From: Candidatus Omnitrophota bacterium
GTDB lineage: Bacteria > Omnitrophota > Gorgyraeia > Gygaellales > Profunditerraquicolaceae
Assembly: GCA_963805065.1 (NCBI GenBank)
Contig: CAWDSS010000012.1
Coordinates: forward strand, 108,174-172,173
Direction: 5' to 3'
DNA: 64,000 nucleotides
The number at the start of each line of letters is the position of its first letter. Positions within the stretch are counted from its first letter, which is position 1. The translations under genes and the position numbers were made by a program. The notes below the pieces were generated by a model. That model was not told the DNA's origin and made no database searches. It worked only from the letters and a program-made list of their open reading frames with translations. Shown in pieces: positions 1 through 64,000 of this stretch.

Positions 1-33
1 AACTCTCTTACTTCTTAAACGAGGGACAATATT

Positions 34-1032
34 TTACTCTTCCCTTTTCTCTCTCGTCATCAAATCCCTTACTGCCCTAAGAGGGGATTTATTTTTATAA
101 AGAACAAAATACACTTCTTTTGTTATCGGCATGTTTACTTTGTATTTTAAACTTAACAAATAAGCAGATTTGGCTGTAGGTATGCCTTCGGCAATCATCT
201 GCATATGAGATTGAATTTTACCCAAAGTTTTGCCTCTGCCTATCTGGATTCCCACAAATCTGTTGCGGCTATACGGGCTAACACATGTAGTTACCAGGTC
301 TCCTAGGCCGCTTATGCCGCTAAATGTATTTACTTTTGCTCCCATGGCTTGGCCTAAACGGGAAATCTCCGCTAAGCCTCTGGCTAATAAAGCAGCCAAA
401 CTATTTGTCCCGAATTTAAGCCCGTCAGAAATTCCACAGGCTATGGCAATAACATTTTTAAGGCTACCTCCCAACTCTACACCGATCACGTCGTCGTTAG
501 TATAAATCCTGAATCTTTCGGTCATAAAAACATTCTGCAGAAGAATTCTTAGCTTTCTATCGTTTGAAGCAATAACCGCTGTAGTAGGTAAACCTCTTGC
601 CACTTCATGGGCAATAGTCGGACCGGATAGAACTCCTAATCTTACATTACCCAGCTCTTCGTGTATTACCGAAGACATTCTCTTAAGGGAATTAGTTTCT
701 ATACCCTTGATTACGCTTAAGAACGCTGCATTACGATGGTAATCTGATATTTTAACTCTTTTCAAAACAGTTCGAAGGTGTTGTGAAGGGATTGCCAGGA
801 TTATTAATTTTTTATTACTTAGCGCGTGATTCAAATCAGCGGTAATCTCTAAATCCTTGGGTATTTTAATTCCCGGCAAGAATTTTGAATTCATGCGTTT
901 TTTGTTGAGTTGTGCAATATAACCGGGAAATGCTCCCCAAAGGCTTACGCGATAGCCTTTTTGAGAAAGCAATATCCCCAAAGTCGTCCCCCAACCTCCG
1001 TCGCCCAAAACAGCAATATCAAACCTCTCCAT
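34..1032 (-). CDS. gpsA: NAD(P)H-dependent glycerol-3-phosphate dehydrogenase
   Basis: ORF 34..1056 has the N-terminal Rossmann motif IAVLGDGGWGTTLG and is GpsA-like over its full length (GPTIAHEVARGLPT, GLGDLVTTC). Start moved to Met9 (1032): an AAGGA RBS lies upstream and the overlap with the PilZ gene stop at 1034 disappears. Confidence 0.9.
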   Translation of the reverse strand: MERFDIAVLGDGGWGTTLGILLSQKGYRVSLWGAFPGYIAQLNKKRMNSKFLPGIKIPKDLEITADLNHALSNKKLIILAIPSQHLRTVLKRVKISDYHRNAAFLSVIKGIETNSLKRMSSVIHEELGNVRLGVLSGPTIAHEVARGLPTTAVIASNDRKLRILLQNVFMTERFRIYTNDDVIGVELGGSLKNVIAIACGISDGLKFGTNSLAALLARGLAEISRLGQAMGAKVNTFSGISGLGDLVTTCVSPYSRNRFVGIQIGRGKTLGKIQSHMQMIAEGIPTAKSAYLLSLKYKVNMPITKEVYFVLYKNKSPLRAVRDLMTREKREE

Positions 1033-1033
1033 C

Positions 1034-1435
1034 TTATTCCTTATTGTTCTTATCAAGAAAATGCACCTTGGGATATATATGCGTCAGATTTTCTTCTTCC
1101 CGAGTAATGAACTGTATGCCTATATCATAATCGCCTAAATCCTTAGGCTCGATTCGCACTACTTTGCCAATAATGCCATTTTGATAAATCAAAGCCCTTT
1201 TCTCCAACTCTTCGCAGATAATCAACGTTGCCCGGTCAAAAGATAACCATAAAATATCGTCTTTATTAACCTTGTCTTTTATACTACAGAGAAGCCCGGC
1301 TTCGCTTACATCGGAGGTGTAACCTTGCAATAGTTTTAAGAGGGTCTCTTTTTTACAAACTTTGTAATCTAGCGGCGTAGAGTAATCCAGCCTGACGAAT
1401 TTCCTGCGCTCAACACCCGTAAATTCCTGCGTCAT
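1034..1435 (-). CDS. PilZ domain protein (c-di-GMP receptor family)
   Basis: 133 aa. Both PilZ signatures are present: RRKFVR (RRxxxR) near the N-terminus and DVSEAG (DxSxxG) about 30 aa later. Confidence 0.7.
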   Translation of the reverse strand: MTQEFTGVERRKFVRLDYSTPLDYKVCKKETLLKLLQGYTSDVSEAGLLCSIKDKVNKDDILWLSFDRATLIICEELEKRALIYQNGIIGKVVRIEPKDLGDYDIGIQFITREEENLTHIYPKVHFLDKNNKE

Positions 1436-2202
1436 TTTGACTGCTCCTGTTTAATTAATACAGATGGATTCTGTTTATTTGTGCGTAATTTGGCAAGGTC
1501 CCATGCATAATCATAAAGATGCAAGCCTTTGCTGACGGCAACAATTTCCCCGTCTTCAACGCCAATTTCTTGAGCCATATATTGCTTTACCAATTCCAGG
1601 CCCCCTAGATTAGACGGAAAACCGCCCCACAAATCCCAGGAACGAAAGTACAAAATGAAATGTAGTTTTCCGTAACGGACCCTTGTGTCTATGATTCTTA
1701 AACACGGCGGATCCACTAATTTAATATCCGAGGGCATGCCGATTTCCATGGTTGCCTGATTCGTACCGAACCCTTTTTCTTTGTACAGCTTGATTACCTC
1801 TTCAACCTGATTTACATTTAGGGGCATCTCATGAATCATATCTTTTCCATCGATTTTCTGGCTTATCTTAACCTTTGGATCGACTAGCCTCTCCCCGTAA
1901 GTGTAGTCTTCAGTTTGAGTCTTTGTGCCGGTAAGAAGATAGCTCAGATACCCTTGTATGTAATCCATATCCGTGGGAGCAGGTATACTCATGCCTTCAG
2001 GGATTATAGGTATAATCTGATGGCTGGGTTTTCTTACTCTAACAGTCACAAAATCAAATTCCAGCCGCTTCTGCCCCTCATAGCTTCCTTTAGTTATGGT
2101 ATAAACATGCCCCTTATCCAGGATACTAGATAAGCACTGAAACCATGCATCATCTAAATCAAAGGCATCAATAAAAACCGGCTTTAAAAATTCTTCTGGC
2201 AT
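1432..2202 (-). CDS. thymidylate synthase family protein, archaeal (methanogen)-type
   Basis: ORF 1432..2283 trimmed to Met28 (2202), directly after the stop of the upstream receiver gene (2204). It has the ThyA-like catalytic Cys block PPCLRIID plus FRSWDLWGGFPSNL and GLHLYD. These blocks look like archaeal ThyA rather than canonical bacterial ThyA. Confidence 0.6.
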   Translation of the reverse strand: MPEEFLKPVFIDAFDLDDAWFQCLSSILDKGHVYTITKGSYEGQKRLEFDFVTVRVRKPSHQIIPIIPEGMSIPAPTDMDYIQGYLSYLLTGTKTQTEDYTYGERLVDPKVKISQKIDGKDMIHEMPLNVNQVEEVIKLYKEKGFGTNQATMEIGMPSDIKLVDPPCLRIIDTRVRYGKLHFILYFRSWDLWGGFPSNLGGLELVKQYMAQEIGVEDGEIVAVSKGLHLYDYAWDLAKLRTNKQNPSVLIKQEQSK

Positions 2203-2203
2203 A

Positions 2204-2587
2204 TTAACCCTCGGTTTCTCCGGCGGCTTGCGCGAACATCCTGAAATTAGCCATAATTTCGGATGTGGGCAGGTTCTTGGCAATATATCCGGAACAACCC
2301 GCCTGTTTAGATTTTTCTATTAAATCTTCATCAAATCCGAATCCTGTAGTCATGATAACAACTGACTTCGGTTTTATTTCTTTTATTTTTTTCAAAGCAT
2401 CCAGCCCGCTCATGCCGGAAAGTTTAATATCCAAAAGTACGATATCAAAATCCTCCTTCTCAATTATACTTATTGCTTCTTCTCCGCTTGAAGCGACCTG
2501 CACAGAATGCTTTTCTTTTAAAAGTAAATCTTTTAATAAATCCCTGACTGATGACTCATCGTCCACAACCAAAACTTTATAAGGCAT
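2204..2587 (-). CDS. response regulator, receiver domain only (CheY-like)
   Basis: VLVVDDE, phospho-acceptor Asp in VLLDIKLSGMSG, conserved T (MTTGF) and K (YIAKN). No output domain. Confidence 0.85.
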   Translation of the reverse strand: MPYKVLVVDDESSVRDLLKDLLLKEKHSVQVASSGEEAISIIEKEDFDIVLLDIKLSGMSGLDALKKIKEIKPKSVVIMTTGFGFDEDLIEKSKQAGCSGYIAKNLPTSEIMANFRMFAQAAGETEG

Positions 2588-2593
2588 CCTTTT

Positions 2594-4054
2594 TTAGGCA
2601 AAGGGCAGCTTAATAATAAAAGTGGTGCCCTTACCTACCTGGCTTTCAACATCGATGATACCGTTATGGTTTCTAATGATATTAAAACAAATGGATAACC
2701 CGAGGCCAGTACCGTCTTTTTTTGTGGAAAAAAAGGGCATAAACACGTTTTTCAGGTTTTGCTCTGCGATTCCGCAGCCTGTATCGCTTATCTGTACCTG
2801 GGCAAATAAATTCTGAAAGTTCTTCGTTTTTATGGTCAACGTCCCTCCGGTTTCTGACATTGACTGGTATGCGTTAATGCACAAATTTACGAAAACTTCC
2901 TGAAGCTGATTTACGTCTCCCTTGATGGGAGGAAGATTATTTTGGAATTCTTTATTTATGTAAATCTGGGCGGTTGGCAATTTATGATAAGACAATAACG
3001 GCAATACACCCTCTATTATATCGTTTAGGTTTATAGCTTCAAATTTAGGAGGTGTCTTACGTGAAAATTTAAGCAGCTGGTCCACTAATTTCCGGATTCT
3101 ACTTGCCTGAGAATTAATTACTTCCAGCGTCTGCCTTACCGGATCAGGGATACCTTTTTCATCGAGCATCATCTCAATTCTTCCCGAAATCACAAACAAA
3201 GGATTGTTTATTTCATGGGCCATCCCCGCTGCCAATTGCCCGATGGCAGCCATTTTTTCGGATTGAATTATCTGATATTCGAGTTTCTTACGTTCCGTAA
3301 TATCTTTTGCTATAAAAATATAACCTGCTAACCTGCCCTCGTTATCCAGGAATTTATTTACGGTTAAAATCACAGGGAACGACTGGCTGTCTTTTTTGAT
3401 TAAATCTATCTCTGTCTCGTATTGGCCGGTGTTTCTGACCTGCTCCAGGATAAAGGGGAGCTTATTGCCGGCATCATCTTTTAAATGCAACAGGTTAACA
3501 TTCTTAAAAATAATTTCGTTCTTCTGCCATCCGAACATTATTTCTGAACCCATGCCAAAATACGTAATATTACCATCGAGATTTGCCACGTATAATGCGT
3601 ATTCCTTGATACTGGTAAAAATATTTTTGAGAGTTTCATCTATCTTTTTTAGGGAGGCTTCTCTCTCAATGGACTCGGTTATGTCGTTACCTACCAACAA
3701 AATCCCTTCAAGGTCTTTAGCTTGGGTCAATACGGGAGTTATACTCCAGGAAATTAATCGCTCGAGTTTGTCCTGATCCGTAAATATTCCTTCAAAATTA
3801 TTGGGCCTTTTATAGGCTATGGAATCGTCCATTATCGCCTTGAACATCTGATGCTTTACGGGGGAATTATTATCGCCGTATAAAACATGAAGCCAATTCT
3901 TGCCCATAAGCTCATTCTTACTTTTTCGGGAGAGGGTTTCTACCTTTTTATTACACATAAGCACGTTACCTGAAACGTCTGAATAGATAACAAACACATT
4001 GGCTTCATCAATTACACGATTTACAAAATCAGGTGTTCTATTGGAAAAATCCAT
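2594..4054 (-). CDS. PAS-domain sensor histidine kinase (cytoplasmic)
   Basis: Two PAS-like segments. H-box MAHEINNPL, N-box NLCINAYQS, G-boxes DTGCGI and GTGLGLS. No TM segment visible. Confidence 0.85.
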   Translation of the reverse strand: MDFSNRTPDFVNRVIDEANVFVIYSDVSGNVLMCNKKVETLSRKSKNELMGKNWLHVLYGDNNSPVKHQMFKAIMDDSIAYKRPNNFEGIFTDQDKLERLISWSITPVLTQAKDLEGILLVGNDITESIEREASLKKIDETLKNIFTSIKEYALYVANLDGNITYFGMGSEIMFGWQKNEIIFKNVNLLHLKDDAGNKLPFILEQVRNTGQYETEIDLIKKDSQSFPVILTVNKFLDNEGRLAGYIFIAKDITERKKLEYQIIQSEKMAAIGQLAAGMAHEINNPLFVISGRIEMMLDEKGIPDPVRQTLEVINSQASRIRKLVDQLLKFSRKTPPKFEAINLNDIIEGVLPLLSYHKLPTAQIYINKEFQNNLPPIKGDVNQLQEVFVNLCINAYQSMSETGGTLTIKTKNFQNLFAQVQISDTGCGIAEQNLKNVFMPFFSTKKDGTGLGLSICFNIIRNHNGIIDVESQVGKGTTFIIKLPFA

Positions 4055-4079
4055 TTTTCCTCCCTAACTTGGTTCTATC

Positions 4080-4102
4080 TGGAGCGAGCGATCGGAAATC
4101 GC
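4080..4102 (-). repeat. duplicated 3' end of tRNA-Gly(TCC), with encoded CCA
   Basis: The minus strand reads GATTTCCGATCGCTCGCTCCA. The 3' end of the intact tRNA-Gly at 4205 reads GATTCCGATCGCTCGCT, so this is a near-copy. No upstream tRNA body. Confidence 0.6.
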
Positions 4103-4107
4103 TTAAA

Positions 4108-4144
4108 AGCGGGCAACGGGACTCGAACCCGTGTAGGTAGCTTG
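4108..4144 (-). pseudogene. tRNA 3'-half remnant (anticodon-loop break point, T arm, acceptor strand)
   Basis: The minus strand reads CAAGCTAC-CTACA-CGGGTTCGAGTCCCG-TTGCCCGC-T, colinear with the 3' half of tRNA-Gly from the anticodon loop onward. No matching 5' acceptor strand or D arm upstream. Confidence 0.5.
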
Positions 4145-4204
4145 TCCCGCTGTATCATTTTAGTTCGCCAGCGGGATCCCGCCATCCATATTAAAACTCC
4201 TCAG

Positions 4205-4275
4205 AGCGAGCGATCGGAATCGAACCGACATATATAGCTTGGAAGGCTATTGTTCTACCATTGAACTACGCTCGC
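4205..4275 (-). tRNA. tRNA-Gly (anticodon TCC)
   Basis: Hand-folded cloverleaf, 71 nt: GCGAGCG-TA-GTTC/GAAC D arm, ATAGC-CTTCCAA-GCTAT anticodon arm, GTCGG-TTCGATT-CCGAT T arm, CGCTCGC-T. CCA not encoded. Confidence 0.9.
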
Positions 4276-4299
4276 AACAAACTCTTGCTAAAGGCGGGA

Positions 4300-4335
4300 G
4301 AAGGCTATTGTTCTGCCATTGAACTACACCCACGC
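4300..4335 (-). pseudogene. tRNA 5'-half remnant (acceptor, D arm, 5' anticodon stem; breaks in anticodon loop)
   Basis: The minus strand reads GCGTGGGTGTAGTTCAATGGCAGAACAATAGCCTTC and then diverges. It is near-identical to the 5' half of the adjacent tRNA-Gly apart from the acceptor stem. No T arm follows. Confidence 0.5.
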
Positions 4336-4427
4336 TACCTAGCGCGCTGCCTGCGCAATACCAATCTGCGTCGGGCGCTGCAAATTCCATTTACCCCTTG
4401 TCGGGGCGTTTAACGTTCGCTCTAGTG

Positions 4428-4462
4428 CCATTAAAATTTTCCTTGTCGGAAAATTTTAATGG
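4428..4462 (-). other. perfect 15-bp hairpin abutting the 3' end of tRNA-Tyr
   Basis: ccattaaaattttcc-ttgtc-ggaaaattttaatgg. One arm overlaps the last bases of tRNA-Tyr. No U-tract follows, so it is more likely a processing or structural element than a classical terminator. Confidence 0.45.
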
Positions 4463-4542
4463 GCAGGAGAGGATTCGAACCTCTGAAGCACAGGTGCAGC
4501 AGATTTACAGTCTGCCCCCTTTGGCCACTTGGGTACCTGCCC
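4460..4542 (-). tRNA. tRNA-Tyr (anticodon GTA), long variable arm
   Basis: The minus strand reads GGGCAGGTACCCAAGTGGCCAAAGGGGGCAGACTGTAAATCTGC...GGTTCGAATCCTCTCCTGCCC-A. The anticodon loop is CTGTAAA. Confidence 0.9.
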
Positions 4543-4656
4543 TATGTCAAACTTAAAATGTAAAAGCAAAAAGGTAAAAGTTCAAGTTAAAATTAAAAAG
4601 TTTTCACTTTTTACTTATACTTTTTACTTTTGGCTTTTTACTTTTAACTTTTAAAA

Positions 4657-4728
4657 AGCTGGCGAAAGGAATCGAACCTTCAACCCTCGGTTTACAAAAC
4701 CGATGCGCTGCCGTTGCGCCACGCCAGC
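4657..4728 (-). tRNA. tRNA-Thr (anticodon TGT)
   Basis: The minus strand reads GCTGGCGTGGCGCAACGGCAGCGCATCGGTTTTGTAAACCGAGGGTTGAAGGTTCGATTCCTTTCGCCAGC. The anticodon loop is TTTGTAA. Confidence 0.9.
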
Positions 4729-4732
4729 AAGT

Positions 4733-5596
4733 TTAACTACACCTCTTAATCGCCTCTGGAATTTTAGCAATAATATCCGAGGCAATCAAGGAAATTTGCG
4801 ACTTTTGCTTTGCGGCTAAATCTCCTGCCAAACCGTGCAGATATACGCCATATTTTGCCGCATCAAACGCGCTTAAACCTTGACTCAAAAAAGCGCTGAT
4901 AATCCCTGTCAGCACATCACCGCTTCCTGCTGTAGCCATACCCGGATTACCGGTTTTATTTATATATAAATTCCCTTTATAATCTGCAACTACTGTATTA
5001 TGCCCTTTTAAAACTAAAATTATTTTGTGTCTGCGAGAAAAATTCCTGGCAATCTTTATTCTATCATTCTGAACTTTATTTACGGAAATGCCTGTAAGCC
5101 GGGCCATTTCTCCGGGATGTGGAGTTAATATGGCTTCCTTGTTTTCAGTTTTTGGTTCTCGTAAAATATTTAGGTGTCCTGCCAACGCATTTAAACCATC
5201 GGCATCAATAACCAAAGGCTTATCTATTGCCTTTATTAACTTGCGCACTAAAGATTGGGTTGACTTTTGCCTTCCTAATCCCGGCCCTAATACAAATACA
5301 TCTACATTCTTCGCGAAGTCTTTTATTTTTTTAAATCCCGCAAGGCTTGAGTTTCCTTCTCTTGTTTCAGGAAGAGGCAATAACATTACTTCCTTTAATT
5401 TAATTTTTACAAAGGCTTGTGCCACAATTTTGGGAACCCCTAAAGTCAATAGGCCCGCGCCTGAGCGCATAGCTGCCTGCGTACTTAGAAGAGCTGCCCC
5501 GGAATATCTCAAAGAACCGGCTAAAATAAAAATATGCCCGAAATCGCCTTTATTTGCATCAAGGTTTCTGCGTAATAATTGCATTGGCAACTGCAT
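4733..5596 (-). CDS. nnrD: ADP-dependent NAD(P)H-hydrate dehydratase (YjeF C-terminal type)
   Basis: KGDFGHIFILAGS, VIDADGLN, GNPGMATAGSGDVLTG. Carbohydrate-kinase fold of the Nnr family. Confidence 0.85.
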   Translation of the reverse strand: MQLPMQLLRRNLDANKGDFGHIFILAGSLRYSGAALLSTQAAMRSGAGLLTLGVPKIVAQAFVKIKLKEVMLLPLPETREGNSSLAGFKKIKDFAKNVDVFVLGPGLGRQKSTQSLVRKLIKAIDKPLVIDADGLNALAGHLNILREPKTENKEAILTPHPGEMARLTGISVNKVQNDRIKIARNFSRRHKIILVLKGHNTVVADYKGNLYINKTGNPGMATAGSGDVLTGIISAFLSQGLSAFDAAKYGVYLHGLAGDLAAKQKSQISLIASDIIAKIPEAIKRCS

Positions 5597-5924
5597 AATT
5601 TTTTACATGTGAAATAGAAATCAAAACTGCAATCCGCTTGTCCTTATTGCTCCTGATACTGCAGAAGGGCTTTCCTTCCTTGTCATTTAGAATCTGTACT
5701 TCTTTCCAATTTAATTTCGAATCACCCAATGCCTTGAATACCGCCTCTTTGGCGGCGAACCTTCCGGCCAAGTGTTGATAAGGGCTGCCTCTTGTCTTGG
5801 CATTATCCAATTCTTCTTTTGTAAAAATCCGCGCTAGAAACGAATCTCCCCATTTTTCTACAGCCTTACGCAAACGGCTCACTTCAGTGATATCCACTCC
5901 TGTACCGATTATCTTAACGCCCAT
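5559..5924 (-). CDS. acpS: holo-[acyl-carrier-protein] synthase
   Basis: 121 aa. GTGVDITEV, HLAGRFAAKEAVFKALG, ISISH. Confidence 0.9.
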   Translation of the reverse strand: MGVKIIGTGVDITEVSRLRKAVEKWGDSFLARIFTKEELDNAKTRGSPYQHLAGRFAAKEAVFKALGDSKLNWKEVQILNDKEGKPFCSIRSNKDKRIAVLISISHVKNYAVANAIITQKP

Positions 5925-6636
5925 TTATCAAACTCTTCATTTCGCAAACCGCGCGCTCTAAGCCTACCAGTGCCGCGCGGCAAACTATGGAATAACCGAT
6001 ATTCAATTCCTCAATTGCCGGAATCCCGGCAATTCTTTCTACGTTATAATAATTCAATCCATGGCCGGCAAAAACCTTAAATCCTCTTTTTTTAGCGTAA
6101 TTGGCTGCTAACTGTAGTTGTTTAAAATATTTATCTTCCTCTCTTTCGTTAGCCGCGTCAGCGTAGCGCCCCGTATGCAACTCTAACATTTTAACGCCTA
6201 TTTTTCTTGAAGCATCTATTTGTTTTTTGTCAGGATCAATGAATAAACTTACATCTATTTTGTTGTCCTTTAGTCTATCCAGGACTTTTTTTATTCTTTT
6301 AAAATTTGCTATTACGTCTAAACCGCCTTCTGTGGTTATTTCCTGCCTTTTTTCCGGGACAAGAGTCGCCTGATCTGGCTTGACCTTGCAGGCAATATCA
6401 ATGATACCTTGCGCAATAGACATCTCTAAATTTAACTTTTTTTTAACAATTTTTTTCAGGATATATAAATCAGTATCCTGGATATGCCTGCGGTCTTCGC
6501 GTAAATGCACTACAATACTATCTGCTCCTGCTGCTTGGCAAATTAAAGCGGCAAACACCGGTTCAGGATCAATACCCTGCCTTATTTCTCTTATGGTCGC
6601 TATGTGATCAATGTTAACGCCAAGCTTAGGAATCAT
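5914..6636 (-). CDS. pdxJ: pyridoxine 5'-phosphate synthase
   Basis: LGVNIDHIATIR, HLREDRRHI, LELHTGRYA, GHGLNY. Confidence 0.9.
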   Translation of the reverse strand: MIPKLGVNIDHIATIREIRQGIDPEPVFAALICQAAGADSIVVHLREDRRHIQDTDLYILKKIVKKKLNLEMSIAQGIIDIACKVKPDQATLVPEKRQEITTEGGLDVIANFKRIKKVLDRLKDNKIDVSLFIDPDKKQIDASRKIGVKMLELHTGRYADAANEREEDKYFKQLQLAANYAKKRGFKVFAGHGLNYYNVERIAGIPAIEELNIGYSIVCRAALVGLERAVCEMKSLINGR

Positions 6637-6776
6637 CAGTAGTTGAACCTGCTTATTTCGCCCCTGACATAGAACCAGGTAGCTACCGCTAAAATAAGCG
6701 AAATGAGTTTAAGCCAGGGATGATGCGAAAACGCATGCTTAATTCTATAGCTAAGCGTAACTTTTTGTTTAGTCAT
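6636..6776 (-). CDS. 46-aa membrane peptide resembling the N-terminal anchor of CdaR/YbbR (not in supplied ORF track)
   Basis: MTKQKVTLSYRIKHAFSHHPWLKLISLILAVATWFYVRGEISRFNY. The ATG overlaps the cdaA stop (ATGACTAA) and the TGA overlaps the pdxJ ATG (TGATG). One TM helix sits in the position where cdaR follows cdaA in other bacteria. Confidence 0.45.
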   Translation of the reverse strand: MTKQKVTLSYRIKHAFSHHPWLKLISLILAVATWFYVRGEISRFNY

Positions 6777-7539
6777 TTTCTTTCTTGCGCTTTAAAAAAT
6801 CTTTAGCCCTCATGAGTAGTTCCTCGCGGCCAAGGTCTTTATATAATTTTCCCCGGTAGACCAGAGAAATATCCCTTCTTTCCTCTGAAACTATAATAAT
6901 CAAGGCGTCTGTCTCTTCGCTTAACCCTAATGCCGCACGATGCCTGGTACCGAATATACGGCTTAAATCCTGATTTTGAGTAAGAGGGAATAAACAACCC
7001 GCAGCCAAAATCCTGCCGTTTTGTATAATTAAACCTCCGTCATGTAAAGGATTATTAGGCGTAAAAATTGCTTCTATTAAATCAGCTGAAACCCGGCTGT
7101 CGATAGTGTCTCCGCTTTCCAGGTATGCTGACAAAGGATCATTTTTTTCTATGGCAATAAGCGCGCCGAGTTTCTCTTTTGATAAATTTTCTGCTGCCTC
7201 GATGATTTCCAAAAGCATGCGGTCCAGCTCCTCTTCGCGTAAAGTAGCGCCAAATAAATGGCGTTGGCCCAGCCTTGCCAAGCCCTGCCTTATTTCCGGA
7301 TGAAAAATAATTAAAATCGCAATAATAGAAATTCCGAATAGTTTATTAAGCAGCCAATCCAGGACCTGGAAACTCAATTTCTCAAACACCAAAAACGCTA
7401 CCAATAAAATTATTATTCCGCGCAAAACATGTATTGCGCGCGTGCCTTCAAAAAAGAGCATTATATGGTAAATCACAAACCAGAGTGTCGCTATCTCGAA
7501 TAAAGGCTTCCATAAATAGAGGATATTTGTCAAGTTCAT
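6769..7539 (-). CDS. cdaA: diadenylate cyclase (c-di-AMP synthase), membrane-anchored
   Basis: Three N-terminal TM helices plus a DAC domain with LHDGGLII and GTRHRAALGLSEETDALIIIVSEE. Confidence 0.9.
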   Translation of the reverse strand: MNLTNILYLWKPLFEIATLWFVIYHIMLFFEGTRAIHVLRGIIILLVAFLVFEKLSFQVLDWLLNKLFGISIIAILIIFHPEIRQGLARLGQRHLFGATLREEELDRMLLEIIEAAENLSKEKLGALIAIEKNDPLSAYLESGDTIDSRVSADLIEAIFTPNNPLHDGGLIIQNGRILAAGCLFPLTQNQDLSRIFGTRHRAALGLSEETDALIIIVSEERRDISLVYRGKLYKDLGREELLMRAKDFLKRKKEND

Positions 7540-8741
7540 GAGTTATTCACCGCCTCAAAAATTTTCAACGCCTGTTTTACTTCCCTGACATCGTGCACCC
7601 TTACAATTTTAGCGCCGTTTTTTACAGCTAAAACACAAGCACTTATACTCCCGCTGAGTCTTTCTCCTACGGATGCATTAAGAATTTTACCGATAAAAGA
7701 TTTTCTTGAAGGGCCGACCAATATGGGCTTGCCTAAAATCTTAAACTCCTGCAGGCGGTTCAATATTTCCAAATTATGAGCGCAGGTCTTACTAAAACCA
7801 ATTCCGGGGTCAATAATAATTTTATCTTCGCCAATCCCTGCGCCTTTGGCTTTATTTATAGATGACTGTAAGTATTGCGTTATCTCCTGTGTCAATGAAG
7901 CGTATTGCACGTTCTTCTGCATATCTTGTGGTTTACCCCTCATATGCATAATTACAACTCCTGCTTTATTCTTGGCAATTAAATCTGCCATTTTTTTGTC
8001 TCTTAATCCGGAAATATCATTTACTAAACAAGCTCCGTTATCAAGTGCCTGCTTTGCAACCTGTGCTTTATAAGTATCCACTGAAATCGGCACATCGAAC
8101 TTTTTCCTTACAGCTTTTATAACGGGGATAATCCTGTTTAATTCTTCTTGTAGGGATACTGGCTTTGCTCCAGGCCGTGATGATTCACCCCCGATATCGA
8201 TGATATCCGCTCCATCCCGGATAATCTTTTCCACAAAACTCAATACTTTTGCATTTTGGGTTTTGACTTTTGCGTTAACGTAAAGCCCATCCCCGCTGAA
8301 TGAATCCGGCGTAATGTTGACAATACCCATTATATGCGGGCGCTTACCAAGGTTAAGTTTGTATTTTCCCAGGTGAAGAGTAAATTTATCGCGTTGAAAA
8401 TTTTTTAGAGTATCCGCAAGGTCATAAGCTATCTTTGCCAGGCCAAAAGGCTGTTTATTCAATTTATGGTTCAGCCTGATTAATTGGGAAAGGTTGCCCA
8501 TTAAAAGACAATCGGTCAATTTTGCTTTGCCTGTTAAGGCGCCGCGGCTGACCGCAACATCTCCTCCCAGAGAAAGCATTTCCTGTTTAAGTATATTTGC
8601 CGCGATATTGGAAACAGAATTCATGCGCACCAGATACGTTACGGCCTTAGGAAGCATAATCTTAATGCCATAGGGATCCACTCCGATATTCGACATTGTC
8701 CGTTTTATATCGTTGGGGTGATATATTTGTAGTATCTGCAT
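7536..8741 (-). CDS. folP: dihydropteroate synthase with extra ~125-aa N-terminal domain
   Basis: The C-terminal ~270 aa carry MGIVNITPDSFSGDG, DIIDIGGESSRPGA, VSVDTYKA, NDISG, DPGIGFSKT and VGPSRKSFIG. The N-terminal part has no motif I can name. Confidence 0.85.
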   Translation of the reverse strand: MQILQIYHPNDIKRTMSNIGVDPYGIKIMLPKAVTYLVRMNSVSNIAANILKQEMLSLGGDVAVSRGALTGKAKLTDCLLMGNLSQLIRLNHKLNKQPFGLAKIAYDLADTLKNFQRDKFTLHLGKYKLNLGKRPHIMGIVNITPDSFSGDGLYVNAKVKTQNAKVLSFVEKIIRDGADIIDIGGESSRPGAKPVSLQEELNRIIPVIKAVRKKFDVPISVDTYKAQVAKQALDNGACLVNDISGLRDKKMADLIAKNKAGVVIMHMRGKPQDMQKNVQYASLTQEITQYLQSSINKAKGAGIGEDKIIIDPGIGFSKTCAHNLEILNRLQEFKILGKPILVGPSRKSFIGKILNASVGERLSGSISACVLAVKNGAKIVRVHDVREVKQALKIFEAVNNS

Positions 8742-8749
8742 AGATTATT

Positions 8750-10603
8750 TCAGGCGAGATCTTTCTTTTCTATACCAAGAAGCCTTTTCACCTCTTCTCC
8801 ATCTAAGACTTCTTTTTCTAACAAAGCTCCAGACAAAATCTTTAGCTTATCCAGGTTTTGCGAAAGCAGCGTCCTTGCTTTAGAATATGCCTCATCGACT
8901 ATGTTTTTTACTTCTTCATCGATTAAGTTGGCTGTACCGTCGCTGTAGTTTTTTTCTTCCATGATATCCCGACCGAGGAAAATAAGGCCTTCACGCCTGC
9001 CTAAAGTGATATTGCCTAACTTTTTGGACATACCAAACTGCATTACCATGCGCCTTGCCATTTGGGTTGCCTGCTCTAAATCATTCTGGGCGCCGGTAGT
9101 AACCTCGCTTAAGTTAATTTCTTCCGAGGCCCTGCCTCCCAACATCATGGCGATTTCTGAAATCAGCTCTGTCCTTGTCCAGTAATGCCTGTCTTCAAGG
9201 GGTGGTGTAAATGTGTATCCGCCGGCAAGCCCCCTTGGGATTATAGAAACTTTTTTTACGGGGTTAACTTCCGCCAAAAGCAAAGACATTAACGCATGGC
9301 CTGATTCATGCAGAGAAGTAATTTCCTTTTCTTTCTTAGACATAATATGGCTTTTCTTTTCCGGGCCCATAAGTACCCTTTCAACTGATTTTTCAAAATC
9401 CACCATTTCTACAAAATCTTTATTGTACCTGGCTGCCAGGAGTGCCGCTTCATTACAAAGATTAGCCAGGTCTGCTCCGGAAAAACCCGGGGTCTGGCTG
9501 GCAATGGATTTTAAATTTACATTAGGAGAAAGTTTGATTTTTCGCGTGTGGACTTTAAGAATTTCTTCTCTACCCCTGATATCGGGAAAATTCACCACAA
9601 TATGCCGGTCAAACCTTCCCGGCCGTAAAAGCGCAGGATCCAGCGTATCCGGCCTGTTAGTCGCTGCAATTAAAATTAAGCCTTGCGCAGTATCAAAGCC
9701 ATCCATCTCGACTAACAAGGCATTTAACGTCTGTTCACGCTCATCATGCCCGCCGCCTATACCGGAAAAACGCAAACGCCCGACCGCATCTATCTCGTCA
9801 ATAAAGATTATAGCGCCTTTACCGGATACTTTTGCCGCGCGCCTGCCCTGTTCAAACAGGTCGCGCACACGGCTTGCGCCTACGCCGACAAACATTTCTA
9901 CAAAATCCGAACCTGAAATACTAAAGAAAGGAACCCCTGCTTCACCGGCAACTGCCCTGGCAATCAAAGTCTTTCCGCAACCCGGAGGCCCAACCAATAA
10001 AACTCCCTTAGGAATTTTACCACCCAGCCTCTGAAATTTCTTGGGATCCCGCAAAAATTCAATGACCTCTTTGAGTTCCTCTTTTGCCTCATCAACGCCC
10101 GCGACATCATTAAAAGTCGCTCTCTCGGTATCCGTCTGTATCTTTGGCCGTACTTTACCAAAACTCATAATTCTTGAGCCTAACTGTTCTCCCCGGGCAG
10201 CCATCATCCACCAGAATAATATTATGAGTAAAATCGGCACAAAGTTAACCAGCACAGATGTCCAAAAGGTACGCGGCGGCTGGACATCAAAAATCTTAAG
10301 ATTCTGGCGCAGCAAATTCAGCATTTCCGTATCATTCTCGGGAATATTTAGGAAAAACTTGGAATTATCCGTGAACTCTCCCTGTATGCGGGAATCGGTT
10401 TGCGTAGCTGACTTAATTTTTTCAGGATGGGTTTTTAAGGTATTATAAAAATCGCTGTAAGTAATTTCCTTGGGTACGCCGGTAATAGAAGTGCTAAGGG
10501 CATTAATAATTAAGAAAAAAATTATGATAGCAAAAATCCAGCCAAAGGGGAACCGCTTGCTTAGGTTGTTCTTTTTGAATCTTGAGTTTTTGGAGTTTGA
10601 CAT
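8750..10603 (-). CDS. ftsH: ATP-dependent zinc metalloprotease FtsH
   Basis: Two TM segments, Walker A GPPGCGKT, Walker [13 protein letters not shown] region, zinc motif HESGHAL. Confidence 0.95.
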
Positions 10604-10689
10604 TTTTTCTTATCCTTTTTTTAGAGATTTTATATTATATACTTAACTATATGTAAAATCAAGTATTTATTATGGTTTTTTATCTGATT

Positions 10690-11661
10690 TTAAGCCCTGC
10701 GGTAGACTGAGAGCGTTCTTTTCTTCTTCTTGACTGAAACGCCCTTAGGAAGGTCAACTATGGAGTTAAAAGGACGGTTGAACAGCAAATCCTCTATTTC
10801 CTGAATATGCTTGAAGGTGATTCTGCGCATATCTCCTTGTAGCCGCGCAATATACAAACGTAATACCAACCTCTGCATTGAAGGATGCAGACGAACAAAT
10901 TTATCGATATTGATTCTGCGGCCTAATTTTCTCAAAAGCTTTTGGGCTTGCCGATTCAAGTATTCATAATCGAACCCTACGTGTTCAGCCATGTTACTCA
11001 AGATTTCTTTGATATTTTTATTATATTTCTTTTCAAGCAACGGCAATAAATCATGCCTGATTTTATTCCTGAAATATAGGTTTTGAAGGTTAGTTTTATC
11101 TATCATAAATTTGATTTTTCTTCTTCTAAGGAAATATTCTATATCTTTTCTTTTGGTTTCTATTAATGGCCTTATCACTATGAAACCGTTAATATTACGC
11201 TTGGGCAAAATGCCTGCCAAGCCATACAGGCCTGTGCCTCTCAATAAACGCATTAAGACTGTTTCAGCCTGATCATCAAGATTGTGTCCGAGGGCAATTT
11301 TGTCAGCTTTTATATTTTTAGCGGCCTGGAACAGGAACCTAAACCTGGCATTCCTGGCACTTTCTTCAAGCGAACCAGCCGCGCTTATTTTTTTTACATC
11401 TATCTGCTTAACAATAACCGGCAATTTAAGTCGTGAAGCCAAAGCCTCAACAAATTTTCTGTCTTTACCGGAATCAGGGCGCAACATATGGTCTAAATGC
11501 GCCACGGAAAGTTTCAGCTTAAATTCCTTACTAATGCTGTTAAGCAAATATAAAAGGGCGACTGAATCAGGCCCGCCTGAAACACCGACCAGAATCCTAT
11601 CTTGTTCTTTTAAAAGCTTGTATCTTTTTATTGTATGCCTTGCTTTTAGTAAAAATTTCAT
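10690..11661 (-). CDS. tilS: tRNA(Ile)-lysidine synthase
   Basis: PP-loop VGVSGGPDS, LGHNLDDQAET, RPL motif. 323 aa. Confidence 0.85.
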   Translation of the reverse strand: MKFLLKARHTIKRYKLLKEQDRILVGVSGGPDSVALLYLLNSISKEFKLKLSVAHLDHMLRPDSGKDRKFVEALASRLKLPVIVKQIDVKKISAAGSLEESARNARFRFLFQAAKNIKADKIALGHNLDDQAETVLMRLLRGTGLYGLAGILPKRNINGFIVIRPLIETKRKDIEYFLRRRKIKFMIDKTNLQNLYFRNKIRHDLLPLLEKKYNKNIKEILSNMAEHVGFDYEYLNRQAQKLLRKLGRRINIDKFVRLHPSMQRLVLRLYIARLQGDMRRITFKHIQEIEDLLFNRPFNSIVDLPKGVSVKKKKRTLSVYRRA

Positions 11662-11669
11662 TTTCTAGA

Positions 11670-12044
11670 TTACTTTGCGTCTTGCCACCAGATTTTTAGC
11701 AAATCCGGGAAATGCTGCTGGTTGATAAATCGGAAAATTATATTCCTCTCCTTGTCTTTCATGGAAATTATGTTAAAGCCGTAAAGGACTCCTTCGGGCA
11801 GGGACTTTTTCCAGGCAATCTTTACTTTGGCAGTGAAGCTGTCGTTATTGGGGAAAACCAGGGTTAATTTTGGCTCTTTTAGGCCGGGTAATTCTTTAGT
11901 CAGGTAAACGTGGAAACCTTTAAAATTTATATTTTTAATAACGCAGGGGAAATTTTTAATTACATTGTTATATCTTAGCCGGATCTTTGCAGTACAATTT
12001 ATCTCCCATCTCTTTAGGCTACGTTGTTCTTTATCCGCTAACAT
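11670..12044 (-). CDS. PilZ-like domain protein (degenerate motifs)
   Basis: RSLKR (RxxxR-like) near the N-terminus and NINFKG (N-x-N-x-x-G instead of DxSxxG). The size and beta-rich pattern fit PilZ. Confidence 0.4.
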   Translation of the reverse strand: MLADKEQRSLKRWEINCTAKIRLRYNNVIKNFPCVIKNINFKGFHVYLTKELPGLKEPKLTLVFPNNDSFTAKVKIAWKKSLPEGVLYGFNIISMKDKERNIIFRFINQQHFPDLLKIWWQDAK

Positions 12045-12421
12045 TATTTTATTAATTCAACGCTTTTAGCCTCCAGAACATCAGGTGCTTGCGGATCGTA
12101 ATAATACTCCACCACTACTTGATCGTCCTGCATAATGTCGGTAGAGGAAACCACAACGTTGGCAGTCGAATCCGTATAAGAATCATAACTACGTTTAAAG
12201 AATTTTGTTCTTTCGGTAATAGTAAAGGTGCGTTTCGTATTTTCTTTGTCTTTTTGTACGGTAATCTTTGAATTAACTAGGCTGATTTCACTGACCTTGC
12301 CTTTAAAATACATTATAGAAACATCAATATCATTATTATTTACATATTGGCAAAAGCTGGATGAATTCTTGAGAAAAAGAGCAGCTAAAGCTAAAACAAG
12401 TATTATGCTAAATCTTCTCAT
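12044..12421 (-). CDS. small secreted hypothetical protein
   Basis: Signal peptide MRRFSIILVLALAALFL. GAGGAGGG RBS upstream. No recognisable domain. Confidence 0.6.
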   Translation of the reverse strand: MRRFSIILVLALAALFLKNSSSFCQYVNNNDIDVSIMYFKGKVSEISLVNSKITVQKDKENTKRTFTITERTKFFKRSYDSYTDSTANVVVSSTDIMQDDQVVVEYYYDPQAPDVLEAKSVELIK

Positions 12422-12762
12422 CTTGCCCTCCTCGAACTGCTTGTGGCGCCCCCTGCTGATTTGCTCGTTTCACTCGCAAATCAAAACGCTGGGGGCTGCC
12501 ATTCAACTATGGTATAGCTTTGGTGGCGGCGACTGGCCCTACTTCGCCCTTTAATAGATTAGTTAGAGCTCTGATGGGCTTCGTAGGACTGCGTCGCATG
12601 GGCAATTTTGCCTGCTATTTAAGCTAGTGGCAAAATTGGTGGCGGCGACTGGATTTCAAGCCGCCATGTTTTTACTTCAGGCGGCGAAGTCCCGCCTTCT
12701 ATTACTTGTTTGGCGGGAAAACCATTCAACATTATTCGATACGCCACTTGTTATTTAAAATC
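12422..12762. other. 340-nt structured non-coding region with two tRNA-3'-end-like fragments (..GTCGCCGCCACCA) and several hairpins
   Basis: TGGTGGCGGCGACTGG occurs at 12520 and 12637, and is similar to the 3' end of the tRNA at 12763. There is a 10-bp hairpin caattttgcc/ggcaaaattg, a GGCGG/CCGCC hairpin, and the conserved hairpin 12535..12588. Confidence 0.5.
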
Positions 12763-12839
12763 TGGTGGCGGAGAGTGGATTTAAACCACCGACCAAGCGG
12801 GTATGAGCCGCGTGCTCTATCAGGCTGAGCTACTCCGCC
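12763..12839 (-). tRNA. tRNA with CAT anticodon (Met or Ile2), CCA encoded
   Basis: The minus strand reads GGCGGAGTAGCTCAGCCTGATAGAGCACGCGGCTCATACCCGCTTGGTCGGTGGTTTAAATCCACTCTCCGCCACCA. The T loop is unusual (TTTAAAT). Elongator Met and lysidine-modified Ile2 cannot be told apart by eye. Confidence 0.8.
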
Positions 12840-12845
12840 GAATGA

Positions 12846-13217
12846 TTATCCCTTGAGAACTTCCTTCACCTTTTCCAGCAACTCTTTAAGAGAAGACATC
12901 TTACTAATATAATCACAAGCGCCTACGGCGCTACAACGATCAATTACGCTTTTTGACTCTAAGTCTTTGCCGGTTAGCAGCAACACGGGTATGTTTCTTG
13001 TCTTTGCTTCTTTTTTAAGGCTCTCGCAGGTAAGATAACCGTCAATCTTAGGCATAGCAATATCTAATAATATAAGATCAGGTTGGTTAGTTTTGGCGAT
13101 AAGCAAAGCTTCATAGCCGTCTTGCGCAGTCATGACCGAATAATGATTCTGGGCTAACCTCTCCTTAATCAATTCCCTGATTTCTTTTTCATCGTCCACA
13201 ACTAATATTTTCTTCAT
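12846..13217 (-). CDS. response regulator, receiver domain only
   Basis: ILVVDDE, LILLDIAMPKIDG, LLLTGK, YISK. No output domain. Confidence 0.85.
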   Translation of the reverse strand: MKKILVVDDEKEIRELIKERLAQNHYSVMTAQDGYEALLIAKTNQPDLILLDIAMPKIDGYLTCESLKKEAKTRNIPVLLLTGKDLESKSVIDRCSAVGACDYISKMSSLKELLEKVKEVLKG

Positions 13218-13226
13218 TTTTCCTCC

Positions 13227-13613
13227 CTACCTGAAAATTTTTCTTATAAAGAGTATATACCCAACTGCCAGGGAATTCAAGGATGTAAGTAAAACTACTG
13301 CCGCGGCAATATCTTTCACTAATCTTATCCTGGTATGATACTTTGTAGTCAGCATGTTCATCAGCATCTCAATAGAGGTATTAAAAACCTCCGCCATAAA
13401 AACAAGCGTTATGGTGATACATAAAATAACCAGCTCCATGCCTTTTAATTGAAGCTTGATTCCCAAAAGAAACGCCGCGATTCCCAGCATAAAAATCAGG
13501 CGCATGTTCCTATGGTATAAAAATAGGTAAAAAATTCCGGTAGTTGCTATTTTAAAACTTTCCATAAGGCCGTGAAATTTAAAGATGTGCCTGAAAACTT
13601 TTGGCCTAGCCAT
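13227..13613 (-). CDS. dgkA: diacylglycerol/undecaprenol kinase (DgkA family)
   Basis: Three TM helices, EVFNTSIEMLMN and VKDIAAAVVL motifs. The true start may be the internal Met at 13565. Confidence 0.75.
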   Translation of the reverse strand: MARPKVFRHIFKFHGLMESFKIATTGIFYLFLYHRNMRLIFMLGIAAFLLGIKLQLKGMELVILCITITLVFMAEVFNTSIEMLMNMLTTKYHTRIRLVKDIAAAVVLLTSLNSLAVGYILFIRKIFR

Positions 13614-13614
13614 A

Positions 13615-14403
13615 TCACCTCTTTCTGTAAGCTTCCAGATACGAATCGCAGTAAATCTGTTTATTCAAAATTAATTCTGCGGTAATTGCCGCATCCATCA
13701 ATTCTTTATCTTTCGGGTCTAAAATGGCTGCATCCAGGCCGCTCGATACACCCATGGTTAAAAATGTCCGGTTAATCAGGCTTCGGTCGCTTGACCCTTG
13801 AGAAACATTGCTTAACCCGACGATAGTCTTAGGCGCAGGTTCTGAAATAATTTTAAATTCGCGTATAGATTCCAGAATATCTTTCATCTGTGACTGTGCA
13901 ACATTCACCGGCAAAACTATGGGGTCAAGATAAAGATCTTCAATGGGAAAACCCTGGTCAGAGCAATAAGCCAGTATAGTAGCAGCAAGTTCCATACGCT
14001 GCTCTTTATTCTGAGGTATTCCTTTTGAGCTTATTGTTAGGCCGATGAGCGAGGCATTGTATTCTTTAGCCAAAGGCACCAGGATATCCAATTTTGCCTG
14101 GTCCGCAGTAGTTGAATTTATAATTACTTTATTTTTTATTACCTTTAACCCTGATTCAATGACCTTGGGCTTACTGGAATCTAGCGACAGCGGTTTGTCA
14201 GTTACTTCCTGTATTACCTTGACTAACCATTGAATATCGGAAATTGGGTCGCTTGAAGCCGGGCCGCAATTTATATCCAGGGCATCTGCGCCGCTTTCGA
14301 TTTGTTCAAGCGCGCACTTCTGCACTACGGCTTTATCCTTTTCTTTAATTGCCTTGCCGATATTTTGATACATTCCGTTAATCAACTCACCGATTATAAA
14401 CAT
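13615..14403 (-). CDS. acsE: methyltetrahydrofolate:corrinoid/iron-sulfur protein methyltransferase
   Basis: 262-aa pterin-binding barrel (GADALDINCGP, SLDSS, INSTT, LDPIVLPV, GLSNVSQG) next to the CFeSP genes. Confidence 0.8.
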   Translation of the reverse strand: MFIIGELINGMYQNIGKAIKEKDKAVVQKCALEQIESGADALDINCGPASSDPISDIQWLVKVIQEVTDKPLSLDSSKPKVIESGLKVIKNKVIINSTTADQAKLDILVPLAKEYNASLIGLTISSKGIPQNKEQRMELAATILAYCSDQGFPIEDLYLDPIVLPVNVAQSQMKDILESIREFKIISEPAPKTIVGLSNVSQGSSDRSLINRTFLTMGVSSGLDAAILDPKDKELMDAAITAELILNKQIYCDSYLEAYRKR

Positions 14404-14454
14404 GTTAGAATATCCTCACTTAAAACTAAGGCTTTGTTATTAAATTGTCTATAT

Positions 14455-14559
14455 GAAGAAAAGGGGACGTTTCTATTTTTCTTCTGATTAGTGAAGAAAA
14501 GGGGACGTTTCTATTTTTCTTCTGATTAGGGAACGTTAAAAATAGAAACGTCCCCTTTT
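14455..14559. repeat. palindromic REP/MITE-like element, copy 1 (one arm tandemly duplicated)
   Basis: The 36-nt unit gaagaaaaggggacgtttctatttttcttctgatta occurs twice (14455, 14493), then the inverted arm aaaaatagaaacgtcccctttt. This gives a 22-bp stem. It is the same element, in opposite orientation, as 20734..20794. Confidence 0.85.
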
Positions 14560-15530
14560 CTTTGGGTTTTGTCATTTGTCATTAAGCTATCTATGTACAT
14601 ATTTATCTTTTCAACTGCTTTCGGATGGCGCATAACCAATAAATCCGCACCTGCCTGAATCAAAGCAGTAGCAGTAATGATTTCCCAGCTGATTCCTCTT
14701 TCTAATTCCGGACCCCAATCGGGAAACTCTTGTATAGGAGCTTTTGCTTCTTTTGCCCTCCAGGTTTCCTGGCCAACCAGGCAAATAAAGGGGCTGGCAA
14801 CAGTTTTATCTCCTGATAAAGCTGCTAGGCGAGCACGCTCCATAATCGAATAGGCATATTCCAGGCCATAACCCAAAGCGCCTATTGTCGGATTAATCAC
14901 GATCCTTTCCAAAGGCAACCCCATATCGGAAATCAAAATGTTTAATTGTTTGGCAATATTTATATCAATGGGCGATTCGGCAATAATACCGTGCCCGTCG
15001 GCCAAGACCGCCGCAACCAGGGTCTTGTAATTATCCTGCACAGCGCTGCCGATTAGGCAACATTCTCCCTTAGCAGCTTCGCAGCATGCAGGTAAAACCA
15101 AATTATCTTTGGCATCGTCTCCCGATCCCAAAATAATCAGCGGCACATCGACCTTTTTCAATAATTGCTCTACCAGTTTTGCTTCTTCTTCGGGCTCCTT
15201 ATCGCCAAAATCCGGATGGCTGCCTTGTAATTTTAAGCATAAAATTTGCGCCTTATGTTCCTTAACGCAATTTTCTGCCCAGGCAAGCGGATCTTCCAAT
15301 AGATTTCCAAAAGGTTTCTTTAATTCAGAAGGCCAATCAGTAGGTTCTGTGTCCCAAATTTCAAATGCCACCTGAGGCTTATTCGGGACTGCTCCCTCCT
15401 GAAATAAAAATGGCAGAGTTTGCTCACCCCCGGTTTTAACCACATGGGCGCGGCTTCCTCCATCCTGCTTTGTCGCTCCCACTGTCACTACTGATATCTG
15501 TCCGGACCATTTTTCCGTCATTAATTGCAT
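14526..15530 (-). CDS. acsD: corrinoid/iron-sulfur protein small subunit (CFeSP delta, AcsD/CdhD-like)
   Basis: TIM-barrel CFeSP small-subunit-like sequence (VTVGATKQDGGSR, PLIILGSGD, INPTIGALGYGLEY). The last ~11 codons and the stop lie inside the palindromic element. Confidence 0.8.
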   Translation of the reverse strand: MQLMTEKWSGQISVVTVGATKQDGGSRAHVVKTGGEQTLPFLFQEGAVPNKPQVAFEIWDTEPTDWPSELKKPFGNLLEDPLAWAENCVKEHKAQILCLKLQGSHPDFGDKEPEEEAKLVEQLLKKVDVPLIILGSGDDAKDNLVLPACCEAAKGECCLIGSAVQDNYKTLVAAVLADGHGIIAESPIDINIAKQLNILISDMGLPLERIVINPTIGALGYGLEYAYSIMERARLAALSGDKTVASPFICLVGQETWRAKEAKAPIQEFPDWGPELERGISWEIITATALIQAGADLLVMRHPKAVEKINMYIDSLMTNDKTQRKGDVSIFNVP

Positions 15531-16267
15531 ATTTTTTCTCCTAATTTTCGCAGGGATCCTAAACTTGGCGCGCTATCTTCCAGGGCCATTAATGAGCTGC
15601 CATTAAGCGATATCTTTTCTATCCCTTTGTCTTGCGGAACAAACCCTATATATTCAAGCTTGAGATTTTTAATTTTCTCTTCATCAATTTCCTTATCATA
15701 ACGGTTTATAACCAGGTATATTTTTTGGGTGTTGATATTTAATTCTTTTATCAAATCTGCAATTCTTTGGGCTGCTTTTAGCCCCACAACCGAGGCATCA
15801 GAAACCACTACAAAGGCATCTGCCTTTCTGGTTGTCCTTCGGGAAAGATGCTCCAACCCTGCCTCATTGTCGATGATTATGTACTTGTATTCCTGAATAA
15901 GGCGGGACATTACATTCCTTAAAACATTATTCACATAACAATAGCATCCCGGGCCTTCGGGCCTACCCATAGTCAAACAATCAACACCTTCTCCTTCCTG
16001 AACCAAAGTCTGTACCTGATATTCCAAGAACCTGTCTTTAGACATACTGGTAGGGACTTTTTCAGGGTGCGCTGAAATATCATCTAGAATCTCACCTATA
16101 GTTTGCTTTGGGCTAATCCCGATTGACTCTGCTAAATTACTATTGGGATCAGCATCAATTGCTAAAATAGAGCCTGATTGTTTGCTTTTAAGTATTTTAA
16201 CTAACAAAGCGGCGATTGTAGTCTTGCCTGTTCCGCCCTTACCAGCCATCGCAATTACATATCCCAT
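15521..16267 (-). CDS. cooC: CO dehydrogenase/ACS nickel-insertion ATPase (CooC/AcsF family)
   Basis: ORF trimmed to Met31 (MGYVIAMAGKGGTGKTT, deviant Walker A). The 30-aa extension in the track overlaps the 3' end of the upstream gene. CYCYV motif present. Confidence 0.85.
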   Translation of the reverse strand: MGYVIAMAGKGGTGKTTIAALLVKILKSKQSGSILAIDADPNSNLAESIGISPKQTIGEILDDISAHPEKVPTSMSKDRFLEYQVQTLVQEGEGVDCLTMGRPEGPGCYCYVNNVLRNVMSRLIQEYKYIIIDNEAGLEHLSRRTTRKADAFVVVSDASVVGLKAAQRIADLIKELNINTQKIYLVINRYDKEIDEEKIKNLKLEYIGFVPQDKGIEKISLNGSSLMALEDSAPSLGSLRKLGEKICN

Positions 16268-16283
16268 AAGTTTTGTGTAACGT

Positions 16284-18218
16284 TTAATGTTTAATGTGTA
16301 ATGAGGGAAACTTCCCCAAATCCGTGTGCGGAAAAAACAATGCTGCCATATATTCATCCATGTATACGTTTTCTACTGATAGTTCATAATATGTAATTTT
16401 ACGGGAGATTTCATCTGCCTTTTCAATCGCATCATAAGATAAAAGCATTTGCCGCGCTCCTGCCAAGGAACTATTGCCTACAAACAAAAACTTACTTCTC
16501 TTTAAATCAGGAAGCAGGCCAATAGCTACTGCATTATCCACATTAACGTAAGTTCCAAAACCTCCGGCGATAAATACCTTTTTTATCTCTGAGAAATCAA
16601 GGTTCATGTGCCTGGCTAATGTAGATACGGCAGAATAAATTGCAGCTTTGGCACGCTTTAAGTTTTCAATATCCGGCTCGGTGATTACTATATCGCGGCT
16701 GGAATCAGCTTCCTTTTTAAATACCAGCACAAATTCTTTGCCGAATTCACCCTCTCGTATTCTATCGCGGTGCTGTGCTTTTATTTTTCCGCTTTTATCA
16801 ATAATGCCTGCAGATAACATTGCAGAAATTATGTCTATGTACCCTGAGCCACAAATTCCTCTGGGTAATACATCCTCAATTGTAGAGTAATTGACGCTAA
16901 AGTCTTTAGGGCTAATGCTTACTTTTTGAATTGCACCGTGGCTGGCGCGCATGCCGCAGCTGACGCCGCTACCCTCAAATGCCGGGCCGGCAGAAGCAGC
17001 GCAGGCGATTAAGAAATCTTTGTTCCCTAAGACAATTTCGCCGTTTGTGCCTATATCAATCAAAAGGCTTAAGTCATTTTCTTTGTATAGCCCGCATGAT
17101 AAAACTCCTGACGTTGTATCTCCTCCTACATAGCTGGAAACCCCCGGCACACAAGACAAAAGCCCTCGCGTATTTATCTTAATTCCTGCTTCAGCTGCGC
17201 GCACAGTAGGGACAAAATTTGCCGTCGGGACATAAGGCTCCCGCCTGATAAAAGTAGGATCGACTCTAAGTAAAAGATGAATCATCGTAGTATTGCCGGC
17301 GCAGAGAACGCAATTCACGTCATTAAGGTCTATGTTGTGCTCTTTGGTTAATTCATGAATCATCTGGTTCATGCTGTCGATAACTGCATGGTGCAATTTT
17401 TCCAGGCCTTCTTCTTTTTGCGCATAAATTATACGGCTGATTACATCGCTTCCGAAACTTGCCTGCGTATTATAGGTTGCCCTTGTGCCTAAGACCTTTT
17501 TATTATTCAAGTCTACGAGCTGTCCTGAAATGGTAGTCGTGCCGATATCAAAACACACGCCGAAATTATTTTGCGTAGTATCTCCTGGTTCGATTAGTAC
17601 AATTTCAGCTGTGCCGTTTCTTTTGCCTAATGTAACAGTTACTTTCCAATCCGATAAACGCAGCAATTCTCCTAGGCGGCGAATATTGGTAAGCCCTGTC
17701 TGCATAATGGGAATATCCTGATTGATTCTAATCTGCCTGTATAGCCTTTCTAAATCGCTAACCTTGTCTTTGAGCGTAGGTGGCGGTAATTCCAGGTAAA
17801 TTTTAGTGGCTAAAGGAGAGTGTATAAAAACTTCTTTGCTTGCCGTTGATTCTTTTGCCTCTATTTCTTCCGAGTCGGAATATAGCCCTTTTAGCCTAAG
17901 CTCTAAATCCTGTTGCGACAATTTATCAAAATCCAGCCGGGATTCGGGAAGGACTTCAATTTCCAGGTCGCTTTGCACTGTAGTCAGGCAGGAAAGATGA
18001 ATCCCCTGCCTTCTTTCCTCTAGATTTAACCTGCCTGTGGGCTGTGAAGAAACCTCTCCCTTTTTTACAATTACTTTACAACGGCCGCAAACACCGTCGC
18101 CGCCGCAACTGGAGTTAATATAAACACCCGCAGAAATGGCAGCAGAAAGTATGGACTTGCCTTTCTCTACTTCTATTGTCTTATTATCCGGATAAAAAGT
18201 TACCTTAAATTTTTCCAT
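16284..18218 (-). CDS. reductive activator of corrinoid/Fe-S protein (RACo/AcsV-like; 2Fe-2S ferredoxin + ASKHA ATPase)
   Basis: N-terminal plant-type ferredoxin SCGGDGVCGRCKV, then an ASKHA-fold ATPase (DIGTTT, DIGTNGE, GGFG). About 640 aa, inside the acs cluster. Confidence 0.8.
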   Translation of the reverse strand: MEKFKVTFYPDNKTIEVEKGKSILSAAISAGVYINSSCGGDGVCGRCKVIVKKGEVSSQPTGRLNLEERRQGIHLSCLTTVQSDLEIEVLPESRLDFDKLSQQDLELRLKGLYSDSEEIEAKESTASKEVFIHSPLATKIYLELPPPTLKDKVSDLERLYRQIRINQDIPIMQTGLTNIRRLGELLRLSDWKVTVTLGKRNGTAEIVLIEPGDTTQNNFGVCFDIGTTTISGQLVDLNNKKVLGTRATYNTQASFGSDVISRIIYAQKEEGLEKLHHAVIDSMNQMIHELTKEHNIDLNDVNCVLCAGNTTMIHLLLRVDPTFIRREPYVPTANFVPTVRAAEAGIKINTRGLLSCVPGVSSYVGGDTTSGVLSCGLYKENDLSLLIDIGTNGEIVLGNKDFLIACAASAGPAFEGSGVSCGMRASHGAIQKVSISPKDFSVNYSTIEDVLPRGICGSGYIDIISAMLSAGIIDKSGKIKAQHRDRIREGEFGKEFVLVFKKEADSSRDIVITEPDIENLKRAKAAIYSAVSTLARHMNLDFSEIKKVFIAGGFGTYVNVDNAVAIGLLPDLKRSKFLFVGNSSLAGARQMLLSYDAIEKADEISRKITYYELSVENVYMDEYMAALFFPHTDLGKFPSLHIKH

Positions 18219-18221
18219 CTC

Positions 18222-19550
18222 TCACAAATTTTTTAAAAATGACGGTATCCCAGCTGCTTCTTTCGGGCCAACGATTATCTGCCAGCCGGATTTTTCTTCC
18301 AGGTCTCCGCTCATTACCGCAACATAGCCGGGAATAATCAGCCTTGTATGCGAAACTTGTTCTTTTACCTGGAATTTATTAATTGTATCTGCTATTTTAT
18401 CAGGCGTAAATTTCTCGGCAGCCCAGGCAGTCAAGACTGACATTCCTTCGGTATCAACGCTTAAGATGTAAGACGGGATCTTACTGGCTTCTACTTCTCC
18501 CAGTACTGTATAATAACTGAGCGAAAAATTTGTCGTCACAAGCACTGGAGATTTTTCATTCGCCTGACCCACAGGATAAAGCTTCGGCTCAATTTGCAAT
18601 GGCTTTTGAGGATCAGTATAAATATTCTGCCTCAAGGTTAAAAGAGACAATGCCTGCCATGATTCAATACTTTTAATTAAAACAATGCCGCAATATTTTG
18701 CAATATAGGTGGCTGCTTCCATTGCTTCTTCATAAGGATCATTTCTATCAACTATCGCCATGAAAGGGTAACCTAAGTTTCTATTTGATTTTTTAAGCGC
18801 CTGGCGCCTGCTTTGAGTTAAATCCCAAATTTTATCAGAGATGGATTTCTTTCCTGTATCCAGCACCAAGTCAGCCGCTCCCAACTTGCTTAATTCAGCT
18901 GCCAGATTAGAAACCTCTTCTAAATCCGCTCCCGAAACAACCAGGGGGACTTTAAATTGTTGCGCCAATTTAGAAAATTGCGTAATATTGTCTTTTGTTG
19001 CGCAATATACTAATGGTTTTTTTGCAGACGTTATTTCCAAGGCTGCCTTTATTGCTGTTAAATCCTCACTCATTAGTACCAATGCAAAAGGAGTATTAGC
19101 CAAAATGAGTTTTACCGCTTCCTGAAACCGCTTTGCGTCTTTAGTTTGCTTCACGGCAACCAGGCTTACTTCGATCTTCTGGCCCACGCGCTCGAATTTA
19201 AGCTTATTTATGTTTTCTAATTTTTGTTTAATCTCAGAGTCGGATAGCTTATCTTCAATAATAAAGCCGATACCGCAGGGACGGAAGAATTTTTCTTCGT
19301 GGCGAAACATTACTGTTTCATTGCCTATTTCTAATTTATTCTCACCCTCTCCTATGGTAATTAACTTAATCGGGGGAAGACTGGATGCTTCAAGGACCTC
19401 TCTAACTTCATCGCTTATATGGGGGCATTTATCAATACTTACCTGCTTTTTAGCCAATGCCATGGCAAACGCGAGGCACGTAGGAAACCCGCATTCACGG
19501 CAATTAGTTTTCTTTAAGAGTTTATAGATATCCAAACCTGAAAGCGCCAT
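18222..19550 (-). CDS. acsC: corrinoid/iron-sulfur protein large subunit (CFeSP gamma, AcsC/CdhE-like)
   Basis: N-terminal 4Fe-4S motif CRECGFPTCLAFAMALA...CP, then the TIM-barrel and corrinoid-binding parts. 442 aa. Confidence 0.85.
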   Translation of the reverse strand: MALSGLDIYKLLKKTNCRECGFPTCLAFAMALAKKQVSIDKCPHISDEVREVLEASSLPPIKLITIGEGENKLEIGNETVMFRHEEKFFRPCGIGFIIEDKLSDSEIKQKLENINKLKFERVGQKIEVSLVAVKQTKDAKRFQEAVKLILANTPFALVLMSEDLTAIKAALEITSAKKPLVYCATKDNITQFSKLAQQFKVPLVVSGADLEEVSNLAAELSKLGAADLVLDTGKKSISDKIWDLTQSRRQALKKSNRNLGYPFMAIVDRNDPYEEAMEAATYIAKYCGIVLIKSIESWQALSLLTLRQNIYTDPQKPLQIEPKLYPVGQANEKSPVLVTTNFSLSYYTVLGEVEASKIPSYILSVDTEGMSVLTAWAAEKFTPDKIADTINKFQVKEQVSHTRLIIPGYVAVMSGDLEEKSGWQIIVGPKEAAGIPSFLKNL

Positions 19551-19561
19551 CTTCTCTCCTC

Positions 19562-20023
19562 TTAGTTGTAAATTGTAAGATTAAAAATTGTTATTGGATT
19601 TACCTTAAACAGTTCTTTTGCAAACTCTTCTGAATCTTTATGCCCCTTAAGGCAATGCAACCTTTCTAATAAGTTCTCTTTTAATTCTAATTCCAGCGAC
19701 CTTCCGGTTAGCTTATTATGGAATTGTATGCGCATTAGTGAACCGTCGAATTTATTAATGTTACCCTTACCGTAAGTAGCGCCCGTAGAAAGCTGCAGCC
19801 CGTCGATAATGCAGGATTTAGGTTTCCTATTTGCCCCCCAAACCTTTACTTCCAAACCGAAATATTTTTTAGTTTTTAGTTTACTAAGGGCTAATGACCC
19901 TGCCAGGATTCCCAGCACTAAATACGGGCCTAAATGCCCGTGAAAATCTACAGCCCTATTTAACAAGTTAGATTTTTTGTTTTTTGCATTGTACTTTTGA
20001 CTTTTTGCTTTTAACTTTTGCAT
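19562..20023 (-). CDS. FmdE-family protein
   Basis: FHGHLGPYLVLGILAG and CIIDGLQLSTGATYGKGN are typical of the FmdE domain. The Lys-rich N-terminal 17 aa are encoded by a dispersed T-rich heptad motif (19992..20019). The ATG is coupled to the larB stop. Confidence 0.7.
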   Translation of the reverse strand: MQKLKAKSQKYNAKNKKSNLLNRAVDFHGHLGPYLVLGILAGSLALSKLKTKKYFGLEVKVWGANRKPKSCIIDGLQLSTGATYGKGNINKFDGSLMRIQFHNKLTGRSLELELKENLLERLHCLKGHKDSEEFAKELFKVNPITIFNLTIYN

Positions 20024-20024
20024 T

Positions 20025-20693
20025 TTATCTATTTATCAAACTTGCCAAATAGCCTGCGCCAAAACCATTATCAATATTTACTACGGCTACTCCCGGAGAG
20101 CAACTGTTAAGCATGGTTAATAAAGCGGATAATCCGCCGAAATTTGCTCCATACCCGCAGCTGGAAGGCACAGCTACAACAGGACACTTAACCAAACCGC
20201 TGACTATACTGGCTAAGGCACCTTCCATACCGGCAACAACAACAATTACCTGAGCTTTTTTTATTACTTCTTCACTGTGTATTAAACGGTGCACCCCGGC
20301 TACACCCACATCATAAAGCTTTATCACTTTATTACCCATAACTTGCGAGGTAACTGCAGCCTCTTCAGCTACCGGCAAGTCAGAAGTGCCTGCGCAAATT
20401 ACAACAATCAGGCCTTTTTTTACAATACGAGTATTTCGCGAAACAAAACCCAATTTTGCCAGTGAATTATATTTTAAGCGCGGGATAGACTTCTTAAGGT
20501 AAGAAAATATTTGCTTGTCTAACCTAGTAAGTAATAAGTCCTGTTTATTCCTGATTAATTCCCGGGAAATTTTCTTAAGATGAGCCTTTGTTTTTCCCGG
20601 GCAGTATATTACTTCTGCAAAGCCTCTTCTCTTCTGCCTATCTATATCAACCTTGGCAAAACCAAGGTCACAAAATCCTTGCTTTTTAGACAT
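20025..20693 (-). CDS. larB: nickel-pincer cofactor biosynthesis protein LarB (AIR-carboxylase family)
   Basis: RRGFAEVIYCPGKT, ICAGTSDLPVAEEA, VVAGMEGALASIVSG, VAVPSSCGYGA. Confidence 0.8.
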   Translation of the reverse strand: MSKKQGFCDLGFAKVDIDRQKRRGFAEVIYCPGKTKAHLKKISRELIRNKQDLLLTRLDKQIFSYLKKSIPRLKYNSLAKLGFVSRNTRIVKKGLIVVICAGTSDLPVAEEAAVTSQVMGNKVIKLYDVGVAGVHRLIHSEEVIKKAQVIVVVAGMEGALASIVSGLVKCPVVAVPSSCGYGANFGGLSALLTMLNSCSPGVAVVNIDNGFGAGYLASLINR

Positions 20694-20733
20694 TATTTCA
20701 TTAACTATAATTACTAATGTCCGAATGTCTAAT

Positions 20734-20794
20734 AAAGGGGACGTTTCTATTTTTAACGTTTCCTAATCAGAAGAAAAATAGAAACGTCCCCTTT
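20734..20794. repeat. palindromic REP/MITE-like element, copy 2
   Basis: aaaggggacgtttctattttt - 19-nt loop - aaaaatagaaacgtccccttt, a perfect 21-bp stem. The loop is the reverse complement (1 mismatch) of the loop at 14520..14538. Flanked by a CATTAGGATTTA direct repeat. Confidence 0.85.
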
Positions 20795-20842
20795 ATTTTA
20801 GAATTAAACATTAGGATTTAGTCATTAGGATTTATTACGGAA

Positions 20843-21154
20843 TTAGTATCCCTGAAAAATAATAACAACCAGCAAAGCAATAATCAAGACAGCCAGGATA
20901 TAAAAATCATTAAAATAGAAGAAATCGCTAATCCTGTCCCTGAAGGTATATTTTTGCGCAACATAACTCTTTATCAGAATACCCTTATTTGACTTCTGAA
21001 ACTCCTGCAGCTGCTCTTTCCTGAACCTAAGGTACACACCGCCAATTTTATAAGCGGGTATAGCCCCGCTTTCTGCCAAATTAACCACTTCTTTTTCAGA
21101 AATACCAAATAACAAAGAAACATCCCTTACGGTTAAAAGCTTCTCTTCGCTCAT
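20843..21154 (-). CDS. membrane-anchored excisionase-type (HTH_17/MerR-like) DNA-binding protein
   Basis: The N-terminal LLTVRDVSLLFGISEKEVVNLAESGAIPAYKIGGVYLRFRKEQLQEF matches the Xis-type HTH. C-terminal TM helix FYILAVLIIALLVVIIF. Confidence 0.65.
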   Translation of the reverse strand: MSEEKLLTVRDVSLLFGISEKEVVNLAESGAIPAYKIGGVYLRFRKEQLQEFQKSNKGILIKSYVAQKYTFRDRISDFFYFNDFYILAVLIIALLVVIIFQGY

Positions 21155-21195
21155 AGTTTAGATTATATAAATTTTATCCGTTTTTAAAATATAGC

Positions 21196-21699
21196 TCAAA
21201 TTTTTATTTTACCGGAGGCAACCCATGAATCTATAGCCTTTCTTTCAAACCTCCACTCATTCCCTTCTTTGACTCCCGGAACTTTCCCGGAGTTAGCCCA
21301 TTCCATAATAGAATTTGAATCCACTTCCAGGTACCTGGCGAGTTCCTGGGCATTCAAGAAGTCATGAAGCATGGAACAATCGCCTTCAAATATTGCTCCC
21401 TCTGCGACATTTAATTTTGCCGGATAAATATTGCCCTCTACTACCGCAGTAGGTAAAAGCGTCAGCCTTTCCTTGGCAGTGATTCGGCCCTTGACTCTTC
21501 CGCCAATGATTATGTTATCTCCTACGATATCGGCGAAAACTATAGCGCTAGGGCCTATAGTAAGACTGCCTTTAGCCTCTAAAGTACCTTCAAATTTTCC
21601 GTTGATGCGTAAATTCACCGGATCCTTAAAAGTTAGGGTACCCTGCATAGAAGCATCTACATCAAGAATTTTTTCCTCTATATTCTTCTTAAAGGCCAT
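21196..21699 (-). CDS. bactofilin domain fused to C-terminal excisionase-type HTH
   Basis: Bactofilin beta-helix repeats (INGKFEGTLEAKGSLTIGPSAIVFADIVGDNIIIGGRVKGRITAKERLTLLPTAVVEGNIYPAKLNVAEGAIFEGDCSM), followed by LNAQELARYLEVDSNSIMEWANSGKVPGVKEGNEWRFERKAIDSW. Confidence 0.75.
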   Translation of the reverse strand: MAFKKNIEEKILDVDASMQGTLTFKDPVNLRINGKFEGTLEAKGSLTIGPSAIVFADIVGDNIIIGGRVKGRITAKERLTLLPTAVVEGNIYPAKLNVAEGAIFEGDCSMLHDFLNAQELARYLEVDSNSIMEWANSGKVPGVKEGNEWRFERKAIDSWVASGKIKI

Positions 21700-22156
21700 T
21701 CTTCACCTCCTTTTTTTGATGTTCTTCTCTGCCGAAAATTATTCCTTCAACGTATCTTAGAAAGAACAGTACAATCAATGCTAATGCGGTTGTTATAATA
21801 CTGGCAGTATAAAACCCTATTCCTACCGATAAACCGATAGCAGCCACAATCCACAGGCTAGCAGCGGTTGTAAGGCCTTTTACATTCTCGCTATCCCTGA
21901 TTATTGCCCCTGCCCCCAGGAAACCTATGCCTGTAATAACTCCGGCAGCGATACGGGCAGGATCTAACGATGTCTTACCATTATATATATCAAAAACAAA
22001 TAGCGATGTCAACATGATAAGGCAGGAACCCAGGCACACCAAGATGTGGGTACGAAGCCCAGCAGTTCTTCTGTGAATCTGCCGTTCTAGGCCGATAAGG
22101 CCACTTAAAAACACAGACAAAATTAAGCGTAAAAAAATCTGCCCGTCAGTAAGCAT
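21689..22156 (-). CDS. mgtC: MgtC/SapB family membrane protein
   Basis: 155 aa. GLERQIHRRTAGLRTH, GITGIGFLGAGAI, GLTTAASLW. Confidence 0.8.
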   Translation of the reverse strand: MLTDGQIFLRLILSVFLSGLIGLERQIHRRTAGLRTHILVCLGSCLIMLTSLFVFDIYNGKTSLDPARIAAGVITGIGFLGAGAIIRDSENVKGLTTAASLWIVAAIGLSVGIGFYTASIITTALALIVLFFLRYVEGIIFGREEHQKKEVKNGL

Positions 22157-23123
22157 GTTGCCTCCTTGCGCATTTTAATCCTTTTTTAAATAACTGGTAA
22201 CCAAAACCTGCCACCATTGCTGCGTTATCCATGCAAAATTGCTTTTCCGGAAAATGACAAACAATATTCTTGTGAATGGCTGCCTCAAGAAACTTTTCTC
22301 TTAGCCTGTTATTCGCTACCACCCCTCCGCCAATAAGCAGGCTGCTTGTTTTCTTTGCCTTGCATGCTGCAAATGATTTGTTAATCAGTGTGTTTATAAC
22401 TGCCTCCTGAAATGAAGCGGCAATATCCTTTTTGTCGTCTGCGCTGATTAGATTTTTTTTGGTATAGTACAACACTGCAGTCTTGATTCCGCTAAAGCTA
22501 AAATCAAAAGCGCCTTTAGTCCCCGAACAGTTGAATTTTATTTTCTTTGAGTTTCCCTTTTTAGCCAGCTTTTCAATAAGTGGCCCACCCGGATAACCTA
22601 GCCCCAGAATTTTAGCTACTTTATCGAATGCCTCGCCACAGGCATCATCGAGCGTCTCACCCAGAATCTTTATCTTATCAAAATCCCTGACGTAAAATAA
22701 ACTGGTGTGCCCTCCTGATACAACTAAAGCCACAAAAGGAAACTTTACAGCAGCCCTATTTAAAAAATTTGCATAGATATGGCTATATGTGTGATTAACG
22801 CCCACTAAGGGTATATTTAAACTAAGACCTATGGCTTTAGCGAATGATATTCCCACTAATAAAGAACCCAGTAAACCGGGACTACTAGTCACGCTTATTA
22901 AATCTAAGTCTTTTAGGCCAATCCTTGCCTGTTTTAACGCACTGTCTGAAACGCTGGTAATTGTTTCCAGCTGCATGCGCGAGGCAATCTCCGGAATTAC
23001 GCCTCCGTATTTTTTATGAAATAAAAGGCTGGAGCTGACCTCACAAGAAAGCACATTCCTACCGTTTTCAACTATAGAAGCTGAAGTCTCATCGCAGGAT
23101 GTCTCGATGCCCAAACAATACAT
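22146..23123 (-). CDS. tsaD: tRNA N6-adenosine threonylcarbamoyltransferase
   Basis: LGIETSCDETS, GVNHTYSHI, SGGHT, LDDACGEAFDKVA, GGGVVAN. Confidence 0.9.
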   Translation of the reverse strand: MYCLGIETSCDETSASIVENGRNVLSCEVSSSLLFHKKYGGVIPEIASRMQLETITSVSDSALKQARIGLKDLDLISVTSSPGLLGSLLVGISFAKAIGLSLNIPLVGVNHTYSHIYANFLNRAAVKFPFVALVVSGGHTSLFYVRDFDKIKILGETLDDACGEAFDKVAKILGLGYPGGPLIEKLAKKGNSKKIKFNCSGTKGAFDFSFSGIKTAVLYYTKKNLISADDKKDIAASFQEAVINTLINKSFAACKAKKTSSLLIGGGVVANNRLREKFLEAAIHKNIVCHFPEKQFCMDNAAMVAGFGYQLFKKGLKCARRQHAY

Positions 23124-23905
23124 TATCTTACAACCTCCGAAAGGTAGACAAACTTAAACCCTTCTTTTTCCAGCTGCGGCATTACTTCTTTTAAAACCTG
23201 CAGGGTGATTTTGCGGTCATGCCCGATTCCTACGGCATATCCCTTATTGCCTGCGCGAACCTTTAATTTATAAATCTGCTGCCTGATATATTCCGGTTCT
23301 TCCGTATTATCCAGGAATACGTCTCTGGCAGCAAAAGGGATTCCGGCCTTACGGGATAACTCAAAACAAACTGATTTAGGAGTAACAAAACTATCCAGAA
23401 AAAACATGTGTTTATTTTTTAATTCCCTGAATACAATCTCCATAACTCTCCTATCCGCGGTAGCGCTTGAGCCCATATGGTTTGAAACCCCATCTGCAAA
23501 AACTAAGTCAAATAAATCCGTGTCAACGATTTTTTTTATGTCCTGTTCATTTAGAGATGTCAAAATGGTGTTTTTTTCCAGCCGGAATTTTTCGGTCGGC
23601 TCCATGGGTAGATGCAGGATAATTTCAAAACCGTGATTATGTAAATCCTTTGCAACCTGCTTCGAATAATACAAATTAGGAAGTATTGATGCGGTAACCG
23701 GGTATTTTATTTGTAATGCGATAGGAATGTTATTCAGATTATAACCCCAGTCATCTAACACTATAGCAATCCGGCCTTTAAGAGCTTTAACCACAGGGGC
23801 CTTTAGAGGTTTTTTAGGCGGCTTCCTAGCCGAAATAACCATCCACTGCAGGACAATAATCACTAATAATATACCTAAAGTTATCTTGTAGGCTAAATTT
23901 TTCAT
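23123..23905 (-). CDS. divergent polysaccharide deacetylase family protein (YibQ-like)
   Basis: N-terminal TM, IAIVLDDWGYN, HLPMEP, SNHMGS. Confidence 0.7.
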   Translation of the reverse strand: MKNLAYKITLGILLVIIVLQWMVISARKPPKKPLKAPVVKALKGRIAIVLDDWGYNLNNIPIALQIKYPVTASILPNLYYSKQVAKDLHNHGFEIILHLPMEPTEKFRLEKNTILTSLNEQDIKKIVDTDLFDLVFADGVSNHMGSSATADRRVMEIVFRELKNKHMFFLDSFVTPKSVCFELSRKAGIPFAARDVFLDNTEEPEYIRQQIYKLKVRAGNKGYAVGIGHDRKITLQVLKEVMPQLEKEGFKFVYLSEVVR

Positions 23906-25188
23906 TATTGCGTCTTTTGCCCTTTGCAGAATTTCATTGCCTTTAAAACATCTACCGCTCGCATAATTTGATTATCGGATTTATAATCGAAACCCTTCTC
24001 TTCTTTTTCTTTTGCCGGCTGATCCTTATTTTCTATTTTCTCAAATATATCTTTGGGGGACTCGGGCTTTAATTCCTTTGCCTCTTCAAGCTCAATTTTT
24101 CCTTCTTCAACAACAATATCCGGGATAACGCCTTTTCCGTGAATGACGTTTCCCAAGGGCGTAAAATACTTGGCAGTAGTCAGCCTTAACGCTGAACCAT
24201 CCCTTAAAGGAATTACCGTCTGTACAGAGCCTTTGCCAAAGGATTTTGTGCCCATGATTATCGCCCGTTTGTAATCCTGCAGGCAGCCTGCGACAATCTC
24301 GCTACCTGAAGCAGAGCCTTCATTAATCAATACCACCATGGGTAAGGCTGTAATTGGATGGTTCGCATGCGCCGAATACTTAACGTCCTGCGAAGGCTTG
24401 CGGCCTTTTGTATAAACCACTAATTTCCCCTTATCAATGAATTTTTCTGCTACTTTTACAGCTATATCCAGCAGGCCTCCCGGATTATTACGCAAATCCA
24501 GAATCAGGCCATTCATGCCCTGTTTAGTCAGCGCTTCCAGGCTTACATCTATATCCTGGCTGGTATTTTCCCTGAATTCAACCAACCTGATATAACCTAT
24601 ACCATCTTCCAGGATCTTTGATTCTTTGATGTCTTTAATTTTGATAATGTCGCGCACAATTTTGAATTCCAGGACTTTATTATCTGATTCGCGTAATATT
24701 GTAATATTCACTGCTTCACCGGCTTTGCCTCTCAGCCTCTTTACTGCATCAGACAGCGTCATATCACGCGTTAATTCATTATTGATTTTAACAATCCTGT
24801 CATTTGACTTTAATTTGGCTTGCCAGGCGGGCGTACCTTCTATCGGTGTAATGACTGTCAATAAACCGTCCTTAACTGTAATTTCAATGCCTATCCCGCC
24901 GAATTTACCCTCTGTATCGACTTTTAATTCGTTGTAGGTATCCGGATCCATGAATTGGCTGTGTGGATCCAAAGCTCCCAGCAATCCTTTCAATGCTCCG
25001 TAAATTAAATCTTTGGGCGCAACCTCATCTACGTATTCCGACTGTATAATTGCCAACGAATCAGAAAACAACTCAACCTGGCTGAACAACTCATTCTGTT
25101 TTTTCTTATCAGCTGCAGAAAATGCAAATGAGGCAAAGGCAATAATGCTCACCGATACTATCAAAGAAATAATTATTCTATTACGCAT
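23905..25188 (-). CDS. carboxy-terminal processing protease (S41, PDZ-containing)
   Basis: Signal/anchor, PDZ (GIGIEITVKDGLLTVITPIEGTPAWQAKL), LILDLRNNPGG, NEGSASGSEIVAGCLQD, GTKSFGKGS. Confidence 0.85.
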   Translation of the reverse strand: MRNRIIISLIVSVSIIAFASFAFSAADKKKQNELFSQVELFSDSLAIIQSEYVDEVAPKDLIYGALKGLLGALDPHSQFMDPDTYNELKVDTEGKFGGIGIEITVKDGLLTVITPIEGTPAWQAKLKSNDRIVKINNELTRDMTLSDAVKRLRGKAGEAVNITILRESDNKVLEFKIVRDIIKIKDIKESKILEDGIGYIRLVEFRENTSQDIDVSLEALTKQGMNGLILDLRNNPGGLLDIAVKVAEKFIDKGKLVVYTKGRKPSQDVKYSAHANHPITALPMVVLINEGSASGSEIVAGCLQDYKRAIIMGTKSFGKGSVQTVIPLRDGSALRLTTAKYFTPLGNVIHGKGVIPDIVVEEGKIELEEAKELKPESPKDIFEKIENKDQPAKEKEEKGFDYKSDNQIMRAVDVLKAMKFCKGQKTQ

Positions 25189-26620
25189 CTTGTAACCTCC
25201 GTTTAAGTATATCCTGGACAGCTTTGGGATTTGCCTTACCTTTGCTCTTTTTCATGACCTGGCCTACCAAAAACATAATGGAACTTTCTTTTCCGTTTCT
25301 GAAATCAGCTACGCTTTTGGGGTTTTCCTTTATAACCTCATCTACCATACTGTCAAGTTCTTTAGGATCAGATATTTGTATCAAGTTTTTTTGCTTTATG
25401 ATATCAGAAGCGTTCATACCGCTGGTTATAGAATCTTTCAGTACCGACTTTCCAACGAGATTAGAAATACTGCCGTTTGCCACTGCAAGAATTAATTTTA
25501 TAAATTCCTTTTGCCCTCCTGGTATTTTTAATTCGGATATCGAACAATTCATATCGCTGGCAATGGAAGCCAAAGGGCCGATTAACCAATTTACCACGGG
25601 TTTTTTATCTGCCTGGGAGTATTCATTTATGTACTCCTCTGCAAGATCAGCATCCTTTTTTGAAGATACTAAAATTTTAGCGTCGTATTCTGATAAACCA
25701 TAGTTTTTCATAAAACGCAGCATCTTCTCCTGCGGTAATTCTGGTATAGCCTTTTTAATCTCTTCTATTTTTTTAGCATCGATTACAAATGGCGCAAGGT
25801 CAGGCTCAGGAAAATAGCGGTAATCCTGGGCCTCTTCTTTTGTGCGCATAGAAATTGTCTTTAATTCCCTGGCATCCCAAAGCCTGGTTTCCTGAATAAT
25901 AGATCCACCGTCATTTAAGGCTTGCGATTGGCGCGAAACTTCGTAAGCCAGAGAATCCCTGACCGCACGGAAGGAATTCAGGTTCTTTAATTCCGTTTTA
26001 GTGCCCAGTTTATCTGCGCCCTTTTGCCTTATTGAGACATTCGCGTCGCAACGCAAAGACCCCTTCTCCATATCGCAATCAGAGACATCCAGGTATTCAA
26101 GAATACTTTTTAACATAGTCAGGTATTCGTAAGCCTCCTGTGGAGAATTTATATCGGGGTCGCTCACTATCTCCAATAAAGGCATACCTGAGCGGTTAAA
26201 ATCCACCAAGCTTACATCATCTTTATGAATAAGTTTTCCTGCATCTTCCTCCATGTGCACCCGTAAGATTCCTATGCGCTTTGTCCCGCTTTCCAAATCT
26301 ACATCTAAAAACCCGTTCCTAGATAAAGGCAAATCATATTGAGAAATCTGGTAATTTTTCGGCAAATCCGGATAAAAATAATTTTTTCTATCAAATTTGG
26401 TGTAGTCCTGAACTTTACAATTTAGCGCCAGTGCAACTTTTATGGCATAATCAAGATAAAGTTTATTCAGCACAGGCAAAGAACCCGGGAAACCTAAGCA
26501 TACCGGGCAAACTTGGGTATTGGGTTCGTTTCCGAATTCAGTAGAGCAGCCGCAAAATGCCTTAGTCTTGGTTTTTATCTGAACATGGACCTCTAATCCG
26601 ATAACTGTTTCGTATTCCAT
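25181..26620 (-). CDS. gatB: Asp/Glu-tRNA amidotransferase subunit B
   Basis: YETVIGLEVHVQ, CPVCLGFPGSLP, RKNYFYPDLPKNYQISQ, C-terminal YqeY-like tail. Confidence 0.95.
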   Translation of the reverse strand: MEYETVIGLEVHVQIKTKTKAFCGCSTEFGNEPNTQVCPVCLGFPGSLPVLNKLYLDYAIKVALALNCKVQDYTKFDRKNYFYPDLPKNYQISQYDLPLSRNGFLDVDLESGTKRIGILRVHMEEDAGKLIHKDDVSLVDFNRSGMPLLEIVSDPDINSPQEAYEYLTMLKSILEYLDVSDCDMEKGSLRCDANVSIRQKGADKLGTKTELKNLNSFRAVRDSLAYEVSRQSQALNDGGSIIQETRLWDARELKTISMRTKEEAQDYRYFPEPDLAPFVIDAKKIEEIKKAIPELPQEKMLRFMKNYGLSEYDAKILVSSKKDADLAEEYINEYSQADKKPVVNWLIGPLASIASDMNCSISELKIPGGQKEFIKLILAVANGSISNLVGKSVLKDSITSGMNASDIIKQKNLIQISDPKELDSMVDEVIKENPKSVADFRNGKESSIMFLVGQVMKKSKGKANPKAVQDILKRRLQDA

Positions 26621-26623
26621 TTC

Positions 26624-28105
26624 TTAAATTTTGGGGTTCATTTTATGCCAAGTAGTATTTTGTTCATAGGCATGTGCTATTCTAAACAACGTCTCTTCAT
26701 TAAATGGCTTGGCTAAAATCTGTAATCCTACGGGTAAACCCTTTTTGGAAAAGCCGCAAGGTATAGATATTGCCGGTAACCCAGCCAAATTGGCAGAGAT
26801 TGTATAAATATCCGATAAGTACATTTTTAACGGGTCGTCAACTTTCTCTTTGATTTTAAACGCCGGCGTGGGAGAAGTAGGAGTAATAATACAATCAAAT
26901 TCTTTGAATACCTCGTCGAAATCATGTTTTATGAGTGTGCGGACTTTTAATGCACGCAGGTAATAGGCATCATAATAGCCGTGCGATAAGACAAAGGTGC
27001 CTAAAATAATCCTGCGCTTTGCTTCCTGGCCAAAACCCTCTCCCCGTGTTTTCTTATACATTTCTATTAAGTTGCTTTGTTCAATCCTTAAGCCATATTG
27101 CACAGCATCGAATCTGGCTAAATTGGAGCTGGCCTCAGCTGTAGCAATAATATAGTAGACCGGAACCGCGTATTCTGTATGGGGCAAGGAAACCTGTTTA
27201 AAATCAGCTCCCAGACTTTTAATCTTATTAACTGCTTCCTCCATTACTGTTTTAACCTGAGGATCCAGTCCTTCCACAAAATATTCTTTAGGCAAACCGA
27301 TTTTTATGCCCTTAATGTCTTTGCCCAAAGACTGCGCATAATCAGGGACATCTGTGTTCGCCGAGGTAGAATCATTGGGGTCGTAGCCGGAAATCACATT
27401 CATTAATATTGCGCAGTCCTGGATATCCTTGGCAAATGGGCCTATTTGATCAAGGCTGGAAGCAAAAGCAATTAAGCCGAAACGCGACACTCTTCCGTAA
27501 GTAGGTTTTAGCCCTACCACGCCACAAAAAGAAGCAGGCTGCCTGATTGAGCCGCCCGTATCAGAGCCTAAAGCAAGTATTGCTTCATCTGCAGCCACAC
27601 TCGCTGCAGAGCCTCCGGAGGAACCTCCGGGAACACATTCCAAATCCCAGGGATTATGCGTCGGGCCAAAGAATGAGTTTTCCGTAGAAGAGCCGAACGC
27701 AAATTCATCCATATTGGTTTTTAAGTCAAAAATTATTGCTCCGGCTTGTTTCAATCTTTTAATCACAGTAGCATCGTAGGGAGGCCTGAATCCTTCTAAA
27801 ATTCTTGAGCAACATTCGGTATTCAGCCCTTCTGTACAGATATTGTCTTTGATTGAAACAGGTATGCCGTTTAGTGAGGTTCTGGGTTCTGGGTTCTGGG
27901 TTCTGGGTTCTAGGTTTTGGGTTCTGGGTTGCGGGTTCTGGCTTTTTGGTTGGCCTGTATGATCGGTAAACCTGACGTAAGCTTTAACGTGGGAGTCTTT
28001 TGCCTTGATACGTTTTTTCAGGACGTCTACAATTTCTTCGGGGCTTATTTCTTTTTTGCTTAATTTTTGGGAAAGTTCGTGGGCTGTTAATGCGTACAAT
28101 TCCAT
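26624..28105 (-). CDS. gatA: Asp/Glu-tRNA amidotransferase subunit A (amidase signature)
   Basis: GIPVSIKDNI, GGSSGGSAASVA, GSDTGGSIRQPA. Carries an in-frame low-complexity insert (QNPQPRTQNLEPRTQNPEPRTQNPEPRT) encoded by a heptanucleotide tandem repeat. Confidence 0.9.
   Translation of the reverse strand: MELYALTAHELSQKLSKKEISPEEIVDVLKKRIKAKDSHVKAYVRFTDHTGQPKSQNPQPRTQNLEPRTQNPEPRTSLNGIPVSIKDNICTEGLNTECCSRILEGFRPPYDATVIKRLKQAGAIIFDLKTNMDEFAFGSSTENSFFGPTHNPWDLECVPGGSSGGSAASVAADEAILALGSDTGGSIRQPASFCGVVGLKPTYGRVSRFGLIAFASSLDQIGPFAKDIQDCAILMNVISGYDPNDSTSANTDVPDYAQSLGKDIKGIKIGLPKEYFVEGLDPQVKTVMEEAVNKIKSLGADFKQVSLPHTEYAVPVYYIIATAEASSNLARFDAVQYGLRIEQSNLIEMYKKTRGEGFGQEAKRRIILGTFVLSHGYYDAYYLRALKVRTLIKHDFDEVFKEFDCIITPTSPTPAFKIKEKVDDPLKMYLSDIYTISANLAGLPAISIPCGFSKKGLPVGLQILAKPFNEETLFRIAHAYEQNTTWHKMNPKI
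27879..27941. repeat. heptanucleotide tandem repeat GGTTCTG x9 (3 variant units) inside gatA
   Basis: The nine units read ggttctg x4, ggttcta, ggttttg, ggttctg, ggttgcg, ggttctg. That is 63 bp, or 21 codons, read as a 7-aa periodic PRTQNPE tract. Confidence 0.9.
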
Positions 28106-28133
28106 TTTCTTAACCTGATTGTATTTAAAGCCG

Positions 28134-28421
28134 CTATTCTATTACCTTTGGCACGACAAAAAAATTACCCTGGCGTTTAGGCGCGTTGCTTAATGTTTTT
28201 TCGCTAGGTAAAGAGCTCCCTGGCACATCCTCTCTTAACACATTATTAATAGGCAGGATATGGCTTGTGGGATTTATGTTTTTGATATCGATTTTATTCA
28301 GCTTATCGATGAACCCCAGGATATCTTCCAGTTGTTTGGCTAGCCTTTCTAACTCATTTTCCTGCAATTCAATACGCGAAAGATTAGCTGCATACTTTAC
28401 GGTATTTTTATCCATTGCCAT
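28134..28421 (-). CDS. gatC: Asp/Glu-tRNA amidotransferase subunit C
   Basis: 95 aa. KYAANLSRIEL...E, typical GatC size and position upstream of gatA. Confidence 0.85.
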   Translation of the reverse strand: MAMDKNTVKYAANLSRIELQENELERLAKQLEDILGFIDKLNKIDIKNINPTSHILPINNVLREDVPGSSLPSEKTLSNAPKRQGNFFVVPKVIE

Positions 28422-28448
28422 ACGTAACTCCTTAATATTTAGCTTTTA

Positions 28449-28477
28449 ATGATAACACTGTTTATGATAAAAGTCAA
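28449..28477 (-). promoter_or_regulatory. sigma70-type promoter for gatCAB
   Basis: The minus strand reads TTGACT - 17 nt - TATCAT, then AGGAG 6 nt before the gatC ATG. Confidence 0.55.
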
Positions 28478-28489
28478 AGTAAAATGTAA

Positions 28490-28545
28490 CGCTAATTGCC
28501 GCTAATTATTAGCGGAGATTAGCCATAAATTAGCGAGAATTAGCG
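28490..28545. promoter_or_regulatory. phased array of six CGCTAAT/ATTAGCG heptamers
   Basis: CGCTAAT at 28490 and 28500. ATTAGCG/ATTAGCC at 28508, 28518, 28529 and 28539. Spacing is 10-11 bp. The central perfect palindrome CGCTAATTATTAGCG lies just upstream of the -35. Confidence 0.6.
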
Positions 28546-28582
28546 CTTTAGAATGTAGTACGATTTTGTCTACGGAGAGTAT

Positions 28583-30490
28583 TTATTTATATTCTAGGTT
28601 AATGTTGAAGCTTTTTTCCTTTTCATTAATCTCTCCGGGAAAAGCGGGGAACGGGGAGACATTTTTTATGGCATTTATTGCCGTTTGATTCAGATCTTGA
28701 TTAGACGAAGATGTAACCCTGGGCTCATTGATCAATTGTCCATTTGAATTAAGCATAAAAGAAACCACGACTTCGCCTTTTCGAGATTTGTGGTCAGCCA
28801 GAGAATTCAACCTTATCTTATCAAATACTGCTTTTTTGTATTCTTCAACACTCTTAGGTTCTTGGCTATGTTTCTTTTGCTCTTCTTTTGCGATGGTCTG
28901 TATAAAAGCAATATCCTTGTTCTGTGTTAAGTTGGAATATTCCACAGGCTCCCTACCTGAAACAATACGAGGAGTAATAAATATGACTAACTCGCTTTTT
29001 AATGTTTCTTTTTTTGTGCTTCTAAATAGAAGCGGCCCTAAAAATGGAATGTCCCCCAAAATCGGTATTTTATTTATTTGGATGTTCTGTTGATCTTTTT
29101 TTAGCCCCGCGATGATTATAGTAGCCCCGTCCTGGACCATAACTGTTGTTTCAGATTCTGAAGTTGTAACTATCGGGACTTGAGTTATCTGGCCTTCTGA
29201 TGTTAAATCCGTAAGCGTAGCCGAGCTTATCTCAGGCTTTATTTTCATAATTACGAATCCATCCCGGTTAATAGTCGGGGTTACATAAAGCTTAATTCCT
29301 ACGTCGACAAAATTAACGCTCTGAGATGTTACGGCTGTTCCCGTCCCCCCTTGAGAAGTAGTAGAAGTTATATAAGCATCTTTTGTCCCCACGAGAATTT
29401 TTGCTTCCTGATTATTTAAAACCATAATCCGGGGGCTGGAAAGAATTTTTGTCTCGCCGATTAATTGAAGCATTGATAGTAAACCTGCAAATTGCCCTGG
29501 AGCGGTTGGAGTAGCGATGGGGCTTGCAGCTGCAACTCCCACAGCTAATAAGTTAGGTATAGTTGAAGCATCGGTAAGCGAGAGCGCGGGCATTTGAGAT
29601 GCTAAGTTAAAATTCTTTTTTATCCAGTAATCCCAATTTACTCCCATTGAATATTCATTGAAGGGAGTTATTTCGACAATTTGCGCGTCAATTAAAACCT
29701 GCGGAGTCCTTTCATCAAACGCACTGATAATCTTGGCTATCTCATCCAATTTTTCCGGATAATCTGTAATCGCAATCTTATTCGTTCTCTCGTCGATTCT
29801 CATGGAACCCAGGTTCTTGGTTATTGATTCCTGTAACTTCGGCTGAATTTTTTCCGCCTGGGCATAGTTCAGAGAAAAAACCCTAGTCTGAAGTGCTAAG
29901 TCCGTAGTCGTGACAAATTCCTCCATCTCCTTAATTTTTTCCGGAGTATCTACAAGCGCTAAGGTGTTCGAGGCATCATCAGCCACTATCCTGCCCAAAT
30001 TGGTCTTTATCTGGGTCAGCGACCTGGCTAAATCCGCTGCCTTGGCAAATTTAAGATGGATGATTTTCGCCTGTTTTTTATCCTGGAAACGCTCGCCGTA
30101 ATGTAACTCATAATCCCTTTGCGTCATGACATTGATGATATCGCCTTTTCTCTCGTAAGCTAAGTCATTAGCCAAAAGTATTATTTCAAAAGCATCCCAG
30201 AGGTCCACGTTCTTCAAAAAGAGGGTGACTTTTCCCGTAACGCTTTTACCCATTACTATGTTCAGACCTGAACGCGTAGACAGCATTTTCATCACATCTA
30301 CAATATCCATGCCTTTTATATCCAATGATATTTTATTTTGTATAACTTTCTGGTCTTGGGCAAATGAGGGATTAACAGCGAATGCCAAAACGCAAATAAC
30401 TACACAAGAACACAAGAACACAAGAACACAAGAACGGTTCTTGAGTTTTTGAGTCAAATTTAAATCTTGGATTTTGGATTTATTTTCCAT
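28583..30490 (-). CDS. secretin (GspD/PilQ family) with C-terminal TonB-C-like domain
   Basis: Start set at MENKSKI (GGAGGG RBS). Signal peptide ends SFA-QDQ. N0/N1-like domains. Secretin core (LNNQEAKILVG, VDVGIKLYVTPTIN, KIPILGDIPFLGPLF, ELVIFITPRIV). The last ~95 aa read KGEVVVSFMLNSNGQLINEPRVTSSSNQDLNQTAINAIKNVSPFPAFP, which is TonB-C-like. Confidence 0.85.
   Translation of the reverse strand: MENKSKIQDLNLTQKLKNRSCVLVFLCSCVVICVLAFAVNPSFAQDQKVIQNKISLDIKGMDIVDVMKMLSTRSGLNIVMGKSVTGKVTLFLKNVDLWDAFEIILLANDLAYERKGDIINVMTQRDYELHYGERFQDKKQAKIIHLKFAKAADLARSLTQIKTNLGRIVADDASNTLALVDTPEKIKEMEEFVTTTDLALQTRVFSLNYAQAEKIQPKLQESITKNLGSMRIDERTNKIAITDYPEKLDEIAKIISAFDERTPQVLIDAQIVEITPFNEYSMGVNWDYWIKKNFNLASQMPALSLTDASTIPNLLAVGVAAASPIATPTAPGQFAGLLSMLQLIGETKILSSPRIMVLNNQEAKILVGTKDAYITSTTSQGGTGTAVTSQSVNFVDVGIKLYVTPTINRDGFVIMKIKPEISSATLTDLTSEGQITQVPIVTTSESETTVMVQDGATIIIAGLKKDQQNIQINKIPILGDIPFLGPLLFRSTKKETLKSELVIFITPRIVSGREPVEYSNLTQNKDIAFIQTIAKEEQKKHSQEPKSVEEYKKAVFDKIRLNSLADHKSRKGEVVVSFMLNSNGQLINEPRVTSSSNQDLNQTAINAIKNVSPFPAFPGEINEKEKSFNINLEYK
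30403..30434. repeat. octanucleotide tandem repeat CACAAGAA x4 in the secretin signal-peptide coding region
   Basis: cacaagaa x4, followed by cggttcttg, which forms the palindrome caagaacggttcttg. It encodes SCVLVFLCSCVV. Confidence 0.9.
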
Positions 30491-30500
30491 AACAGCCCTC

Positions 30501-31115
30501 CTACAAATAAAGTTCAAATTTTTGTCCGTTGTAATTTAGTATGATTTTTCCATCCTCTATATCTTCAACCTTAAACTCTCCGATGAACTGGCCCTTTGTT
30601 ACATAATATGTCTTTTGTGATTTCTTGTCTTCAATAACAGCCTGGGGATTATCTCCTGAAACTATTCCTATCAGGCTCATGTCTTTAATTAAATCCGAAC
30701 TTACAGCCGCTGGGGCCTTTCCTGAATCAGTGCCGGAAGAACCGGAAAATATCTGACGGTTTTTTACGCCTTCCAGATAGTATTCATAGGGTTTTGCCTC
30801 TTGCGCAGGGACATTTTTTTCCTCTCCGGGTTTTTCCTGAATTGGTTTTGGCAAAGCAAAATCCTTCGATTCAAATAGCGGATAAACAAACGTATATACA
30901 AGAAAACCGCAGGAAATAATAAAAATTACAACAAAAATTTTATTTATCCCTAAAATGGAAATATAATTATATGGTAAAGACATCTGAAATTTATGGATTT
31001 TACGCCCGGGCTCTTGTTCCTGTCCGATTGGCAGTTTATCCGCAGCTACTGCATGTTTCTTTTGGCCCCTTATCAGCCTAAGCAGTTTTTCTTCCGGAGA
31101 AGAATTCTCTTTCAT
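30501..31115 (-). CDS. GspC/PilP-like inner-membrane protein (HR-domain-like C-terminus)
   Basis: One TM helix (IFVVIFIISCGFLVYTFVY) and a Pro/Glu-rich linker. The C-terminal MSLIGIVSGDNPQAVIEDKKSQKTYYVTKGQFIGEFKVEDIEDGKIILNYNGQKFELYL resembles the secretin-binding HR domain. Confidence 0.55.
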   Translation of the reverse strand: MKENSSPEEKLLRLIRGQKKHAVAADKLPIGQEQEPGRKIHKFQMSLPYNYISILGINKIFVVIFIISCGFLVYTFVYPLFESKDFALPKPIQEKPGEEKNVPAQEAKPYEYYLEGVKNRQIFSGSSGTDSGKAPAAVSSDLIKDMSLIGIVSGDNPQAVIEDKKSQKTYYVTKGQFIGEFKVEDIEDGKIILNYNGQKFELYL

Positions 31116-31930
31116 ACTTGTGCTCCGTTAAAAATGAGTTCGTTTATAATCTGGGCATCAACAAGCTGCTTGTCTTTCATCACTAAAGTCTCCAGTGCAT
31201 TGTGGCATAGCATGGCAATCTTACGAGGATAGCCTTGAGTATGCTCGTAAATCAGCTTTAGCGCATCTTCGCTGAATAAGGGCCTTGGATTCTTATATCC
31301 TGCCTGCCTTAGCCTGAATTCAATCATTTCCTTAGTTTCTGACTCATCAAAGGGATTGATTACATATTTGAGGGCTACCCTGTCCATAAAATTACGTATG
31401 CGCTTAAGCTTGGGCAGCAATTCTACCTGTGCCATAATTACAAGCTGCAGAAGTTTATATTCGTTAGTCTCATAATTCAGAAGCGTCCTTAAAACTTCCA
31501 AATTCTCCGCAGACAGCTTCTGGCTTTCATCAATTAAAAGGACTATGGTCTTATTCTCCTCTACGCCTTTCTGGAATAAATATTTTTCCAACGCTTCCTT
31601 AAAATCCATGGTTGACTTAAAGGGTGGTGTGATATTAAACATTTTAACCAGGTATAAAAGAAATTGAAATTCCGATTTGAAATTGGGATCTAAAACCATA
31701 TGAAAGATAAAATCATCTTCATCCTTAAATGCCTGCAATAATGCACGCGACAAAGTTGTCTTACCTGTCCCCACGTCGCCTAAAACTAAACTTAGACCCC
31801 TGCGCAGCCTAATGGAAATTTCCAGCCTTTTTAAAATCGTTTCGTGGCTTGCGGAGCGGTAAAAAAAATCCGGGTCAGGGCTGGTAGAAAACGGCTCTCT
31901 TTCAAGGCCGAAAATTTTATAATAGCTCAT
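31112..31930 (-). CDS. ExeA/GspA-family AAA ATPase
   Basis: FGLEREPFSTSPDPDFFY, Walker A GDVGTGKTT, Walker B VLLIDESQ. COG3267-like layout. No peptidoglycan-binding C-terminal domain. Confidence 0.75.
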   Translation of the reverse strand: MSYYKIFGLEREPFSTSPDPDFFYRSASHETILKRLEISIRLRRGLSLVLGDVGTGKTTLSRALLQAFKDEDDFIFHMVLDPNFKSEFQFLLYLVKMFNITPPFKSTMDFKEALEKYLFQKGVEENKTIVLLIDESQKLSAENLEVLRTLLNYETNEYKLLQLVIMAQVELLPKLKRIRNFMDRVALKYVINPFDESETKEMIEFRLRQAGYKNPRPLFSEDALKLIYEHTQGYPRKIAMLCHNALETLVMKDKQLVDAQIINELIFNGAQV

Positions 31931-32150
31931 GCTTTATCTCTTCTATGGACTTGTTTTCTTTTCGTAACAAGCGAATTTTCTTGAGTAATTCAATGGTAGA
32001 ATCGTTAAAATAGCGATAGCGGGTTTCAGGGCTGCGGCTGACCTCACAAATTAAGCCGATTTTCAGGTAATATTTGATTGTATATATAGAATATCCTGAG
32101 ATGTGAGCTAAGTCTTTAATTAAGTAGATGTTAGGTAGTGGGTTATCCAT
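31917..32150 (-). CDS. small MerR-family HTH protein
   Basis: 77 aa. YLIKDLAHISGYSIYTIKYYLKIGLI...RYRYFNDSTIELLKKIRLLR. Confidence 0.65.
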   Translation of the reverse strand: MDNPLPNIYLIKDLAHISGYSIYTIKYYLKIGLICEVSRSPETRYRYFNDSTIELLKKIRLLRKENKSIEEIKHELL

Positions 32151-32151
32151 T

Positions 32152-32194
32152 GCTCTCTAACTAGAGAGCATACAACTTTTTTTAGAATTGTCAA
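32152..32194 (-). promoter_or_regulatory. internal promoter plus perfect 18-bp palindrome in front of the merR-like gene
   Basis: The minus strand reads TTGACA (32194..32189) - 16 nt - TATGCT (32172..32167). The palindrome GCTCTCTAACTAGAGAGC (32152..32169) overlaps the -10 and ends 1 nt before the ATG. Confidence 0.5.
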
Positions 32195-32228
32195 GAAAAA
32201 TTTAGAATTTTGGAAGGGTTGGATTTAA

Positions 32229-35200
32229 TCATTTCTTGCCTCGGGTAAGCATTTTACTTAATTCTACCATGGGAGTTAAGAGGCATCTGGTTATTTTTTT
32301 CAAAGGTTCTTTATCTCTTATATAATCAGCTAACTGAGGAGAAAAATGATAGTATGCTCTGATAAACATTCTGCCCAAATCATTAGTCAATAAGTAAGTA
32401 TCCCTGAATTTCTTTAGTATTACTACCTGATTAGCCATGGGAGAACCGTAACAAGCAGTAGCAATGAAGCATCCTCCTCCACCGCCACCCCCTCCTCCCG
32501 AAGAACTGCCAGATGCATCCGGAGTGCCTGCCAAATCAAAGGTGGAAAAGTGGTTGGTTTTTCCTTCTACCAGTTTTTCATCGGGATATATCACTGTATC
32601 AAACAACTTAGTCCATTGGCTAGTATTAGTATCATAGGTGTATAAATCCAGATTCTGTATGTTTATGTTTGTCCCATCCACATAGCCGTCATTATTATTA
32701 TCCTGATAAGGTATGGTTACGGTAGCTTCCTGGGATAGTAAGGTGGTATTACTGGTTAAGGATATATCCCTGTATTGATTCAGATCAGTCAGGCTTGAGG
32801 AACTGCTGGTTATCTTGTTAGTCAGCTTAGCAGGATCAAGTATAGTCATAACTAAGGTATCATTACTGCTTAATGCCTGGGATGGCAGGTTTATCTGCGT
32901 GCCGTCATAAACAGAGATTTCCTGAGGGCTGGTATAATCTAAGCTTACCTGCTTAGAGTATTCTCCAGATGCATTCAGGCTTTCCTGGGAATCAGGAGTA
33001 GTGGCCTGGTTGTTTATAGTTATACTTACAGAACTTGAAGTAAAGTTAGAGCTGCCAGAGGTAGCAACTATCCTTATAAAGTAAGTATTATTGCTAAGGC
33101 TGGTAGTATCCCACTTAGCACTGTAGGGATAGCTTGTTGCTGTAGCTACAGTTGTCCAGGTAGTTTGACCCTGAAGCTGATACTGGTAACTTACTTGCGA
33201 AGGTGAGATTCGTGGGTCAATAAAGCTAGTTAAGCTGATGCTTCCTTTTAGTATTTGAGAAGCCTGAGGTTGAATTATGGCTACCGGCTCAGTACTTAGC
33301 GAAGTTATCTTGATTTGCTTTGTAATTGTATCAGCTAAGCCGCTATTGTTTACGACTTTAAGGCTGAGGGTATAATAACCTGGCTGTAAATATACGTAGC
33401 TGGAGTTATTATTGCCGGAGCTTGAGTCTATGGTAGAAATTCCTGTGCCATAATCCCAGGTAGTAGTGGCAATGTTACCTGTGCTATTGTTAGTAAGAGT
33501 AACGCTTAAAGGAGCTTCTCCCTGGGAGCTGCTTAGGCTAAAATTTGCTACAGGCGTAGCCAGTGAGAGATTCTGTTGTATGGTAAGCTTTACTGTTGAA
33601 GTATAGCTTAAGCCTTGTTTATTGGTAACTTTTAGTACAGGATTAAAGGTGCCTGCTTCTGTATAGGCATAGGATAGGGAACTCTGGCTGTAAGTAGAAG
33701 TGTCATATACTCCCCGGCCTAAGAAATCCCATTCATAACGGATAATATCGCTAGAAGGGTTATTAGCAGTAAAGGTAATTGTAGCAGGGACAGTGCCTGT
33801 AGCACTGTTTGCGCTTAAGGCAACTTGAGGCGCAGCAGAGTTATTGCCTACATTTATAGTGATTGATTGTGTGGTGCTTACAGCAGCAAAGTCAGTTACT
33901 TTTACAGTTGCTAAGTATGTTCCAGCCTGATGATAAGTTGTTACCACATTGCCTGATTTGGTGGATTTATATTCATATCTTCCATCACCATTAAAATCCC
34001 ATTGATACTTGGCAATGCCTACCTTGGAAGTAGCGCTGACCTTAAAGTAAACTCTTAAGGGTGCTGTGCCTGAGGTAACACTGGCAGTAGCAGTTACCTG
34101 AGGGGCATTAGTATTGGCTTGTACCTGGATGAGTATGCTATAGGTATTATTAGCCCCTGTCTGGTCAGTGACTCTAAGGGTAGCTACGTAATTACCAGCG
34201 CTGGCATAGGTATAAGTGGTATTGGCAGTTCGGGATGATTTCCAGGAATAATTGCCTTTGCCTTCAAAGTCCCACTCATACTTTACAATTGCGCCATTGG
34301 TGCTGGAAGCAGAAGCTGTAAACCTTACGGCTAAGGGCGCAGTGCCGCTGGTAGGCGTGGCTGAAGCTGAGATGGATATGCTAGGAGGTATTGCCACGGG
34401 GTTATTAACGGTTATACTCACAGCCTGGGTGGCAGTTAATGTGCCATCAGTAACGCTAAAGGTTACACTATAAGAGCCAGCTTGCCCTGTTGTAGGTGTC
34501 CAGCTAAAGGTTTGATTTGAGCTGTTAAAGGTAGCGCCTGTAGGTAAGTTAGAGGCTGAATAGCTTAAGGAGTCTCCATCCGGGTCAGTGGCGCTTATAG
34601 TAAAACTGAGATTATTGCCTATGGTTACAGATTGACTAGCAATAGAAGCTAATACCGGAGGTCTATTGACATTGGCTACGGTAATAGTAACAGTCTGGGA
34701 AGCAGTTAACAAGCCATCTGAGACTGTAAAGGTTGGCTGGTATGTTCCAGCTTGAGTATATGTGGGTGTCCAGCTGAATACCTGGGTCAAGTTATTAAAG
34801 CTAGCTCCTGTGGGTAGGTTAGTAGCTGTATAGATGAGAGAGTCTCCATCAGGGTCGCTGCCTGTAACTGTAAAGGTTAAGCTACTTCCCTCATTCACGC
34901 TTTGAGCAGGTATAGTGGTTAATACTGGAGGCCTATCCACATTGCCTACGGAAATAGTTATGGTTTGAGAGGCAGTTAGTGTGCCATCAGAAGCTGTAAA
35001 GGTAACATTATAATTACCGGATTGGCTGTATGTAGGTGTCCAGCTAAAGGTCCTGGTAGAGGCAGTAAAGGTAGCTCCTGCGGGTAATCCTGTAGTTGAA
35101 TAGCTTAAAGCGTCTCCATCAGGGTCAGTAGCTGAGATGCTAAAGCTTAGGTTAGAGCCTTCATTTACGGTTTGATTAGCGATTGTGGCTAATACCGGTG

Positions 35201-38200
35201 GATTATCAGGAGTAGTTGCAGAAACTGAAGCTGATTGGGCTGAAGTATTTCCTGCTGCATCATAAGCAGCTACTGTGTAGGTATAGGTTGTATGGCCAAT
35301 GAGTCCTGTATTGGAGTAAGAATTTGTAGTAGAGGTAGCTATTTGAGTACCACTCCTATATATCTTATAGCCTGTGACTCCTACGTTATCAGTAGAAGCT
35401 GACCAGGTTAAACTGATTGCGGTGCCTGAAGCTACGGTGGCGGTGAGGTGAGTAGGAACTGTGGGAGCAACGGTATCGCCACCCCCGCCGGTCCCAAATT
35501 GAATAGGATAACCGGAAGAAACATTACCGCTTGAATCTATGACAAAAAGGTATGCTGAATCTGATGACCCGAATTGTCCCTGCCATACTTTGGCTGATAT
35601 ACTCGTGCTCGACCACGAATCAGGAGTTGCGACTGTTAATTTTGTGCAATTCGCATAGGTGGCATTGTTTCCGATTTCAATCCTTGCCTGGGCATTATCG
35701 CCTGTTGTAAGATAAGTATCATCAAACATTACTTTATTATTCCCTCCTCCTGATTCTCCATAGGCATTGAAAGAAAATTGCTGGAAATAAGATTCTGACC
35801 ATTGAAAATTAAGATTTGACCAACTTCCCATGGAGTGAACACCGCTACTATCAAGATACCATCCTTTTATAGATCCGTTACCTTGAGTTGAATCTATATA
35901 CATCCAATAACGCAACCATTGCCCTTTAACAAAGTTTAACGATGGATAAAGAGTTATATCATGGTTAGTAGTATTTAAATCATTACTTGCCATAGCAATT
36001 GTTGGTCCTGACCCCATTATTGTAGGCATTGTAAAATCATGATAGCCTGGTGAAGAGCCCATGGGCCAAATTAGTTTCCACGTGCCATATCCTTCACCCG
36101 GATAATCTGCTCCAGGAGGGACTAACACCCACCAGGAAAAAAACAATTTTGTAGTATTGGGAATACTTTTATATGCATGTATAGCAGAATGGCCTGCTTG
36201 TGATTGGTCTGCATAAGCAGCTAAATTTCCACTGATCTTGTATGAATTAGAATATACTGGGGGTGGATTTCCTGGATCAGAGTCCCAGCTGCCTACCTCA
36301 GCGGTTAGGCCTAATGTCTGACCATTTGTTCCTTTCTCAAAATCATCAAAAACAGCAACGTTTGGTCCCGAGCCGAAACTGGATCCTGCTATTGTTATAG
36401 ATTGACCGTTTGAAACAGTTCCGGAAACACCTGATACTGTTGGCGCACCAGCCTGCGTGGTCGCAGAGGCTGCTGTTGACTGCGCTGAAGTATTGCCTGC
36501 AGCATCATAAGCTGCTACTGTATAGGTATAGGTTGTATTGGCGGTTAATCCCGTATCAGAGTAGGAATTGGTAGCTGAGGTAGCAATCTGAGAGCTTCCT
36601 CTATACACCTTGTAACCTGTAACTCCCACGTTGTCAGTAGAGACAGACCAAGAGAGGTTAATCTGGGTGCTTGAGGCTGCGGTGGCTGTGAGGTTAGTGG
36701 GGATTGTAGGAGCTTGAGAATCAGTGAAGTTGACGGTAATACTTTTATTAGCATCAATAATGATGGTTGCCGGGTTAGTTGAGCCAGTCAAATCACCTGA
36801 CCAGGAAGTGAAGCTGTAGCCAGTATTAGGAACGGCTGTTAAGGTTACACTGGTATTGTAAGTATAGGTTGACTGGTTAGAGCTCTTGCTGACTGAACCA
36901 TTGGTAGAACTGATAGTTAGAGTGTATTGATTCTGGGTAAAATTAGCTGTAACTGCCTTATTAGCGTTTATAGTAATTGTGGTTGGGTTGGTACTTCCGG
37001 TCAAATCACCTGACCAGGAACTAAAGCTATAGCCAGTGTTAGGATTAGCTGTTAAGGTAACTACCGTGCCAGAGGTATAAGTTGTCTGGTCAGGGCTCTT
37101 GGTGACTGAACCATTAGTTGCAGTAATAGTCAAAGAGTAGGTTAGGGCCTGAGTAGTTGCACTTGCTGCTGTCGATTGAGCTGAAGTATTCCCCGCAGCA
37201 TCATAAGCTGCTACTGTATAGGTATAGGTTGTATTTGCTGTTAAGCCAGTATCAGAGTAGGAATTGGTAGTTGAGGTAGCGATTTGAGTGCCACCCCTGT
37301 ATATCTTATAGCCTGTAACTCCTACGTTATCAGTAGAAGCTGACCAGGTTAAGCTGATTGCAGTGCCTGAGGTAGCGGTAGCGGTAAGGTTAGTGGGGAC
37401 TGTGGGAGGGGTGGTGTCTCCCGACTGCCCACCACCGGGATTCATACCGACCAAAGAAACATCCGCACCCATGTCCTTGCCATCGCTTGCTGCCTTGTAT
37501 CCAGCACTACCTGATGTGAGAGCGTATCCTGCAATAGTGGATGGGCTTGAACCTCCGGTATAAGTCGGAGATGTATTCGCAAGGTCGTAGGAGCCAATTT
37601 TAGTCCCGCTTCCCCACATATCATAATCAAACGTGTTGTCCGTTTGCGTGCTTCCAGGGAGGCTCCTGGATGAAAAAATGTTATTAGTAATGGTTGAATA
37701 ATTATTGGTATCTCCTGTTTGAATCTGAAAACCAAATGACGATCCGGCTACCGTGTTATGATTTACTAGATCATAACTTGCATTGCAAGTTGATTGGCTA
37801 CCCCCACAGTCTCCAAAATTAATATCACATCCCACCACAAGATTATCATGAATATTGAAATAGGTCGGTTCACCGTAGATGCCATTTGTCGAACTGTAGA
37901 TATAATTATAAGCTATCTCAGCTCCTGTACTAAGGCTTGTATCACCGTTGGTGTGCTTGATATATATGGCGTTACCGACGTTGTGAATATTATTGTTAAG
38001 TATTTTTTGGCCAACACCGCTTCCACCAAGTATTATAACGCCATTTGATCCGCTAACCCCTGAGATTTCATTATACTGGATAAGCGCATAATTTGATCTG
38101 GAAGACTGAAGGTCGATCGCCGAAGAATTATTGGGTGTATCACTATAAGTATGTACTAATTTACAATTTATTAGTTCAAAATGTGACCCATCGTTATTAT

Positions 38201-39890
38201 TCCCATTTACAAAGATAAAATCACTCGATGCTCCATCAAATTCTATATTTCCTTGAGCATCTGCTATAATCCAGTTATATTGTACATCCAAATCTATCTG
38301 TGCATTTGTTGTTACAACAACTTTCTCCCCAGGATAGTTTCTGTAGATAATGGGACTGCTCGCAGTGCCATTATGACCATACCTCAAATCAATCTCAGAT
38401 GAGATTGTGTATGTTCCTGCCCTGAAATATACAGTATCCCCTGCTAAAGCATTAAGCATGGCCTTGCTCCACGTTGCCCAAGGATGATTTATATCATTAT
38501 TGGCATAAGTTACTGAATCGCTGCCAGTCGTAGAAACATAAAGATTTTTACCCTGTGTCGTAGTTGCGCTTGCTGCTGTCGATTGAGCTGAAGTATTCCC
38601 CGCAGCATCATAAGCTGCTACTGTATAGGTATAGGTTGTATTGGCTGTTAAGCCAGTATCAGAGTAGGAATTTGTAGCTGAGGTAGCGATTTGAGTGCCA
38701 CCCCTGTATATCTTATAGCCTGTAACTCCTACGTTATCAGTAGAAGCTGACCAGGTTAAGCTGATTGCAGTGCCTGAGGTAGCGGTAGCGGTAAGGTTAG
38801 TGGGGACTGTGGGAGGGGTGGTGTCGGAACTTCCGCTAAGATTATATGCCGCGCTGGTTTGTTGTTGGTTATTGGTTACAAATAGATAATATGGTCCTGA
38901 GCCAAGACTAGTTAAATCAGCTTTAATTTGTATAGAGCCATCCGCTATAGAGATCGGCGCCTGATAAACTAACGTGCCTGCTCCATAGGTAGCATTGTTG
39001 CTAATCTCAACCTTGCTGGATGGGTAAATCCTAGAGGAACTAAATGCATAGTTATCTATATAAATATCACAAACAAAGTTGGAACTTCCGCCCTCAAAAT
39101 TTGTTTCGCCTAATTGTAATCCGGGTCCAGAAGCGAATGTACATGCTTGTGTACTGTTTAGTATCTGAACACCATCGACCCATACTGTAGAACCAGAAGG
39201 TGTCCATGATTCTTCGATACAATACCACCTTCCTTGTACTATTGGACCACCTCCAGATCCACTCCAACTAGCTTCATTACATGCTCCTGAATTCCCACCC
39301 TTAAGACTGGTCAAGCCACTTCCATCTGGAGCTTCTTCTGGTTGTAAAAAAGACCCATACTCATAATTAGACAAGAACTTAAAGCTACCACCTGTAGGCC
39401 ATGTCCCGGCAGGAACATGATTCCACATTGCATAGAATCGAACATAGGAAGGGGCATGCAGTGTCTCGTCATATATATCAAGAACTGCTTCATTATTACC
39501 ATTCCCATTATCAGTACCTCCAAAGTGAATCTTGCAACTTTTATTTCCTGAAATAGCAAAATCTGTAGAATTAGTTACAGATCCTATTCCATCGCTTAGG
39601 GCGTTACCATAAAGAATTTCCCCGTTATGAAGGTTGTCGTCCCATCCAGATGCCGAAAGGCTTGCTCCTTCAAAAGTGCTAACGGTGCTGGGACTTGAGC
39701 CTGATTTGAAGTTAGCATCCCAGTTCGTGACATTCTCCTGCTCCATGTTCGTACCAGTAATGGTGATGGTCTGGCCGGTTGTGATTGTTCCGAAGACCCC
39801 TGAAATTGTCGGGGTAGCCGCCAAAGAACTCCCCACCAAGCCGAAAATGCCGAAGAATATTATTGCAAAAATAATTAGTCTTATCTTCAT
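32229..39890 (-). CDS. giant (2,553-aa) secreted multidomain surface protein/adhesin
   Basis: Signal peptide. Two LamG/jelly-roll-like regions. Four Fn3 modules. A right-handed beta-helix ([15 protein letters not shown]...). Two InlB-B-repeat-like units ([14 protein letters not shown]). Three cadherin/dystroglycan-type units (ATDPDGD..FSWTPT). Four PKD-like units ([35 protein letters not shown]). More Ig-like domains, then a G8 tract and a C-terminal [10 protein letters not shown]...FRD..LL domain. Confidence 0.9.
37152..37418. repeat. Fn3-encoding repeat copy 2 (near-identical to 38559..38825)
   Basis: About 267 bp. Differs from copy 1 at only a few bases (for example ttggtagttg versus tttgtagctg). 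More diverged copies lie at 36453..36719 and 35211..35477. Confidence 0.85.
38559..38825. repeat. Fn3-encoding repeat copy 1
   Basis: Encodes [89 protein letters not shown]. Offset of 1,407 nt to copy 2. Confidence 0.85.
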
Positions 39891-39960
39891 ATTCTTTCCT
39901 TTTAAATTCCTACGGGCATCTGTCCATACAGCCTTAATGCTTCAAGGAAATTGAGGTGTT

Positions 39961-39992
39961 TTTTATGATTCCTTTTGGCTCTTTTATGATTC
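39961..39992. promoter_or_regulatory. two direct TTTTATGATTC repeats between RHH gene and giant gene
   Basis: Identical 11-mers at 39961 and 39982 (21-bp period), 70-100 nt upstream of the giant-gene ATG. Confidence 0.4.
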
Positions 39993-40008
39993 TTAAAGTA
40001 AACGCGTT

Positions 40009-40275
40009 TCATTTTACACTCCCGCAATTTTCCTTTAATTTCTGGATTATCTTTTCCCTTAATTGATCTTTAGAGCTTATGTTTTCTCCTGTAATATTTA
40101 ATTCCATAATAATTTCAATCAGGTATTTTAGGATTTCGCTGTAAGATAGTTTATGGCCGGTAGAAAAAAGAGAATCCTTGCCTAATTTATCCAAATATTC
40201 CAGTTCCTTGCGGTCCAGCATAGTTATGACCCTATGTTTTAAGACCTCATGCTCAGTGTGAACTTCATTTAGCAT
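40009..40275 (-). CDS. ribbon-helix-helix (CopG/Arc-like) small regulator
   Basis: ORF trimmed to Met26 (GGAGGA RBS 8 nt upstream). The pattern is beta-strand HRVITML, helix RKELEYLDKLGKD, helix LSYSEILKYLIEI. 88 aa. Confidence 0.5.
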   Translation of the reverse strand: MLNEVHTEHEVLKHRVITMLDRKELEYLDKLGKDSLFSTGHKLSYSEILKYLIEIIMELNITGENISSKDQLREKIIQKLKENCGSVK

Positions 40276-40540
40276 ACTTTTATCCTCCAGGCGCCTGCCA
40301 CGTTTTGTGGCAGGCCAACTGACCCCCAAAAATAAAAACCCTAAAGGCAATCTTTAGGGTTTACGTGTGTCCTTTGGCAACGCAGCCAGCCTATCCCTAG
40401 GCTCTGTCGCTTTGCCCCTCCTTCACTAAAGAGCTTTCGCCTTTAGCTCCAGAGAGCCCTACGTAGCCCGTCATAACTCTTGCGAGTCTATTAAAGGACG
40501 AAGTAGGGGCCCTAACATTACTGCTAGTTTGCCTTTATCA
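40276..40540 (-). ncRNA. structured leader / candidate cis-regulatory RNA (unclassified) ending in an intrinsic terminator
   Basis: GC-richer than its surroundings. Hairpins with GNRA loops (CTAAAG-GC-GAAA-GC-T-CTTTAG and GCCTA-GGGA-TAGGC), the conserved hairpin 40455..40512, the terminator at 40328..40362, and a second hairpin 4 nt before the RBS. TTGACA and TAGAAT hexamers at 40545..40561. Confidence 0.45.
40328..40362 (-). terminator. Rho-independent terminator inside the leader
   Basis: The minus strand reads AAACCCTAAAG-ATTGC-CTTTAGGGTTT followed by TTATTTTT. Confidence 0.7.
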
Positions 40541-40618
40541 GTAACTATTCTAAATTGTCAAATTGTCACTTTGCACATTAAGTATAACACATTTGTCCTG
40601 TTTTTTCAAGGCAGGCCC

Positions 40619-41146
40619 TTAATCTAGAGAAAGCTGCGAAATGGAGAAAATGCCCTCCAAAGCCTGGGAATTAGGCCTGGCATTAAGCTGGAAGTTTTTT
40701 ATGGTAAGTAAAAGCGGGGAATTTTCAATACTGAACAAAAACTGGAAATAACTCTCAATATTACCCTCAGTCCTTAACTCAATTAGCGACTCCTTATACA
40801 ATTCTTTGGCCTTTGCGGTTTCTGGCCTTATGTCTATGATTTGTATCTTTGCCTCATTGGCCAGGTTTTCAATTTCTGCCAATACATTTACAGATGCATT
40901 TTTTACCGCATTTGAGCGTTGTAATGTTTCGGAGAATTTGCTGTATTTTTCCTGAATAGAATCCTTTTGCCTTAAAAGCTCCAGGTATTTAGCTAACTTT
41001 ATCCTTGTCAATTCAATTTCTTTATTCAAGTCGGCATTTTTAGATAAAACCGGCTCGATAATAAAATTGAATGCGATACTTATCACTACTGCGCCGATAG
41101 TAACCCAAACAATCGCTTTTTCTCTCTTGCTTAGTATTCTGGCCAT
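40619..41146 (-). CDS. PilO/GspM-like inner-membrane assembly protein
   Basis: N-terminal TM (AIVWVTIGAVVISIAFNFII), a coiled coil, then a ferredoxin-like C-terminal part. It sits directly after the PilMN-like gene. Confidence 0.55.
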   Translation of the reverse strand: MARILSKREKAIVWVTIGAVVISIAFNFIIEPVLSKNADLNKEIELTRIKLAKYLELLRQKDSIQEKYSKFSETLQRSNAVKNASVNVLAEIENLANEAKIQIIDIRPETAKAKELYKESLIELRTEGNIESYFQFLFSIENSPLLLTIKNFQLNARPNSQALEGIFSISQLSLD

Positions 41147-41150
41147 AATT

Positions 41151-42584
41151 CTATTTATTTGTGCAGTTTATTTCAAAACCTACCACTTCTCCTGCCTGGG
41201 TTTTTTTCTGAGTTGCATACTTCATTTTTATATTAAATTGCTTAAAGACAGGCGAATTCTCCAGTTGCGAAACAAAAGCCAAAACAGAGTTAAGTTCTCC
41301 GGTTTCACCCCTGAGTGTAATTTTACCCTCTTCGTAAATAAGATTCGTCAGGGAAATCTGCTCCGGGACAACCCGGTAAAGTTCATGCAAATAATCCAGT
41401 ATCAATACCCTCTTCTGGTTTTTATTTTCCAGCGCCTTAAACTTTTTTTCCATATCCTCTAAGGGTATGGCTTCTTTAGAAACCTTCGCCAGTTCAAATT
41501 TCAACCTCTCAAGATACTGCTGCTTGTTATCCACGTTCTTGTCTAAAGCTATTGCCCAGATTATAATAACCGAAGCTATCAATGCTGCCAGCCGCAAATA
41601 CAGCCTCACCTGTAGATTTTTATTTTCCTTTTCCTTGATATCCTTCGGAAGCAGGTTCAAAGTGGCCGGCGCCTCTTTTAACCCAAGGCCGATAAGGCTG
41701 GTAAATGAATTTCCCGAGACAATAAGCTTATCTTCTATCCCTTTTAAAAATTTTACTTTGGGTATATAGGATAAAATTTCTGCGGGTATATCTTTTTGGC
41801 TGTTAATTATTTCCTGGCAGCGCGAAGCTATTCTTTGCGGGCCCATAAAGACTATCCTGCGGATGGGCTCCTTATTAAGCTCCTTTGCATAAGCTTCCTT
41901 GGTTTTATTCACCTCGCTTATAAACAAGTTTTCCCAATCGCTGAAACTACCCAGCCTTATTGACCTGCTGAAAAGTAATTTTCCGTCGCCGACTACTACG
42001 AACTCTATAACCTCTAAGTCAATATCTACCAACATTACCGTATCTGAATCAAGGGGTTTTATATGGCGGTATAAATCGGCAATGCCGTTTGAGCTAGGGA
42101 TTATACTTATTTTTAACGGCCTGAGGCCTTTCAGGATGCTCGCATAACGGTTTATAATATCTTTGTGGGCAATGACAAGGAGAATGTTAGAATAGCCTTC
42201 TTTATCCGTGCGGATAAGCTGGAACCCCGTGATTAATTCATCGCTTGTATAAGGCAAATAACGGGGAGCCTGAAGATTGGCAATCTTCTCTATTTCTTGG
42301 GGGATTTTACTGGGAATCTTTAAATTACGGCAGGTAATCTGAGAACGCGGCAACGACAAAACAACCGGGCTATTGCCGTAACCCAGCCTTTGGAATACGA
42401 GGTTTAATTTATCAGCCAGCTTTTTATCGTCGGTATTTGGCTCCAGCGGTTCAATCTCTAAACCGATAATTTCCTTGTTAAAGGCTCCTCTTATGGCGCA
42501 CTTAACCACCTTGAGGAATCCTTCGGTAATCTGGCAGATAAAAACCACGTTACTTCTTCTGGTGATTATATCTTTAATCGTCAT
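41151..42584 (-). CDS. PilM-PilN fusion (GspL-like) assembly protein
   Basis: Actin-like N-terminal ~310 aa, then the PilN signature LNLLPKDIKEKE plus TM (LAALIASVIIIWAIAL) and a periplasmic domain. Confidence 0.65.
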   Translation of the reverse strand: MTIKDIITRRSNVVFICQITEGFLKVVKCAIRGAFNKEIIGLEIEPLEPNTDDKKLADKLNLVFQRLGYGNSPVVLSLPRSQITCRNLKIPSKIPQEIEKIANLQAPRYLPYTSDELITGFQLIRTDKEGYSNILLVIAHKDIINRYASILKGLRPLKISIIPSSNGIADLYRHIKPLDSDTVMLVDIDLEVIEFVVVGDGKLLFSRSIRLGSFSDWENLFISEVNKTKEAYAKELNKEPIRRIVFMGPQRIASRCQEIINSQKDIPAEILSYIPKVKFLKGIEDKLIVSGNSFTSLIGLGLKEAPATLNLLPKDIKEKENKNLQVRLYLRLAALIASVIIIWAIALDKNVDNKQQYLERLKFELAKVSKEAIPLEDMEKKFKALENKNQKRVLILDYLHELYRVVPEQISLTNLIYEEGKITLRGETGELNSVLAFVSQLENSPVFKQFNIKMKYATQKKTQAGEVVGFEINCTNK

Positions 42585-42623
42585 TTCGCTTCATAATACT
42601 ATTAACGTAACCCAATTTCAAGC

Positions 42624-43574
42624 CTAATTTTCATGCCAGTAAATAACCTGGTTATTGCTCCTGTCAAAAACACATTCAATGCCATGTGTTAATTTTGAAT
42701 TACTTAAGTTGCCTTGGCTAAATATCCTGAAATAATTGGAATTGACGCAAATTTTTGATTTTAAACCGTCAACAGGGTCGCTCAGTATATTCTTTTGCTG
42801 GTCGCTTAACTGTTCTAAACCTGCTTCTAGGTTTACATCGGTAAAGATACCGCCCTTATCCCTGAATTCAATCATCGCGTCTAACAGCCCATCAGGATTT
42901 TCTATTGGAATGTTTCTTTGCTGAAGTTTTTTGACATAGGTATTCATTAATATTTCAAGGACCACCCTTGGCGCCGTATTTACATTAATCTTGCAATCTC
43001 CATCGTGCGGATATACCGAAATTAAATTTTTAACAGCGTTAAATTCATCTTCTGTAAAGTCCTTAACCAGCATTAATTCCTCAATATTGGAAAATTTATT
43101 TCCTTTATTATTGTATTCTAAGGGTTGATAATCCGGAATGCTAGCGCCAACGTCACCTCTCCATGCGCATATATTATTGGCTAAATCCTGAGGGTCAGCT
43201 GCTCCTGCATAGTCTAAAAGCTCGGTCAATAATTCAAGGGGTGCGGTATTTATATTTATCTTTCTCTCCTCGTCAATAATTTGCGAAACGGAAGCAAATT
43301 CATTCTGGTTATCGCCGACTAAAATTTTATTGAATTTTTCTTCGTTATCTGCCCATTTATCTATTAAAGAATCGACAGCCGGATCATCATTTTTAAGTTC
43401 AACAATTGCGACATTTACGCCTGCCTTAGCCAGATAAATGGAATTTAACCTGTCTTTCTGATATCTGCTTAGCCGTAACGCCAGAGAAACTCGGTGTCCG
43501 GTGCTTACAGCTAACATTCCTAAGATAGCCAGAATCCAGAGGCTGATAATTAATACCTGCGCTTTATTTCTCAT
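42624..43574 (-). CDS. gspK: GspK-like minor pseudopilin
   Basis: N-terminal hydrophobic segment AQVLIISLWILAILGML and two helix-hairpin-helix-like INxNTAP motifs (NINTAPLELL, INVNTAPRVVL). Confidence 0.7.
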   Translation of the reverse strand: MRNKAQVLIISLWILAILGMLAVSTGHRVSLALRLSRYQKDRLNSIYLAKAGVNVAIVELKNDDPAVDSLIDKWADNEEKFNKILVGDNQNEFASVSQIIDEERKININTAPLELLTELLDYAGAADPQDLANNICAWRGDVGASIPDYQPLEYNNKGNKFSNIEELMLVKDFTEDEFNAVKNLISVYPHDGDCKINVNTAPRVVLEILMNTYVKKLQQRNIPIENPDGLLDAMIEFRDKGGIFTDVNLEAGLEQLSDQQKNILSDPVDGLKSKICVNSNYFRIFSQGNLSNSKLTHGIECVFDRSNNQVIYWHEN

Positions 43575-44155
43575 AAATTAGGCAGATAGATTGTGCGTTC
43601 GAAATCCTGTTTAATTTTTCCTGATACGGTTAATTTTATATTTACCGCTACAGGAAATGATTTCTTGTCATCCCAGGTATCCTTCCATTTTAACTCAAGG
43701 CTCCCCGGGTCAATAAACCCATAGCTTAAGGCAAAACTATCAATATTTCCTGCCAGCTCCTGGGGCTCTGTTTCAGACCGGTCATTTAACGCGTCTTTAT
43801 CTATACGACAAAGCATGGTCAAAGTTTTATTTTCAAATTTATAATCAACAAAGGCATAATGTTTCAACATGGCGCCTTGGCTAAATTTATCAACCAGGGT
43901 TAATAAGCCCATTTCATTTGAACTGCCAAAAAATTTTGTTTCATCCTTGGAATAAGCGAAAGAATTCCTTAAATCCAGGTTCAGGCGCTCAAAAACAATT
44001 CTTGCCGACTGATAAATATCTATATTCTCTCCGATGTCTTTGTAGCCGAATAATCCGGTATTAAACGTTAAATAAATGCTCACCATTACCACGCTAAAAA
44101 TCGAAGAAGCAATCAATAACTCTACCAGAGTAATGGCCCGATTAGTTTTTATCAT
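43571..44155 (-). CDS. GspJ/PilW-like minor pseudopilin (prepilin-type N-terminus)
   Basis: NRAITLVELLIASSIFSVVMVSI, a prepilin cleavage/methylation-type segment. 194 aa. Confidence 0.6.
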   Translation of the reverse strand: MIKTNRAITLVELLIASSIFSVVMVSIYLTFNTGLFGYKDIGENIDIYQSARIVFERLNLDLRNSFAYSKDETKFFGSSNEMGLLTLVDKFSQGAMLKHYAFVDYKFENKTLTMLCRIDKDALNDRSETEPQELAGNIDSFALSYGFIDPGSLELKWKDTWDDKKSFPVAVNIKLTVSGKIKQDFERTIYLPNL

Positions 44156-44571
44156 CTTAAAAAGCTTTTTAGGTTAATTTCTTCAACACTGTTAGCCCTT
44201 TGCCAATTAACCGTAAAATTAATTCTATACAGCGTTATATCATTGTCAAAAACCACTGTATCCTTCCATTGGAATTTATTATAAGCCCCTGATTTTCCTG
44301 CCGGCTCTTGATTTATCAATCCTTGTTTTTCCTTAAATTCCAGCTCCTGTAATTTATCTTCCGCCAGAAAAACAGCCCGCACCAAGTCATTCGATAATCC
44401 GGTTACCCTTCCGGAAAAAGAAAAGGCCTGAAGTATTACGGTAATTCCTGCTGATAATACCGTAACCGTAATTATCAATTCTAGTAATGAAAAGGCCCTG
44501 GCACTACCTTTGAACTTTAACACTCCCATAGACTCCTTTAGTAGTAAGGCTGATGGCTTGCTTATTGGCAT
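44152..44571 (-). CDS. GspI/PilV-like minor pseudopilin
   Basis: ARAFSLLELIITVTVLSAGITVIL. Small (about 125-139 aa). The start may be the internal Met at 44529. Confidence 0.6.
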   Translation of the reverse strand: MPISKPSALLLKESMGVLKFKGSARAFSLLELIITVTVLSAGITVILQAFSFSGRVTGLSNDLVRAVFLAEDKLQELEFKEKQGLINQEPAGKSGAYNKFQWKDTVVFDNDITLYRINFTVNWQRANSVEEINLKSFLR

Positions 44572-44983
44572 CGGATAACTTTATGGTTACGTTATCAATG
44601 CTTCCGTCTGGATAGAAAGCGATTTGCGTTTGATCCGCAGCTACTTGTATATCTTGCGGGATGTACACAGTCTTTAACCGGTTCTTATCATTCAAAATGC
44701 CGGCCCAATATTCTCTCGCCCCATTATCTATATTGAGCATGAAAGTTTCTTGGGCCACGATTGACTGTTGGCGTAAATAAACCATATAGGATTGCAAATC
44801 TTGAGAAAAAGTGCTTAATTGTAGGCTGGTATAATTATTTTTTAGTTGAGGCAGGGCGATTGCGATTAATATAGAAAGTATGATTATGACAAATAATAGC
44901 TCAATGAGTGTAAACCCCGTTAGAAGCTTTATTCTGTTTTTCTGGACATTTGGTATTTCTAACGGGGTAAAACCCTTATTCAT
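44504..44983 (-). CDS. GspH/FimT-like minor pseudopilin
   Basis: LTGFTLIELLFVIIILSILIAIALP followed by a GspH-like LQLSTFSQDLQSYMVYLRQQSI segment. Confidence 0.6.
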   Translation of the reverse strand: MNKGFTPLEIPNVQKNRIKLLTGFTLIELLFVIIILSILIAIALPQLKNNYTSLQLSTFSQDLQSYMVYLRQQSIVAQETFMLNIDNGAREYWAGILNDKNRLKTVYIPQDIQVAADQTQIAFYPDGSIDNVTIKLSDANKQAISLTTKGVYGSVKVQR

Positions 44984-46191
44984 TATTTCGCAATTAAATT
45001 AATCTGGAAAATCGGCAAAAGCATGGAAAGGACAATAAAACCAACAACCAGGCCCATTATCAGTATTATCACAGGTTCTAACATCCGCGTCATGGCGTTT
45101 AAACTTTTTTCCAGCTCTTTCTCATAATCATCGGCAATGCGCTGCATCGCCTGGTCGAGCCTTCCGGTCTCTTCGCCGACAGCGATTATATTGGTCACAA
45201 ATTCTGGAAAAAATGGCGAAACCTTAAGGGAATCGGAAAAACTGCTGCCTGCGCTTATCCCTTCTTTAAACTTCAGGATTTCCGCTTTTAAAATCTGGTT
45301 TTCTACTACGGTGACGGATATTTCTAAGGAGGAAGTTATAGGTACGCCGCTGGAAAGTAAAAGAGATAGCGTGCGCATCATACGGCTGATCTCTGTTTTT
45401 AAAACGATTTTGCCGGCAAATAATGTTTTTAGTTTTAGGCGGTCAAATAAGATTTTTCCTTGAGGGCTTAAATAAAGCCTGCGCAATAAAAACGCGGCAG
45501 CAATAATTACCGCGATAATTATCCAACCGTAACTTTTTAAAAAAGCGGAAGAATTTATTAATATCCTCGTTGGCAAAGGCAAGACCTGGCCCATATCCTC
45601 AAACATGGACACCAGCCTCGGGACAACAAACATCAGCAACACGCATATTGTTAATGCGCTGACAACCAGGATAAAAAACGGGTATGTTAAAGCTGCCCTT
45701 ATGGAATCTTTGAATTCCTCCTGCCTTTCCAAGAATCCGGAAAGGCGTTTCAGGGTCTCATTCAAATTACCGCTTGCTTCTCCGGTGCGTATCGTGGCCG
45801 AATATAACCCCGGGAACAGTTTTGGATAGGACTCCAGGCTTTCTGATAGCGATTTTCCGTCTTTTATTTTGGCATTTATATCGTTTAGTATAATTTTAAG
45901 GAACTTATTGGTAGCTTGCTTAGCTATCATGTTAAGGCTGTTGGTAATATTTATTCCCGAATCGATAAGAGTGGATAATTGCCTGGTAAAGGCTGAGATG
46001 TCTTTTCTTGAGACTCTTTGAAGGGAAAGCATGCCTTGCTTTTCCAGGGAAAGAATTTTAGAGCTGATGGAAATGGGAAAATACCCCAAGCCTAGCAATT
46101 TATTTATGGCTTCCTGTTCGGTCTCAGCTTCTATTTCTCCCTGGATGTTTTTTTGGGGATTAATTTTTGCTAGATACGTATATCGTGGCAT
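44983..46191 (-). CDS. gspF: type II secretion / type IV pilus platform protein (GspF/PilC family)
   Basis: 402 aa. Duplicated GspF domain (SLESYPKLFPGLYSATIRTGEASGNL and PFFPEFVTNIIAVGEETGRLD). Three TM segments. Confidence 0.9.
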   Translation of the reverse strand: MPRYTYLAKINPQKNIQGEIEAETEQEAINKLLGLGYFPISISSKILSLEKQGMLSLQRVSRKDISAFTRQLSTLIDSGINITNSLNMIAKQATNKFLKIILNDINAKIKDGKSLSESLESYPKLFPGLYSATIRTGEASGNLNETLKRLSGFLERQEEFKDSIRAALTYPFFILVVSALTICVLLMFVVPRLVSMFEDMGQVLPLPTRILINSSAFLKSYGWIIIAVIIAAAFLLRRLYLSPQGKILFDRLKLKTLFAGKIVLKTEISRMMRTLSLLLSSGVPITSSLEISVTVVENQILKAEILKFKEGISAGSSFSDSLKVSPFFPEFVTNIIAVGEETGRLDQAMQRIADDYEKELEKSLNAMTRMLEPVIILIMGLVVGFIVLSMLLPIFQINLIAK

Positions 46192-47912
46192 TAATCTTCG
46201 GGTAATTCTTCCTGTTGAGTTACTCGCACAACTTCAGTAAGGGTAGTTGTGCCTTTAAGAAATTTGCGCAGGCCGTCCTGGCGAAGGGTGCGCATGCCCT
46301 GTGAAATTGCTTTTTGTTTTATCTGCTGGCTGGAGGCGTGGTTAAGCATAAGCTCCCTGATTGGCTCGGTTACGGTTAATATCTCATATATTGCTGTGCG
46401 GCCATGAAAGCCTGTAAACCTGCATTCCTCACAACCTTTAGCTTCATAAATCATCGCCTTTTCTAAATCAAAATCTATATCTTTAATGTGGCTGAGTATT
46501 TCATTCCTGGATTTTTCCGGGACCGATACCTTGCATTTAGGGCAAAGGACCCTGACCAATCTTTGCGCTATAAGGTATTCAAGCGACGAAGACACTAAAA
46601 ACGGCTCAATACCCATATCCAAAAGCCGGGTTACCGCGCCCGCAGCATCATTAGTGTGCAAAGTAGAAAAAACCAGATGTCCGGTCAGTGCAGAGCGGAT
46701 TGCTATTTCGGCAGTCTCGTAATCCCTGACCTCTCCTACCATCATTACGTCGGGATCATGCCTTAACATGTGGCGAAGTGCCGTAGCAAAAGTAAATCCT
46801 ATTTGCGGAATAACCTGGACCTGATTAACTCCTCTTAACTGGTATTCCACGGGATCCTCAATGGTTATAATTTTTACAGCCGAAGAATTTATGCGCGATA
46901 GGCAGGCATACAAAGTAGTTGATTTTCCTGAACCAGTCGGGCCTGTTACAAAGATAATGCCATGCGGTTTTTTTATTGCCTGTTCAATAATCTTAAGGTC
47001 TTCCTGTAATAAACCCAGTTTTTCCAGCTCAAGGAACAACGCAGAGCTTAAAATCCTGATATGCACAGACTCTCCGAATGACGTAGGTATAATGGAAACA
47101 CGCAGGTCCAGCTCCTGCTCATTAACCTTTATCTTAATCCTTCCATCCTGGGGGAGCCTGCGCTCTGCAATATTAAGGCCGGACATAATCTTTATACGGG
47201 AAACTATGGCAGGATGAAAATATTTAATCGTCTCCGGTATGTTAACGTCGTAAAGCACGCCGTCTATCCTGAACCTGGTGCGCAATTCCTGATAAAAAGG
47301 CTCAAGGTGAATATCAGTAGCCCGGTCTTTTACCGCCTGAGAAAGTATCTGGTTGACGAATGTAATTATGGAAGCGTCTTCCGCCAATACCTCCAAATCC
47401 TCGACTTTTTCTTCGCGCATGCTTAGTTGTTCTGACGTGAGTTTCTGGTCGATTATTTTCTCCAGGGTTTCTGCGCCCACGCCGTAATACTTACGGATTG
47501 CCTCCTGAATTTCCGGCTCACTTGCCAAAACGCCTTTTACTTCTAAATTCAAAAGCAGCCTTATATCATCCAGAGTGCGGATGTCCAGGGGATCTGTCAT
47601 GGCAATGGTCAAACAATCGTTTTTAAATTCCAGCGGCATGATTTTATAGTGGCTGGCGAATTTTGCCGGCACCTTTTGGATAATCAAAGGCTCGATATCA
47701 ATAGTGTTTAATTTTATGTAGGGAATGTTTAACTGTTTGGAAAGCAGTTGAAATATCTTTTCTTCGCTGATATAACCTAATTTAACCAGGGCAGTGCAAA
47801 TAAAATCACCTGTTTTAGCCTGCTCAATAAGCCCTTTATCCAACTGCTCAGGCATAATCAGGCCCTCTTCAATCAGCATCTGCCCGATTAACACATTGTC
47901 TTTTGTCGGCAT
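46191..47912 (-). CDS. gspE: type II secretion / type IV pilus assembly ATPase (GspE/PilB family)
   Basis: N-terminal MshEN/T2SSE_N-like domain, Walker A GPTGSGKST, Asp box, Walker B, His box, tetracysteine CPKC...CEEC. Confidence 0.9.
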   Translation of the reverse strand: MPTKDNVLIGQMLIEEGLIMPEQLDKGLIEQAKTGDFICTALVKLGYISEEKIFQLLSKQLNIPYIKLNTIDIEPLIIQKVPAKFASHYKIMPLEFKNDCLTIAMTDPLDIRTLDDIRLLLNLEVKGVLASEPEIQEAIRKYYGVGAETLEKIIDQKLTSEQLSMREEKVEDLEVLAEDASIITFVNQILSQAVKDRATDIHLEPFYQELRTRFRIDGVLYDVNIPETIKYFHPAIVSRIKIMSGLNIAERRLPQDGRIKIKVNEQELDLRVSIIPTSFGESVHIRILSSALFLELEKLGLLQEDLKIIEQAIKKPHGIIFVTGPTGSGKSTTLYACLSRINSSAVKIITIEDPVEYQLRGVNQVQVIPQIGFTFATALRHMLRHDPDVMMVGEVRDYETAEIAIRSALTGHLVFSTLHTNDAAGAVTRLLDMGIEPFLVSSSLEYLIAQRLVRVLCPKCKVSVPEKSRNEILSHIKDIDFDLEKAMIYEAKGCEECRFTGFHGRTAIYEILTVTEPIRELMLNHASSQQIKQKAISQGMRTLRQDGLRKFLKGTTTLTEVVRVTQQEELPED

Positions 47913-47925
47913 AAATAATCCTTTT

Positions 47926-48717
47926 CTAAGAAATTTCCTTTAGCTTGTTGTAAACATAATCCACTGCCTGGGAAAAAGTAAGAATGCGGTCAGCTTCGTC
48001 ATCAGGTATCTCTAAACCCAGGGCTTCCTCTAAAACCATGGCAGCGCGTATTGCATCTACGGAATCCAGGCCTAAATCTTCATTGAAGCGTGATTCTAAC
48101 TTAATTTTATCGGCGTATTCTATGCCGAATTCCTGAACGAACATATCCTGCAGCTTTAAAAATAACTGTTCCTTGGTCAGGTGTTTTTCTTGGCGGAGTG
48201 CTTTTGCATTATCAGCTTGCGCTCTATGGGTTTTAATTTCCTGTGAGGTAGCTTCCTGAAGCCTGTTCATAAAATCTTTTATGCTCCTGGTATGGTTAAG
48301 GACTTTTTTCACATTCTCGGCCAATAAACCCGCTTTCCTGTGTGAATCAATAAAATCTTCCACTATCAGGTTTATCATATATACGTCATTGCCTATATAA
48401 TGCGTGAATAAATCTCTTAACAGCGGGTGCAGGGGCATGCTTTCCTGGAATTCAGGAAATTCCAAATCATCTTTTGAAACCACGGTCAATTTATTGGTAA
48501 TGTCTTTGATATGGCGGGTATAGATTAAAATCTTTTTAGCTTCCTGAGCGGGGATGGATTCATTGCCTTTAAGATAATACTGGCAAAGAAGGTTTATAGC
48601 CGTGATATCGTCGCCAATACGGTTATAAAGAAGATCCCAGATTTCCGGGTCGATAGAAATATTTTCCGCTTTTATCTGCTCGTAAAGCTGTTTTTCGTTG
48701 GGAAGAGGATTTGCCAT
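47926..48717 (-). CDS. protein with duplicated unknown N-terminal domain and C-terminal acyl-carrier-protein domain
   Basis: The C-terminus FNEDLGLDSVDAIRAAMVLEEALGLEIPDDEADRILTFSQAVDYV is a clear ACP fold with the DS(V/L) phosphopantetheine site. The N-terminus has two homologous ~60-aa units (ITAINLLCQYYL...TRHIKDITNKL and VYMINLIVEDFI...TRSIKDFMNRL). Confidence 0.6.
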   Translation of the reverse strand: MANPLPNEKQLYEQIKAENISIDPEIWDLLYNRIGDDITAINLLCQYYLKGNESIPAQEAKKILIYTRHIKDITNKLTVVSKDDLEFPEFQESMPLHPLLRDLFTHYIGNDVYMINLIVEDFIDSHRKAGLLAENVKKVLNHTRSIKDFMNRLQEATSQEIKTHRAQADNAKALRQEKHLTKEQLFLKLQDMFVQEFGIEYADKIKLESRFNEDLGLDSVDAIRAAMVLEEALGLEIPDDEADRILTFSQAVDYVYNKLKEIS

Positions 48718-48723
48718 TTCAGT

Positions 48724-49110
48724 TTAAAGGTCAATCTTTGCAGCTTCAGAAATGACCTTGTCTAATTCTTCCAGCTCAAGGGGCTTAAGTATGTAAGCTG
48801 CAGCACCTAATTGCCGTGCCTGCTCAATCTTACCTTTGTCAGTAATGCGGCTTACCATAATACAAACGGCATTATTGTCTATTTCTTTGATTTTTTTCAG
48901 GGTCTCAATGCCGTCCAGGGGAGAAAAAGGCATATGCACGTCCAGCAGGCTTATCTGGGGCTTTTCTTTTCTGAATATCTCAACTGCAGCAGGGCCGTCT
49001 GTGGCGCCAAAGGTGATAAAACCTTTTCTGGAATAAATCTTTTTGATAAAATCCACTATCCCTTCTTCGTCATCGACTATTAATAACTTTAAGGCTTGTT
49101 TTTCTTCCAT
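48724..49110 (-). CDS. response regulator, receiver domain only
   Basis: Start set at MEEKQ (GGAGG RBS). LLIVDDEEG, SLLDVHMP, IMVS, YILKP. Confidence 0.85.
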   Translation of the reverse strand: MEEKQALKLLIVDDEEGIVDFIKKIYSRKGFITFGATDGPAAVEIFRKEKPQISLLDVHMPFSPLDGIETLKKIKEIDNNAVCIMVSRITDKGKIEQARQLGAAAYILKPLELEELDKVISEAAKIDL

Positions 49111-49196
49111 ATTCGCCTCCGCTCTATTTTCCCCCAAGGGGAGAATCCGTTTTTATTGTAATATAAATGCATTTGCGGGTCAATGATTATAAATCA

Positions 49197-49236
49197 GGGA
49201 CACCCTCGATTTCAAAGCAAAGGGTGTCCCTTTTTT
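49197..49236. terminator. GC-rich hairpin with flanking A/T tracts directly after the XRE gene stop
   Basis: gggacaccc-16 nt-gggtgtccc-tttttt. The perfect T6 is on the plus strand and TGATTTAT is on the minus side, so it is possibly bidirectional. Confidence 0.5.
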
Positions 49237-49765
49237 ATCTAATCTCAAGATGAATAGCTGCTCCTAAGCTATCAGCTATCTTTTTAAGGGTAAGCAGGGA
49301 GATATTTTCTTTTCCCTTTTCAATGCGAGATATCATTTGCTGGGAAATTTCTAGTTTTTTGGCTAAATCTTTCTGAGTGAGGGATTTTTGCTTGCGGATT
49401 GATATTATTTGGTCTGCGGTTGCCTTGCAGAATTCGTTCTCCTGCCTTGCAGAACCGCCCTGCCCTGCAAAAACAATCCCTCTGTCCTCATATTTTTCTT
49501 TCAGTTTTTCATAAATTGCCTGCCAAAACTCTATACGAGGGTTATTCCAGGAGTCTTTGCGCATCTGCCTTTTTATCCTTTGCCAGTTTTGTAAAAAAAC
49601 TGCCGGTTTTAAATACATTTTGAACACTTCCTTAGGCGTATTTTTTCGGGAGAGTAATAAACCAGCTAAAGATAAAAAATGTTCGTCCTTAGTGTTTCTC
49701 AAAATTGAGATTGCTTTTTTCGGGCTTATGCTTTTATCCCAAAGCCAATCGTTATTTATTTTCAT
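49235..49765 (-). CDS. XRE-family HTH protein with unknown ~110-aa N-terminal domain (candidate antitoxin)
   Basis: The C-terminus LTQKDLAKKLEISQQMISRIEKGKENISLLTLKKIADSLG is a classic Cro/C1 HTH. There is a 4-nt ATGA overlap with the upstream NTase gene. Confidence 0.7.
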   Translation of the reverse strand: MKINNDWLWDKSISPKKAISILRNTKDEHFLSLAGLLLSRKNTPKEVFKMYLKPAVFLQNWQRIKRQMRKDSWNNPRIEFWQAIYEKLKEKYEDRGIVFAGQGGSARQENEFCKATADQIISIRKQKSLTQKDLAKKLEISQQMISRIEKGKENISLLTLKKIADSLGAAIHLEIR

Positions 49766-50478
49766 ATTGCCTCGATTTCCTTTTCAATTATTTTACCTAT
49801 TTCTTTTTTAAAATGCGCTTCTAAATCTTTATAGTCCACATCTTTTTTTAACTTTAGGTCCAATAGGCCAGTCTTAATATCAAAACGATCATAGGTACGG
49901 AACCACCTTATAATAGCTTCGCGAGTCGTTTGATTGCAATATTTGAAACAAAAATCCGACAACCGCATGAATGTAATAGACAGGCAATACAAATCATAAA
50001 AGTCCTTTGCCTCCTGCCTGCCGCCCTTGGTAACCGGCTTTCCCGAAAGATCTTCTGTGGTTAGCGTTCCGGCTATGGCAAAAATCTTTCTGATATAAAT
50101 GTCTTCAAGAGAGAAAACTTTTATCCCGTTTACTATTTTTGGTTGTTTTACCAATCCTAAATAATCCTGAATAAAATCGATTTTTAACGAATCGTTTTTG
50201 CTGATAGATATTGAAAAAATGAGTAACTTAATCATATCTTCTCTTGCCTGCTCGCCAACAAGAACCACTTTCTTCTTTAAACACAAGGAAAGTAAATTGA
50301 TTACCCCCAAGACTCTGATCTTGCTGAATTTGCTTGTAAAAAAATCTAAATCCAAAGATTCCCTGTGTCGGAAATAAAATAAAGACAGCGCGGTACCGCC
50401 GCCAAGGCAAAAATCGTCAATTTTTCCCTCCAGCGCTTTTAATACCTTCTCTTGATAAGTTCGAATTTGCGGTTTCAT
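49762..50478 (-). CDS. AbiEii/AbiGii-family nucleotidyltransferase (DUF1814-type toxin)
   Basis: LGGGTALSLFYFRHRESLDLDFF is the hallmark N-terminal NTase motif of AbiEii-like proteins. 238 aa. Confidence 0.7.
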   Translation of the reverse strand: MKPQIRTYQEKVLKALEGKIDDFCLGGGTALSLFYFRHRESLDLDFFTSKFSKIRVLGVINLLSLCLKKKVVLVGEQAREDMIKLLIFSISISKNDSLKIDFIQDYLGLVKQPKIVNGIKVFSLEDIYIRKIFAIAGTLTTEDLSGKPVTKGGRQEAKDFYDLYCLSITFMRLSDFCFKYCNQTTREAIIRWFRTYDRFDIKTGLLDLKLKKDVDYKDLEAHFKKEIGKIIEKEIEAI

Positions 50479-50538
50479 GGTTCAAATATACAACATAAAA
50501 GTTGTTTTGTCAAGTATTTTTACAACTTATAAGTTGTA
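50479..50538 (-). promoter_or_regulatory. consensus sigma70 promoter (leaderless geometry) with two ACAAC-N6-GTTGT operators
   Basis: The minus strand reads TTGACA (50513..50508) - 17 nt - TATATT (50490..50485) - 6 nt - ATG (50478). The palindromes are ACAACATAAAAGTTGT (50490..50505, in the spacer) and TACAACTTATAAGTTGTA (50521..50538), with centres 32 bp apart. Confidence 0.65.
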
Positions 50539-50712
50539 AAACTAATCTATAATAACAGACGCAGAAAGGAGAAAAATCTTATGCATTTTTTCTAGAGATA
50601 GCTTGATTAGTAAAATAGTTATTTTGTAAGTCGGTTATTTATGAAGGGTTAGAAACAACGTCTTTGTTACATCTTTGTTACGTTTGTTACGTTATTATAG
50701 ATTTGTTCATCT

Positions 50713-51117
50713 TTATGAAGAGTTAACAACAGGGTCTTTGTTATTGTTACCTTTGTTATTCTTTTCTTTAACGCAGAGTAAGATATTACCAATAATCGCT
50801 AACCAGAATGGTGATATAATTATCAGTCCGACCCAAATTGGAGTATAGTAATATTTGGGAACATTATTTGATATCCCCATCATCATCATAATAATCGATA
50901 AAATTATTGAAATTGGAACGATTGCAATAAAAAGTAATTTTCTCCTAATTTTATTATGCAATAGAGAATAGCCAAAAACAATGAATGGTATTCCTAAAAA
51001 TGCCAAGTAAAATCCTTGGATCATTAAGATAATTAACATAAAAAATAATCCCAAAATTATATTGACTACTCCTATCACTGCACTAAAAACCTCTAAAGCG
51101 GATATTTTTTTATTCAT
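50713..51117 (-). CDS. small polytopic membrane protein, candidate Rhs immunity protein
   Basis: ORF trimmed to Met25 (AAGGAGGA RBS), starting 20 nt after the Rhs stop. Four predicted TM helices. No recognisable family. Confidence 0.55.
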   Translation of the reverse strand: MNKKISALEVFSAVIGVVNIILGLFFMLIILMIQGFYLAFLGIPFIVFGYSLLHNKIRRKLLFIAIVPISIILSIIMMMMGISNNVPKYYYTPIWVGLIIISPFWLAIIGNILLCVKEKNNKGNNNKDPVVNSS

Positions 51118-51139
51118 AGTAATCCTCCTTATAAATAAT

Positions 51140-54100
51140 CTAAGGCGAATAAGATCTAATTGATTTCTCAGGATTTCCTTTTTTTTCAATCATAGGATCT
51201 TGTGGAGAATGGATTAACTCCATGTGGCATTTCCAAACCTCTTTATCCCAAACCTGCCACCAGTTAACTCCTGTATTACTAAGACATTCATCATGAGTTT
51301 TACATGCACTATCACTAGGAGAAGTTGGACAACCCGGACCACTTTTAGTTAATCCGCAATAATTTGTTCCGGGGTAAGCCCAAGAAGTAAGATCCCACCA
51401 TTCAAAAGGAGCAGTCGCATTTTTGCTACACAATCCCCACAAATCAACTAAATTTATAGGATTATTTCCTACATGCATATACATATTTGGCCCATCGGCC
51501 ATACCACTTGGATCTTGAGTTATAAACCTGCCGATTGTTGGATCATAATATCGTGCGCCGAAGTAGATTAAACCAGATTGCTCTGCTTCTTTGGTTAGGA
51601 ATTGATGGGCATTGGCTAGATTAGCCTGAGTAAGAAGGTTGCCAAAAGCATCATAAGCGTAGGATTGGATATTTGCTCCAGTGGTGTCGCTTAGGTTAGA
51701 TACGCTGCCTAATCCATCGTAGCTATAATAGTTTTCAGGATTAGAGCTTTGTTGTGAATTAATAATCCCGCCAATCCCTCCTGCTGCGTAAGGATTGCGC
51801 AGATAACTTGCAACTGGGTCACCTGAGCCGTTGCGTTCTAAAACTACATCCATACCATCGTAGAGGTAATTTGTAGTACTTGAGCCGTTGGTGCTTGATA
51901 TCCTCTTTCCTTCCCCGTCATAGCCATAGTGGAAATCGGGGACAGTCCCTGTTGGGGACAACCCTTGAGTAAGCCTATTCTCATAATCATAACTTAGGTT
52001 TAACTCTTGAGTTGAGGATTGCTTTTTGATGAGGTTGCCGTTGTTATCATAAAGATAAAGGATTTGATCGGCTTGGTTGTAGGTGACATGGAGTGTCTGG
52101 GTGGATGTGTTACCAGGAACATCTGTGGCAGTAACAGTAATAATATTTAGGCCGTTGGATAAATTTATTGAGCAGCTAAAATTGTTCCCATTTAAAGCGG
52201 CATTGCTGCCGTTAACTGTAACTGACTGGATTCCGGATGCATCAGTGGCTGTGCCGGTTACGGTAATGGGCACTGTAGCAGGGCCGGTAATGTTCTCCTG
52301 GGTAAGCTGATTGCCGCTATTGTAGGTATAGAGATGTTCTGTACCCTGTCTTACCATACTGGTGCGGTTACCTGATGGGTCGTATTCATAGGTAGCCTGA
52401 TATGGATTTGCACTTGAGCTGTTGTTTTCTTGTGTAAGCTCGCCAACTGCATCATAAGTATAGTCAATTACGCTGTCAGGTAAGGTAACCCTGGATTTTC
52501 TTCCTGCATTATCATAAACATAATCGAAATCCGAAAGCTTATCAAGAGAGCCGGTTGTCTTTTGGTTAGTCAGATGTTTTAAGCGATGCAGAGAATCAAA
52601 AGCGTAGGTTGCCTGGACATTGTTAGGATAAACAATGGCAGCAGGATTGCCTAAAGGATCATAGGTGTAGGTGGTTGTTTTATTATTGGAATCGGTAATT
52701 GAGGAAATCCTTCCCAGCGCATCATAGCTATACTGGATAGTTTTTCCTCCCGGCAAAGTTAAGCTCGTGCGGTTACCCAGTGAATCATAGGTATATTGCA
52801 GGGTTGAATTTGCGCCAGGTGAGCTAATCTGCGTCAGGCGGCCAAGTGAATCATAAGTATAGCTGGTAGTACCTTGGGAGTCGGTCATAGAGGTTCGCCT
52901 GCCTAATGAGTCATATGAAAAGCTTACCGAAGTAGCATCAGGATAATTCATCTTCTTTAAGCGGTTAAGTGAGTCATACACATAGGTAATAGTATTACTG
53001 TTTGCGTCTGTTATGCTTGTGCGGTTTCCCACCGGGTCATAGGCATAAGATTTTGCCAAACCTAAGGGGTTAGTTTCCAGAACAAGCCGGTTCAATGAAT
53101 CATACTGGTACGTTGTTGTGTGCTGGTTCTGATCAACTACGCTTATGCGGTTACCTTCAGTATCATAGCCGAAATTAATTGTTTTGCCAAGGGGATTAGT
53201 GATGCTGGTAACATGATTATTTAAATCATAAGTATAACTTGTAGTGTTTCCTGCGTTATCGGTAGCAGACAGCTTATTACCCAAGGCATCATAGGTAAAA
53301 GACGCGGTTGAGCTGTCAGGATAGGTTATAAGTGTCAGCTGGTTAAGATTATTATAGGTAAACTGGGTAACGTTATTTGCAGCGTCCTTAAGTTGGGTGC
53401 GGTTTCCCAGTAGGTCATAGCTAAAAGTAATGGTGTTATTGAGCGCATCAGTTGAAGTTAAAAGATCGCCATAGGCATCATAGGTAAAGCTTGTCGTGTA
53501 ATTCCTTGGGTTAGTCGTGCTGATAAGTTGTCCAGAGGCATCGTAAACATTGGCTGTAAAATTACCCAGCGCGTCAGTCAGTTTGACGAGATTTCCGTTT
53601 GCGTCATAATCATATGCCGTAAGATTACCTTGCGCGTCGGTAATTGTTTTAACAAAATCAAAATCAGAGGTGTAAGTAAAGGCTGTGGTATTGCCAAGCG
53701 GGTCAGTTGCGGTTAAGAGATTGCCACGGCTGTCATAGGTATAGTTTGTGGTATTTGAATTTTTATCGGTAACGGAGATTTTATTCATATTCCCGTCCCA
53801 AACATTAAGCTGGATATTATTTTGAGCATCGGTAATTTTTGTCACCAAGCCGTAGGTATTGTATTCGTATTTGGTAATATTACCACGTGAGTCTGTTACC
53901 GTGGTAATTGGGTTGGCTGAATCAAAGGATAAACTAACCGCGTTATTGTTATTGTCCTGCCAAGATTGATATGCGCGGCCGAGTGAGTCATACTCAAAGT
54001 TAAGCGTATGGCTATTAACGTCAGTCTTAAGAATAAGCTGGTTATTGCCGTTATATTGATAGGTAGTTACGTTATTTAGCGGGTCAGTTACTTTTGTAAG

Positions 54101-55369
54101 ATTACCATTTGCATCATAGTCATATTTAAAAATCCTGTTTGCGGGATCGGTTATTTGAGTGGTCCTTCCGTTAGAATCATTAGTAAACAATAATTTCCTG
54201 CCGGAAGCATCATCTACTTCAGTAATTATTCCGTTTGCATCCCTTAAAATATTTATTGCGTTAGAGTTCCTCCCTTCAATCTTCGTCAGGCGACCGTAGG
54301 TGTCGAAATAATCTTGTTGTCCGTGTTTTCTTAAAATCGTATACGTAGAGTCTGCGTTTTTGGTAAGGGTAGAATATTCCCCTGGCGAAGGCTGATAGGT
54401 GCCGTCCGCGTTCTTGGAATAAACCGTGTAGACTGCTGTTTGATCGACTTCCACTACCGAGCCGTCAGGATATTCTTTTAAAGTATCATCAAAATTAGAG
54501 CGCCAGCCATAGCCGAACTGGCCGTTAAAGTTATCCTGAGAATTATAGTTACGGGTTAGTTCCAAAGGCAGCTCTTTTGCCGGTATGGATATATCGTTTT
54601 GGGAGGTAAACATAGTGCCGTTAGCTACATTAATCGGCTCGCCGACAACAGTAGGATTGGGATTTTGTTTCATTGGGTCAATTTGAGGAGCAGGAGGATA
54701 TCCCTTAGTTATATTAATCTTAACCGGGGTTCCTTTACCTGAATCATCTGTGCAATAGCCGGAAAGCGTATATTCTCCCAAGGGGTAAGAGCTGATACTG
54801 AAATCCGCGCTCAAAGTTCCAGAAGTTAGGGGGCTGGGAAGATAAAAGTAACGAGTTATCGGATATATGCCGTTGCCTGATAGCTGGAGCGAGGCATAGT
54901 TAATTCCATGAAAATTAGGTGCCACACTATGAAAAGAAATAGTAACAGGAAGGCTAGTCTGATTAGGCGGTATAAATGCACCGTCAACAGGCGTAACAAA
55001 AGTCAATACGGGATAAGGATTATTTACGGTTACTGAAATAGCATCGTAAAAGTTCGGTACACCACTATAACCGCTACTGGCTATGACTCCCAATTGCACA
55101 ACAGCCCCATTTACTACCCCTGAAGTATCCCAGTAAAAGGTGTGCGTGCCTGAAACTTCAGGCGGGCTAATATAAAAATATCCCAATACATAACTATATA
55201 GGGAATTAATAGGACATTGTATACTGCCTGAATAAGTCACAACCACAGGAACTATACCTCCTACTGTCTGACCATCAGCAGGAGATTCGATTTTAACGGC
55301 TGCCCAGGCTTGCATTTGCAGAAGAAACGAAAGAATTAAAAGAAAAATAATAAAAAGGCTTGTTTTCAT
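51140..55369 (-). CDS. Rhs/YD-repeat toxin with Ig-like N-terminal domains and a PLA2-like C-terminal tip
   Basis: Signal peptide and dozens of YD repeats (YTYDALGN, YQYDSLNRL, ...). The Rhs core end reads GARYYDPTIGRFITQDP...NPINLVDLWGL, followed by a 96-aa tip with NYCGLTKSGPG...DSACKTHDEC. Confidence 0.9.
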   Translation of the reverse strand: MKTSLFIIFLLILSFLLQMQAWAAVKIESPADGQTVGGIVPVVVTYSGSIQCPINSLYSYVLGYFYISPPEVSGTHTFYWDTSGVVNGAVVQLGVIASSGYSGVPNFYDAISVTVNNPYPVLTFVTPVDGAFIPPNQTSLPVTISFHSVAPNFHGINYASLQLSGNGIYPITRYFYLPSPLTSGTLSADFSISSYPLGEYTLSGYCTDDSGKGTPVKINITKGYPPAPQIDPMKQNPNPTVVGEPINVANGTMFTSQNDISIPAKELPLELTRNYNSQDNFNGQFGYGWRSNFDDTLKEYPDGSVVEVDQTAVYTVYSKNADGTYQPSPGEYSTLTKNADSTYTILRKHGQQDYFDTYGRLTKIEGRNSNAINILRDANGIITEVDDASGRKLLFTNDSNGRTTQITDPANRIFKYDYDANGNLTKVTDPLNNVTTYQYNGNNQLILKTDVNSHTLNFEYDSLGRAYQSWQDNNNNAVSLSFDSANPITTVTDSRGNITKYEYNTYGLVTKITDAQNNIQLNVWDGNMNKISVTDKNSNTTNYTYDSRGNLLTATDPLGNTTAFTYTSDFDFVKTITDAQGNLTAYDYDANGNLVKLTDALGNFTANVYDASGQLISTTNPRNYTTSFTYDAYGDLLTSTDALNNTITFSYDLLGNRTQLKDAANNVTQFTYNNLNQLTLITYPDSSTASFTYDALGNKLSATDNAGNTTSYTYDLNNHVTSITNPLGKTINFGYDTEGNRISVVDQNQHTTTYQYDSLNRLVLETNPLGLAKSYAYDPVGNRTSITDANSNTITYVYDSLNRLKKMNYPDATSVSFSYDSLGRRTSMTDSQGTTSYTYDSLGRLTQISSPGANSTLQYTYDSLGNRTSLTLPGGKTIQYSYDALGRISSITDSNNKTTTYTYDPLGNPAAIVYPNNVQATYAFDSLHRLKHLTNQKTTGSLDKLSDFDYVYDNAGRKSRVTLPDSVIDYTYDAVGELTQENNSSSANPYQATYEYDPSGNRTSMVRQGTEHLYTYNSGNQLTQENITGPATVPITVTGTATDASGIQSVTVNGSNAALNGNNFSCSINLSNGLNIITVTATDVPGNTSTQTLHVTYNQADQILYLYDNNGNLIKKQSSTQELNLSYDYENRLTQGLSPTGTVPDFHYGYDGEGKRISSTNGSSTTNYLYDGMDVVLERNGSGDPVASYLRNPYAAGGIGGIINSQQSSNPENYYSYDGLGSVSNLSDTTGANIQSYAYDAFGNLLTQANLANAHQFLTKEAEQSGLIYFGARYYDPTIGRFITQDPSGMADGPNMYMHVGNNPINLVDLWGLCSKNATAPFEWWDLTSWAYPGTNYCGLTKSGPGCPTSPSDSACKTHDECLSNTGVNWWQVWDKEVWKCHMELIHSPQDPMIEKKGNPEKSIRSYSP

Positions 55370-55371
55370 AA

Positions 55372-56490
55372 TTATTGCGGCCTTATCACCGCATTATCAA
55401 GCGGTGAAGTAATATTCAATTCAGGTGCAGTTGTGTCCAAGATTATCGCGGCTGAATAAACTTGCGACCAGTTGCCTGCAGCATCAGAGAACTTTACATA
55501 AATGGTCTTAGTACCATCACCTGTGGTTAAAGTCCAGGTTTTGGTGATGGTATATGTTTCAGGTATTAACCAAGTTATTCCATCATTTGAGAATTGCATC
55601 TGGCTAAGGCCAGAGCCGCTGTCATTAGCATTAAGAGTTAAGGTAATGCTAGTTGCATTAGTGTATTGGTTGCCATTATTTATTGTAATCGTGCCTGTGG
55701 GAGAAGCGGTATCCAAGATAATAGTACTTGAAAATGCACTTGACCAGTTACCTGCAACATCCTTGTATTTGACATAAACTGTCTTGGTGCCATCACCCGA
55801 AGCAAGCGTCCAGTTCACGGTAGTGGCATAAGCTTGGGGAGTTGACCACGTGGCGTTGTCATTAGAAAATTGCATCTGACTGAGGCCAGAATAGGAATCA
55901 GTGGCCAAGAGATTAAGGGTAACGCTAGAAGAATTAGTGTATTGAACGCCATTATTTATCTTGATTGTGCCAGTGGGAGGTGTTGTGTCAGAAGACAAAC
56001 CGTATAATTTAACCTCATAAATAACCGGAGAAATTAACTGGGCTCTGTTTATATATAGCCTGATGTAACGGTTAGCTTTTGACAAACTGTAAGTCAATTT
56101 ATAAGGGTTAGTTGTACCACCAGCAGATGAAAGATTGGAATAAAGATTAACCCAGTTGACGCCATCATTGGAAGCCTGGATATTATAATTCGTGGAGCCA
56201 AGAAACCTATTCCACCAGATTGAGATTTGCGTTAAAGAATAGGTTTGCCCCAAATCCAAGCTTAGCCACCAATAAGTTTTAGGGAATCCGCCTATCCAGG
56301 TAGTGTTAAGATTGTTATCAATTGCCTTGGATGCATCGAAGAGATAAACCAGGGAACTGGATGCTGCGGCTGAAGAAACTTTTAATTCAGTGTCGGCAAA
56401 GGAAGGATTTGAAAGCAGGCAAAAAAATAGGACCGCTAAACCTCCAAAGACTTTAACTTTTTTGGTTCCGGTCCTTAATAATTCGGGCAC
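55372..56490 (-). CDS. secreted F5/8-type-C (discoidin) domain protein with two Ig-like repeats
   Basis: Signal peptide and discoidin-like AIDNNLNTTWIG...WWLSLDLGQTYSLTQISIWW...YNIQASNDGVNW. Two ~95-aa repeats begin with DTTPPTGTIKINNG and DTASPTGTITINNG. The stop lies 2 nt before the Rhs ATG. Confidence 0.75.
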   Translation of the reverse strand: MPELLRTGTKKVKVFGGLAVLFFCLLSNPSFADTELKVSSAAASSSLVYLFDASKAIDNNLNTTWIGGFPKTYWWLSLDLGQTYSLTQISIWWNRFLGSTNYNIQASNDGVNWVNLYSNLSSAGGTTNPYKLTYSLSKANRYIRLYINRAQLISPVIYEVKLYGLSSDTTPPTGTIKINNGVQYTNSSSVTLNLLATDSYSGLSQMQFSNDNATWSTPQAYATTVNWTLASGDGTKTVYVKYKDVAGNWSSAFSSTIILDTASPTGTITINNGNQYTNATSITLTLNANDSGSGLSQMQFSNDGITWLIPETYTITKTWTLTTGDGTKTIYVKFSDAAGNWSQVYSAAIILDTTAPELNITSPLDNAVIRPQ

Positions 56491-56581
56491 AAAACTCCTT
56501 TGTTTTATCCCGTGGCAAATTTCAAGTAAAGTGTAACATATATTTAGGGGTTTTCAAGAAATATTATCAGAATGTTCTTGC

Positions 56582-58771
56582 TTAAATCATCCGTTTTGAA
56601 CTTAAAGTATCTTGCTTAAGCTCTGCTTCGCTTACGTCTTTTAGCACGGGCAACTCGATGATAAAACTAGCGCCTTTGCCTGGGCCTTCTGACTCAGCCC
56701 AAATTTTTCCTTTGTGCCTCTCGATGATTTTCTTTGCGTTGTAAAGGCCCATGCCAGTGCCTTCGGTAGAAACCTTGGTAGTGGTAAAAGGAGTAAAGAT
56801 TACGGAAAGCATATCTTTTTTAATGCCGTAGCCGTTATCAGAAAAAACAATCCTTACCTGGCTGTGGTTCAAAAGGCTTAAGGACAAAAATACTTTCTTA
56901 TCCTTCATGTCTTTCATGGCATGGATAGCATTATTCGCCAATATTACCAATGCCTGCATAAGCTCAGGCTTCTCTCCCTTTACATACACCGGCCCCTTTA
57001 GCTGGCTTATCTTTTCATAAACAACAGTCTTATCCTTAAACTGCGGGTAATACAGCTTAGAGAAAGTGTCGACCACGTCTTCAATATTTATCGGCCTGAA
57101 TTCTCCGGTTATCTTCTGGCCGAAATCGCGTATTGCCTTAACCATTCCGGAAACTCTTTTAGCAGTCTCAACTATAAAATTAAGCGAATCCGAGACTTCT
57201 TTTTTCTTATTTTCATCAGGAATATCCTTTAGCAAGTCCATCTTCAGAAATCCTGCCTGACCGAGGATTACCTGCATGGGATTATCTATTTCATGGGCGA
57301 GTGAATAAGAATAAGCATCCATTTCCTGAAGCCGTGCCTTACGCTCCTTCTCCACAACGTCCTGCCAAAACTGGCAGTTTTCAATGGCAAGTGCTGCCTG
57401 ATTAGAAAGCACTTGAAGGACATTCAAATCTTCCTGCGTGTATACGCGGCCTGATAACTTATCACCCAGTATTAGAAAACCTGAAAGTGTATTTTCAGTA
57501 AAGCTGGGCACAATTACAGAAGCACCCAATGCCTTCATTTGAGTCTTAATCTCAGCCAGTTGCTGCGCCCGTGAAACATTCTTTCCCTGGCTAAGCATTT
57601 CTAATTCATCAAACACTAAAGGTGCCCGCGATTGCTCCAGCCACTGGATAAGTGGGATATTGCTATTAATAGGATTGAGGTCGTTGAATTTATCTCCGAT
57701 ATGCGCGTCTTGTGGTATAAATTTGTTTACTTCCTTATCCAATAGATATATGCCGGCATTATCCAGCCGTAACTTTGAGGAAAAAATATGCACTATGGAA
57801 GCCAGTAATTCCCTCATATCCGTAATCCTGCTCATGTCCTTCGAGGACTCATTCAACAGAGTCTGATAATCATATTCTTTTTGGAACAGGAATCTGTCAG
57901 TCAGGCTTATGAGCCAGTTCTTAAGAGGTTCATAAAAAGCAGTAATAGCTAAAACACTAATCGCCAAAGCCAAAACTTTTGAGCTGATTATCTGGCTTAA
58001 ATACATCTGCGCCAATCCTGCAGTTAAGGCGAACACAAAGAATACAAAACCAAATAAGCCTGCGAATATCACCGCCCTGCGGATAATGACTTCAATATCT
58101 AGGAGACGATACTGTAGTATCCCGTAGGCTAATAAAAATATATATACAGAAACCAATGGATGAGTTATCGGGGGGATTGGAATGTTATAAAATAGGAAAA
58201 AATTTATGCTACCGCCAGCATATCCAATCAATGTCGCTATAAACAATATCTGAAACTGCTTTTTTCTTAATCCTTTTGATACATTAAATTCTTTATATAG
58301 TAAGTACCATGAATACATTGCAACAGTGAAGAATTTCAATAAAAGAGGATGGAATAAAATTCCTGGATTAGGCCAGTATTTAAAAAACATTTTTGCGCTT
58401 ACTCCCTGTATAAATAATGGCGAAAAAATGAAACATAATAAACCAAAATCAATTATAAAACTATATAGAACTAATTTCATCAGTTTATATCTTTTGGCTT
58501 CCTCTAAATCTATTAATTTAATTGTATGATATAGTGAACAAGAAGGTATAAACATAGTACCAACCATGAGCATCCTTGACCAAAATAAAGCGCTTTGGGC
58601 GGTACTAGCTATTTGCCACATAAAGTAACTATAATTCCAAATAGATAATGACGCACACAGTAGCCCAAAAGAAATATACTTGGTATTTCGAGTATTCTTG
58701 GTATATACAAAAATACCCAATATGTTACTTACTACTCCATTAATTAACCCACTGATTGCGTAGTAAAACAT
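56582..58771 (-). CDS. polytopic membrane sensor histidine kinase with GAF domain
   Basis: About 8 N-terminal TM helices, a GAF-like middle region, H-box SLAHEIDNPM, and an HATPase domain (ILANNAIHAM, DNGYGI, GTGMGL). Confidence 0.85.
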   Translation of the reverse strand: MFYYAISGLINGVVSNILGIFVYTKNTRNTKYISFGLLCASLSIWNYSYFMWQIASTAQSALFWSRMLMVGTMFIPSCSLYHTIKLIDLEEAKRYKLMKLVLYSFIIDFGLLCFIFSPLFIQGVSAKMFFKYWPNPGILFHPLLLKFFTVAMYSWYLLYKEFNVSKGLRKKQFQILFIATLIGYAGGSINFFLFYNIPIPPITHPLVSVYIFLLAYGILQYRLLDIEVIIRRAVIFAGLFGFVFFVFALTAGLAQMYLSQIISSKVLALAISVLAITAFYEPLKNWLISLTDRFLFQKEYDYQTLLNESSKDMSRITDMRELLASIVHIFSSKLRLDNAGIYLLDKEVNKFIPQDAHIGDKFNDLNPINSNIPLIQWLEQSRAPLVFDELEMLSQGKNVSRAQQLAEIKTQMKALGASVIVPSFTENTLSGFLILGDKLSGRVYTQEDLNVLQVLSNQAALAIENCQFWQDVVEKERKARLQEMDAYSYSLAHEIDNPMQVILGQAGFLKMDLLKDIPDENKKKEVSDSLNFIVETAKRVSGMVKAIRDFGQKITGEFRPINIEDVVDTFSKLYYPQFKDKTVVYEKISQLKGPVYVKGEKPELMQALVILANNAIHAMKDMKDKKVFLSLSLLNHSQVRIVFSDNGYGIKKDMLSVIFTPFTTTKVSTEGTGMGLYNAKKIIERHKGKIWAESEGPGKGASFIIELPVLKDVSEAELKQDTLSSKRMI

Positions 58772-60523
58772 TTATATCTCTTCTGCCTTTCTTGCTAATG
58801 CGACGTTTGCCTGATCGCCAAATGACCTAAAAATATTTATACCAATAAAACCAGCCTCACTCATTAAATCAGACAGTTCTTCTTCAGCGAAAAAATGGTA
58901 ATGTCCTTCTTTTTCTTTCTGCCTAATCTTTCCTGCGGCGCTTAATAATTTTCTGCCTTCCAGCAACTCTTCTTCTGTTTCTATATTATTTGCATAATTA
59001 CTGTATACTAATGATAAATCACTGTAAGGTTTCAAAGACGTAACTATGATTTTCCCACCTGACTTAAGGACTTCCCTTAGCCTTTTTATCACACCAACCG
59101 GATTTTTTAAATACGAAACCACTAAGTTACAACATATATTGTCAAAATAGTCTGTTTTGAATGGTAGTTGCTTTTCTAAATCTGATAAGATATATTGGCA
59201 TTTAATCAAATCAAAACAATTATATCGCCTAATCTTCAAATAATCTATCATAATGCCATTGTGTATTCTTTGGGCTTCATGCAACGCATTATATACGAAA
59301 TCTACTCCCGCATAGTAATATATGTCCGCTGACGTATATTCTTTTTTCTGGGCAGAATTATTAAAGGCTTGACTCTCTAATATACGTCTTATTAACCATG
59401 ACCCAAAATGCCCATTGCCACATCCAGCATCAAGGATCTTATCCCCCATTCTTATTTCCCCAAATGAATTAACGATAAAATCTAACAAGCTCCTGAAATC
59501 ATCGGATTTGGTTATAATTAAATATTTTGACAAATAACTATCCCAAAAATTTTTCTCGCCTTCTTTCGTAATTTTTGTAAGTGCCTTTAAACTTGCCATT
59601 TCAACTTTATTTTGTTTAACTAGATAACGGACATCTGGCTCAAAAATAGAATCAATTTGCTTATTTTCATTCTTAATATATTCAATGCAAAACTTAACTA
59701 TCTGCATGATAACAATTCTTGCTAATCTAGGGTTTTCTTGAATTTGATGAAAAGCACTAGGAATGACATAAGCTTTGCAATTATCTTTATTTTCACATAT
59801 TGCTTCTACATCTTTATAATTAACCCAAGCATCTTTTTCAGCAACCAAAAAAACTATGGGGCACTCTACATTTTTGATATCATCTTTCGTGTCTGCTAAA
59901 GAAGCCACATTATTTTTTATGGCGGCTCCTATCAAGTCATCGTGCACTTCGAAACCCATAATATCAACCATACCCCATCTCTTACCAGATCGGTATGATT
60001 CAACTAAATCTTCTCTATAGATTAAATTTAAGCTCGATTCAAGATCAACTAATCCAGCTAAACTTAATAAAAATCCGATTCTTTTATCCTGTGCACATGC
60101 TTTTATAGCAATTCTTACAGCTAGACTTGAGGCAACAATGCCTATTCTTTTCACACTAAATGTCTGTTCAACATAATCAAAAACATCTATTAAATCATCG
60201 CGCATCGTCAACAAATTCGTATTCGCAATCTCACCATCGCTTTCTCCTATATGGTCTGTATTGTCATAACGCACTACATCGAATCCATTAACCGTAAGAT
60301 AATAAGCTGTTGAAATATAATCTCGTTTTGTTTCTCCATAAGCTGGTGGTATGACAATAAAATATTTATCTTTAGATAAATTATTGACATAATCATGATA
60401 CCCTATGATAGTCTTTCCGTTTCTATTCTTAATGGCTAGCCGTTCGCTATTTATGGCTTCTTTCTTTATTTTTCTGTGTTCAAAGTCTAATTTATTATTG
60501 TGTGCGACCGATAGTAATCTCAT
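58772..60523 (-). CDS. LuxD-like acyl-ACP thioesterase/acyltransferase fused to class I SAM-dependent methyltransferase
   Basis: The N-terminal half is colinear with my recollection of LuxD: NGFDVVRYDNTDHIGESDGEI, IGIVASSLAVRIA (nucleophile), FLLSLAGLVDLESSL, PIVFLVAEKDAWV, SAFHQIQEN. The C-terminal half has MTase motif I ILDAGCGNGHFG and post-I/II blocks. Confidence 0.65.
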   Translation of the reverse strand: MRLLSVAHNNKLDFEHRKIKKEAINSERLAIKNRNGKTIIGYHDYVNNLSKDKYFIVIPPAYGETKRDYISTAYYLTVNGFDVVRYDNTDHIGESDGEIANTNLLTMRDDLIDVFDYVEQTFSVKRIGIVASSLAVRIAIKACAQDKRIGFLLSLAGLVDLESSLNLIYREDLVESYRSGKRWGMVDIMGFEVHDDLIGAAIKNNVASLADTKDDIKNVECPIVFLVAEKDAWVNYKDVEAICENKDNCKAYVIPSAFHQIQENPRLARIVIMQIVKFCIEYIKNENKQIDSIFEPDVRYLVKQNKVEMASLKALTKITKEGEKNFWDSYLSKYLIITKSDDFRSLLDFIVNSFGEIRMGDKILDAGCGNGHFGSWLIRRILESQAFNNSAQKKEYTSADIYYYAGVDFVYNALHEAQRIHNGIMIDYLKIRRYNCFDLIKCQYILSDLEKQLPFKTDYFDNICCNLVVSYLKNPVGVIKRLREVLKSGGKIIVTSLKPYSDLSLVYSNYANNIETEEELLEGRKLLSAAGKIRQKEKEGHYHFFAEEELSDLMSEAGFIGINIFRSFGDQANVALARKAEEI

Positions 60524-61975
60524 CTATATTATTTGTCTTTTTTTTGCAAGAATTAACCGGGCTGTCGAAGAACCTATATATGCCGCCATAGGTAAACCTG
60601 CCTCGCCTGTAGAATATGTTACCCATTGGCCGCATAAAAACAAACCTTCTATTAAACTTTTTTGAGGCATAATTAAACGGTCAATCTGTGATGGAACCGC
60701 TGCCCATCCGTGAGCAGAACCACCCCTATTTAAAGTATATTTATACAAATCAAACGGCGTAACCGTTTCAGTTGTAACGATTTCTTTTTCTATGTCTGGT
60801 AAAACATCTTTCGCTCTATTAATCAATTTACCAACAAATTCTTGTTTTTTGTCTTTCCAAAATTTATCGTTTATAAAAGGAACAAAAACCGTTAAGGCCA
60901 TGCTTTCTTTATTCTTGGGAGCTAACTTTTCATCGCAAACTGAAGGGAATATAAAATGCATAGGTATATTTAACTCTTTATCATTTAAATATTTTTCATC
61001 TCTTGGATCATAGTGATCTAGATTATCTCTATTGGAATAAGATAATACATAAGTAGGTTTAATTGTAGTACTCAATTTTCTGTTTAGCCCAAGATAAAGA
61101 ATGAAACCTGAAACAGAGGGACGCAAATTATTCAGTTTAATTATAAAATCTTTCTCTATACAATTTTCTCCAACCAGGTTTAAAAATACTTCGGTCGGGT
61201 CACATGCAGCAACAACAAATTTAGAACGAATATGGCCAACTCTTTTAATATTTACGCCATCTATTCTACTATTAAGTAAAGTAACCTTGTCAACCAAGTG
61301 TGATAATAATATTTCTCCTCCAAATTCTTTAAATCTTTCTGCAAATGCATTGCTCAAAACCTGCATTCCTCCTTTGGGATGATAACCTAAGTCGAAAATG
61401 AATTCGCGAAAATGAGTGATGGCAGTAACTGCTGATGCCTCCGCAGGCCTCAAGCCTAATCTGCATAACATCATTATTAAAACTGATCTCAACCTACGGT
61501 CAGAAAAATAGGTATCCAAAAGATCCTTTAAAGTTTTATCTTTTAATCTATGGTATAGCTGCACAGAATTAATTGTCTGAATAAAATGGAAGAAGTTCAT
61601 TATAGCTTTTGCTTCTCTAGGAAATTTTTCCTGCAGCTCTTCGATAGTTTTATTAAAATCATTGTGTACAGCTACAACACAATCAGACATCTGAATGGTG
61701 TCTGATGGGTCAAATCTTGTAAAATCTACTTTCTTATCAATTTCTAACTGATTAACGATATCTCTAAAAGATTTACCTTTACCGAGATTCCCCAATGAAG
61801 AAGTAAGGATATTAAATACAAATCTATTCCTTTTAAACGAAGTACAATACCCTCCTACCTTGTTATGCTGTTCAACTATCAATACCTTCATTCCCGCCTT
61901 AGCCAAATAGCAACCGCAGGTAAGGCCACCAATACCAGCTCCAATAATTATGACATCATATTTTTCTTTTAGCAT
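60524..61975 (-). CDS. FAD-dependent oxidoreductase of the phytoene-desaturase (CrtI) family
   Basis: YDVIIIGAGIGGLTCGCYLAKAGMKVLIVEQHNKVGG dinucleotide-binding motif. About 480 aa with a CrtI-like C-terminal GQWV..G.G motif. Confidence 0.75.
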   Translation of the reverse strand: MLKEKYDVIIIGAGIGGLTCGCYLAKAGMKVLIVEQHNKVGGYCTSFKRNRFVFNILTSSLGNLGKGKSFRDIVNQLEIDKKVDFTRFDPSDTIQMSDCVVAVHNDFNKTIEELQEKFPREAKAIMNFFHFIQTINSVQLYHRLKDKTLKDLLDTYFSDRRLRSVLIMMLCRLGLRPAEASAVTAITHFREFIFDLGYHPKGGMQVLSNAFAERFKEFGGEILLSHLVDKVTLLNSRIDGVNIKRVGHIRSKFVVAACDPTEVFLNLVGENCIEKDFIIKLNNLRPSVSGFILYLGLNRKLSTTIKPTYVLSYSNRDNLDHYDPRDEKYLNDKELNIPMHFIFPSVCDEKLAPKNKESMALTVFVPFINDKFWKDKKQEFVGKLINRAKDVLPDIEKEIVTTETVTPFDLYKYTLNRGGSAHGWAAVPSQIDRLIMPQKSLIEGLFLCGQWVTYSTGEAGLPMAAYIGSSTARLILAKKRQII

Positions 61976-61982
61976 ATTTTAA

Positions 61983-63194
61983 CTAGTGATACCTTCTTAG
62001 CACCAAACAGGAATTATTCCCGCCGAAGGCATAAGAATTATTCAACGCTACATTTACATTTTGTTTTCTGGAAATATTGGGAACACAATCAATGTCACAA
62101 TCCGGATCAGGAGTTTCATAATTAATCGTGGGAGGAACAACGCTGTTCTTAATCGCCATGCAACAGGCTAATGCTTCAATTGCAGAAGCTGCACCCATGG
62201 TATGGCCAAGCATGGATTTAATAGAGCTAACAGGAATCTGTTTGTAATTATCCTTAAATACTTTTTTTATTGCCGAGCTTTCTTCTTTGTCATTTTGCAA
62301 AGTGCCTGTGCCGTGCGCGCTGATATAACTTACATCTTCTTTATCAATACCGGATTCTTTTATCGCTTCCTCCATACATGCAGCCATACCTTCTTCAATA
62401 GAAATCATCATACTGAAATCATCACAACTCAGGCCGTAACCCAAAATCTCCGCGTAAATAGGGGCTCTTCTTTGTAATGCATAGTCTAAAGATTCAATAG
62501 CTAAAATTGCAGCACCCTCACCGGGAATCATGCCTTTTCTATTCTTATCAAACGGCTGGCATTTATCCACAGCAACAGCTCCCAACCTACTAAATCCAGT
62601 ATATGCAATTTTGGAAAGTGCGTCTGCTCCGCCTGCCAGGATTAAATCCGCTTTACCAGATTGAATATTATCATAGGCATATCCTATGGCATAATTACCT
62701 GCTGCGCAGGCAGTGGTAAATATTTGATTAGGGCCACTTAATTTAAATTCTATTGATACGTTACTAGAAAGAGTGTACGCGGGATATTGATAAATCAACT
62801 GATTTCTCACTTCACTTTCGCCTTTTTTAACCCATGTCTCATCCATCTCCTCTATCCACTGCGATTCCCCCATGGTTGTTCCGATATTAACCCCTGCTTT
62901 TTGTTTTGATAAATCTCTGGGTTCTAATTTGGCGTCTCCTAAAGCAAGCTTTGCTGCCGCAATTGCCAATTGAGAGGCTCTGCCCATGAGTTTAAATTTT
63001 TTCTTATTTATGAATTCCTGTGACTTAAAGTTTTTTATTTCTCCGCCTTTATGCACAAGATAGCCTGAAGTATCAAAAGCGCTGATTTGGGAAATCCCAG
63101 ATTTGCCTTTGATTAAATTTCCCCAAAATTCATCCTTACCAATGCCAATTGATGAAACTATACCTAACCCCGTTATTACAACGCGCTTTTTCAT
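61983..63194 (-). CDS. beta-ketoacyl-ACP synthase (FabF/KAS II-like)
   Basis: RVVITGLG, active-site Cys in TACAAGNYAIG, HGTGT, GHTMGAASA, FGGNNSCLVL. Confidence 0.85.
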   Translation of the reverse strand: MKKRVVITGLGIVSSIGIGKDEFWGNLIKGKSGISQISAFDTSGYLVHKGGEIKNFKSQEFINKKKFKLMGRASQLAIAAAKLALGDAKLEPRDLSKQKAGVNIGTTMGESQWIEEMDETWVKKGESEVRNQLIYQYPAYTLSSNVSIEFKLSGPNQIFTTACAAGNYAIGYAYDNIQSGKADLILAGGADALSKIAYTGFSRLGAVAVDKCQPFDKNRKGMIPGEGAAILAIESLDYALQRRAPIYAEILGYGLSCDDFSMMISIEEGMAACMEEAIKESGIDKEDVSYISAHGTGTLQNDKEESSAIKKVFKDNYKQIPVSSIKSMLGHTMGAASAIEALACCMAIKNSVVPPTINYETPDPDCDIDCVPNISRKQNVNVALNNSYAFGGNNSCLVLRRYH

Positions 63195-63198
63195 TATT

Positions 63199-63453
63199 CT
63201 ACTTTTTTAAATATTTTTCTGCCAAAGCAACTGCCTGCCTTAAAGAAGCTACCTTTTTAATTTCTTCATCAGGAATTGTTATCTTAAATCTCCTTTCAAT
63301 TCCCGCGAGTATTTCCACGGAAATAATTGAATCCATTCCCAAGTCTTCCACAAACCTTGCATCAAGAGTGACTTCTTCCTCCGATATATTAAGAACGCTT
63401 GAGATTATTGACTTCATTTCCTTTTCCACATTAATGTCTTTCGAATCTGCCAT
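63199..63453 (-). CDS. acyl carrier protein
   Basis: 84 aa. DLGMDSIISVEILAGIE phosphopantetheine site. Confidence 0.85.
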   Translation of the reverse strand: MADSKDINVEKEMKSIISSVLNISEEEVTLDARFVEDLGMDSIISVEILAGIERRFKITIPDEEIKKVASLRQAVALAEKYLKK

Positions 63454-63465
63454 TTGTTCCTCCGT

Positions 63466-63781
63466 TTATAAACTATCCCTTATTCTCTTAAAATCCTCTT
63501 CTTTATACATAAAGTTGCCGCAGCAAAACGGCGCCAGGGAAAAACCGTGTTTAGCAGCTAGCGTCGAAATCAGCTTAATCTTTTCTTCGGTTATATTGCC
63601 CCTGCCGATGGAAAAATTCTCGAAGCTGCCTTCAAGAGCAAGAATCATCGTCTCGGTTAAACAACTAAATATTATACCATGAGGAAAGATATTTTGCCAT
63701 TTTTTACTCTTTATATTTTGGAGTTAATAAAACTTGTCTTGTCACGCTTACAAAATGCCCGATAAAAGCAAAGTAATCCAT
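63466..63781 (-). pseudogene. frame-disrupted or multi-ORF segment between KS and ACP genes
   Basis: A 25-aa ORF (MDYFAFIGHFVSVTRQVLLTPKYKE, ATG 1 nt after the KS stop) and an ORF open from 63723 to 63466 (..KSKKWQNIFPHGIIFSCLTETMILALEG..) overlap in frames offset by +1, around an A-rich stretch CCAAAATATAAAGAGTAAAAAATGG. Confidence 0.3.
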
Positions 63782-63782
63782 A

Positions 63783-64000
63783 TTATTTTTTAAATCTTCC
63801 TAAAATCAGACTCTTATTACAGCCGTTCTGTCCGAAGGAATTTATCATTGCCGTATCAATTTTTTGTTTGCGGCTTTTGTCAGGCACATAATCCAAATCC
63901 AGGCCTGAATCCGGCGTAACGTAATTTATAGTGGGAGGAATAAAATCTTTGACCATGCTTCCTAATGCAGCGGCAGTTGCCAGGCCTCCTGATGCGCTAA
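63783..64000 (-). CDS. C-terminal end of a second ketosynthase-family protein (5' part outside window)
   Basis: The minus-strand translation reads ..ASGGLATAAALGSMVKDFIPPTINYVTPDSGLDLDYVPDKSRKQKIDTAMINSFGQNGCNKSLILGRFKK*. This is colinear with the C-terminus of the KS at 61983..63194 (PPTINYETPDPDCDIDCVPN). Confidence 0.7.
   Translation of the reverse strand, partial: SASGGLATAAALGSMVKDFIPPTINYVTPDSGLDLDYVPDKSRKQKIDTAMINSFGQNGCNKSLILGRFKK

Follow-up and report, generated by a model that had tools for sequence, protein, structure and literature searches.

The window, a 64-kb stretch of DNA, carries between positions 28583 and 49110 a block of genes that all lie on the minus strand (Table 1), and every gene listed by the initial annotation was found there in the order it gave. 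Judged by its homologues, the window belongs to Candidatus Omnitrophota: the PilM-PilN fusion has 104 of them (102 at 32-64% identity, the window's own copy and one outlier at 22%), and all source-given names that include an organism read Omnitrophica or Omnitrophota. The same order is shown by 95 related loci, 15 located through PilMN and 80 through ExeA, and the block is a type II secretion-like system (of the type IV filament superfamily) that recurs across Candidatus Omnitrophota. Two modules make up this system, gspE-F-G-H-I-J-K-PilMN-PilO (ATPase, platform protein, pseudopilins, and the PilM-PilN fusion and PilO/GspM-like protein at the classical GspL and GspM positions) and merR-ExeA-like-GspC-like-secretin (a short MerR-type protein, an ExeA/MshM-like ATPase, a GspC-like protein and a secretin with a TonB_C tail, headed by their own promoter-like site). 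This is the order of the canonical gsp operon, E-F-(G)-H-I-J-K-L-M followed by an A, B/C, D module. A composition once described as matching neither textbook T2SS nor T4aP operons is thus not exotic, since the gsp order is canonical and gspG is present in relatives.

Table 1. Features of the block, listed in the direction of transcription (window positions).
Feature	Position	Strand	Evidence
Stand-alone protein with a response-regulator receiver domain, heading the block in this lineage	48724..49110	-	Pfam Response_reg E = 1.4e-21; 128 aa
263-aa fusion: unknown N-terminal region (two internal repeats) and C-terminal acyl-carrier-protein (ACP) domain	47926..48717	-	Pfam PP-binding aa 189-255
GspE/PilB-type assembly ATPase, MshEN-like N-terminal domain	46191..47912	-	Pfam T2SSE E = 4.8e-135; MshEN E = 3e-20
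GspF/PilC-type inner-membrane platform protein	44983..46191	-	Pfam T2SSF E = 4.7e-65
GspH-like minor pseudopilin	44504..44983	-	NCBIfam ComGD E = 1.1e-15, GspH E = 6e-9
GspI-like minor pseudopilin	44152..44571	-	N_methyl motif; weak XpsI/GspI matches E = 1.7e-5, 6.4e-4
GspJ-like minor pseudopilin	43571..44155	-	Pfam T2SSJ E = 1.5e-5; N_methyl E = 2.1e-5
GspK-like minor pseudopilin (tip subunit)	42624..43574	-	NCBIfam T2SS_GspK E = 1.8e-21, 77 bits (cutoff 130), aa 8-296; Pfam T2SSK_1st
PilM-PilN fusion, GspL position	41151..42584	-	Pfam PilM_2 and PilN
Bitopic PilO/GspM-like protein, whose gene ends the inner-membrane module	40619..41146	-	Pfam PilO E = 5.2e-7; NCBIfam GspM_XpsM E = 1.3e-10
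Sigma-70-like promoter candidate (TTGAAA, 17-nt spacer, TG-TATACT), just past the PilO stop codon	40581..40609	-	consensus match only
c-di-GMP-I (GEMM-I)-type riboswitch-like aptamer	40374..40533	-	Rfam RF01051 33.6 bits (GA 35), E = 1.3e-4, for 40373-40451
Intrinsic-terminator hairpin, 11-bp stem followed by U-tract TTATTTTT; putative expression platform of the riboswitch	40336..40362	-	terminator scan
88-aa conserved small protein	40009..40275	-	homologues in related loci
Conserved ORF of 36 aa, highly basic, that overlaps the 88-aa gene at its stop codon	39902..40012	-	phmmer homologues in L011, L019, L022
2,553-aa Sec-signal-bearing adhesin-like protein	32229..39890	-	Pfam; N-terminal signal peptide
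Promoter candidate for merR-ExeA-GspC-secretin (TTGACA, 16-nt spacer, TATGCT)	32167..32194	-	consensus scan
77-aa MerR-family HTH protein	31917..32150	-	NCBIfam MerR-family N-terminal matches
ExeA/MshM-like AAA+ ATPase, short form without peptidoglycan-binding domain	31112..31930	-	Pfam AAA_22 E = 2.3e-17; NCBIfam TIGR03015 176 bits (cutoff 324)
Bitopic GspC-like (GspB-like) protein, C-terminal HR-type domain	30501..31115	-	Pfam T2SSC E = 1.9e-4, T2SSB E = 2.8e-3, both below cutoffs
Secretin (STN/N0, Secretin_N, secretin core) with C-terminal TonB_C/TolA-like domain	28583..30517	-	Pfam Secretin E = 2.5e-46; TonB_2/TonB_C aa 558-643

The closest relative of the window is locus L011, whose PilMN and ExeA-like proteins are 60% and 86% identical to those of the window and which is flanked by the same genes (gatCAB, ctpA) and lacks the giant gene. 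Only in these two loci does the receiver gene adjoin the cluster, and the ACP fusion, which NCBIfam acyl carrier protein models also match (aa 180-259), has a homologue only in L011 among the 95 loci. The ATPase scores almost equally against the NCBIfam models for GspE (610.9 bits) and PilB (607.5 bits), in both cases below the cutoff, and the platform protein scores higher against GspF (380.8 bits, cutoff 424) than against PilC (309.8 bits). The c-di-GMP motif of MshEN domains is an RLG motif with its Arg (PMC5013675), and both RLG motifs of the MshEN-like domain of this ATPase lack that Arg.

The four prepilin-type genes (42624-44983) have their best matches in GspH, GspI, GspJ and GspK, the first encoding the sole strict G|FTLIE prepilin motif that a six-frame motif scan found in the window. 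This gspH-like gene lies directly 3' of gspF, at the site of gspG in relatives, and is orthologous to the gene that follows gspG there; the gspI-like gene likewise keeps its position. As the initial annotation had noted, the window has neither a GspG/PilA homologue nor a GspO/PilD peptidase: tblastn with two family GspG queries over the 64 kb gave a best E of 0.017, and Pfam scans over most of the remaining window ORFs (those at 8750-10603, 16284-18218, 23123-23905, 60524-61975 and 61983-63194 being left out) found no GspG/PilA and no Peptidase_A24. Among related loci that span the position, 24 of 26 have gspG directly 3' of gspF (26 of 28 if two partial loci are included), and the product matches Pfam T2SSG and is already named GspG by NCBI. 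The gene is missing from its usual place only in the window, L011 and L050, its absence thus being specific to a few lineages. To our knowledge, gspG is essential in every type II system studied. One might suppose that the sublineage formed by the window and L011 has a decaying or repurposed system that assembles no pseudopilus, the giant gene lying in a relic locus, and it is true that gspF abuts gspH with no gspG remnant between them and that no gspG was found in the 64 kb. We regard this as highly improbable. The remaining genes are intact, and the window and L011 share 55-91% identity in them (GspE 91%, GspF 82%, secretin 72%), which indicates purifying selection; L050 is an independent gspG-less cluster that is otherwise intact; and major pilin genes are commonly encoded apart from the machinery. 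That the cluster lacks a prepilin peptidase is ordinary for such systems, and the three relatives for which Pfam gene tables were available likewise have none in its neighbourhood.

In the second module, the MerR-type gene always lies directly 5' of the ExeA-like gene, an invariant position kept at 56-81% identity across loci, and the ExeA-like ATPase is 62-87% identical in 80 metagenome loci. The promoter-like site in front of them, followed by the palindrome GCTCTCTA/TAGAGAGC, shares 88% identity with L011 over 65 nt. In the GspC-like protein, a TM segment and the C-terminal domain can be made out from the sequence, and the TonB_C-type tail occurs in 36 of the 38 complete secretins of the family. 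In L093, an unannotated ORF of 1,499 aa lies 3' of the secretin gene.

Several of these proteins resemble pilus components, and the machine could be a genuine type IVa or MSH surface pilus for adhesion, with the giant adhesin, exported independently, as its partner when the cell attaches to others. An ExeA-like ATPase also occurs in MSH pilus operons, as MshM; the nearest solved relative of the assembly ATPase is PilB of M. xanthus (533 bits, against 408 bits for EpsE); the secretin falls just short of the NCBIfam PilQ cutoff (283.5 bits, cutoff 284.35) and scores lower against GspD (259.9 bits); Pfam matches PilM, PilN and PilO, the PDB matches of the fusion being to PilM only; and type-4a pilus clusters have been reported by TXSScan in nearly all Omnitrophota (Seymour et al.; PMC10066038). 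However, the order of the genes is that of gsp, the major subunit of the family matches T2SSG and carries the name GspG at NCBI, the cluster includes a GspK-like tip subunit and a GspC-like HR protein, and neither the window nor the related loci tabulated with Pfam showed PilT/PilU, a PilA-type major pilin, PilY1 or an AMIN domain (large ORFs downstream of the secretins being read by eye only), all of which makes a surface pilus unlikely.

Between the two modules of the window lie a leader, two small genes and the giant gene. The terminator-containing leader recognized earlier was confirmed, and it probably constitutes a riboswitch, composed of a divergent c-di-GMP-I riboswitch-like aptamer and an intrinsic terminator. 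The aptamer scores just under the Rfam threshold and has two extra hairpins, an insertion of roughly 95 nt, between P2 and the GCAAAGC junction; its consensus fold with L011 (P1, P2 with a GUAA loop, two inserted hairpins, P3) has the GEMM-I layout, and the terminator hairpin is also kept in L011. Elements at the same site in L062, L012, L004, L019, L005 and L043 exceed the Rfam thresholds (35.6-71.5 bits), and none was found in 16 loci without the 88-aa gene. The initial annotation had labeled this gene an RHH regulator, for which we found no support: its product has no Pfam or PDB sequence match, and a single-sequence AF2 model is all-helical and of low confidence. Homologues follow the riboswitch in L004, L012, L019, L043 and L062, with others in L022 and L025; that of L062 is fused to a PilZ domain, and that of L012 precedes a PilZ gene and a receiver gene. 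On sequence grounds, the 88-aa family is linked to c-di-GMP signalling. The 36-aa ORF between the 88-aa gene and the giant gene had been missed earlier; its homologues each lie just 5' of merR. Riboswitch, 88-aa protein and 36-aa ORF form a regulatory cassette of one subclade, placed at the start of the intermodular slot, of which L011 retains only the riboswitch and the 36-aa ORF.

The giant protein (about 260 kDa) contains four fn3 domains, PKD, He_PIG/Big_9, an InlB B-repeat, four unannotated regions, a Gly-rich linker and a C-terminal CFI-box domain (NCBIfam NF041770, 96.3 bits, cutoff 40, aa 2474-2542), and its gene contains 266-nt repeats. Among the 95 related loci the CFI-box occurs in the window alone, and outside these loci about 29,000 representative clusters contain it, C-terminally in proteins of every size; being so widespread, and present here in a single locus, it is no system-specific signal.

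Uninterrupted clusters in relatives, which the initial annotation had named as evidence against its reading, are common: of the 61 informative loci, 37 have the modules side by side (PilO-merR gap of 320 bp or less). Because of these loci and of L011, the machine is not built around the giant protein and does not depend on it, and a display or secretion system dedicated to that protein is not plausible. At the junction or just 5' of merR, other loci hold S8 subtilases (L004, L005, L018, L044), an M36 peptidase (L026), cadherin/dockerin or cohesin proteins (L037, L012), FG-GAP/He_PIG proteins (L025), GH2-like and FAD-oxidoreductase/Ig proteins (L043) and a DUF2339 protein (L014), as well as cadherin/dockerin/fn3 arrays. 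All junction proteins with a complete N-terminus start with a signal-peptide-like sequence, except the DUF2339 membrane protein. The module boundary is thus a variable slot with lineage-dependent genes for large exported proteins, which in a subclade follow a c-di-GMP-I riboswitch. Since large Sec-signal-bearing proteins recur there, in that subclade behind the riboswitch, a functional link between the machine and the junction-placed genes is plausible, so that the proposed tie between machine and cargo survives in general form and its exclusivity to the giant protein does not.

Such a slot might also arise neutrally, if the boundary of two transcription units merely tolerates insertions and large genes gather there by chance or local recombination, the giant protein being exported or anchored in some other way. 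Consistent with this are the loci without insertion, L011 included, and a second lineage-specific insertion in the window (an RHS toxin and an AbiE pair between kinase and receiver), which means that the lineage readily acquires islands; some junction inserts are no obvious secreted cargo (the membrane protein of L014, housekeeping genes 5' of merR in L024 and L026), and linkage of the two modules is lost in L026 and L043. We nevertheless consider it doubtful, since most inserts are signal-peptide-bearing hydrolases or adhesins, classes typically exported by type II systems, similar large proteins lie directly 3' of the secretin in L021 and L064 (by Pfam), and insertions within the first module are rare.

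We therefore lean, by a modest preponderance, toward a two-module Omnitrophota T2SS-like system with a variable cargo slot, in which the giant protein would be exported via the secretin under c-di-GMP gating. Its type II character is favored by the GspK-like tip subunit, the gspG of relatives and the gsp order; counting against the reading as a whole are the ATPase and secretin, which match type IVa pilus proteins at least equally well, the missing gspG, the sub-threshold aptamer and the Arg-less MshEN-like domain. The giant protein would reach the periplasm by Sec, via its signal peptide, and the pseudopilus would then drive it through this secretin and across the outer membrane, as with classical type II substrates, with the major pseudopilin and prepilin peptidase supplied from elsewhere in the genome. 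Transcription of its gene would be gated by c-di-GMP, with either sign, at the putative aptamer and terminator, and because the stretch from the giant gene to merR showed no terminator, the outer-membrane module could also be transcribed by read-through. The insert of the window is lineage-specific, a large adhesin-like gene preceded by a probable c-di-GMP riboswitch, and because relatives carry other exported proteases and adhesins at the same junction, the locus is a modest variant of the usual Omnitrophota type II secretion-like cluster rather than a new machine.

The cluster is a two-module machine with a variable slot and a riboswitch cassette. All genes from 28.5 to 49.1 kb lie on the minus strand, and Pfam and NCBIfam scans, from which their identities are taken, bore out the gene list and order of the initial annotation, with the exception of the label 'RHH regulator' for one small ORF. 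Pfam scans of most remaining ORFs of the window (i.e., excluding those at 8750-10603, 16284-18218, 23123-23905, 60524-61975 and 61983-63194) returned housekeeping, CODH/ACS and signalling genes. The window also holds a CO dehydrogenase/acetyl-CoA synthase delta-subunit gene and corrinoid-related genes, with three clustered tRNA genes and a fourth further on (13615-19550; 4205-4728; 12766-12839), and the delta-subunit and corrinoid-related genes point to Wood-Ljungdahl-type metabolism.

Features of the secretion-like cluster and adjoining DNA (window positions)
Feature	Position	Strand	Basis
Secretin, C-terminal TonB_C/TolA-like domain	28583-30517	-	Pfam/NCBIfam
Secretin tail (aa ~546-644)	28583-28880	-	Pfam TonB_2 E = 2.4e-9, TonB_C E = 5.9e-9
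GspC-like protein	30501-31115	-	weak Pfam/NCBIfam matches
ExeA-like AAA_22 ATPase	31112-31930	-	Pfam/NCBIfam
77-aa MerR-type protein	31917-32150	-	NCBIfam
Promoter-like site before merR	32194-32167		TTGACA, 16 nt, TATGCT
2,553-aa giant protein	32229-39890	-
Repeats in giant gene	35212-38825
36-aa ORF, very basic	39902-40012	-
88-aa ORF	40009-40275	-
730-bp spacer with small ORFs	between PilO/GspM-like gene and giant gene	-
Terminator hairpin and U-tract	40362-40336
c-di-GMP-I match	40373-40451		Rfam RF01051
Aptamer span	~40533-40374
Promoter-like site before aptamer	40609-40581
PilO/GspM-like protein	40619-41146	-	Pfam/NCBIfam scan
PilM-PilN fusion	41151-42584	-	Pfam/NCBIfam scan
Four prepilin-type proteins, best matches GspH/ComGD, XpsI/GspI, GspJ, GspK	42624-44983	-	Pfam/NCBIfam
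GspF	44983-46191	-	T2SSF E = 4.7e-65
GspE/PilB-type ATPase, MshEN-like N-terminus	46191-47912	-	T2SSE E = 4.8e-135
263-aa protein, C-terminal acyl-carrier domain	47926-48717	-	Pfam/NCBIfam scan
Receiver	48724-49110	-	Pfam/NCBIfam scan
Island with RHS toxin and AbiE pair	49235-56490
HisKA_7TM-GAF histidine kinase	56582-58771
Acyltransferase-methyltransferase, amine-oxidase-like and ketoacyl synthase-like genes	58772-63194

The PilM-PilN fusion has 104 homologues, 32-64% identical apart from the window's own protein and one outlier at 22%, and all source-given names that include an organism read Candidatus Omnitrophica or Omnitrophota. A nine-sequence PilM-PilN alignment, used as the seed of a genome search, yielded nine loci; the full set of 95 related loci comprises 15 anchored on PilM-PilN and 80 anchored on the ExeA-like ATPase (56-87% identical across these 80), each mapped with the window's proteins. 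The prevailing order is gspE-F-G-H-I-J-K-PilMN-PilO-merR-ExeA-GspC-secretin, the classical gsp order from E to M with PilM-PilN and the PilO-like protein in the L and M positions, and the A, B/C and D module comes after this E-M module, behind the MerR-type gene. PilO and merR are separated by at most 320 bp in 37 of the 61 informative loci. The closest relative, L011, is 91% identical to the window in GspE, 86% in ExeA and 60% in PilMN, and it has the same flanks (gatC, gatA, gatB and ctpA downstream, receiver and acyl-carrier genes upstream) and only a 595-bp spacer in place of the giant gene. With the 37 loci and L011 thus uninterrupted, the proposal that the cluster was built around the giant gene does not hold. 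The merR-secretin module is unlinked to the E-M module in L026 and L043, and the promoter-like site before merR is conserved (88% identical to L011); together these show the cluster to be made up of two modules, and its 'split' around a giant gene is simply their boundary: a lineage-specific state that requires no new kind of machine. In one locus whose record is labelled Planctomycetales (L002, 4288-11456), the genes run merR-ExeA-GspC-secretin-GspE-PilMN-PilO and gspF-K were not detected in the interval from gspE to PilMN; this locus is either a rearranged variant or a misassembly. Cobalamin riboswitches found a few kb downstream of the secretin in L029 (10981-11182) and L017 (18813-18949) appear to have no relation to the secretion cluster.

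At the upstream edge, the receiver and acyl-carrier (ACP) fusion genes occur only in the window and L011 among the related loci. The ACP-fusion protein has two N-terminal repeats of ~60 aa without known family and may be part of a lipid or acyl pathway instead of the secretion machine; further upstream lie a LuxD-like acyltransferase-methyltransferase fusion, an FAD amine-oxidase-like gene and a ketoacyl synthase-like gene, the names of the latter two coming from sequence inspection and L011 synteny. The histidine kinase stands immediately before the receiver and ACP genes in L011; in the window a 7.3-kb island is inserted between kinase and receiver, encoding an HTH_3 protein, an AbiEii toxin, a 158-aa ORF, a 1,409-aa RHS-repeat protein with a variable C-terminus and an F5/8-type-C/Big_7 protein. 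This island is a second lineage-specific insertion adjoining the cluster.

The PilO/merR junction holds an insert, or has a gene other than PilO upstream of merR, in 24 of the 61 informative loci. Its occupants are giant S8 subtilases that have a fervidolysin-type prodomain and then FG-GAP, fn3, He_PIG, PKD and cadherin arrays (L004 and L005; at least 2,189 and at least 1,387 aa, both ending at contig ends), further S8 subtilases (L018 and L044), an M36 peptidase (L026), a 1,770-aa cohesin/InlB-repeat protein with a dockerin protein (L012), a cadherin/dockerin protein (L037), an FG-GAP/He_PIG protein (L025), an FAD-oxidoreductase/Ig protein with a 1,044-aa Ig protein and a GH2-like protein (L043), and a DUF2339 membrane protein (L014). 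With the exception of the DUF2339 protein, all inserts with a complete N-terminus have a signal-peptide-like start, and similar large proteins directly follow the secretin in L021 and L064 (a C25 peptidase in the latter). A 1,499-aa ORF also comes after the secretin in L093. Occupied junctions are probably under-counted because contigs tend to break in repetitive giant genes. The suggestion that the machine is dedicated to display or secretion of the giant protein held only in part: other large signal-peptide proteins do recur at the junction, but the giant gene itself is missing from L011, and L011 and the 37 abutting loci manage without it. The many abutting loci would also fit a neutral insertion hot spot at the junction, a reading that we consider rather unlikely, most inserts there being hydrolases or adhesins with signal peptides. 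A literature search returned no description of such a slot.

The window's own occupant is a protein with a Sec-type N-terminus, beyond which no long hydrophobic stretch was seen by inspection, and with four fn3, seven PKD, three He_PIG/Big_9 and two InlB B-repeat domains recognised by Pfam; four stretches had no Pfam match, and PDB sequence searches of two of these (aa 25-350 and 440-830) gave no match. The fn3 modules are encoded by 266-nt repeats in four copies, two of them 98% identical, and the gene also has three tandem 270-nt repeats; these repeats are recombination substrates and a likely cause of the ending of related contigs inside such genes. The protein ends in a CFI-box-CTERM domain (NF041770, 96.3 bits, cutoff 40, aa 2474-2542 of 2553), which is preceded by a Gly-rich linker. 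The CFI-box was considered as a signal of the secretion machine and rejected, as it is very common (29,308 representative clusters in an exhaustive HMMER search, almost always C-terminal, in proteins of 89 to 3,234 aa) and occurs in none of the 95 related loci (phmmer); a word-indexed search with the domain had returned four matches. Modelled from five sequences, the domain forms a compact bundle of helices (core pLDDT ~87) with no significant match in the PDB (Foldseek); it has no transmembrane-length hydrophobic stretch, and a literature search for 'CFI-box-CTERM' found nothing relevant.

The spacer in front of the giant gene carries the riboswitch cassette. Behind a promoter-like site, an aptamer with a closing P1 (GGCA/UGCC), a P2 with a GUAA loop, two extra hairpins, a GCAAAGC junction and P3 is followed by an 11-bp terminator hairpin and U-tract, in agreement with the terminator-containing leader of the initial annotation. 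This is the c-di-GMP-I architecture (P1, P2 with GNRA loop, GCAAAGC, P3), and the leader is predicted to bind c-di-GMP. Riboswitches of this class (GEMM-I) precede pilus, adhesin and secreted-protein genes, as does Vc1 upstream of gbpA in Vibrio cholerae. Like them, the window element combines P1, a P2 with GNRA-type loop, the GCAAAGC junction and P3 with an intrinsic terminator before the gene of a surface or secreted protein; unlike them, it carries a two-hairpin insertion of ~95 nt, to which we attribute its low Rfam score (33.6 bits, gathering score 35; E = 1.3e-4, local search). A shorter insertion is present at the same aptamer position in L043. Six same-site elements of relatives score above the Rfam threshold, the window copy falling just below: those of L062 (71.5 bits), L019 (62.2), L005 (57.6) and L043 (35.6) as c-di-GMP-I, and those of L012 (69.1) and L004 (63.0) as c-di-GMP-I-GGC (RF03167). 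Window 40537-40318 and the L011 spacer can be aligned at 77%, and the RNAalifold consensus of the window and L011 has 47 pairs, three with compensatory changes, a thin covariation signal given only two sequences. An anti-terminator pairing of the aptamer 5' strand with the terminator loop was rejected, as it is not conserved in L011.

Behind the riboswitch lies the 88-aa ORF, whose family is also found in L004, L012, L019, L022, L025, L043 and L062; Rfam detected no c-di-GMP-I element in any of 16 loci without this gene (nine with other inserts, seven contiguous). The name 'RHH regulator' found no support: the ORF has no Pfam or NCBIfam match, a profile of seven homologues retrieved nothing better than E = 0.85 from the PDB, and a low-confidence single-sequence AF2 model has four helices and no strands (pLDDT 68), although the strand pair of an RHH fold would not be visible in a model of a monomer. 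The L062 homologue carries a fused PilZ domain (Pfam E = 3.4e-9), and in L012 (12265-13403) a PilZ gene and a receiver gene, separate from it, come after the homologue, with the GGC-variant riboswitch directly before the cohesin protein; on account of this fusion and these neighbours, we link the 88-aa family to c-di-GMP signalling. In L062 the cassette sits downstream of the secretin (15396-16142). The 36-aa ORF, which overlaps the 88-aa ORF, is conserved in L011 (12333-12440), L019 (9577-9717) and L022 (170-292), directly upstream of merR in all three. Because L019 and L022 have the series riboswitch-88aa-36aa directly before merR without a large gene, and L011 retains only the riboswitch and the 36-aa ORF, one subclade has the cassette as a resident of the junction, the giant gene being either an addition to the cassette or a gene lost from L011. 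From the giant gene to merR, a coding-strand scan returned no terminator, and the switch may therefore also influence the outer-membrane module. No riboswitch cassette at this junction was found described in a literature search.

Classical type II systems are known as Gsp, Pul, Eps and Xcp, and their GspL is, by published structures, equivalent to PilM plus PilN; in Klebsiella the substrate gene pulA lies beside pulC-O, and ExeA/ExeB (GspA/GspB) form an accessory pair in Aeromonas and Vibrio. The cluster resembles these systems in its order E-F-(G)-H-I-J-K followed by L-like and M-like genes, its GspK-like tip subunit, GspC-like HR protein and secretin, the ExeA-like gene adjoining the secretin gene, and the candidate substrates with Sec signal peptides encoded beside or inside it. 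It differs from them in having in the L position a PilM-PilN fusion recognisable only as PilM and PilN, an ATPase with an MshEN-like N-domain that is as close to PilB as to GspE, an ExeA-like protein without a peptidoglycan-binding domain, a secretin that ends in a TonB_C-like domain, genes C and D placed 3' of the rest and after a MerR-type gene, and, in the window lineage, no gspG. Among 38 complete secretins of the cluster's family (loci L003-L093), 36 have the TonB_C tail, and a literature search found no description of a secretin-TonB_C fusion. With MSHA and type IVa pili the cluster shares the MshEN-type N-domain, the ExeA-like (MshM-like) ATPase, PilM, PilN and PilO homologues and a PilQ-like secretin core, but it has a G/H/I/J/K-like pseudopilin set and an order other than that of msh and pil operons. 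The type IVa set (PilA-type pilin, PilT, PilP lipoprotein, AMIN secretin, PilY1) was found neither in the window nor in the Pfam-tabulated loci, and the cluster has no MshA or other Msh pilin and no TPR MshN, its similarity to MSHA being confined to MshE-like (MshEN), MshM-like and MshL-like proteins (MshL model 181.7 bits, cutoff 250). A PilT gene downstream of the secretin, suspected from ORFs of ~390 aa, was rejected after inspection by eye, as these do not look like PilT.

Individual scores point in both directions. GspE (610.9 bits, cutoff 630) and GspF (380.8, cutoff 424) are the best or co-best NCBIfam matches of their proteins; the four minor pseudopilins fall below curated cutoffs, the strongest being GspK (E = 1.8e-21); GspM_XpsM matches the PilO/GspM-like protein at E = 1.3e-10 (41 bits, cutoff 60), and the GspC matches are weak (E = 1.9e-4 and 1.4e-3). 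The PilM-PilN fusion gave no sequence match to GspL, and only PilM matched in a PDB sequence search. The secretin core (E = 2.5e-46) scores 283.5 bits with the PilQ model versus 259.9 with GspD. The closest solved ATPase is M. xanthus PilB (533 bits; EpsE 408), whereas the ATPase core alone (residues 169-570) scores 394 bits with an EpsE construct versus 362 with the PilF ATPase domain (residues 180-563). A true adhesive pilus accompanied by an independent adhesin would suit the PilB-closest ATPase, a PilQ score slightly above that of GspD and a fusion protein matched only by PilM; we hold it to be distinctly unlikely in view of the type II signals, namely the G/H/I/J/K set with its GspK-like tip, the GspM and GspC matches, the gene order and the lack of PilT, PilA, PilY1 and AMIN in the window and the Pfam-tabulated loci. 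With every cluster component below the NCBIfam equivalog cutoffs, we place the cluster in the type IV filament superfamily, as a member that is type II-like but divergent, and not as a certified type II system.

The MshEN motif for c-di-GMP consists of two 24-residue units, RLGxx(L/V/I)(L/V/I)xxG...LxxxLxxQ (Wang et al., 2016; PMC5013675). In the MshEN-like domain of the window ATPase (aa 1-62; NF053729, 50.4 bits, cutoff 38) and of 28 family orthologues, LIG and FIC replace RLG, both Arg being gone, and a relaxed form of the motif matches one of these 29 sequences, which suggests altered or lost c-di-GMP binding. As both Arg are missing family-wide, control of the ATPase by c-di-GMP is doubtful, and the link to the second messenger accordingly rests on the riboswitch and the PilZ genes.

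The initial annotation had found neither a GspG-like major subunit nor a prepilin peptidase, and both absences stood. A strict G|FTLIE prepilin motif occurs only in the GspH-like gene (six-frame scan of the window), the best tblastn match of two family GspG proteins to the 64-kb window has E = 0.017, and no Peptidase_A24, PilT or pilin was found among the Pfam-scanned window ORFs; Peptidase_A24 is likewise missing from the 21-kb neighbourhoods of L011, L012 and L014. Among relatives, 24 of the 26 loci spanning the position have gspG (Pfam T2SSG; NCBI name 'type II secretion system major pseudopilin GspG') after gspF, and two more loci, both partial, show the 3' end of the gene. It is missing only in the window, L011 and L050, in all of which gspF abuts the H-like gene. 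L050 is a distant locus (PilMN 37% identical) that has lost gspG between gspF and the H-like gene (3916-5625), which suggests at least two separate origins of the gspG-less state. Decay of the system in the lineage without gspG could explain the loss, but the other cluster genes are intact and 55-91% identical between window and L011, which argues against decay and leaves it very improbable. The major subunit is likely encoded elsewhere in the genome.

Secretion loci beside very large genes have been reported in this phylum. Upstream of Omnitrophota genes for proteins of more than 30,000 aa lies a type II/Tad-like locus with gspD/E/F homologues, genes with class III signal peptides, rcpC and a Rotamase_2 isomerase, in some cases with PilZ genes nearby, and the giant proteins contain SecA-DEAD domains along with numerous transmembrane regions (West-Roberts et al., 2023, bioRxiv 10.1101/2023.11.21.568195; the observation is repeated in a 2026 preprint, 10.64898/2026.06.07.730766). 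TXSScan has also placed type-4a pilus and Tad clusters across Omnitrophota (Seymour et al., PMC10066038). The window shares with the West-Roberts locus the phylum and a gspD/E/F-type secretion or pilus locus, with class III signal peptide genes, beside a very large gene, and PilZ genes are close by in some loci; unlike there, the protein has only 2,553 aa and a signal peptide only, and its gene sits within the cluster instead of following it. Neither RcpC nor Rotamase_2 came up in the Pfam scans of the window, and given this and the much smaller gene, we take the two to be different loci with the same biological theme.

How the machine might operate can be proposed from these comparisons. Export of folded periplasmic proteins by the cluster is plausible, with Sec-signal hydrolases and adhesins encoded at or beside it, and we lean towards a reading in which the junction-encoded proteins, the 2,553-aa one included, would enter the periplasm through Sec and leave it through the secretin, transcription of their genes being gated by c-di-GMP. 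A bolder reading, which we offer as a long shot, is that the gspG-less machine (in the window and L011, and independently in L050) works without a canonical major pseudopilin, via the H-like subunit or a pilin from another locus, and that together with the TonB_C-tailed secretin it would export or display very large repeat proteins under c-di-GMP gating, as a device with which ultra-small Omnitrophota could attach to other cells or digest them; if this were true, the 'cargo slot' at the junction would be a readable substrate catalogue of an uncultured phylum. Omnitrophota are uncultured and mostly ultra-small, are suspected of predatory or symbiotic lifestyles, and have many large surface proteins. 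For the deployment of such proteins the locus family provides a concrete, testable model, made up of a conserved type II-like machine, a variable slot between its modules with exported proteases and adhesins, a c-di-GMP riboswitch cassette before the slot in one subclade, and a conserved, previously undescribed TonB_C-tailed secretin, and the slot allows secretion substrates to be nominated straight from metagenomes.

Follow-up and report, generated by a model that had tools for sequence, protein, structure and literature searches.

The three genes at positions 50713–56490 of the DNA analysed here (a stretch of 64 kb, called the window) are, taken as a whole, best explained as a module for an Rhs polymorphic toxin and its immunity, independent of any T6SS, in a diderm anaerobe, a reading that we consider reasonably likely. 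The C-terminal 96 aa of the Rhs protein belong, by homology, to the secreted phospholipase A2 (PLA2) superfamily, and are predicted to be the toxic enzyme. All three genes lie on the minus strand, at the coordinates given in a preliminary description of this DNA, and encode a secreted protein with a discoidin/CBM32 domain and two barrels (56490–55372), the Rhs protein (55369–51140) and a protein with four transmembrane (TM) segments (51117–50713). That description had already proposed an Rhs polymorphic toxin module, which is supported by the presence of RHS repeats, a DUF6531 domain, an Rhs-associated core and a downstream gene linked to the tip.

The Rhs protein (1,409 aa) starts with its own signal peptide, as claimed earlier (residues 1–23, 55301–55369), which was read by eye from the translation as MKTSLFIIFLLILSFLLQMQAWA followed by AV, with cleavage between AWA and AV. 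The next region (residues 24–240, 54650–55300) stands where T6SS Rhs proteins have PAAR/prePAAR, and possibly consists of two Ig-like domains. The Ig-like character of the N-terminus was the weakest of the earlier claims: a Big_7 match at residues 25–88 that stays under the threshold (E 0.0054; 17.8 bits, cut-off 24.1) is all that speaks for it, while a PDB sequence search with residues 24–242 gave no match. A DUF6531 plug-type domain (residues 243–310, 54440–54643; E 1e-17, 64.7 bits) leads into a YD/RHS-repeat shell (residues ~311–1238, 51656–54439) with 16 RHS_repeat stretches (E 1.2e-112) and YD_repeat_2x matches (E 2.8e-86). The shell is homologous to the solved Rhs cocoons 7q97, 8h8a, 8qja and 7pq5; residues 244–947 align to RhsA (7q97) with E 3.8e-74, and the alignment starts at residue 244 in both proteins. 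The additional Ig-like insertion noticed earlier within the shell was recovered as a Glucodextran_B-type domain (PF09136; residues 1034–1098, 52076–52270; 43.8 bits, cut-off 27), and recurs in the relative P0013 (38.4 bits) and in an orphan fragment at locus L002 (25.4 bits). The Rhs-associated core (residues 1239–1313, 51431–51655; TIGR03696, 73.2 bits against a cut-off of 32.5) carries the motifs ARYYDP...QDP...NPINLVDLWGL, and aligns with the core regions of TccC and YenC2. It ends as previously described, at NPINLVDLWGL followed by a 96 aa tip, and an autoproteolytic boundary is predicted directly after L1313. Of the three domain models proposed for checking, RHS_repeat and the Rhs core matched here, and F5_F8_type_C matched the upstream protein.

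The tip (residues 1314–1409, 51143–51430) carries a Ca-loop-like motif, YCGLTKSGPG (tip residues 24–33), a His-Asp pair at H46-D47 (H1359-D1360 of the Rhs protein) and six cysteines. Compared alone with Pfam, it falls just under all PLA2 gathering scores (23.1 bits for PLA2_4, cut-off 23.9; 19.1 against 32.1), and gives E 0.002 with PLA2_1. In a PDB sequence search, 60/60 matches were PLA2 or parvovirus VP1. A profile of 28 tips matched 154 distinct PDB chain sequences (best E 1.7e-8), the best 60 of which were all PLA2, with the matches to PLA2 chains running across the Ca-loop and the CCxxHDxC region. Individually, 15/28 tips matched PLA2_1, 14/28 PLA2_4 and 9/28 PLA2_2. The AF2 model of the tip (pLDDT 82.7) has a loop leading into two antiparallel helices, and its best 50 Foldseek matches in PDB were all secreted PLA2 (sPLA2), while nearly all of the best 50 in BFVD were VP1-type capsid proteins of parvoviruses and densoviruses; these structural scores are weak (E 0.03–1, TM-scores 0.3–0.5). 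The VP1-type capsid proteins are where the viral PLA2 domain resides. The tip had been left anonymous in the preliminary description, and its PLA2 identity overlooked. Tips of this clade are rare: a set of 1.84 billion proteins contains about 30 true members, and the clade occurs in 2 of 185,579 species genomes.

Since the tip is a domain of the secreted PLA2 superfamily, its mechanism would be largely determined. With the classical secreted PLA2s (groups I/II/III and plant XI) and the PLA2 of parvovirus VP1u it shares the Ca-loop, a catalytic HD motif borne by the second helix, and a compact core of helices, but the Ca-loop is extended (YCGxTKSGPG), the domain is shorter (core of ~65 aa) and it is delivered as the cargo of an Rhs cocoon. 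Nor is it a textbook disulfide-locked sPLA2, because several members have no cysteine at all; disulfides are dispensable in many members of the tip family, unlike in the classical enzymes. The fold could be catalytically inert, damaging membranes non-enzymatically as Lys49 myotoxins do, or have another target. This would fit the scores of the window tip under the Pfam thresholds, a Ca-loop longer than the classical YCGxGG and the lack of an obvious counterpart of Asp99 (tip position 70 is mostly His, and sometimes Asn or Asp, among the 28 tips). Against it, G26, D40, H46 and D47 are invariant across the 28 tips, which share 24–49% identity and include Cys-free members, a pattern resembling purifying selection on an active site; moreover, the residue lost in Lys49-type proteins, Asp49, is kept in the tips. 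An inert domain is thus unlikely, and an active phospholipase is the predicted function.

Phospholipase tips on Rhs proteins have been described before. Zhang, Aravind et al. (2012) list Tox-PLA2 among the domains of RHS proteins that they assign to 'T2SS' trafficking (PMC3482391), and in both cases a PLA2-fold domain is found at the C-terminus of a signal-peptide RHS-repeat protein. Tox-PLA2 was defined on the prokaryotic/fungal type (PDB 1kp4; motifs DxC[ST] and CxxHxxxYxN; PMC3482391), whereas the tips studied here match the animal/plant and parvoviral Pfam models, and none of the 28 matches PF09056 (Phospholip_A2_3). The same study gives no immunity family for Tox-PLA2 (PMC3482391), in contrast to the tightly linked four-TM family found here.

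The four-TM gene (50713–51117) is preceded by the ribosome-binding site AAGGAGG (51124–51130), 6 nt before its ATG. Its four hydrophobic segments, its length of 134 aa and its strong ribosome-binding site had been recognised previously, but the spacing from the Rhs stop codon is 22 nt rather than 20, and the ribosome-binding site falls within it. The 134 aa start is favoured over a 158 aa ORF starting at TTG because homologues begin at the same Met. By hydropathy, the segments lie at ~9–33, 36–53, 61–82 and 95–116; the predicted topology is N-in/C-in, TM3 and TM4 being joined by a conserved periplasmic loop (NxPKYYxTP), and almost nothing is exposed beyond the conserved 12–14 residues of this loop. 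No Pfam or NCBIfam domain was matched. The family comprises 17 members in a set of 5.8 billion clusters, and in 11/11 independent loci with readable upstream DNA its gene directly follows a tip of the PLA2 clade (homologous tips precede it at L002, L003, L005, L006, L009, L013, L014, L015, L017 and L020). The pairing spans backbones with a signal peptide and DUF6531, backbones with Gly-zipper pre-toxin regions and an orphan cassette behind an SpvB/TcdB-Rhs fusion; thus the family tracks the tip and not the Rhs backbone, the opposite of a membrane gene conserved independently of the tip, which the preliminary description had set against its proposal of a tip-linked immunity gene. The distant tip P0032 has no gene of this family downstream. 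Identity matrices of tip and four-TM protein correlate (Mantel r 0.46, p 0.005), although shared phylogeny could account for part of this.

A relic repeating the 3′ end of an immunity gene (50638–50689, minus strand; ...NKDVVSNPS* compared with ...NKDPVVNSS* in the live gene) sits 74 nt past the stop codon of the live gene, as seen from direct repeats (D1, 32 nt, 84%; D3, 15 nt, 93%), and is possibly the scar of a past cassette replacement.

Its position directly after the tips and its correlated divergence make the four-TM protein a strong candidate for the cognate immunity protein. It might instead be a tip-specific helper, perhaps a receptor-like partner or a membrane factor by which the PLA2 is exported, released or activated: Pfam and NCBIfam gave no match to a known immunity family, and the protein, being nearly all membrane-buried, offers very little surface for binding a soluble enzyme. 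The T6SS phospholipases Tle1-5 attack bacteria on the periplasmic face, and each is paired with an immunity protein of its own (Tli); these partners are periplasmic or lipoproteins rather than integral membrane proteins with four TM segments. The Tle enzymes have alpha/beta-hydrolase (GxSxG) or PLD folds, in contrast to the sPLA2 superfamily of the tip. Small polytopic inner-membrane immunity proteins are nevertheless well known to counter membrane-acting toxins, such as the pore-forming colicins. Two-TM immunity proteins (Imm17, Imm-CdiI) also occur in polymorphic toxin systems (PMC3482391). The position and orientation of its gene, the tight spacing and the strict association with the tip, also in orphan cassettes, are the signature of a toxin-immunity pair, and make a helper role improbable.

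The N-terminus of the Rhs protein and its genomic surroundings bear on how it leaves the cell. The T6SS Rhs effectors (RhsA of P. protegens, 7q97; Tse5, Tse15, Tre23) share with it the DUF6531 plug, YD cocoon and Rhs core, as well as a C-terminal self-cleavage motif, a shell-enclosed toxin and an immunity gene downstream. They carry N-terminal PAAR/prePAAR or VgrG, where the present protein has a Sec signal peptide and a region of ~220 aa that is possibly Ig-like, and they lack its Ig-like shell insert. A T6SS spike is loaded in the cytoplasm, which is incompatible with passage through Sec into the periplasm. Within the 64 kb window, gene-like ORFs of at least 110 aa compared with Pfam included no T6SS or Tc components, in agreement with the earlier observation, and PAAR, VgrG and Hcp domains were likewise absent from window and Rhs protein; in the latter, no PAAR, VgrG, SpvB or TcdB domain was seen even at E values up to 10. 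The protein could still be cargo of a T6SS, or of a Tc-type machine, encoded elsewhere in the genome, as its shell from residue 244 on is closest to T6SS Rhs effectors (7q97, 8qja, 7pq5, Tse15, Tse5), and the orphan tip-cassette relative behind the SpvB/TcdB-Rhs fusion (L014) comes from a Nitrospirae MAG. With a canonical signal peptide followed by non-PAAR sequence, and no PAAR on any of the tip-family backbones examined, we regard this as highly improbable.

Export independent of T6SS has a candidate route in the window. A T2SS-like cluster (28583–47912) encoding a secretin, GspC-like protein, GspE, GspF, pseudopilins and PilMNO lies 3 kb from the Rhs module; the secretin implies a diderm producer. 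A precedent is Bcn-A of Xanthomonas perforans, a 1,398 aa Rhs bacteriocin found active in culture supernatants; its activity is lost in an xpsD T2SS mutant, and it is accompanied by accessory ORFs and, downstream, an immunity gene (PMC7259588). Both are Rhs proteins of ~1,400 aa from Gram-negative bacteria with an immunity gene downstream, but the toxin end, accessory genes and immunity of Bcn-A appear unrelated to those found here, and T2SS dependence, shown for Bcn-A, is for the present protein a proposal by analogy. The signal peptide, the adjacent cluster and this precedent together support the earlier idea of Sec-dependent or T2SS export.

The gene upstream of Rhs (55372–56490) starts with GTG at 56490, preceded by AAAGGAG, and encodes a secreted protein of 372 aa with a signal peptide (~1–32), a discoidin domain (41–149) and two repeats (~172–262 and ~263–353). 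Pfam confirmed the F5/8-type-C domain and two repeats described before (F5_F8_type_C, 54.7 bits against a cut-off of 28.2; Big_7, 45 bits; DUF7743), the repeats being of the OmpL47/Big_7 type (OmpL47-type barrel domain in NCBIfam). Its closest PDB relatives are chitosan-binding discoidin modules (4zz5/2rva, E 1.8e-9), making it a candidate glycan-binding accessory. As stated earlier, 2 nt separate the two genes: the stop codon TAA (55374–55372) is followed by TT and the Rhs ATG at 55369. This junction, the shared strand and the secretion signal on both proteins are all that tie the two. Co-transcription, and possibly coupled translation, is suggested by the absence of a terminator or convincing promoter between them. 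In addition, signal-peptide RHS toxins have been described with discoidin and further lectin domains in their architectures (PMC3482391), where the discoidin domain recurs as an adhesion module fused into the toxin rather than on a separate upstream protein as here, and Bcn-A requires its accessory ORFs. The gene may, however, stand upstream by chance and encode an independent glycan-binding surface protein, so that the functional module would be two genes (Rhs and immunity). Comparisons gave nothing to back the pairing: searches of genomes and metagenomes that used the Rhs protein as query yielded no relatives, no protein sharing its N-terminal architecture was retrieved, and every window protein was a singleton on clustering at 90% identity; L003, the single full-length relative with readable upstream DNA, has a TPR-like gene in this place; no sequence similarity was found between the barrels and the Rhs N-terminus; and further large Ig/PKD adhesins are encoded in the window close to the T2SS-like cluster. 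We consider such independence quite possible, if short of probable.

The likely course of events can be outlined for the toxin-immunity module. The cleavable signal peptide would take the Rhs protein through Sec, after which its YD repeats would form a cocoon, sealed by the DUF6531 plug, around its own C-terminal 96 residues, as in the solved cocoons. The aspartyl protease of the core, judged from its conserved YYDP/DxxGL motifs, would then self-cleave after VDLWGL. The T2SS-like machine would be the simplest passage across the outer membrane of the producer, and the discoidin/CBM32 and Ig protein would probably provide glycan binding to the target or producer surface, the weakest step, drawn from the 2 nt gene junction only. 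The window tip has no translocation region, while several relatives carry a Gly-zipper segment ahead of the tip. Released at the target cell, the compact PLA2, with its Ca-loop and His-Asp dyad, would cleave membrane phospholipids at the sn-2 ester, giving lysolipids and a broken membrane. The four-TM protein, in the inner membrane, would most likely block the enzyme at the membrane interface where it must dock.

WapA of Bacillus subtilis and Streptococcus suis likewise belongs to the Rhs family of toxins, depends on a signal peptide and combines a polymorphic C-terminus with a cognate immunity gene. Like the present protein it is a Sec-exported YD-repeat toxin, but it acts from a monoderm cell wall with nuclease tips, whereas the producer here is diderm and the tip is predicted to be lipid-directed. 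The overall design is less unusual than the preliminary description implied, because PLA2 tips and discoidin domains in signal-peptide RHS toxins have already been catalogued (PMC3482391). As a weapon, the module would thus be of a fairly ordinary bacterial type, the known kind being Sec/T2SS-type Rhs toxins with PLA2 tips (Zhang 2012), while its toxin and antidote families are both rare and appear to be undescribed so far.

The module comprises three genes on the minus strand, found where the preliminary description had placed them: a lectin/Ig gene (gene 1; 56490..55372, 372 aa) with a GTG start behind AAAGGAG, the Rhs gene (gene 2; 55369..51140, 1,409 aa), and the gene of a four-TM protein (gene 3; 51117..50713, 134 aa). 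The described gap of 2 nt between the lectin stop and the Rhs start is read in the sequence as TAA-TT-ATG, while the distance from the Rhs stop to the start of gene 3, previously put at 20 nt, is 22 nt; an AAGGAGG precedes this start. The region had been proposed to be a Rhs polymorphic-toxin module, and a YD array, a Rhs core, and a C-terminal toxin with a downstream candidate immunity gene are all present. The shell contains 16 RHS_repeat stretches (E 1.2e-112; YD_repeat_2x, E 2.8e-86) and can be aligned to solved cocoons. A DUF6531 plug domain occupies Rhs residues 243–310, and the Rhs-associated core residues 1239–1313 (TIGR03696, 73.2 bits against a cut-off of 32.5). Ig-like domains had been described both in the shell and at the N-terminus. 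The former is a Glucodextran_B-type insert (residues 1034–1098, 43.8 bits against a cut-off of 27), while the latter gave a sub-threshold Big_7 match alone, and a PDB sequence search with the N-terminal region returned no match.

The end of the core reads ...ARYYDPTIGRFITQDPSG...NPINLVDLWGL, with a DLWGL variant in place of the DPxGL of the PxxxxDPxGL-type motif, and the toxin begins at the following C. The C-terminal tip of 96 aa (residues 1314–1409) abuts the Rhs cleavage site directly in this locus, and would probably be encapsulated in the shell and released by autoproteolysis. A scan of genome contigs found no relatives of the whole Rhs protein. The three module proteins and the GspE encoded in the window were all singletons at 90% identity (four of four) among about 15 billion proteins, making a strain-level comparison for cassette swapping impossible.

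The tip had previously been treated as anonymous, but its sequence assigns it to the secreted phospholipase A2 (PLA2) superfamily. Taken alone, it falls marginally below the Pfam cut-offs (Phospholip_A2_4, 23.1 against 23.9 bits; Phospholip_A2_1, E 0.002), yet it carries the motifs YCGLTKSGPG, a Ca-binding loop of the Y-x-G-x-G type, and ACKTHDEC, a His-Asp pair in a CxxHDxC context. All of its PDB sequence matches (60/60) are PLA2 or parvovirus VP1, aligned across the Ca loop and the catalytic helix with CCxxHDxC. Four residues, G26, D40, H46 and D47, do not vary among 28 aligned tips, which share 24–49% identity with that of the window, and they align onto the YCG..GG and CCxxHDxC of snake and pancreatic PLA2. 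A profile of the 28 tips matched 154 distinct PDB chain sequences, the best 60 of which are all PLA2 (best E 1.7e-8). Scanned tip by tip against Pfam, 15 of the 28 matched PLA2_1, 14 PLA2_4 and nine PLA2_2, and individual members of the family reach E-values of 7e-9 on PLA2_4 and 8.5e-8 on PLA2_1.

A single-sequence AF2 model of core plus tip had a pLDDT of 47.7, and the model built from the alignment (pLDDT 82.7) was used instead; this shows a loop followed by two long antiparallel helices. Among the top 50 Foldseek matches of the tip model in each database, those from the PDB are all sPLA2 and those from BFVD almost all parvovirus or densovirus VP1-type capsid proteins, with weak E-values. 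Many members of the tip family have lost all cysteines, in which they resemble the disulfide-free parvoviral enzymes, but retain the His-Asp pair, an argument for selection on the active site. An equivalent of Asp99 is not obvious. From its conserved residues the tip is likely to be catalytic, as a Ca-dependent sn-2 acyl hydrolase.

The tip clade is rare. A word-index homologue search gave no match, and an exhaustive HMMER search was needed to recover 34 matches among 1.84 billion representatives, about 30 of which are true relatives. Four multi-stretch matches were discounted: P0014 and P0028 are low-complexity repeat proteins when read, P0023 has a phage-tail domain, and P0036 was set aside on its match pattern alone. 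The clade occurs in 2 of 185,579 species genomes, and the tip had no match among 72,556 plasmids. The 28-tip alignment is too diverse for pattern design.

The overall design is of a known kind, as signal-peptide RHS proteins with a PLA2 tip, at times with discoidin domains, have already been catalogued under the name Tox-PLA2 (PMC3482391). Tox-PLA2 in the sense of Zhang et al. 2012 is, however, a PLA2 of the 1kp4/PF09056 (Streptomyces-type) clade with the motifs DxC[ST] and CxxHxxxYxN, a definition that does not cover the tip of the window. The corresponding stretch in the tip, CKTHDECLSN, conforms to CxxHxxxLxN (Y to L), and none of the 28 tips matches the Pfam prokaryotic PLA2 family (PF09056, PLA2_3) at E up to 1, so this assignment was rejected. 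Together, these differences argue that the tip works like Tox-PLA2 but comes from a different PLA2 clade, that of the animal, plant and parvoviral enzymes. There are two further differences: the 2012 survey gave no immunity family for Tox-PLA2 (PMC3482391), whereas the tip clade of the window has a dedicated candidate in the four-TM protein, and the discoidin domain lies within the RHS toxin in the survey but in a separate polypeptide here.

The product of gene 3 has four hydrophobic segments and no Pfam or NCBIfam match. The gene of its first homologue, 48% identical, lies on its contig directly downstream of a Rhs C-terminus that bears a homologous tip. A profile search found 17 members of the family among 5.8 billion clusters; a metagenome scan with the alignment of the protein found nothing. 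In all 11 independent loci with readable upstream DNA (the window and the relatives' contigs L002, L003, L005, L006, L009, L013, L014, L015, L017 and L020), the gene lies immediately 3′ of a tip of the PLA2 clade and on the same strand. The backbones in front of the pair differ. The Rhs protein of L003 (P0004) has a signal/TM segment and DUF6531, and L013 (141–1628), L014 (9338–10961) and L017 (142–1760) have a hydrophobic glycine-zipper region of roughly 200 aa between the Rhs cleavage motif and the tip. The tip of the window has no such translocation segment. In L014, from a Nitrospirae MAG, an orphan tip and four-TM cassette follows a 2,319-aa SpvB/TcdB-Rhs fusion. No gene of the four-TM family was found downstream of the distant tip P0032. 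Identity between tips tracks identity between the corresponding membrane proteins (Mantel r 0.46, p 0.005, 10 pairs).

The membrane gene had been proposed as an immunity candidate, a reading that conservation of the gene independently of the tip would contradict. The reverse is seen: it follows homologous tips on varied backbones, so it travels with the tip. Judging from this linkage, the four-TM protein probably protects kin as the cognate immunity protein. By the positive-inside rule, both termini and a KIRRK loop are predicted to be cytoplasmic, which leaves a Q-G turn and the conserved loop NxPKYYxTP as the sole parts on the periplasmic side. In T6SS Tle/Tli phospholipase pairs, the enzymes have other folds and the immunity proteins are soluble or lipoproteins. 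The GC content of gene 3 (28%) was not used as a sign of foreign origin, since TM-rich proteins are AT-rich anyway in a 40% GC genome.

Several features of the window and of the related loci bear on the history of these cassettes. The last ~50 nt of gene 3 are duplicated 74 nt past its stop (50638–50689, minus strand; 32 nt at 84% and 15 nt at 93%), the duplicate reading ...NKDVVSNPS* where the live gene has ...NKDPVVNSS*. The duplicate has the look of a 3′ remnant from an immunity gene that was displaced, the scar of a cassette replacement. Exactly the three loci with a glycine-zipper region (L013, L014 and L017) encode a double-length immunity homologue (236–247 aa) with an extra C-terminal TM half, perhaps a counterpart to the additional membrane segment in the toxin. 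IS200-like/REP-associated Y1 transposase genes adjoin PLA2-tip/immunity cassettes on three unrelated contigs (L010, 1178–1840; L013, 1856–2554; L014, 8465–9139), and hint at a route for cassette mobility; the transposases of L010 and L014 were recognised by PF01797, and that of L013 by its similarity to the L014 protein. The large gene of L014, a groundwater MAG, encodes a TcB-TcC-like fusion of SpvB, TcdB_mid, FG-GAP and RHS (86–7045), and is followed by small ORFs, the Y1 transposase gene and then the orphan cassette, indicating that the tip clade can associate with Tc-type backbones. In L019 (2–536 and 712–1932), an orphan Rhs fragment contains an Ig insert and carries a distant PLA2 tip; upstream of the fragment lie the tail of a different toxin and then an unrelated 118-aa multi-TM protein. 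Toxin/immunity cassettes follow one another in this locus, with membrane proteins as the immunity candidates.

Canonical Sec signal peptides stand at the start of both the lectin and the Rhs protein. From residue 244 on, the Rhs shell is homologous to that of the T6SS effector RhsA (7q97), with 7q97 likewise aligned from its residue 244, and the N-terminal region that bears PAAR in T6SS effectors is here replaced by the signal-peptide N-terminus. Residues 1–310 gave no Pfam match to PAAR/prePAAR or VgrG, even at E up to 10; SpvB/TcdB (TcdB_toxin_midN) domains are absent from the Rhs protein, and neither these nor TcA/TcB occur in its neighbours. The claim that T6SS and Tc components are lacking nearby held for all gene-like ORFs of at least 110 aa scanned in the 64 kb window. 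What the window does contain is a T2SS/MSHA-pilus-like cluster (28583–47912), with a secretin carrying a C-terminal TonB_C, a GspC-like protein, an ExeA-like AAA ATPase, GspF, pseudopilins, a GspE whose MshEN domain is of the c-di-GMP type, and PilMNO including a PilM-PilN fusion. The secretin shows the organism to be a diderm. A 2,553-aa adhesin (He_PIG, PKD, FN3, Big_9 and InlB B-repeat) is encoded inside the cluster, between the secretin and the pilus-assembly genes.

A direct precedent for a T2SS route comes from Bcn-A of Xanthomonas perforans, a 1,398-aa Rhs bacteriocin found in the supernatant, which depends on accessory ORFs, is followed by an immunity gene, and is no longer active in a mutant of xpsD, the T2SS secretin gene (PMC7259588). 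By analogy, the Rhs protein of the window would probably pass the outer membrane of the producer via the neighbouring T2SS-like system.

The first protein of the module had been described as an F5/8 type C protein with two Ig repeats, and both parts were recovered: a discoidin domain (PF00754, 54.7 against 28.2 bits; PF22633, 44 against 27.8 bits) and two Big_7/OmpL47-type barrel repeats of roughly 90 aa. Among solved structures, those nearest to the discoidin domain are chitosan-binding modules from a Paenibacillus glucanase (E 1.8e-9). What ties the lectin gene to the Rhs gene is the 2 nt junction, the common strand, the lack of a terminator in between, and the export signals of both products; the scan for promoters and terminators was not above shuffled expectation. 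Neither the genome-contig scan nor the 90% cluster lookup retrieved relatives sharing the Rhs N-terminal architecture. In L003, the sole full-length relative whose upstream DNA could be read, a TPR-like gene and no lectin gene precedes the Rhs gene. The latter observation, together with the lack of detectable similarity between the lectin barrels and the Rhs N-terminus, favours the alternative that the lectin gene is an unrelated neighbour. We regard this as a serious possibility, if somewhat less than an even one, as the tight junction of two exported products speaks against it, as do the discoidin domains found fused into RHS toxins as adhesion modules (Zhang et al. 2012, PMC3482391). Such fusions make it plausible that the separate discoidin protein is a split version of them.

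The lectin protein ends in ...TAPELNITSPLDNAVIRPQ* (55372–55440), resembling the first strand of a Big_7-type domain as well as two stretches of the Rhs protein (55270–55300), the mature N-terminus with AVKIESPADGQTVGG and, in its second segment, PVLTFVTPVDGAFIPP; no homology was detected at the sequence level. The C-terminal strand, APELNITSPLDNAVI, could be part of a truncated domain or a strand offered to a partner. That the lectin barrels and the Rhs N-terminal region are paralogues, or one split ORF, was rejected, given the lack of BLASTP similarity and two stops in the lectin frame at the junction.

Directly downstream of gene 3 are genes for an AbiEii-type nucleotidyltransferase toxin (238 aa) and a Cro/C1-HTH protein (176 aa) at 49235–50478, preceded by nested palindromes (TACAACTTATAAGTTGTA, 50489–50544) with the look of an operator and by the site that best resembles a promoter in this region (11/12 matches). 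Two minus-strand genes, at 48724–49137 and 56582–58771, which encode a stand-alone response regulator and a histidine kinase of the 7TM-GAF type, flank the Rhs module and AbiE pair. These fill exactly the gap of about 7.4 kb between the two genes, and may have entered a two-component operon as an island. L005 also has a hybrid kinase and response regulator after its tip-immunity pair. The gene just upstream of GspE (47926–48717) encodes a 263-aa protein that has an acyl-carrier (PP-binding) domain at its C-terminus, and an acyltransferase-methyltransferase fusion, an amine-oxidase-type flavoprotein and a ketoacyl synthase lie past the histidine kinase (58772–63194). Such genes may make up a cluster, for lipids or a secondary metabolite, that flanks the secretion genes. 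Acetyl-CoA synthase/corrinoid genes (CdhD-type, RACo activase, pterin-binding methyltransferase; 13615–19550), of the Wood-Ljungdahl pathway, suggest an anaerobe.

Established for this locus are the Rhs domains, the PLA2 homology of the tip with its conserved His-Asp, the coupling of tip and four-TM gene, the signal peptides, and the lack of local T6SS/Tc parts. In the mechanism that we propose, the Rhs protein would be exported by Sec, fold into a cocoon, cleave itself after L1313, and leave through the outer membrane by the adjacent T2SS-like system. The discoidin protein would provide targeting via glycans, the PLA2 would be set free at the membrane of a neighbour and hydrolyse sn-2 esters, and the four-TM protein would shield kin at the periplasmic membrane interface. 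It is possible, but taken as a whole rather doubtful, that the four-TM proteins form an undescribed inner-membrane family whose dedicated role is to inhibit, from within the membrane, a rare PLA2 toxin clade that is compact and parvovirus-like, giving immunity at the lipid interface and not by a soluble periplasmic binder, and that they serve a two-protein, T6SS-independent Rhs system with T2SS export and with a separate discoidin/Ig subunit that binds the N-terminus of the Rhs protein for target recognition.

Signal-peptide Rhs toxins without a T6SS adaptor are common in genome catalogues and almost unstudied in diderms. This locus is a clean minimal example, with the tip at the cleavage site, a separate lectin and a T2SS-like cluster next door, and it defines a small, tightly co-inherited toxin-immunity pair in which an sPLA2-type tip is joined by a four-TM protein. 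Unless the latter neutralises PLA2 from within the membrane, the pair would be one further entry in the large catalogue of polymorphic toxins; if it does, it would represent a new inhibitory principle for a medically important class of enzymes.

Follow-up and report, generated by a model that had tools for sequence, protein, structure and literature searches.

What is made, and for whom, by an enzyme that joins an acyl-transferase-like domain to a methyltransferase in one polypeptide? The question is raised by the gene at positions 58772-60523 (minus strand) of the window, the whole stretch of 64,000 nucleotides of Candidatus Omnitrophota DNA analysed here. The original prediction described this gene as a LuxD-like acyl-ACP thioesterase fused to a SAM methyltransferase, and saw in it a possible producer of fatty-acid methyl esters or of a related volatile or lipid. 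The nearly constant association of the gene with a sensor kinase turns this reading from a biosynthetic lipid or volatile enzyme into one half of a signalling module.

The reading frame is uninterrupted, begins with ATG, spans exactly 58772-60523 and encodes 583 aa. Its description as a LuxD-like acyl hydrolase/transferase followed by a class I SAM methyltransferase is drawn from the ORF itself, Pfam and NCBIfam searches, alignment and an AF2 model (pLDDT 89.2, pTM 0.88), the pTM suggesting that the two domains form a fixed unit. About 117 of 120 database matches show the same architecture, clustering at 50% identity gives at least 150 clusters that carry it, and it is present in 153 species-representative genomes out of the 185,579 species of the GTDB representatives. 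Because it recurs in this way across database, clusters and species genomes, a sequencing error or chimeric junction is ruled out, and the linker between the domains carries invariant residues of its own. The family includes members from Nitrospirota (among them Ca. Nitrospira defluvii), Omnitrophota, Planctomycetota, Verrucomicrobiota, Nitrospinota, Binatota and Desulfobacterota, with a distribution that is strongly accessory, cassette-like and rare. P0120, a possible bridge to PhcB, is a truncated and degenerate member of the same family. No characterised fusion of this kind is found in PDB sequence or fold searches, in NCBIfam or in the full-text literature. The original prediction is thus upheld in its claims of a single polypeptide with both domains and of no characterised example, and the gene encodes a genuine two-domain enzyme of a widespread, unstudied family.

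The N-terminal domain (aa 47-301; 59621-60385, minus strand) is assigned to the LuxD-like α/β-hydrolases by PF02273, by the LuxD structure 1THT and by Foldseek. It scores 94.7 bits against the Pfam Acyl_transf_2/LuxD model PF02273 (cut-off 20.3), as compared to 34 bits for Hydrolase_4, the best generic hydrolase model. A genuine LuxD, encoded by a lux-cassette plasmid, is aligned by BLASTP at 28% identity (E = 7e-22; aa 48-302 against LuxD 32-286), and the A-S-S-L elbow of the fusion is aligned with LuxD in this direct comparison. When the family profile is searched against PDB sequences, LuxD 1THT reaches 143 bits (E = 6e-41) and the next α/β hydrolase 67 bits. In Foldseek, 1THT ranks first for the AF2 model, with a TM of 0.84 over the target and an rmsd of 2.8 Å. 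The putative catalytic triad consists of S133 in the nucleophile elbow A-S-S133-L-A-x-R, D231 and H259, which align to the LuxD elbow and to its “NDxWV” and “SSHDL” motifs. Over 196 family sequences, on which all residue counts given here are based, S133 is kept in 193 (Cys in 2 more), D231 in 190 (Glu in 5 more) and H259 in 195. These residues are in register with Ser114, Asp211 and His241 (V. harveyi numbering), which we take to be the triad of LuxD. The LuxD likeness originally proposed for the N-terminal ~290 aa, with its ASSL elbow and C-terminal His region, therefore holds in sequence and in fold, and generic hydrolases do not match better than LuxD.

Likeness does not amount to orthology in this case. 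The fusion reaches 95.3 bits with the NCBIfam LuxD model NF052253, as against a cut-off of 420, and 92.9 with PRK13604, as against 529; luxC, luxE, luxA and luxB are absent beside the window fusion, and lux genes are absent from 80 related loci. Because the NCBIfam cut-off is missed and these companion genes are lacking, the fusion is not a LuxD orthologue. The two proteins share an α/β-hydrolase subfamily (28% identity over ~255 aa, top fold match), an A-x-S-L-[SA]-x-R elbow with Asp and His in register, an R-Y-D...H-x-G block and a C-terminal “EPD” motif. They differ in that Glu94 is invariant in the family and is replaced by Leu in LuxD, and in that the family member is fused to a methyltransferase and partnered with a sensor kinase. 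An H-x-G-E-S-x-G block at aa 91-97 is specific to the family. The LuxD alignment extends into the “EPD” motif at aa 295-297, close to the helical linker (aa 302-345; 59489-59620, minus strand), which is delimited by invariant columns, the AF2 model and the LuxD alignment. In this region the model places helices at 298-315, 320-331 and 341-353 with high confidence, and E308, W327 and Y330 are invariant.

The C-terminal half (aa 343-583; 58775-59497, minus strand) is recognized as a class I SAM methyltransferase by Pfam models, conservation and fold. Residues 343-559 are above the cut-offs of Methyltransf_23, 31, 11, 25 and 12. Motif I, “DAGCGNGHFG”, occupies aa 365-374 (L-D365-A-G-C-G-N-G), and D365, G367, G369 and D408 are kept in 196/196 sequences. 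Together with the PF02273 match, these results agree with the domain content expected at the outset. Beyond the fold, the half is generic and has no specific relative. Foldseek yields ~1100 class I matches at E ≤ 1e-3, and O-, N- and C-methyltransferases match equally well (~E 1e-11, TM ~0.5), C- and N-methyltransferases scoring equal to or above carboxyl O-methyltransferases. The named models behave alike: BioC (TIGR02072) reaches 39 bits (E = 6e-10) with a cut-off of 185, other methyltransferase families score similarly, JHAMT is found at E = 2e-4 and Mtf2 at 24 bits in one relative. In a profile search with this half, the score drops from 154 to 62 bits between the family and any stand-alone methyltransferase. 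Residues specific to the family are K498-P-x-x-D502...Y507, R524 and Q571; K498 is kept in 194, D502 in 195 and Q571 in 195 of the 196 sequences, and R524 in 181 (Lys in 8). K498 and R524 could bind a carboxylate. The invariant His of a PKS-type C-methyltransferase dyad is absent from the 196-sequence family alignment. Given so generic a methyltransferase half, a carboxylate as the site of O-methylation is a guess.

The gene next to the fusion in the window encodes a histidine kinase of 729 aa (56582-58771, minus strand) with HisKA_7TM, GAF, HisKA and HATPase domains, identified by Pfam and as the conserved partner gene; its start codon abuts the stop codon of the fusion. Of 77 evaluable genomes, which belong to at least 7 phyla, 76 have a HisKA_7TM-GAF kinase as the next gene. 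At the level of species, it lies directly downstream on the same strand in 76 of 80 loci, three of the misses being contig ends, and start and stop codons overlap by 4 bp in 11 loci. In the 1.3 Mb covered, 80 ORFs have a 7TM match, and 76 of these are at position +1. The most divergent member keeps the pairing, as do Binatia and an archaeon-labelled contig (L085-L087). A direct fusion of kinase and enzyme genes is not present among 312 collected proteins. The original prediction included neither this kinase partner nor the variable sensor cassette described below.

Regulatory domains are also found on the enzyme itself. Some family members have N-terminal REC-PAS-PilZ, PilZ or START domains, the START/SRPBCC type being present in many. 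In the REC-PAS-PilZ-enzyme forms the PilZ motifs are canonical, the REC domains lack the acidic D12/D13 pair, and the kinase start overlaps the enzyme gene. Judged from these REC-fused forms, the kinase may act upstream of the enzyme, and not as a sensor of its product. Downstream of the kinase, REC or HD-GYP genes occur in some loci; REC-HD_5 or GAF-HD_5 genes follow it in L002, L005 and L090, and neither the window nor Nitrospirales show such genes. Across the 80 related loci, the pair has no response regulator as a constant companion. In the window, a single-domain response regulator (REC, by Pfam; 48724-49137, minus strand) is a candidate phospho-acceptor of the kinase. It keeps DD, D57 and K109 and is parted from the kinase by an insertion. 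As it is 84% identical to the REC which directly follows the kinase of L088, a JGI metagenome contig and the closest syntenic relative of the window, it is the counterpart of that protein; its identity to the RECs of distant loci, 31-35%, is uninformative.

On the other side of the fusion, the window operon has the order ACP-KAS-desaturase-fusion-kinase. The desaturase, a phytoene-desaturase-family (CrtI/CrtD-like) FAD oxidoreductase of 483 aa (60524-61975, minus strand; Amino_oxidase PF01593), has a stop codon which abuts the start codon of the fusion. Because its score with crtI_fam is 132 bits and the cut-off 238, it is not a carotenoid equivalog. It is preceded by a FabF-type β-ketoacyl-ACP synthase of 403 aa (61983-63194, minus strand), which matches both the N and C ketoacyl-synt models of Pfam, scores 416 bits with NF005589 (cut-off 387) and is 87% identical to its counterpart in L088. 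A dedicated acyl carrier protein of 84 aa (PP-binding; 63199-63453, minus strand) is 91% identical to that of L088. The C-terminal end of a second ketoacyl synthase, recognized by frame translation, runs off the window (63785-64000, minus strand) and is 80% identical to the L088 KAS at 2736-3977. ACP, KAS, KR, FabA and desaturase genes are in operon with the pair at PVC/Omnitrophota loci, fatty-acid-synthesis genes flank the pair in L002, genes for FadL-type channels are nearby at some loci, and in L089 the same sensor family has another acyl toolkit as its partner. ACP, KAS and desaturase genes were rejected as conserved context; they are confined to PVC/Omnitrophota-type loci and absent in Nitrospirales. 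Promoter and terminator scans over 55-64 kb give counts at shuffle expectation and are uninformative. Ladderane papers describe FASII clusters with phytoene-desaturase-like genes and no LuxD-methyltransferase gene (PMC2649909, PMC9821293). An anammox ladderane cluster was dropped as an explanation on this ground and because the family occurs mostly in non-anammox phyla.

Comparison with L088, the only syntenic relative with known context, reveals a hypervariable block (58099-61819, spanning most of the desaturase gene, all of the fusion gene and the coding region of the 7TM sensor) that has no DNA homology to this one close relative. By blastn, homology is lost at 61820 and regained at 58098, and both DNA flanks are ~82% identical; the flank proteins are 80-91% identical. 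The desaturases are 38% identical. The fusion gene is present in the window and absent in L088, where the kinase backbone occurs alongside ACP, KAS and desaturase genes; the fusion is therefore not essential to that operon. Within the kinase, the 7TM region is 30% identical and the remainder 82-89%. GC3 is uniformly low in the block (0.27-0.29). The 7TM sensor region (aa 1-230; 58082-58771, minus strand), delimited by per-domain identities, ranking and GC3, has a GC3 of 0.287 as compared to 0.463 in the rest of the kinase gene.

The window 7TM region is 49-53% identical to the sensors of two distant operons which bear the fusion (L090 and L091), and 39-43% identical to those of Nitrospirales and Omnitrophota. 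When 111 7TM domains are ranked by similarity, sensors without a nearby fusion occupy ranks 73-111; P0314 has a third sensor type. Enzyme and 7TM sensor thus co-vary like a cassette, in a pattern of pherotype type: production genes and membrane sensor are variable, and the flanks, including the kinase core, are conserved. Co-transfer of the desaturase with this cassette was considered and dropped; no donor signal is found for it, and it is equally distant (34-38% identical) from all its counterparts. The co-transfer of enzyme and sensor could reflect protein-protein docking and not recognition of a ligand.

The reading that we prefer, at a probability of roughly 45%, is that the fusion is a signal synthase which releases and methylates an acyl chain, is matched to its own 7TM receptor and is exchanged with it in the manner of a pherotype cassette, the whole being analogous to quorum sensing of the Phc and DSF types. 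On the ACP encoded in the operon, a specialised fatty-acyl chain would be built by the ketoacyl synthases and the CrtI-like FAD desaturase of the same operon. The Ser133-Asp231-His259 domain would take this chain off its thioester, as LuxD does with myristoyl-ACP, acyl-ACP being the presumed substrate. The fused methyltransferase would then methylate the released product, most simply by conversion of the carboxylate to a methyl ester, the site of methylation being likewise presumed; such a sequence of release from ACP and esterification is plausible. The methylated product would be an uncharged, membrane-permeant lipid, and it would be bound by the 7TM domain that matches it, in the HisKA_7TM-GAF kinase transcribed with the enzyme. 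The kinase in turn would pass the signal to REC-only regulators and to those of the HD-GYP (c-di-GMP) type. Signal control of the enzyme itself, via N-terminal REC-PAS, PilZ (c-di-GMP) or START (lipid-binding) domains, would apply in other lineages. Having adapted to each other, enzyme and sensor domain would be exchanged horizontally as one cassette, in the way known from pherotype loci, and we infer that the system measures cell density.

The main competitor to a signal synthase is a regulated lipid enzyme. The kinase would sense a membrane property or an unrelated cue, and the fusion would be the effector that diverts acyl-ACP or modifies lipid, in a homeostasis of the des-desKR kind whose product is not a signal. 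This is unlikely in our estimate, and yet it draws on several facts: in the REC-PAS-PilZ-enzyme forms, the enzyme stands where a response regulator has its output, subject to c-di-GMP, and the kinase start overlaps the genes of these forms; fatty-acid-synthesis genes flank the pair in L002; and the L088 kinase works without the fusion. On the other hand, it gives no account of a 7TM subtype that co-varies and co-transfers with the enzyme while the cytoplasmic core does not. Furthermore, membranes are not built from methyl-esterified free acids, the fused REC domains lack the DD pocket, and a rare, accessory, cassette-like distribution (153 of 185,579 species) is unlike that of a housekeeping homeostat. 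The stand-alone biosynthesis of the original prediction, with methyl esters or a related volatile or lipid as end product and the kinase as a coincidental or purely transcriptional neighbour, is compatible with the domain chemistry and with the dedicated acyl-building operon of the window. It is nevertheless disfavoured and improbable: chance does not account for two genes that lie side by side in 76/77 evaluable genomes of several phyla and overlap at their stop and start codons, and regulatory domain fusions and sensor co-variation indicate functional coupling.

Two further explanations borrow from known pairs of methyltransferase and hydrolase. In sensory adaptation of the CheR/CheB type, the methyltransferase would methylate and the hydrolase demethylate carboxylates on the 7TM kinase, and REC-fused forms would be activated like CheB. 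In its favour, an esterase-fold domain is joined to a methyltransferase and encoded strictly next to a receptor kinase, REC-fused variants exist, and the enzyme co-varies with the membrane domain of the receptor. It is nonetheless highly improbable, as neither CheR (PF01739) nor CheB_methylest (PF01339) gives a Pfam match at E ≤ 0.01, the hydrolase is specifically LuxD-like and not a generic esterase, and a lipid substrate is indicated by START (lipid-binding) fusions and by operons with dedicated ACP, KAS and desaturase genes; moreover, the co-varying part is the membrane domain, and Che-type methylation sites are cytoplasmic. Slightly less credible still is a masking cycle of the BioC/BioH type, in which the methyltransferase would methylate the carboxyl of malonyl- or dicarboxyl-ACP for extension by KAS and the hydrolase would unmask it, yielding an α,ω-dicarboxylic or unusual chain. 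That BioC is among the best-named methyltransferase matches, that dedicated ACP and KAS genes adjoin the fusion in the window and that JGI auto-annotation calls relatives “pimeloyl-ACP methyl ester carboxylesterase” are consistent with it. However, the BioC score is far below cut-off and equalled by other families, the hydrolase matches LuxD and not BioH, ACP and KAS are absent from most loci (including all Nitrospirales), the kinase being always present, and the linkage to kinase, REC and PilZ is left unexplained.

Apart from a few AHL systems, almost nothing is known of cell-cell signalling in the phyla, uncultured or difficult to grow, that drive much of the nitrogen cycle and of the chemistry of groundwater and sediment. 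In this respect, the enzyme-sensor pairing suggests that nitrifiers and other environmental bacteria possess a new cell-signalling system based on lipids, and a two-gene module with a defined enzyme and a defined receptor, present in >150 species genomes, is testable. A wider proposal is more tentative than the preferred reading itself: the fusion and HisKA_7TM may constitute an unrecognised, phylogenetically broad class of fatty-acyl methyl-ester-type autoinducer systems, in which synthase and 7TM domain are exchanged as specificity cassettes and which is wired to c-di-GMP via PilZ and HD-GYP. If a methylated lipid is indeed sensed by the 7TM domain, the logic of Phc and DSF reaches far beyond Proteobacteria via a non-homologous synthase; Pfam HisKA_7TM, an uncharacterised sensor domain, gains a function and a first ligand class; and pherotype-like cassette swapping holds for lipid as well as peptide signals. 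Under the homeostatic alternative, the gain would be a new response-regulator output (REC-PAS-PilZ-thioesterase-methyltransferase) tying two-component and c-di-GMP signalling to acyl-ACP metabolism. The fusion may, in addition, lead from acyl-ACP to fatty-acid methyl esters in a single polypeptide.

Among known systems, the pherotype loci share the genetic pattern. The agrBDCA locus of Staphylococcus and comQXPA of Bacillus combine hypervariable signal-production genes and a hypervariable N-terminal membrane sensor of the kinase with conserved flanks, which include the cytoplasmic part of the kinase. The same variable-block pattern is observed between the window and L088, in one comparison of close relatives; agr and com signals are modified peptides, whereas the production genes here are lipid enzymes. 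BioC and BioH resemble the fusion as a class I methyltransferase and an α/β hydrolase that act around ACP-bound acyl chains, with a weak BioC match. They differ in that scores are far below the equivalog cut-offs, the hydrolase is LuxD-like, biotin genes are absent and the kinase linkage finds no explanation.

The DSF systems of Xanthomonas and Stenotrophomonas share more of the proposed circuit. In these systems the synthase RpfF acts as an acyl-ACP thioesterase and is controlled by a REC domain, while RpfC serves as transmembrane sensor and RpfG as HD-GYP regulator (PMC4504480); the rpf-1 and rpf-2 variants differ in the synthase and in the transmembrane input domain of the sensor, in strict association (PMC4517397). 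A thioesterase synthase, a multi-TM kinase receptor, an implication of FadL and a REC domain that acts on the synthase post-translationally are the proposed points of likeness, to which some loci may add an HD-GYP c-di-GMP phosphodiesterase as output. Conversely, RpfF is a crotonase unrelated to LuxD or to methyltransferases, and neither the fusion nor its neighbours contain an ECH/crotonase domain; the signals of DSF systems are unmethylated free cis-2-enoic acids; and RpfC, a hybrid kinase, has 5 TM helices and lacks a GAF domain.

The phcBSR(Q) system of Ralstonia has the same gene arrangement. In its phcBSR operon, PhcB presumably converts 3-OH-acyl-ACP to the methyl ester that PhcS senses (PMC4549310, PMC11960443); the products of this methyltransferase are methyl 3-hydroxymyristate or -palmitate, PhcS is a sensor kinase, and PhcB and PhcS co-diversify by signal type. 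PhcB is not among the named matches of the fusion or of the profile search with its methyltransferase half, and tblastn on a plasmid collection matches only luxD and generic methyltransferases. The LuxD-methyltransferase family differs from Phc in its explicit LuxD-like thioester-cleaving domain, in its HisKA_7TM-GAF sensor and in its phyla. Compared by description, both systems place the gene of a SAM-methyltransferase synthase directly upstream of that of a membrane sensor kinase in one operon, and the synthase-first order of phcBSR (PMC11960443) is also that of the window, where fusion stop and kinase start abut, and of 76/80 loci.

The enzyme is encoded in the window by a single unbroken ORF of 583 aa (58772-60523, minus strand), whose N-terminal half is LuxD-like, as had been proposed. 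The Pfam model of the LuxD family, Acyl_transf_2, matches residues 47-301 with 94.7 bits versus 34 bits for the top generic hydrolase model, and the LuxD structure 1THT reaches 143 bits with the fusion-family profile versus 67 bits for the next hydrolase, so that generic hydrolases do not outscore LuxD. Aligned by BLASTP with a genuine LuxD, one encoded in the lux cassette of a plasmid, the fusion is 28% identical over ~255 residues (E = 7e-22), and the A-S-S-L elbows of the two proteins are in register. 1THT is also the top Foldseek match of the AlphaFold model of the fusion (pLDDT 89.2, pTM 0.88), with a TM of 0.84 over the target. Orthology with LuxD itself is ruled out by the NCBIfam LuxD score (95 bits, under a cut-off of 420 bits) and by the absence of lux genes from the window neighbourhood of the fusion.

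The C-terminal half is the class I methyltransferase (MT) that was expected, since five Pfam models of this class match residues 343-559, all above their cut-offs. In fold searches it matches O-, N- and C-methyltransferases equally (TM ~0.5), and profile searches found no close stand-alone relative: past the fragments of this family, scores fall from 154 to 62 bits. The BioC model gives 39 bits (cut-off 185), and the invariant His of PKS C-methyltransferases is absent from the family alignment. The essentially invariant Lys498 and the near-invariant Arg524 (Arg in 181/196 sequences, Lys in 8) would fit an anionic substrate, which is only a hint.

Both domains are present in ~117 of 120 database relatives, 153 relatives were confirmed among 185,579 species genomes scanned, and E308 and W327 of the linker are invariant in 196 aligned family sequences; the protein is thus a single two-domain polypeptide and not two separate genes joined by error. 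When 1.84 billion representatives were scanned exhaustively with HMMER, 573 proteins matched at E <= 1e-30, and the match spans both domains in most of the best 150 clusters listed. In the same 196 sequences, Ser133 is kept in 193 (Cys in 2 more), Asp231 in 190 (Glu in 5 more) and His259 in 195, the SAM-binding D365, G367, G369 and D408 are each kept in all, and the family-specific MT residues K498, D502 and Q571 in 194, 195 and 195, respectively. Conservation of the catalytic, SAM-binding and linker residues argues that both halves are selected as catalysts and that the junction is integral to the protein. One member (P0044, alignment A1) carries Cys for the nucleophile Ser, as in 2/196 sequences, and is a possible thiol-nucleophile variant; another, N-terminally truncated (P0120), has Asn at this position and is possibly inactive. 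No structure, curated family or paper found describes the fusion or its kinase pairing, in agreement with the original remark that no characterised example was known.

The conserved partner of the fusion is the 7TM-GAF kinase, and the ACP, KAS and desaturase genes of the window are not conserved context. In the window this HisKA_7TM-GAF-HisKA-HATPase histidine kinase (56582-58771, minus strand) is the next gene, its start codon abutting the stop codon of the fusion. A homologue of the 7TM region lies directly downstream of the fusion, on the same strand, in 76 of 80 species-level loci, with a 4-bp gene overlap in eleven pairs; 76 of the 80 ORFs with a 7TM match in 1.3 Mb occupy position +1, and any other gene family occurs in no more than 28/79 loci. 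Three of the four loci without pairing have <530 bp of contig remaining past the fusion. The fourth (L062, 9449-11728, in the genome of L049) lacks a 7TM kinase within 10 kb and is the sole genuine exception; it is a second fusion copy, the paired copy lying elsewhere in the same genome. The pairing is kept in the most divergent member (30% identity), in Binatia and on a contig labelled archaeal. Many Nitrospirales partner kinases have two tandem 7TM modules (L023, L024, L045 and about 20 Nitrospira loci, for example L029 at ~11696), the second of which starts at ~aa 257-265 and represents a subtype of its own, with 20-29% identity to the fusion-associated 7TM.

The window operon runs, on the minus strand, through a partial KAS (63785-64000, its first gene within the window), ACP, a FabF-like KAS, a CrtI/CrtD-like FAD oxidoreductase, the fusion and the kinase, with gaps of 0-7 nt from ACP through kinase and of ~330 nt between partial KAS and ACP. 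The locus of a close relative (L088, a JGI contig) is syntenic: KAS-(NAD-binding protein)-ACP-KAS-desaturase-kinase-REC-carrier-domain protein-T2SS E/F...PilM/N. Protein identity is 91% for ACP, 87% for KAS, 80% for the second KAS, 84% for REC, 91% for T2SS-E and 82% for T2SS-F, 38% for the desaturase and 68% for the whole kinase, and the fusion is absent from this 18-kb locus (the locus, not the whole genome). By domain, the kinase is 30% identical in the 7TM and 82-89% in the linker, GAF, DHp and catalytic regions. DNA homology (~82%) extends from 63741 to 61820, breaks, and resumes from 58098 to 56582. GC3 is uniformly low throughout the intervening 3.7 kb (58099-61819; desaturase 0.269, fusion 0.272, 7TM 0.287) and is 0.463 in the kinase outside the 7TM.

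The window's kinase is a mosaic. It shares 30-31% identity in the 7TM and 86% in the remainder with its close relatives P0314 and P0315, and 50-53% in the 7TM and 26-27% in the remainder with P0316, P0317 and P0320. The operons of P0316 and P0320 also contain LuxD-MT genes (P0012 and P0010), whose identity to the fusion of the window is 45-47%. When 111 7TM domains were ranked by identity to that of the window, those adjoining or co-operonic with a fusion had a median identity of 35%, with 39-43% in fusion-linked Nitrospirales and Omnitrophota; those with no fusion nearby (L088, P0314, L089) and the second tandem modules ranked 73-111, at 20-31%. The ranking indicates that a particular sensor subtype accompanies LuxD-MT across phyla. 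From one syntenic close relative (L088) and domain-level comparisons, it seems that in the window's lineage this 7TM subtype was exchanged together with the enzyme gene and the kinase core was not.

Other differences between the two loci have been observed. L088 carries between its first KAS and ACP a 367-aa NAD(P)-binding gene (3977-5080, Shikimate_DH/Semialdehyde_dh-like), in place of which the window has ~330 nt of intergenic sequence (63454-63784); in L012 the gene just upstream of the fusion joins START to a related NAD-binding domain. A 7.46-kb insertion relative to L088 (49122-56581) parts the window's kinase from its REC and appears to be a mobile island of the polymorphic-toxin and TA type, encoding an F5/8-type-C and bacterial-Ig protein (55372-56490), a 1409-aa RHS-repeat/DUF6531 protein (51140-55369), an unknown 158-aa ORF of 28% GC (50713-51189) and an AbiEii toxin with HTH antitoxin (49235-50478); in L088 an RHS gene stands elsewhere, at the start of the locus. 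Between the kinase operon and a T2SS/type-IV-pilus-like cluster (40619-47912) lie the REC-only regulator (48724-49137) and, after it, a 263-aa protein (47926-48717) whose sole recognised domain is a C-terminal phosphopantetheine-binding carrier, the 190 aa N-terminal to it having no domain assigned; carrier protein and REC are conserved in L088 (69% and 84% identity, respectively). The minus strand of the window also holds a giant ORF of 2553 aa (32229-39890), a tRNA-Thr(tgt), tRNA-Tyr(gta) and tRNA-Gly(tcc) cluster (4204-4728) and a tRNA-Met (12763-12839), beyond which no other Rfam family reached its gathering score within the window.

Wider operons are found in PVC/Omnitrophota-type genomes. 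Their order is FabG-KAS-ACP-KAS-desaturase-desaturase-fusion-kinase-REC-REC-GAF/HD-GYP in L005; PlsC-like acyltransferase, START/NAD-binding protein, fusion, kinase, REC, KAS, KAS, ACP, FabA in L012; HTH_17-(FadL)-(FabA)-KAS-KR-fusion-ACP-KAS-nitroreductase-desaturase-kinase-REC-REC-(GAF-HD-GYP) in L090 and L091; and fusion-kinase-kinase-REC/HD-GYP, with fatty-acid-synthesis genes on the flanks, in L002. In the Binatia locus NtrC-type regulators follow the pair and a FadL-type channel is nearby. In L089 the same 7TM-GAF sensor family is joined to HD-GYP in place of the kinase (8001-10052), and the upstream part of its operon (2428-8014) encodes HTH_17 and a FadL-like channel together with ACP, a ligase (AMP-dependent), a reductase (NAD-dependent) and a B12-binding radical SAM enzyme, possibly another lipid-signal toolkit, serving a related receptor. 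A small HTH_17 protein (~64 aa) heads several operons (L002 9630-9830, L086 5795-5989, L089 2428-2622, L090 4054-4248, L091 5288-5485), often near a FadL/Toluene_X outer-membrane channel (L086, L089, L091), and the former could serve as a dedicated regulator, the latter as a route of transport for a hydrophobic molecule. A 340-aa protein family is encoded on the opposite strand, 2-3 genes downstream of the kinase, in L003 (15143-16156) and ~42 Nitrospirales loci (two clusters), the L003 counterpart being a Methyltransf_2 (PF00891) O-methyltransferase with dimerisation domain; its recurrence may reflect either synteny within the lineage or a link in function.

In other lineages, domain fusions connect the enzyme with both signalling and lipids. 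Of the 209 full-length members, 85 lack any N-terminal extension, as in the window, 88 have one of 60-250 residues and 36 a longer one, the types being START/SRPBCC lipid-binding, single or double PilZ (PilZ-PilZ-LuxD-MT in Ca. Nitrospira defluvii) and REC-PAS-PilZ-PilZ. Most PilZ copies retain the c-di-GMP motifs RxxxR...[D/N]xSxxG. The fused REC domains keep Asp57 and Lys109 and lack the acidic D12/D13 pair, and so may be atypical receivers; the REC-fused enzyme genes overlap the 7TM kinase start.

From what the sequences show, namely intact LuxD-type and SAM-methyltransferase centres, a near-obligate partnership with the 7TM-GAF kinase and co-variation of enzyme and membrane sensor, we infer acyl release, methylation and product recognition by the 7TM. 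In the window, the ACP, KAS and desaturase encoded in the same operon would make the chain, which the LuxD-like domain would off-load from its carrier thioester and the MT would methylate, most simply to a methyl ester. The cognate 7TM domain would recognise the resulting hydrophobic molecule, with output via REC and HD-GYP proteins and, in other lineages, feedback on the enzyme via its PilZ or REC domains. The whole scheme, from acyl release and methylation to 7TM recognition and REC/HD-GYP output, is given a probability of roughly 45%. Its main rival, that the enzyme is simply a metabolic output of the kinase, agrees with the REC fusions but leaves the specific co-variation of the sensor domain with the enzyme unexplained, and is considered rather unlikely. 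A stand-alone biosynthetic enzyme accounts for fewer of the observations and is improbable; the same shortfall makes a CheR/CheB-like reading more improbable still and places a BioC/BioH-like one last.

The proposed action of the enzyme would resemble that of LuxD together with a PhcB-type methyltransferase, PhcB being likened by its published description. PhcB is thought to turn a 3-hydroxyacyl-ACP into a methyl ester and PhcS is the sensor, in a phcBSR operon (PMC4549310, PMC11960443). The circuit is similar to DSF signalling, in which an acyl-ACP thioesterase synthase, a multi-TM kinase, HD-GYP output and REC control of the synthase are found (PMC4504480), and in the rpf-1/rpf-2 variants the synthase and the TM input domain of the sensor differ and are strictly associated (PMC4517397). 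This co-variation resembles that of the LuxD-MT/7TM module which, unlike DSF signalling, has no crotonase. The agr and comQXP pherotype loci have conserved flanks and a variable core, a pattern paralleled by the window compared with L088. The LuxD-MT module is placed in none of the compared families, being no LuxD equivalog and having no crotonase, with PhcB compared by description; LuxD-MT and its 7TM kinase may be read as a new form of a known kind of system, the lipid-signal synthase/receptor module.
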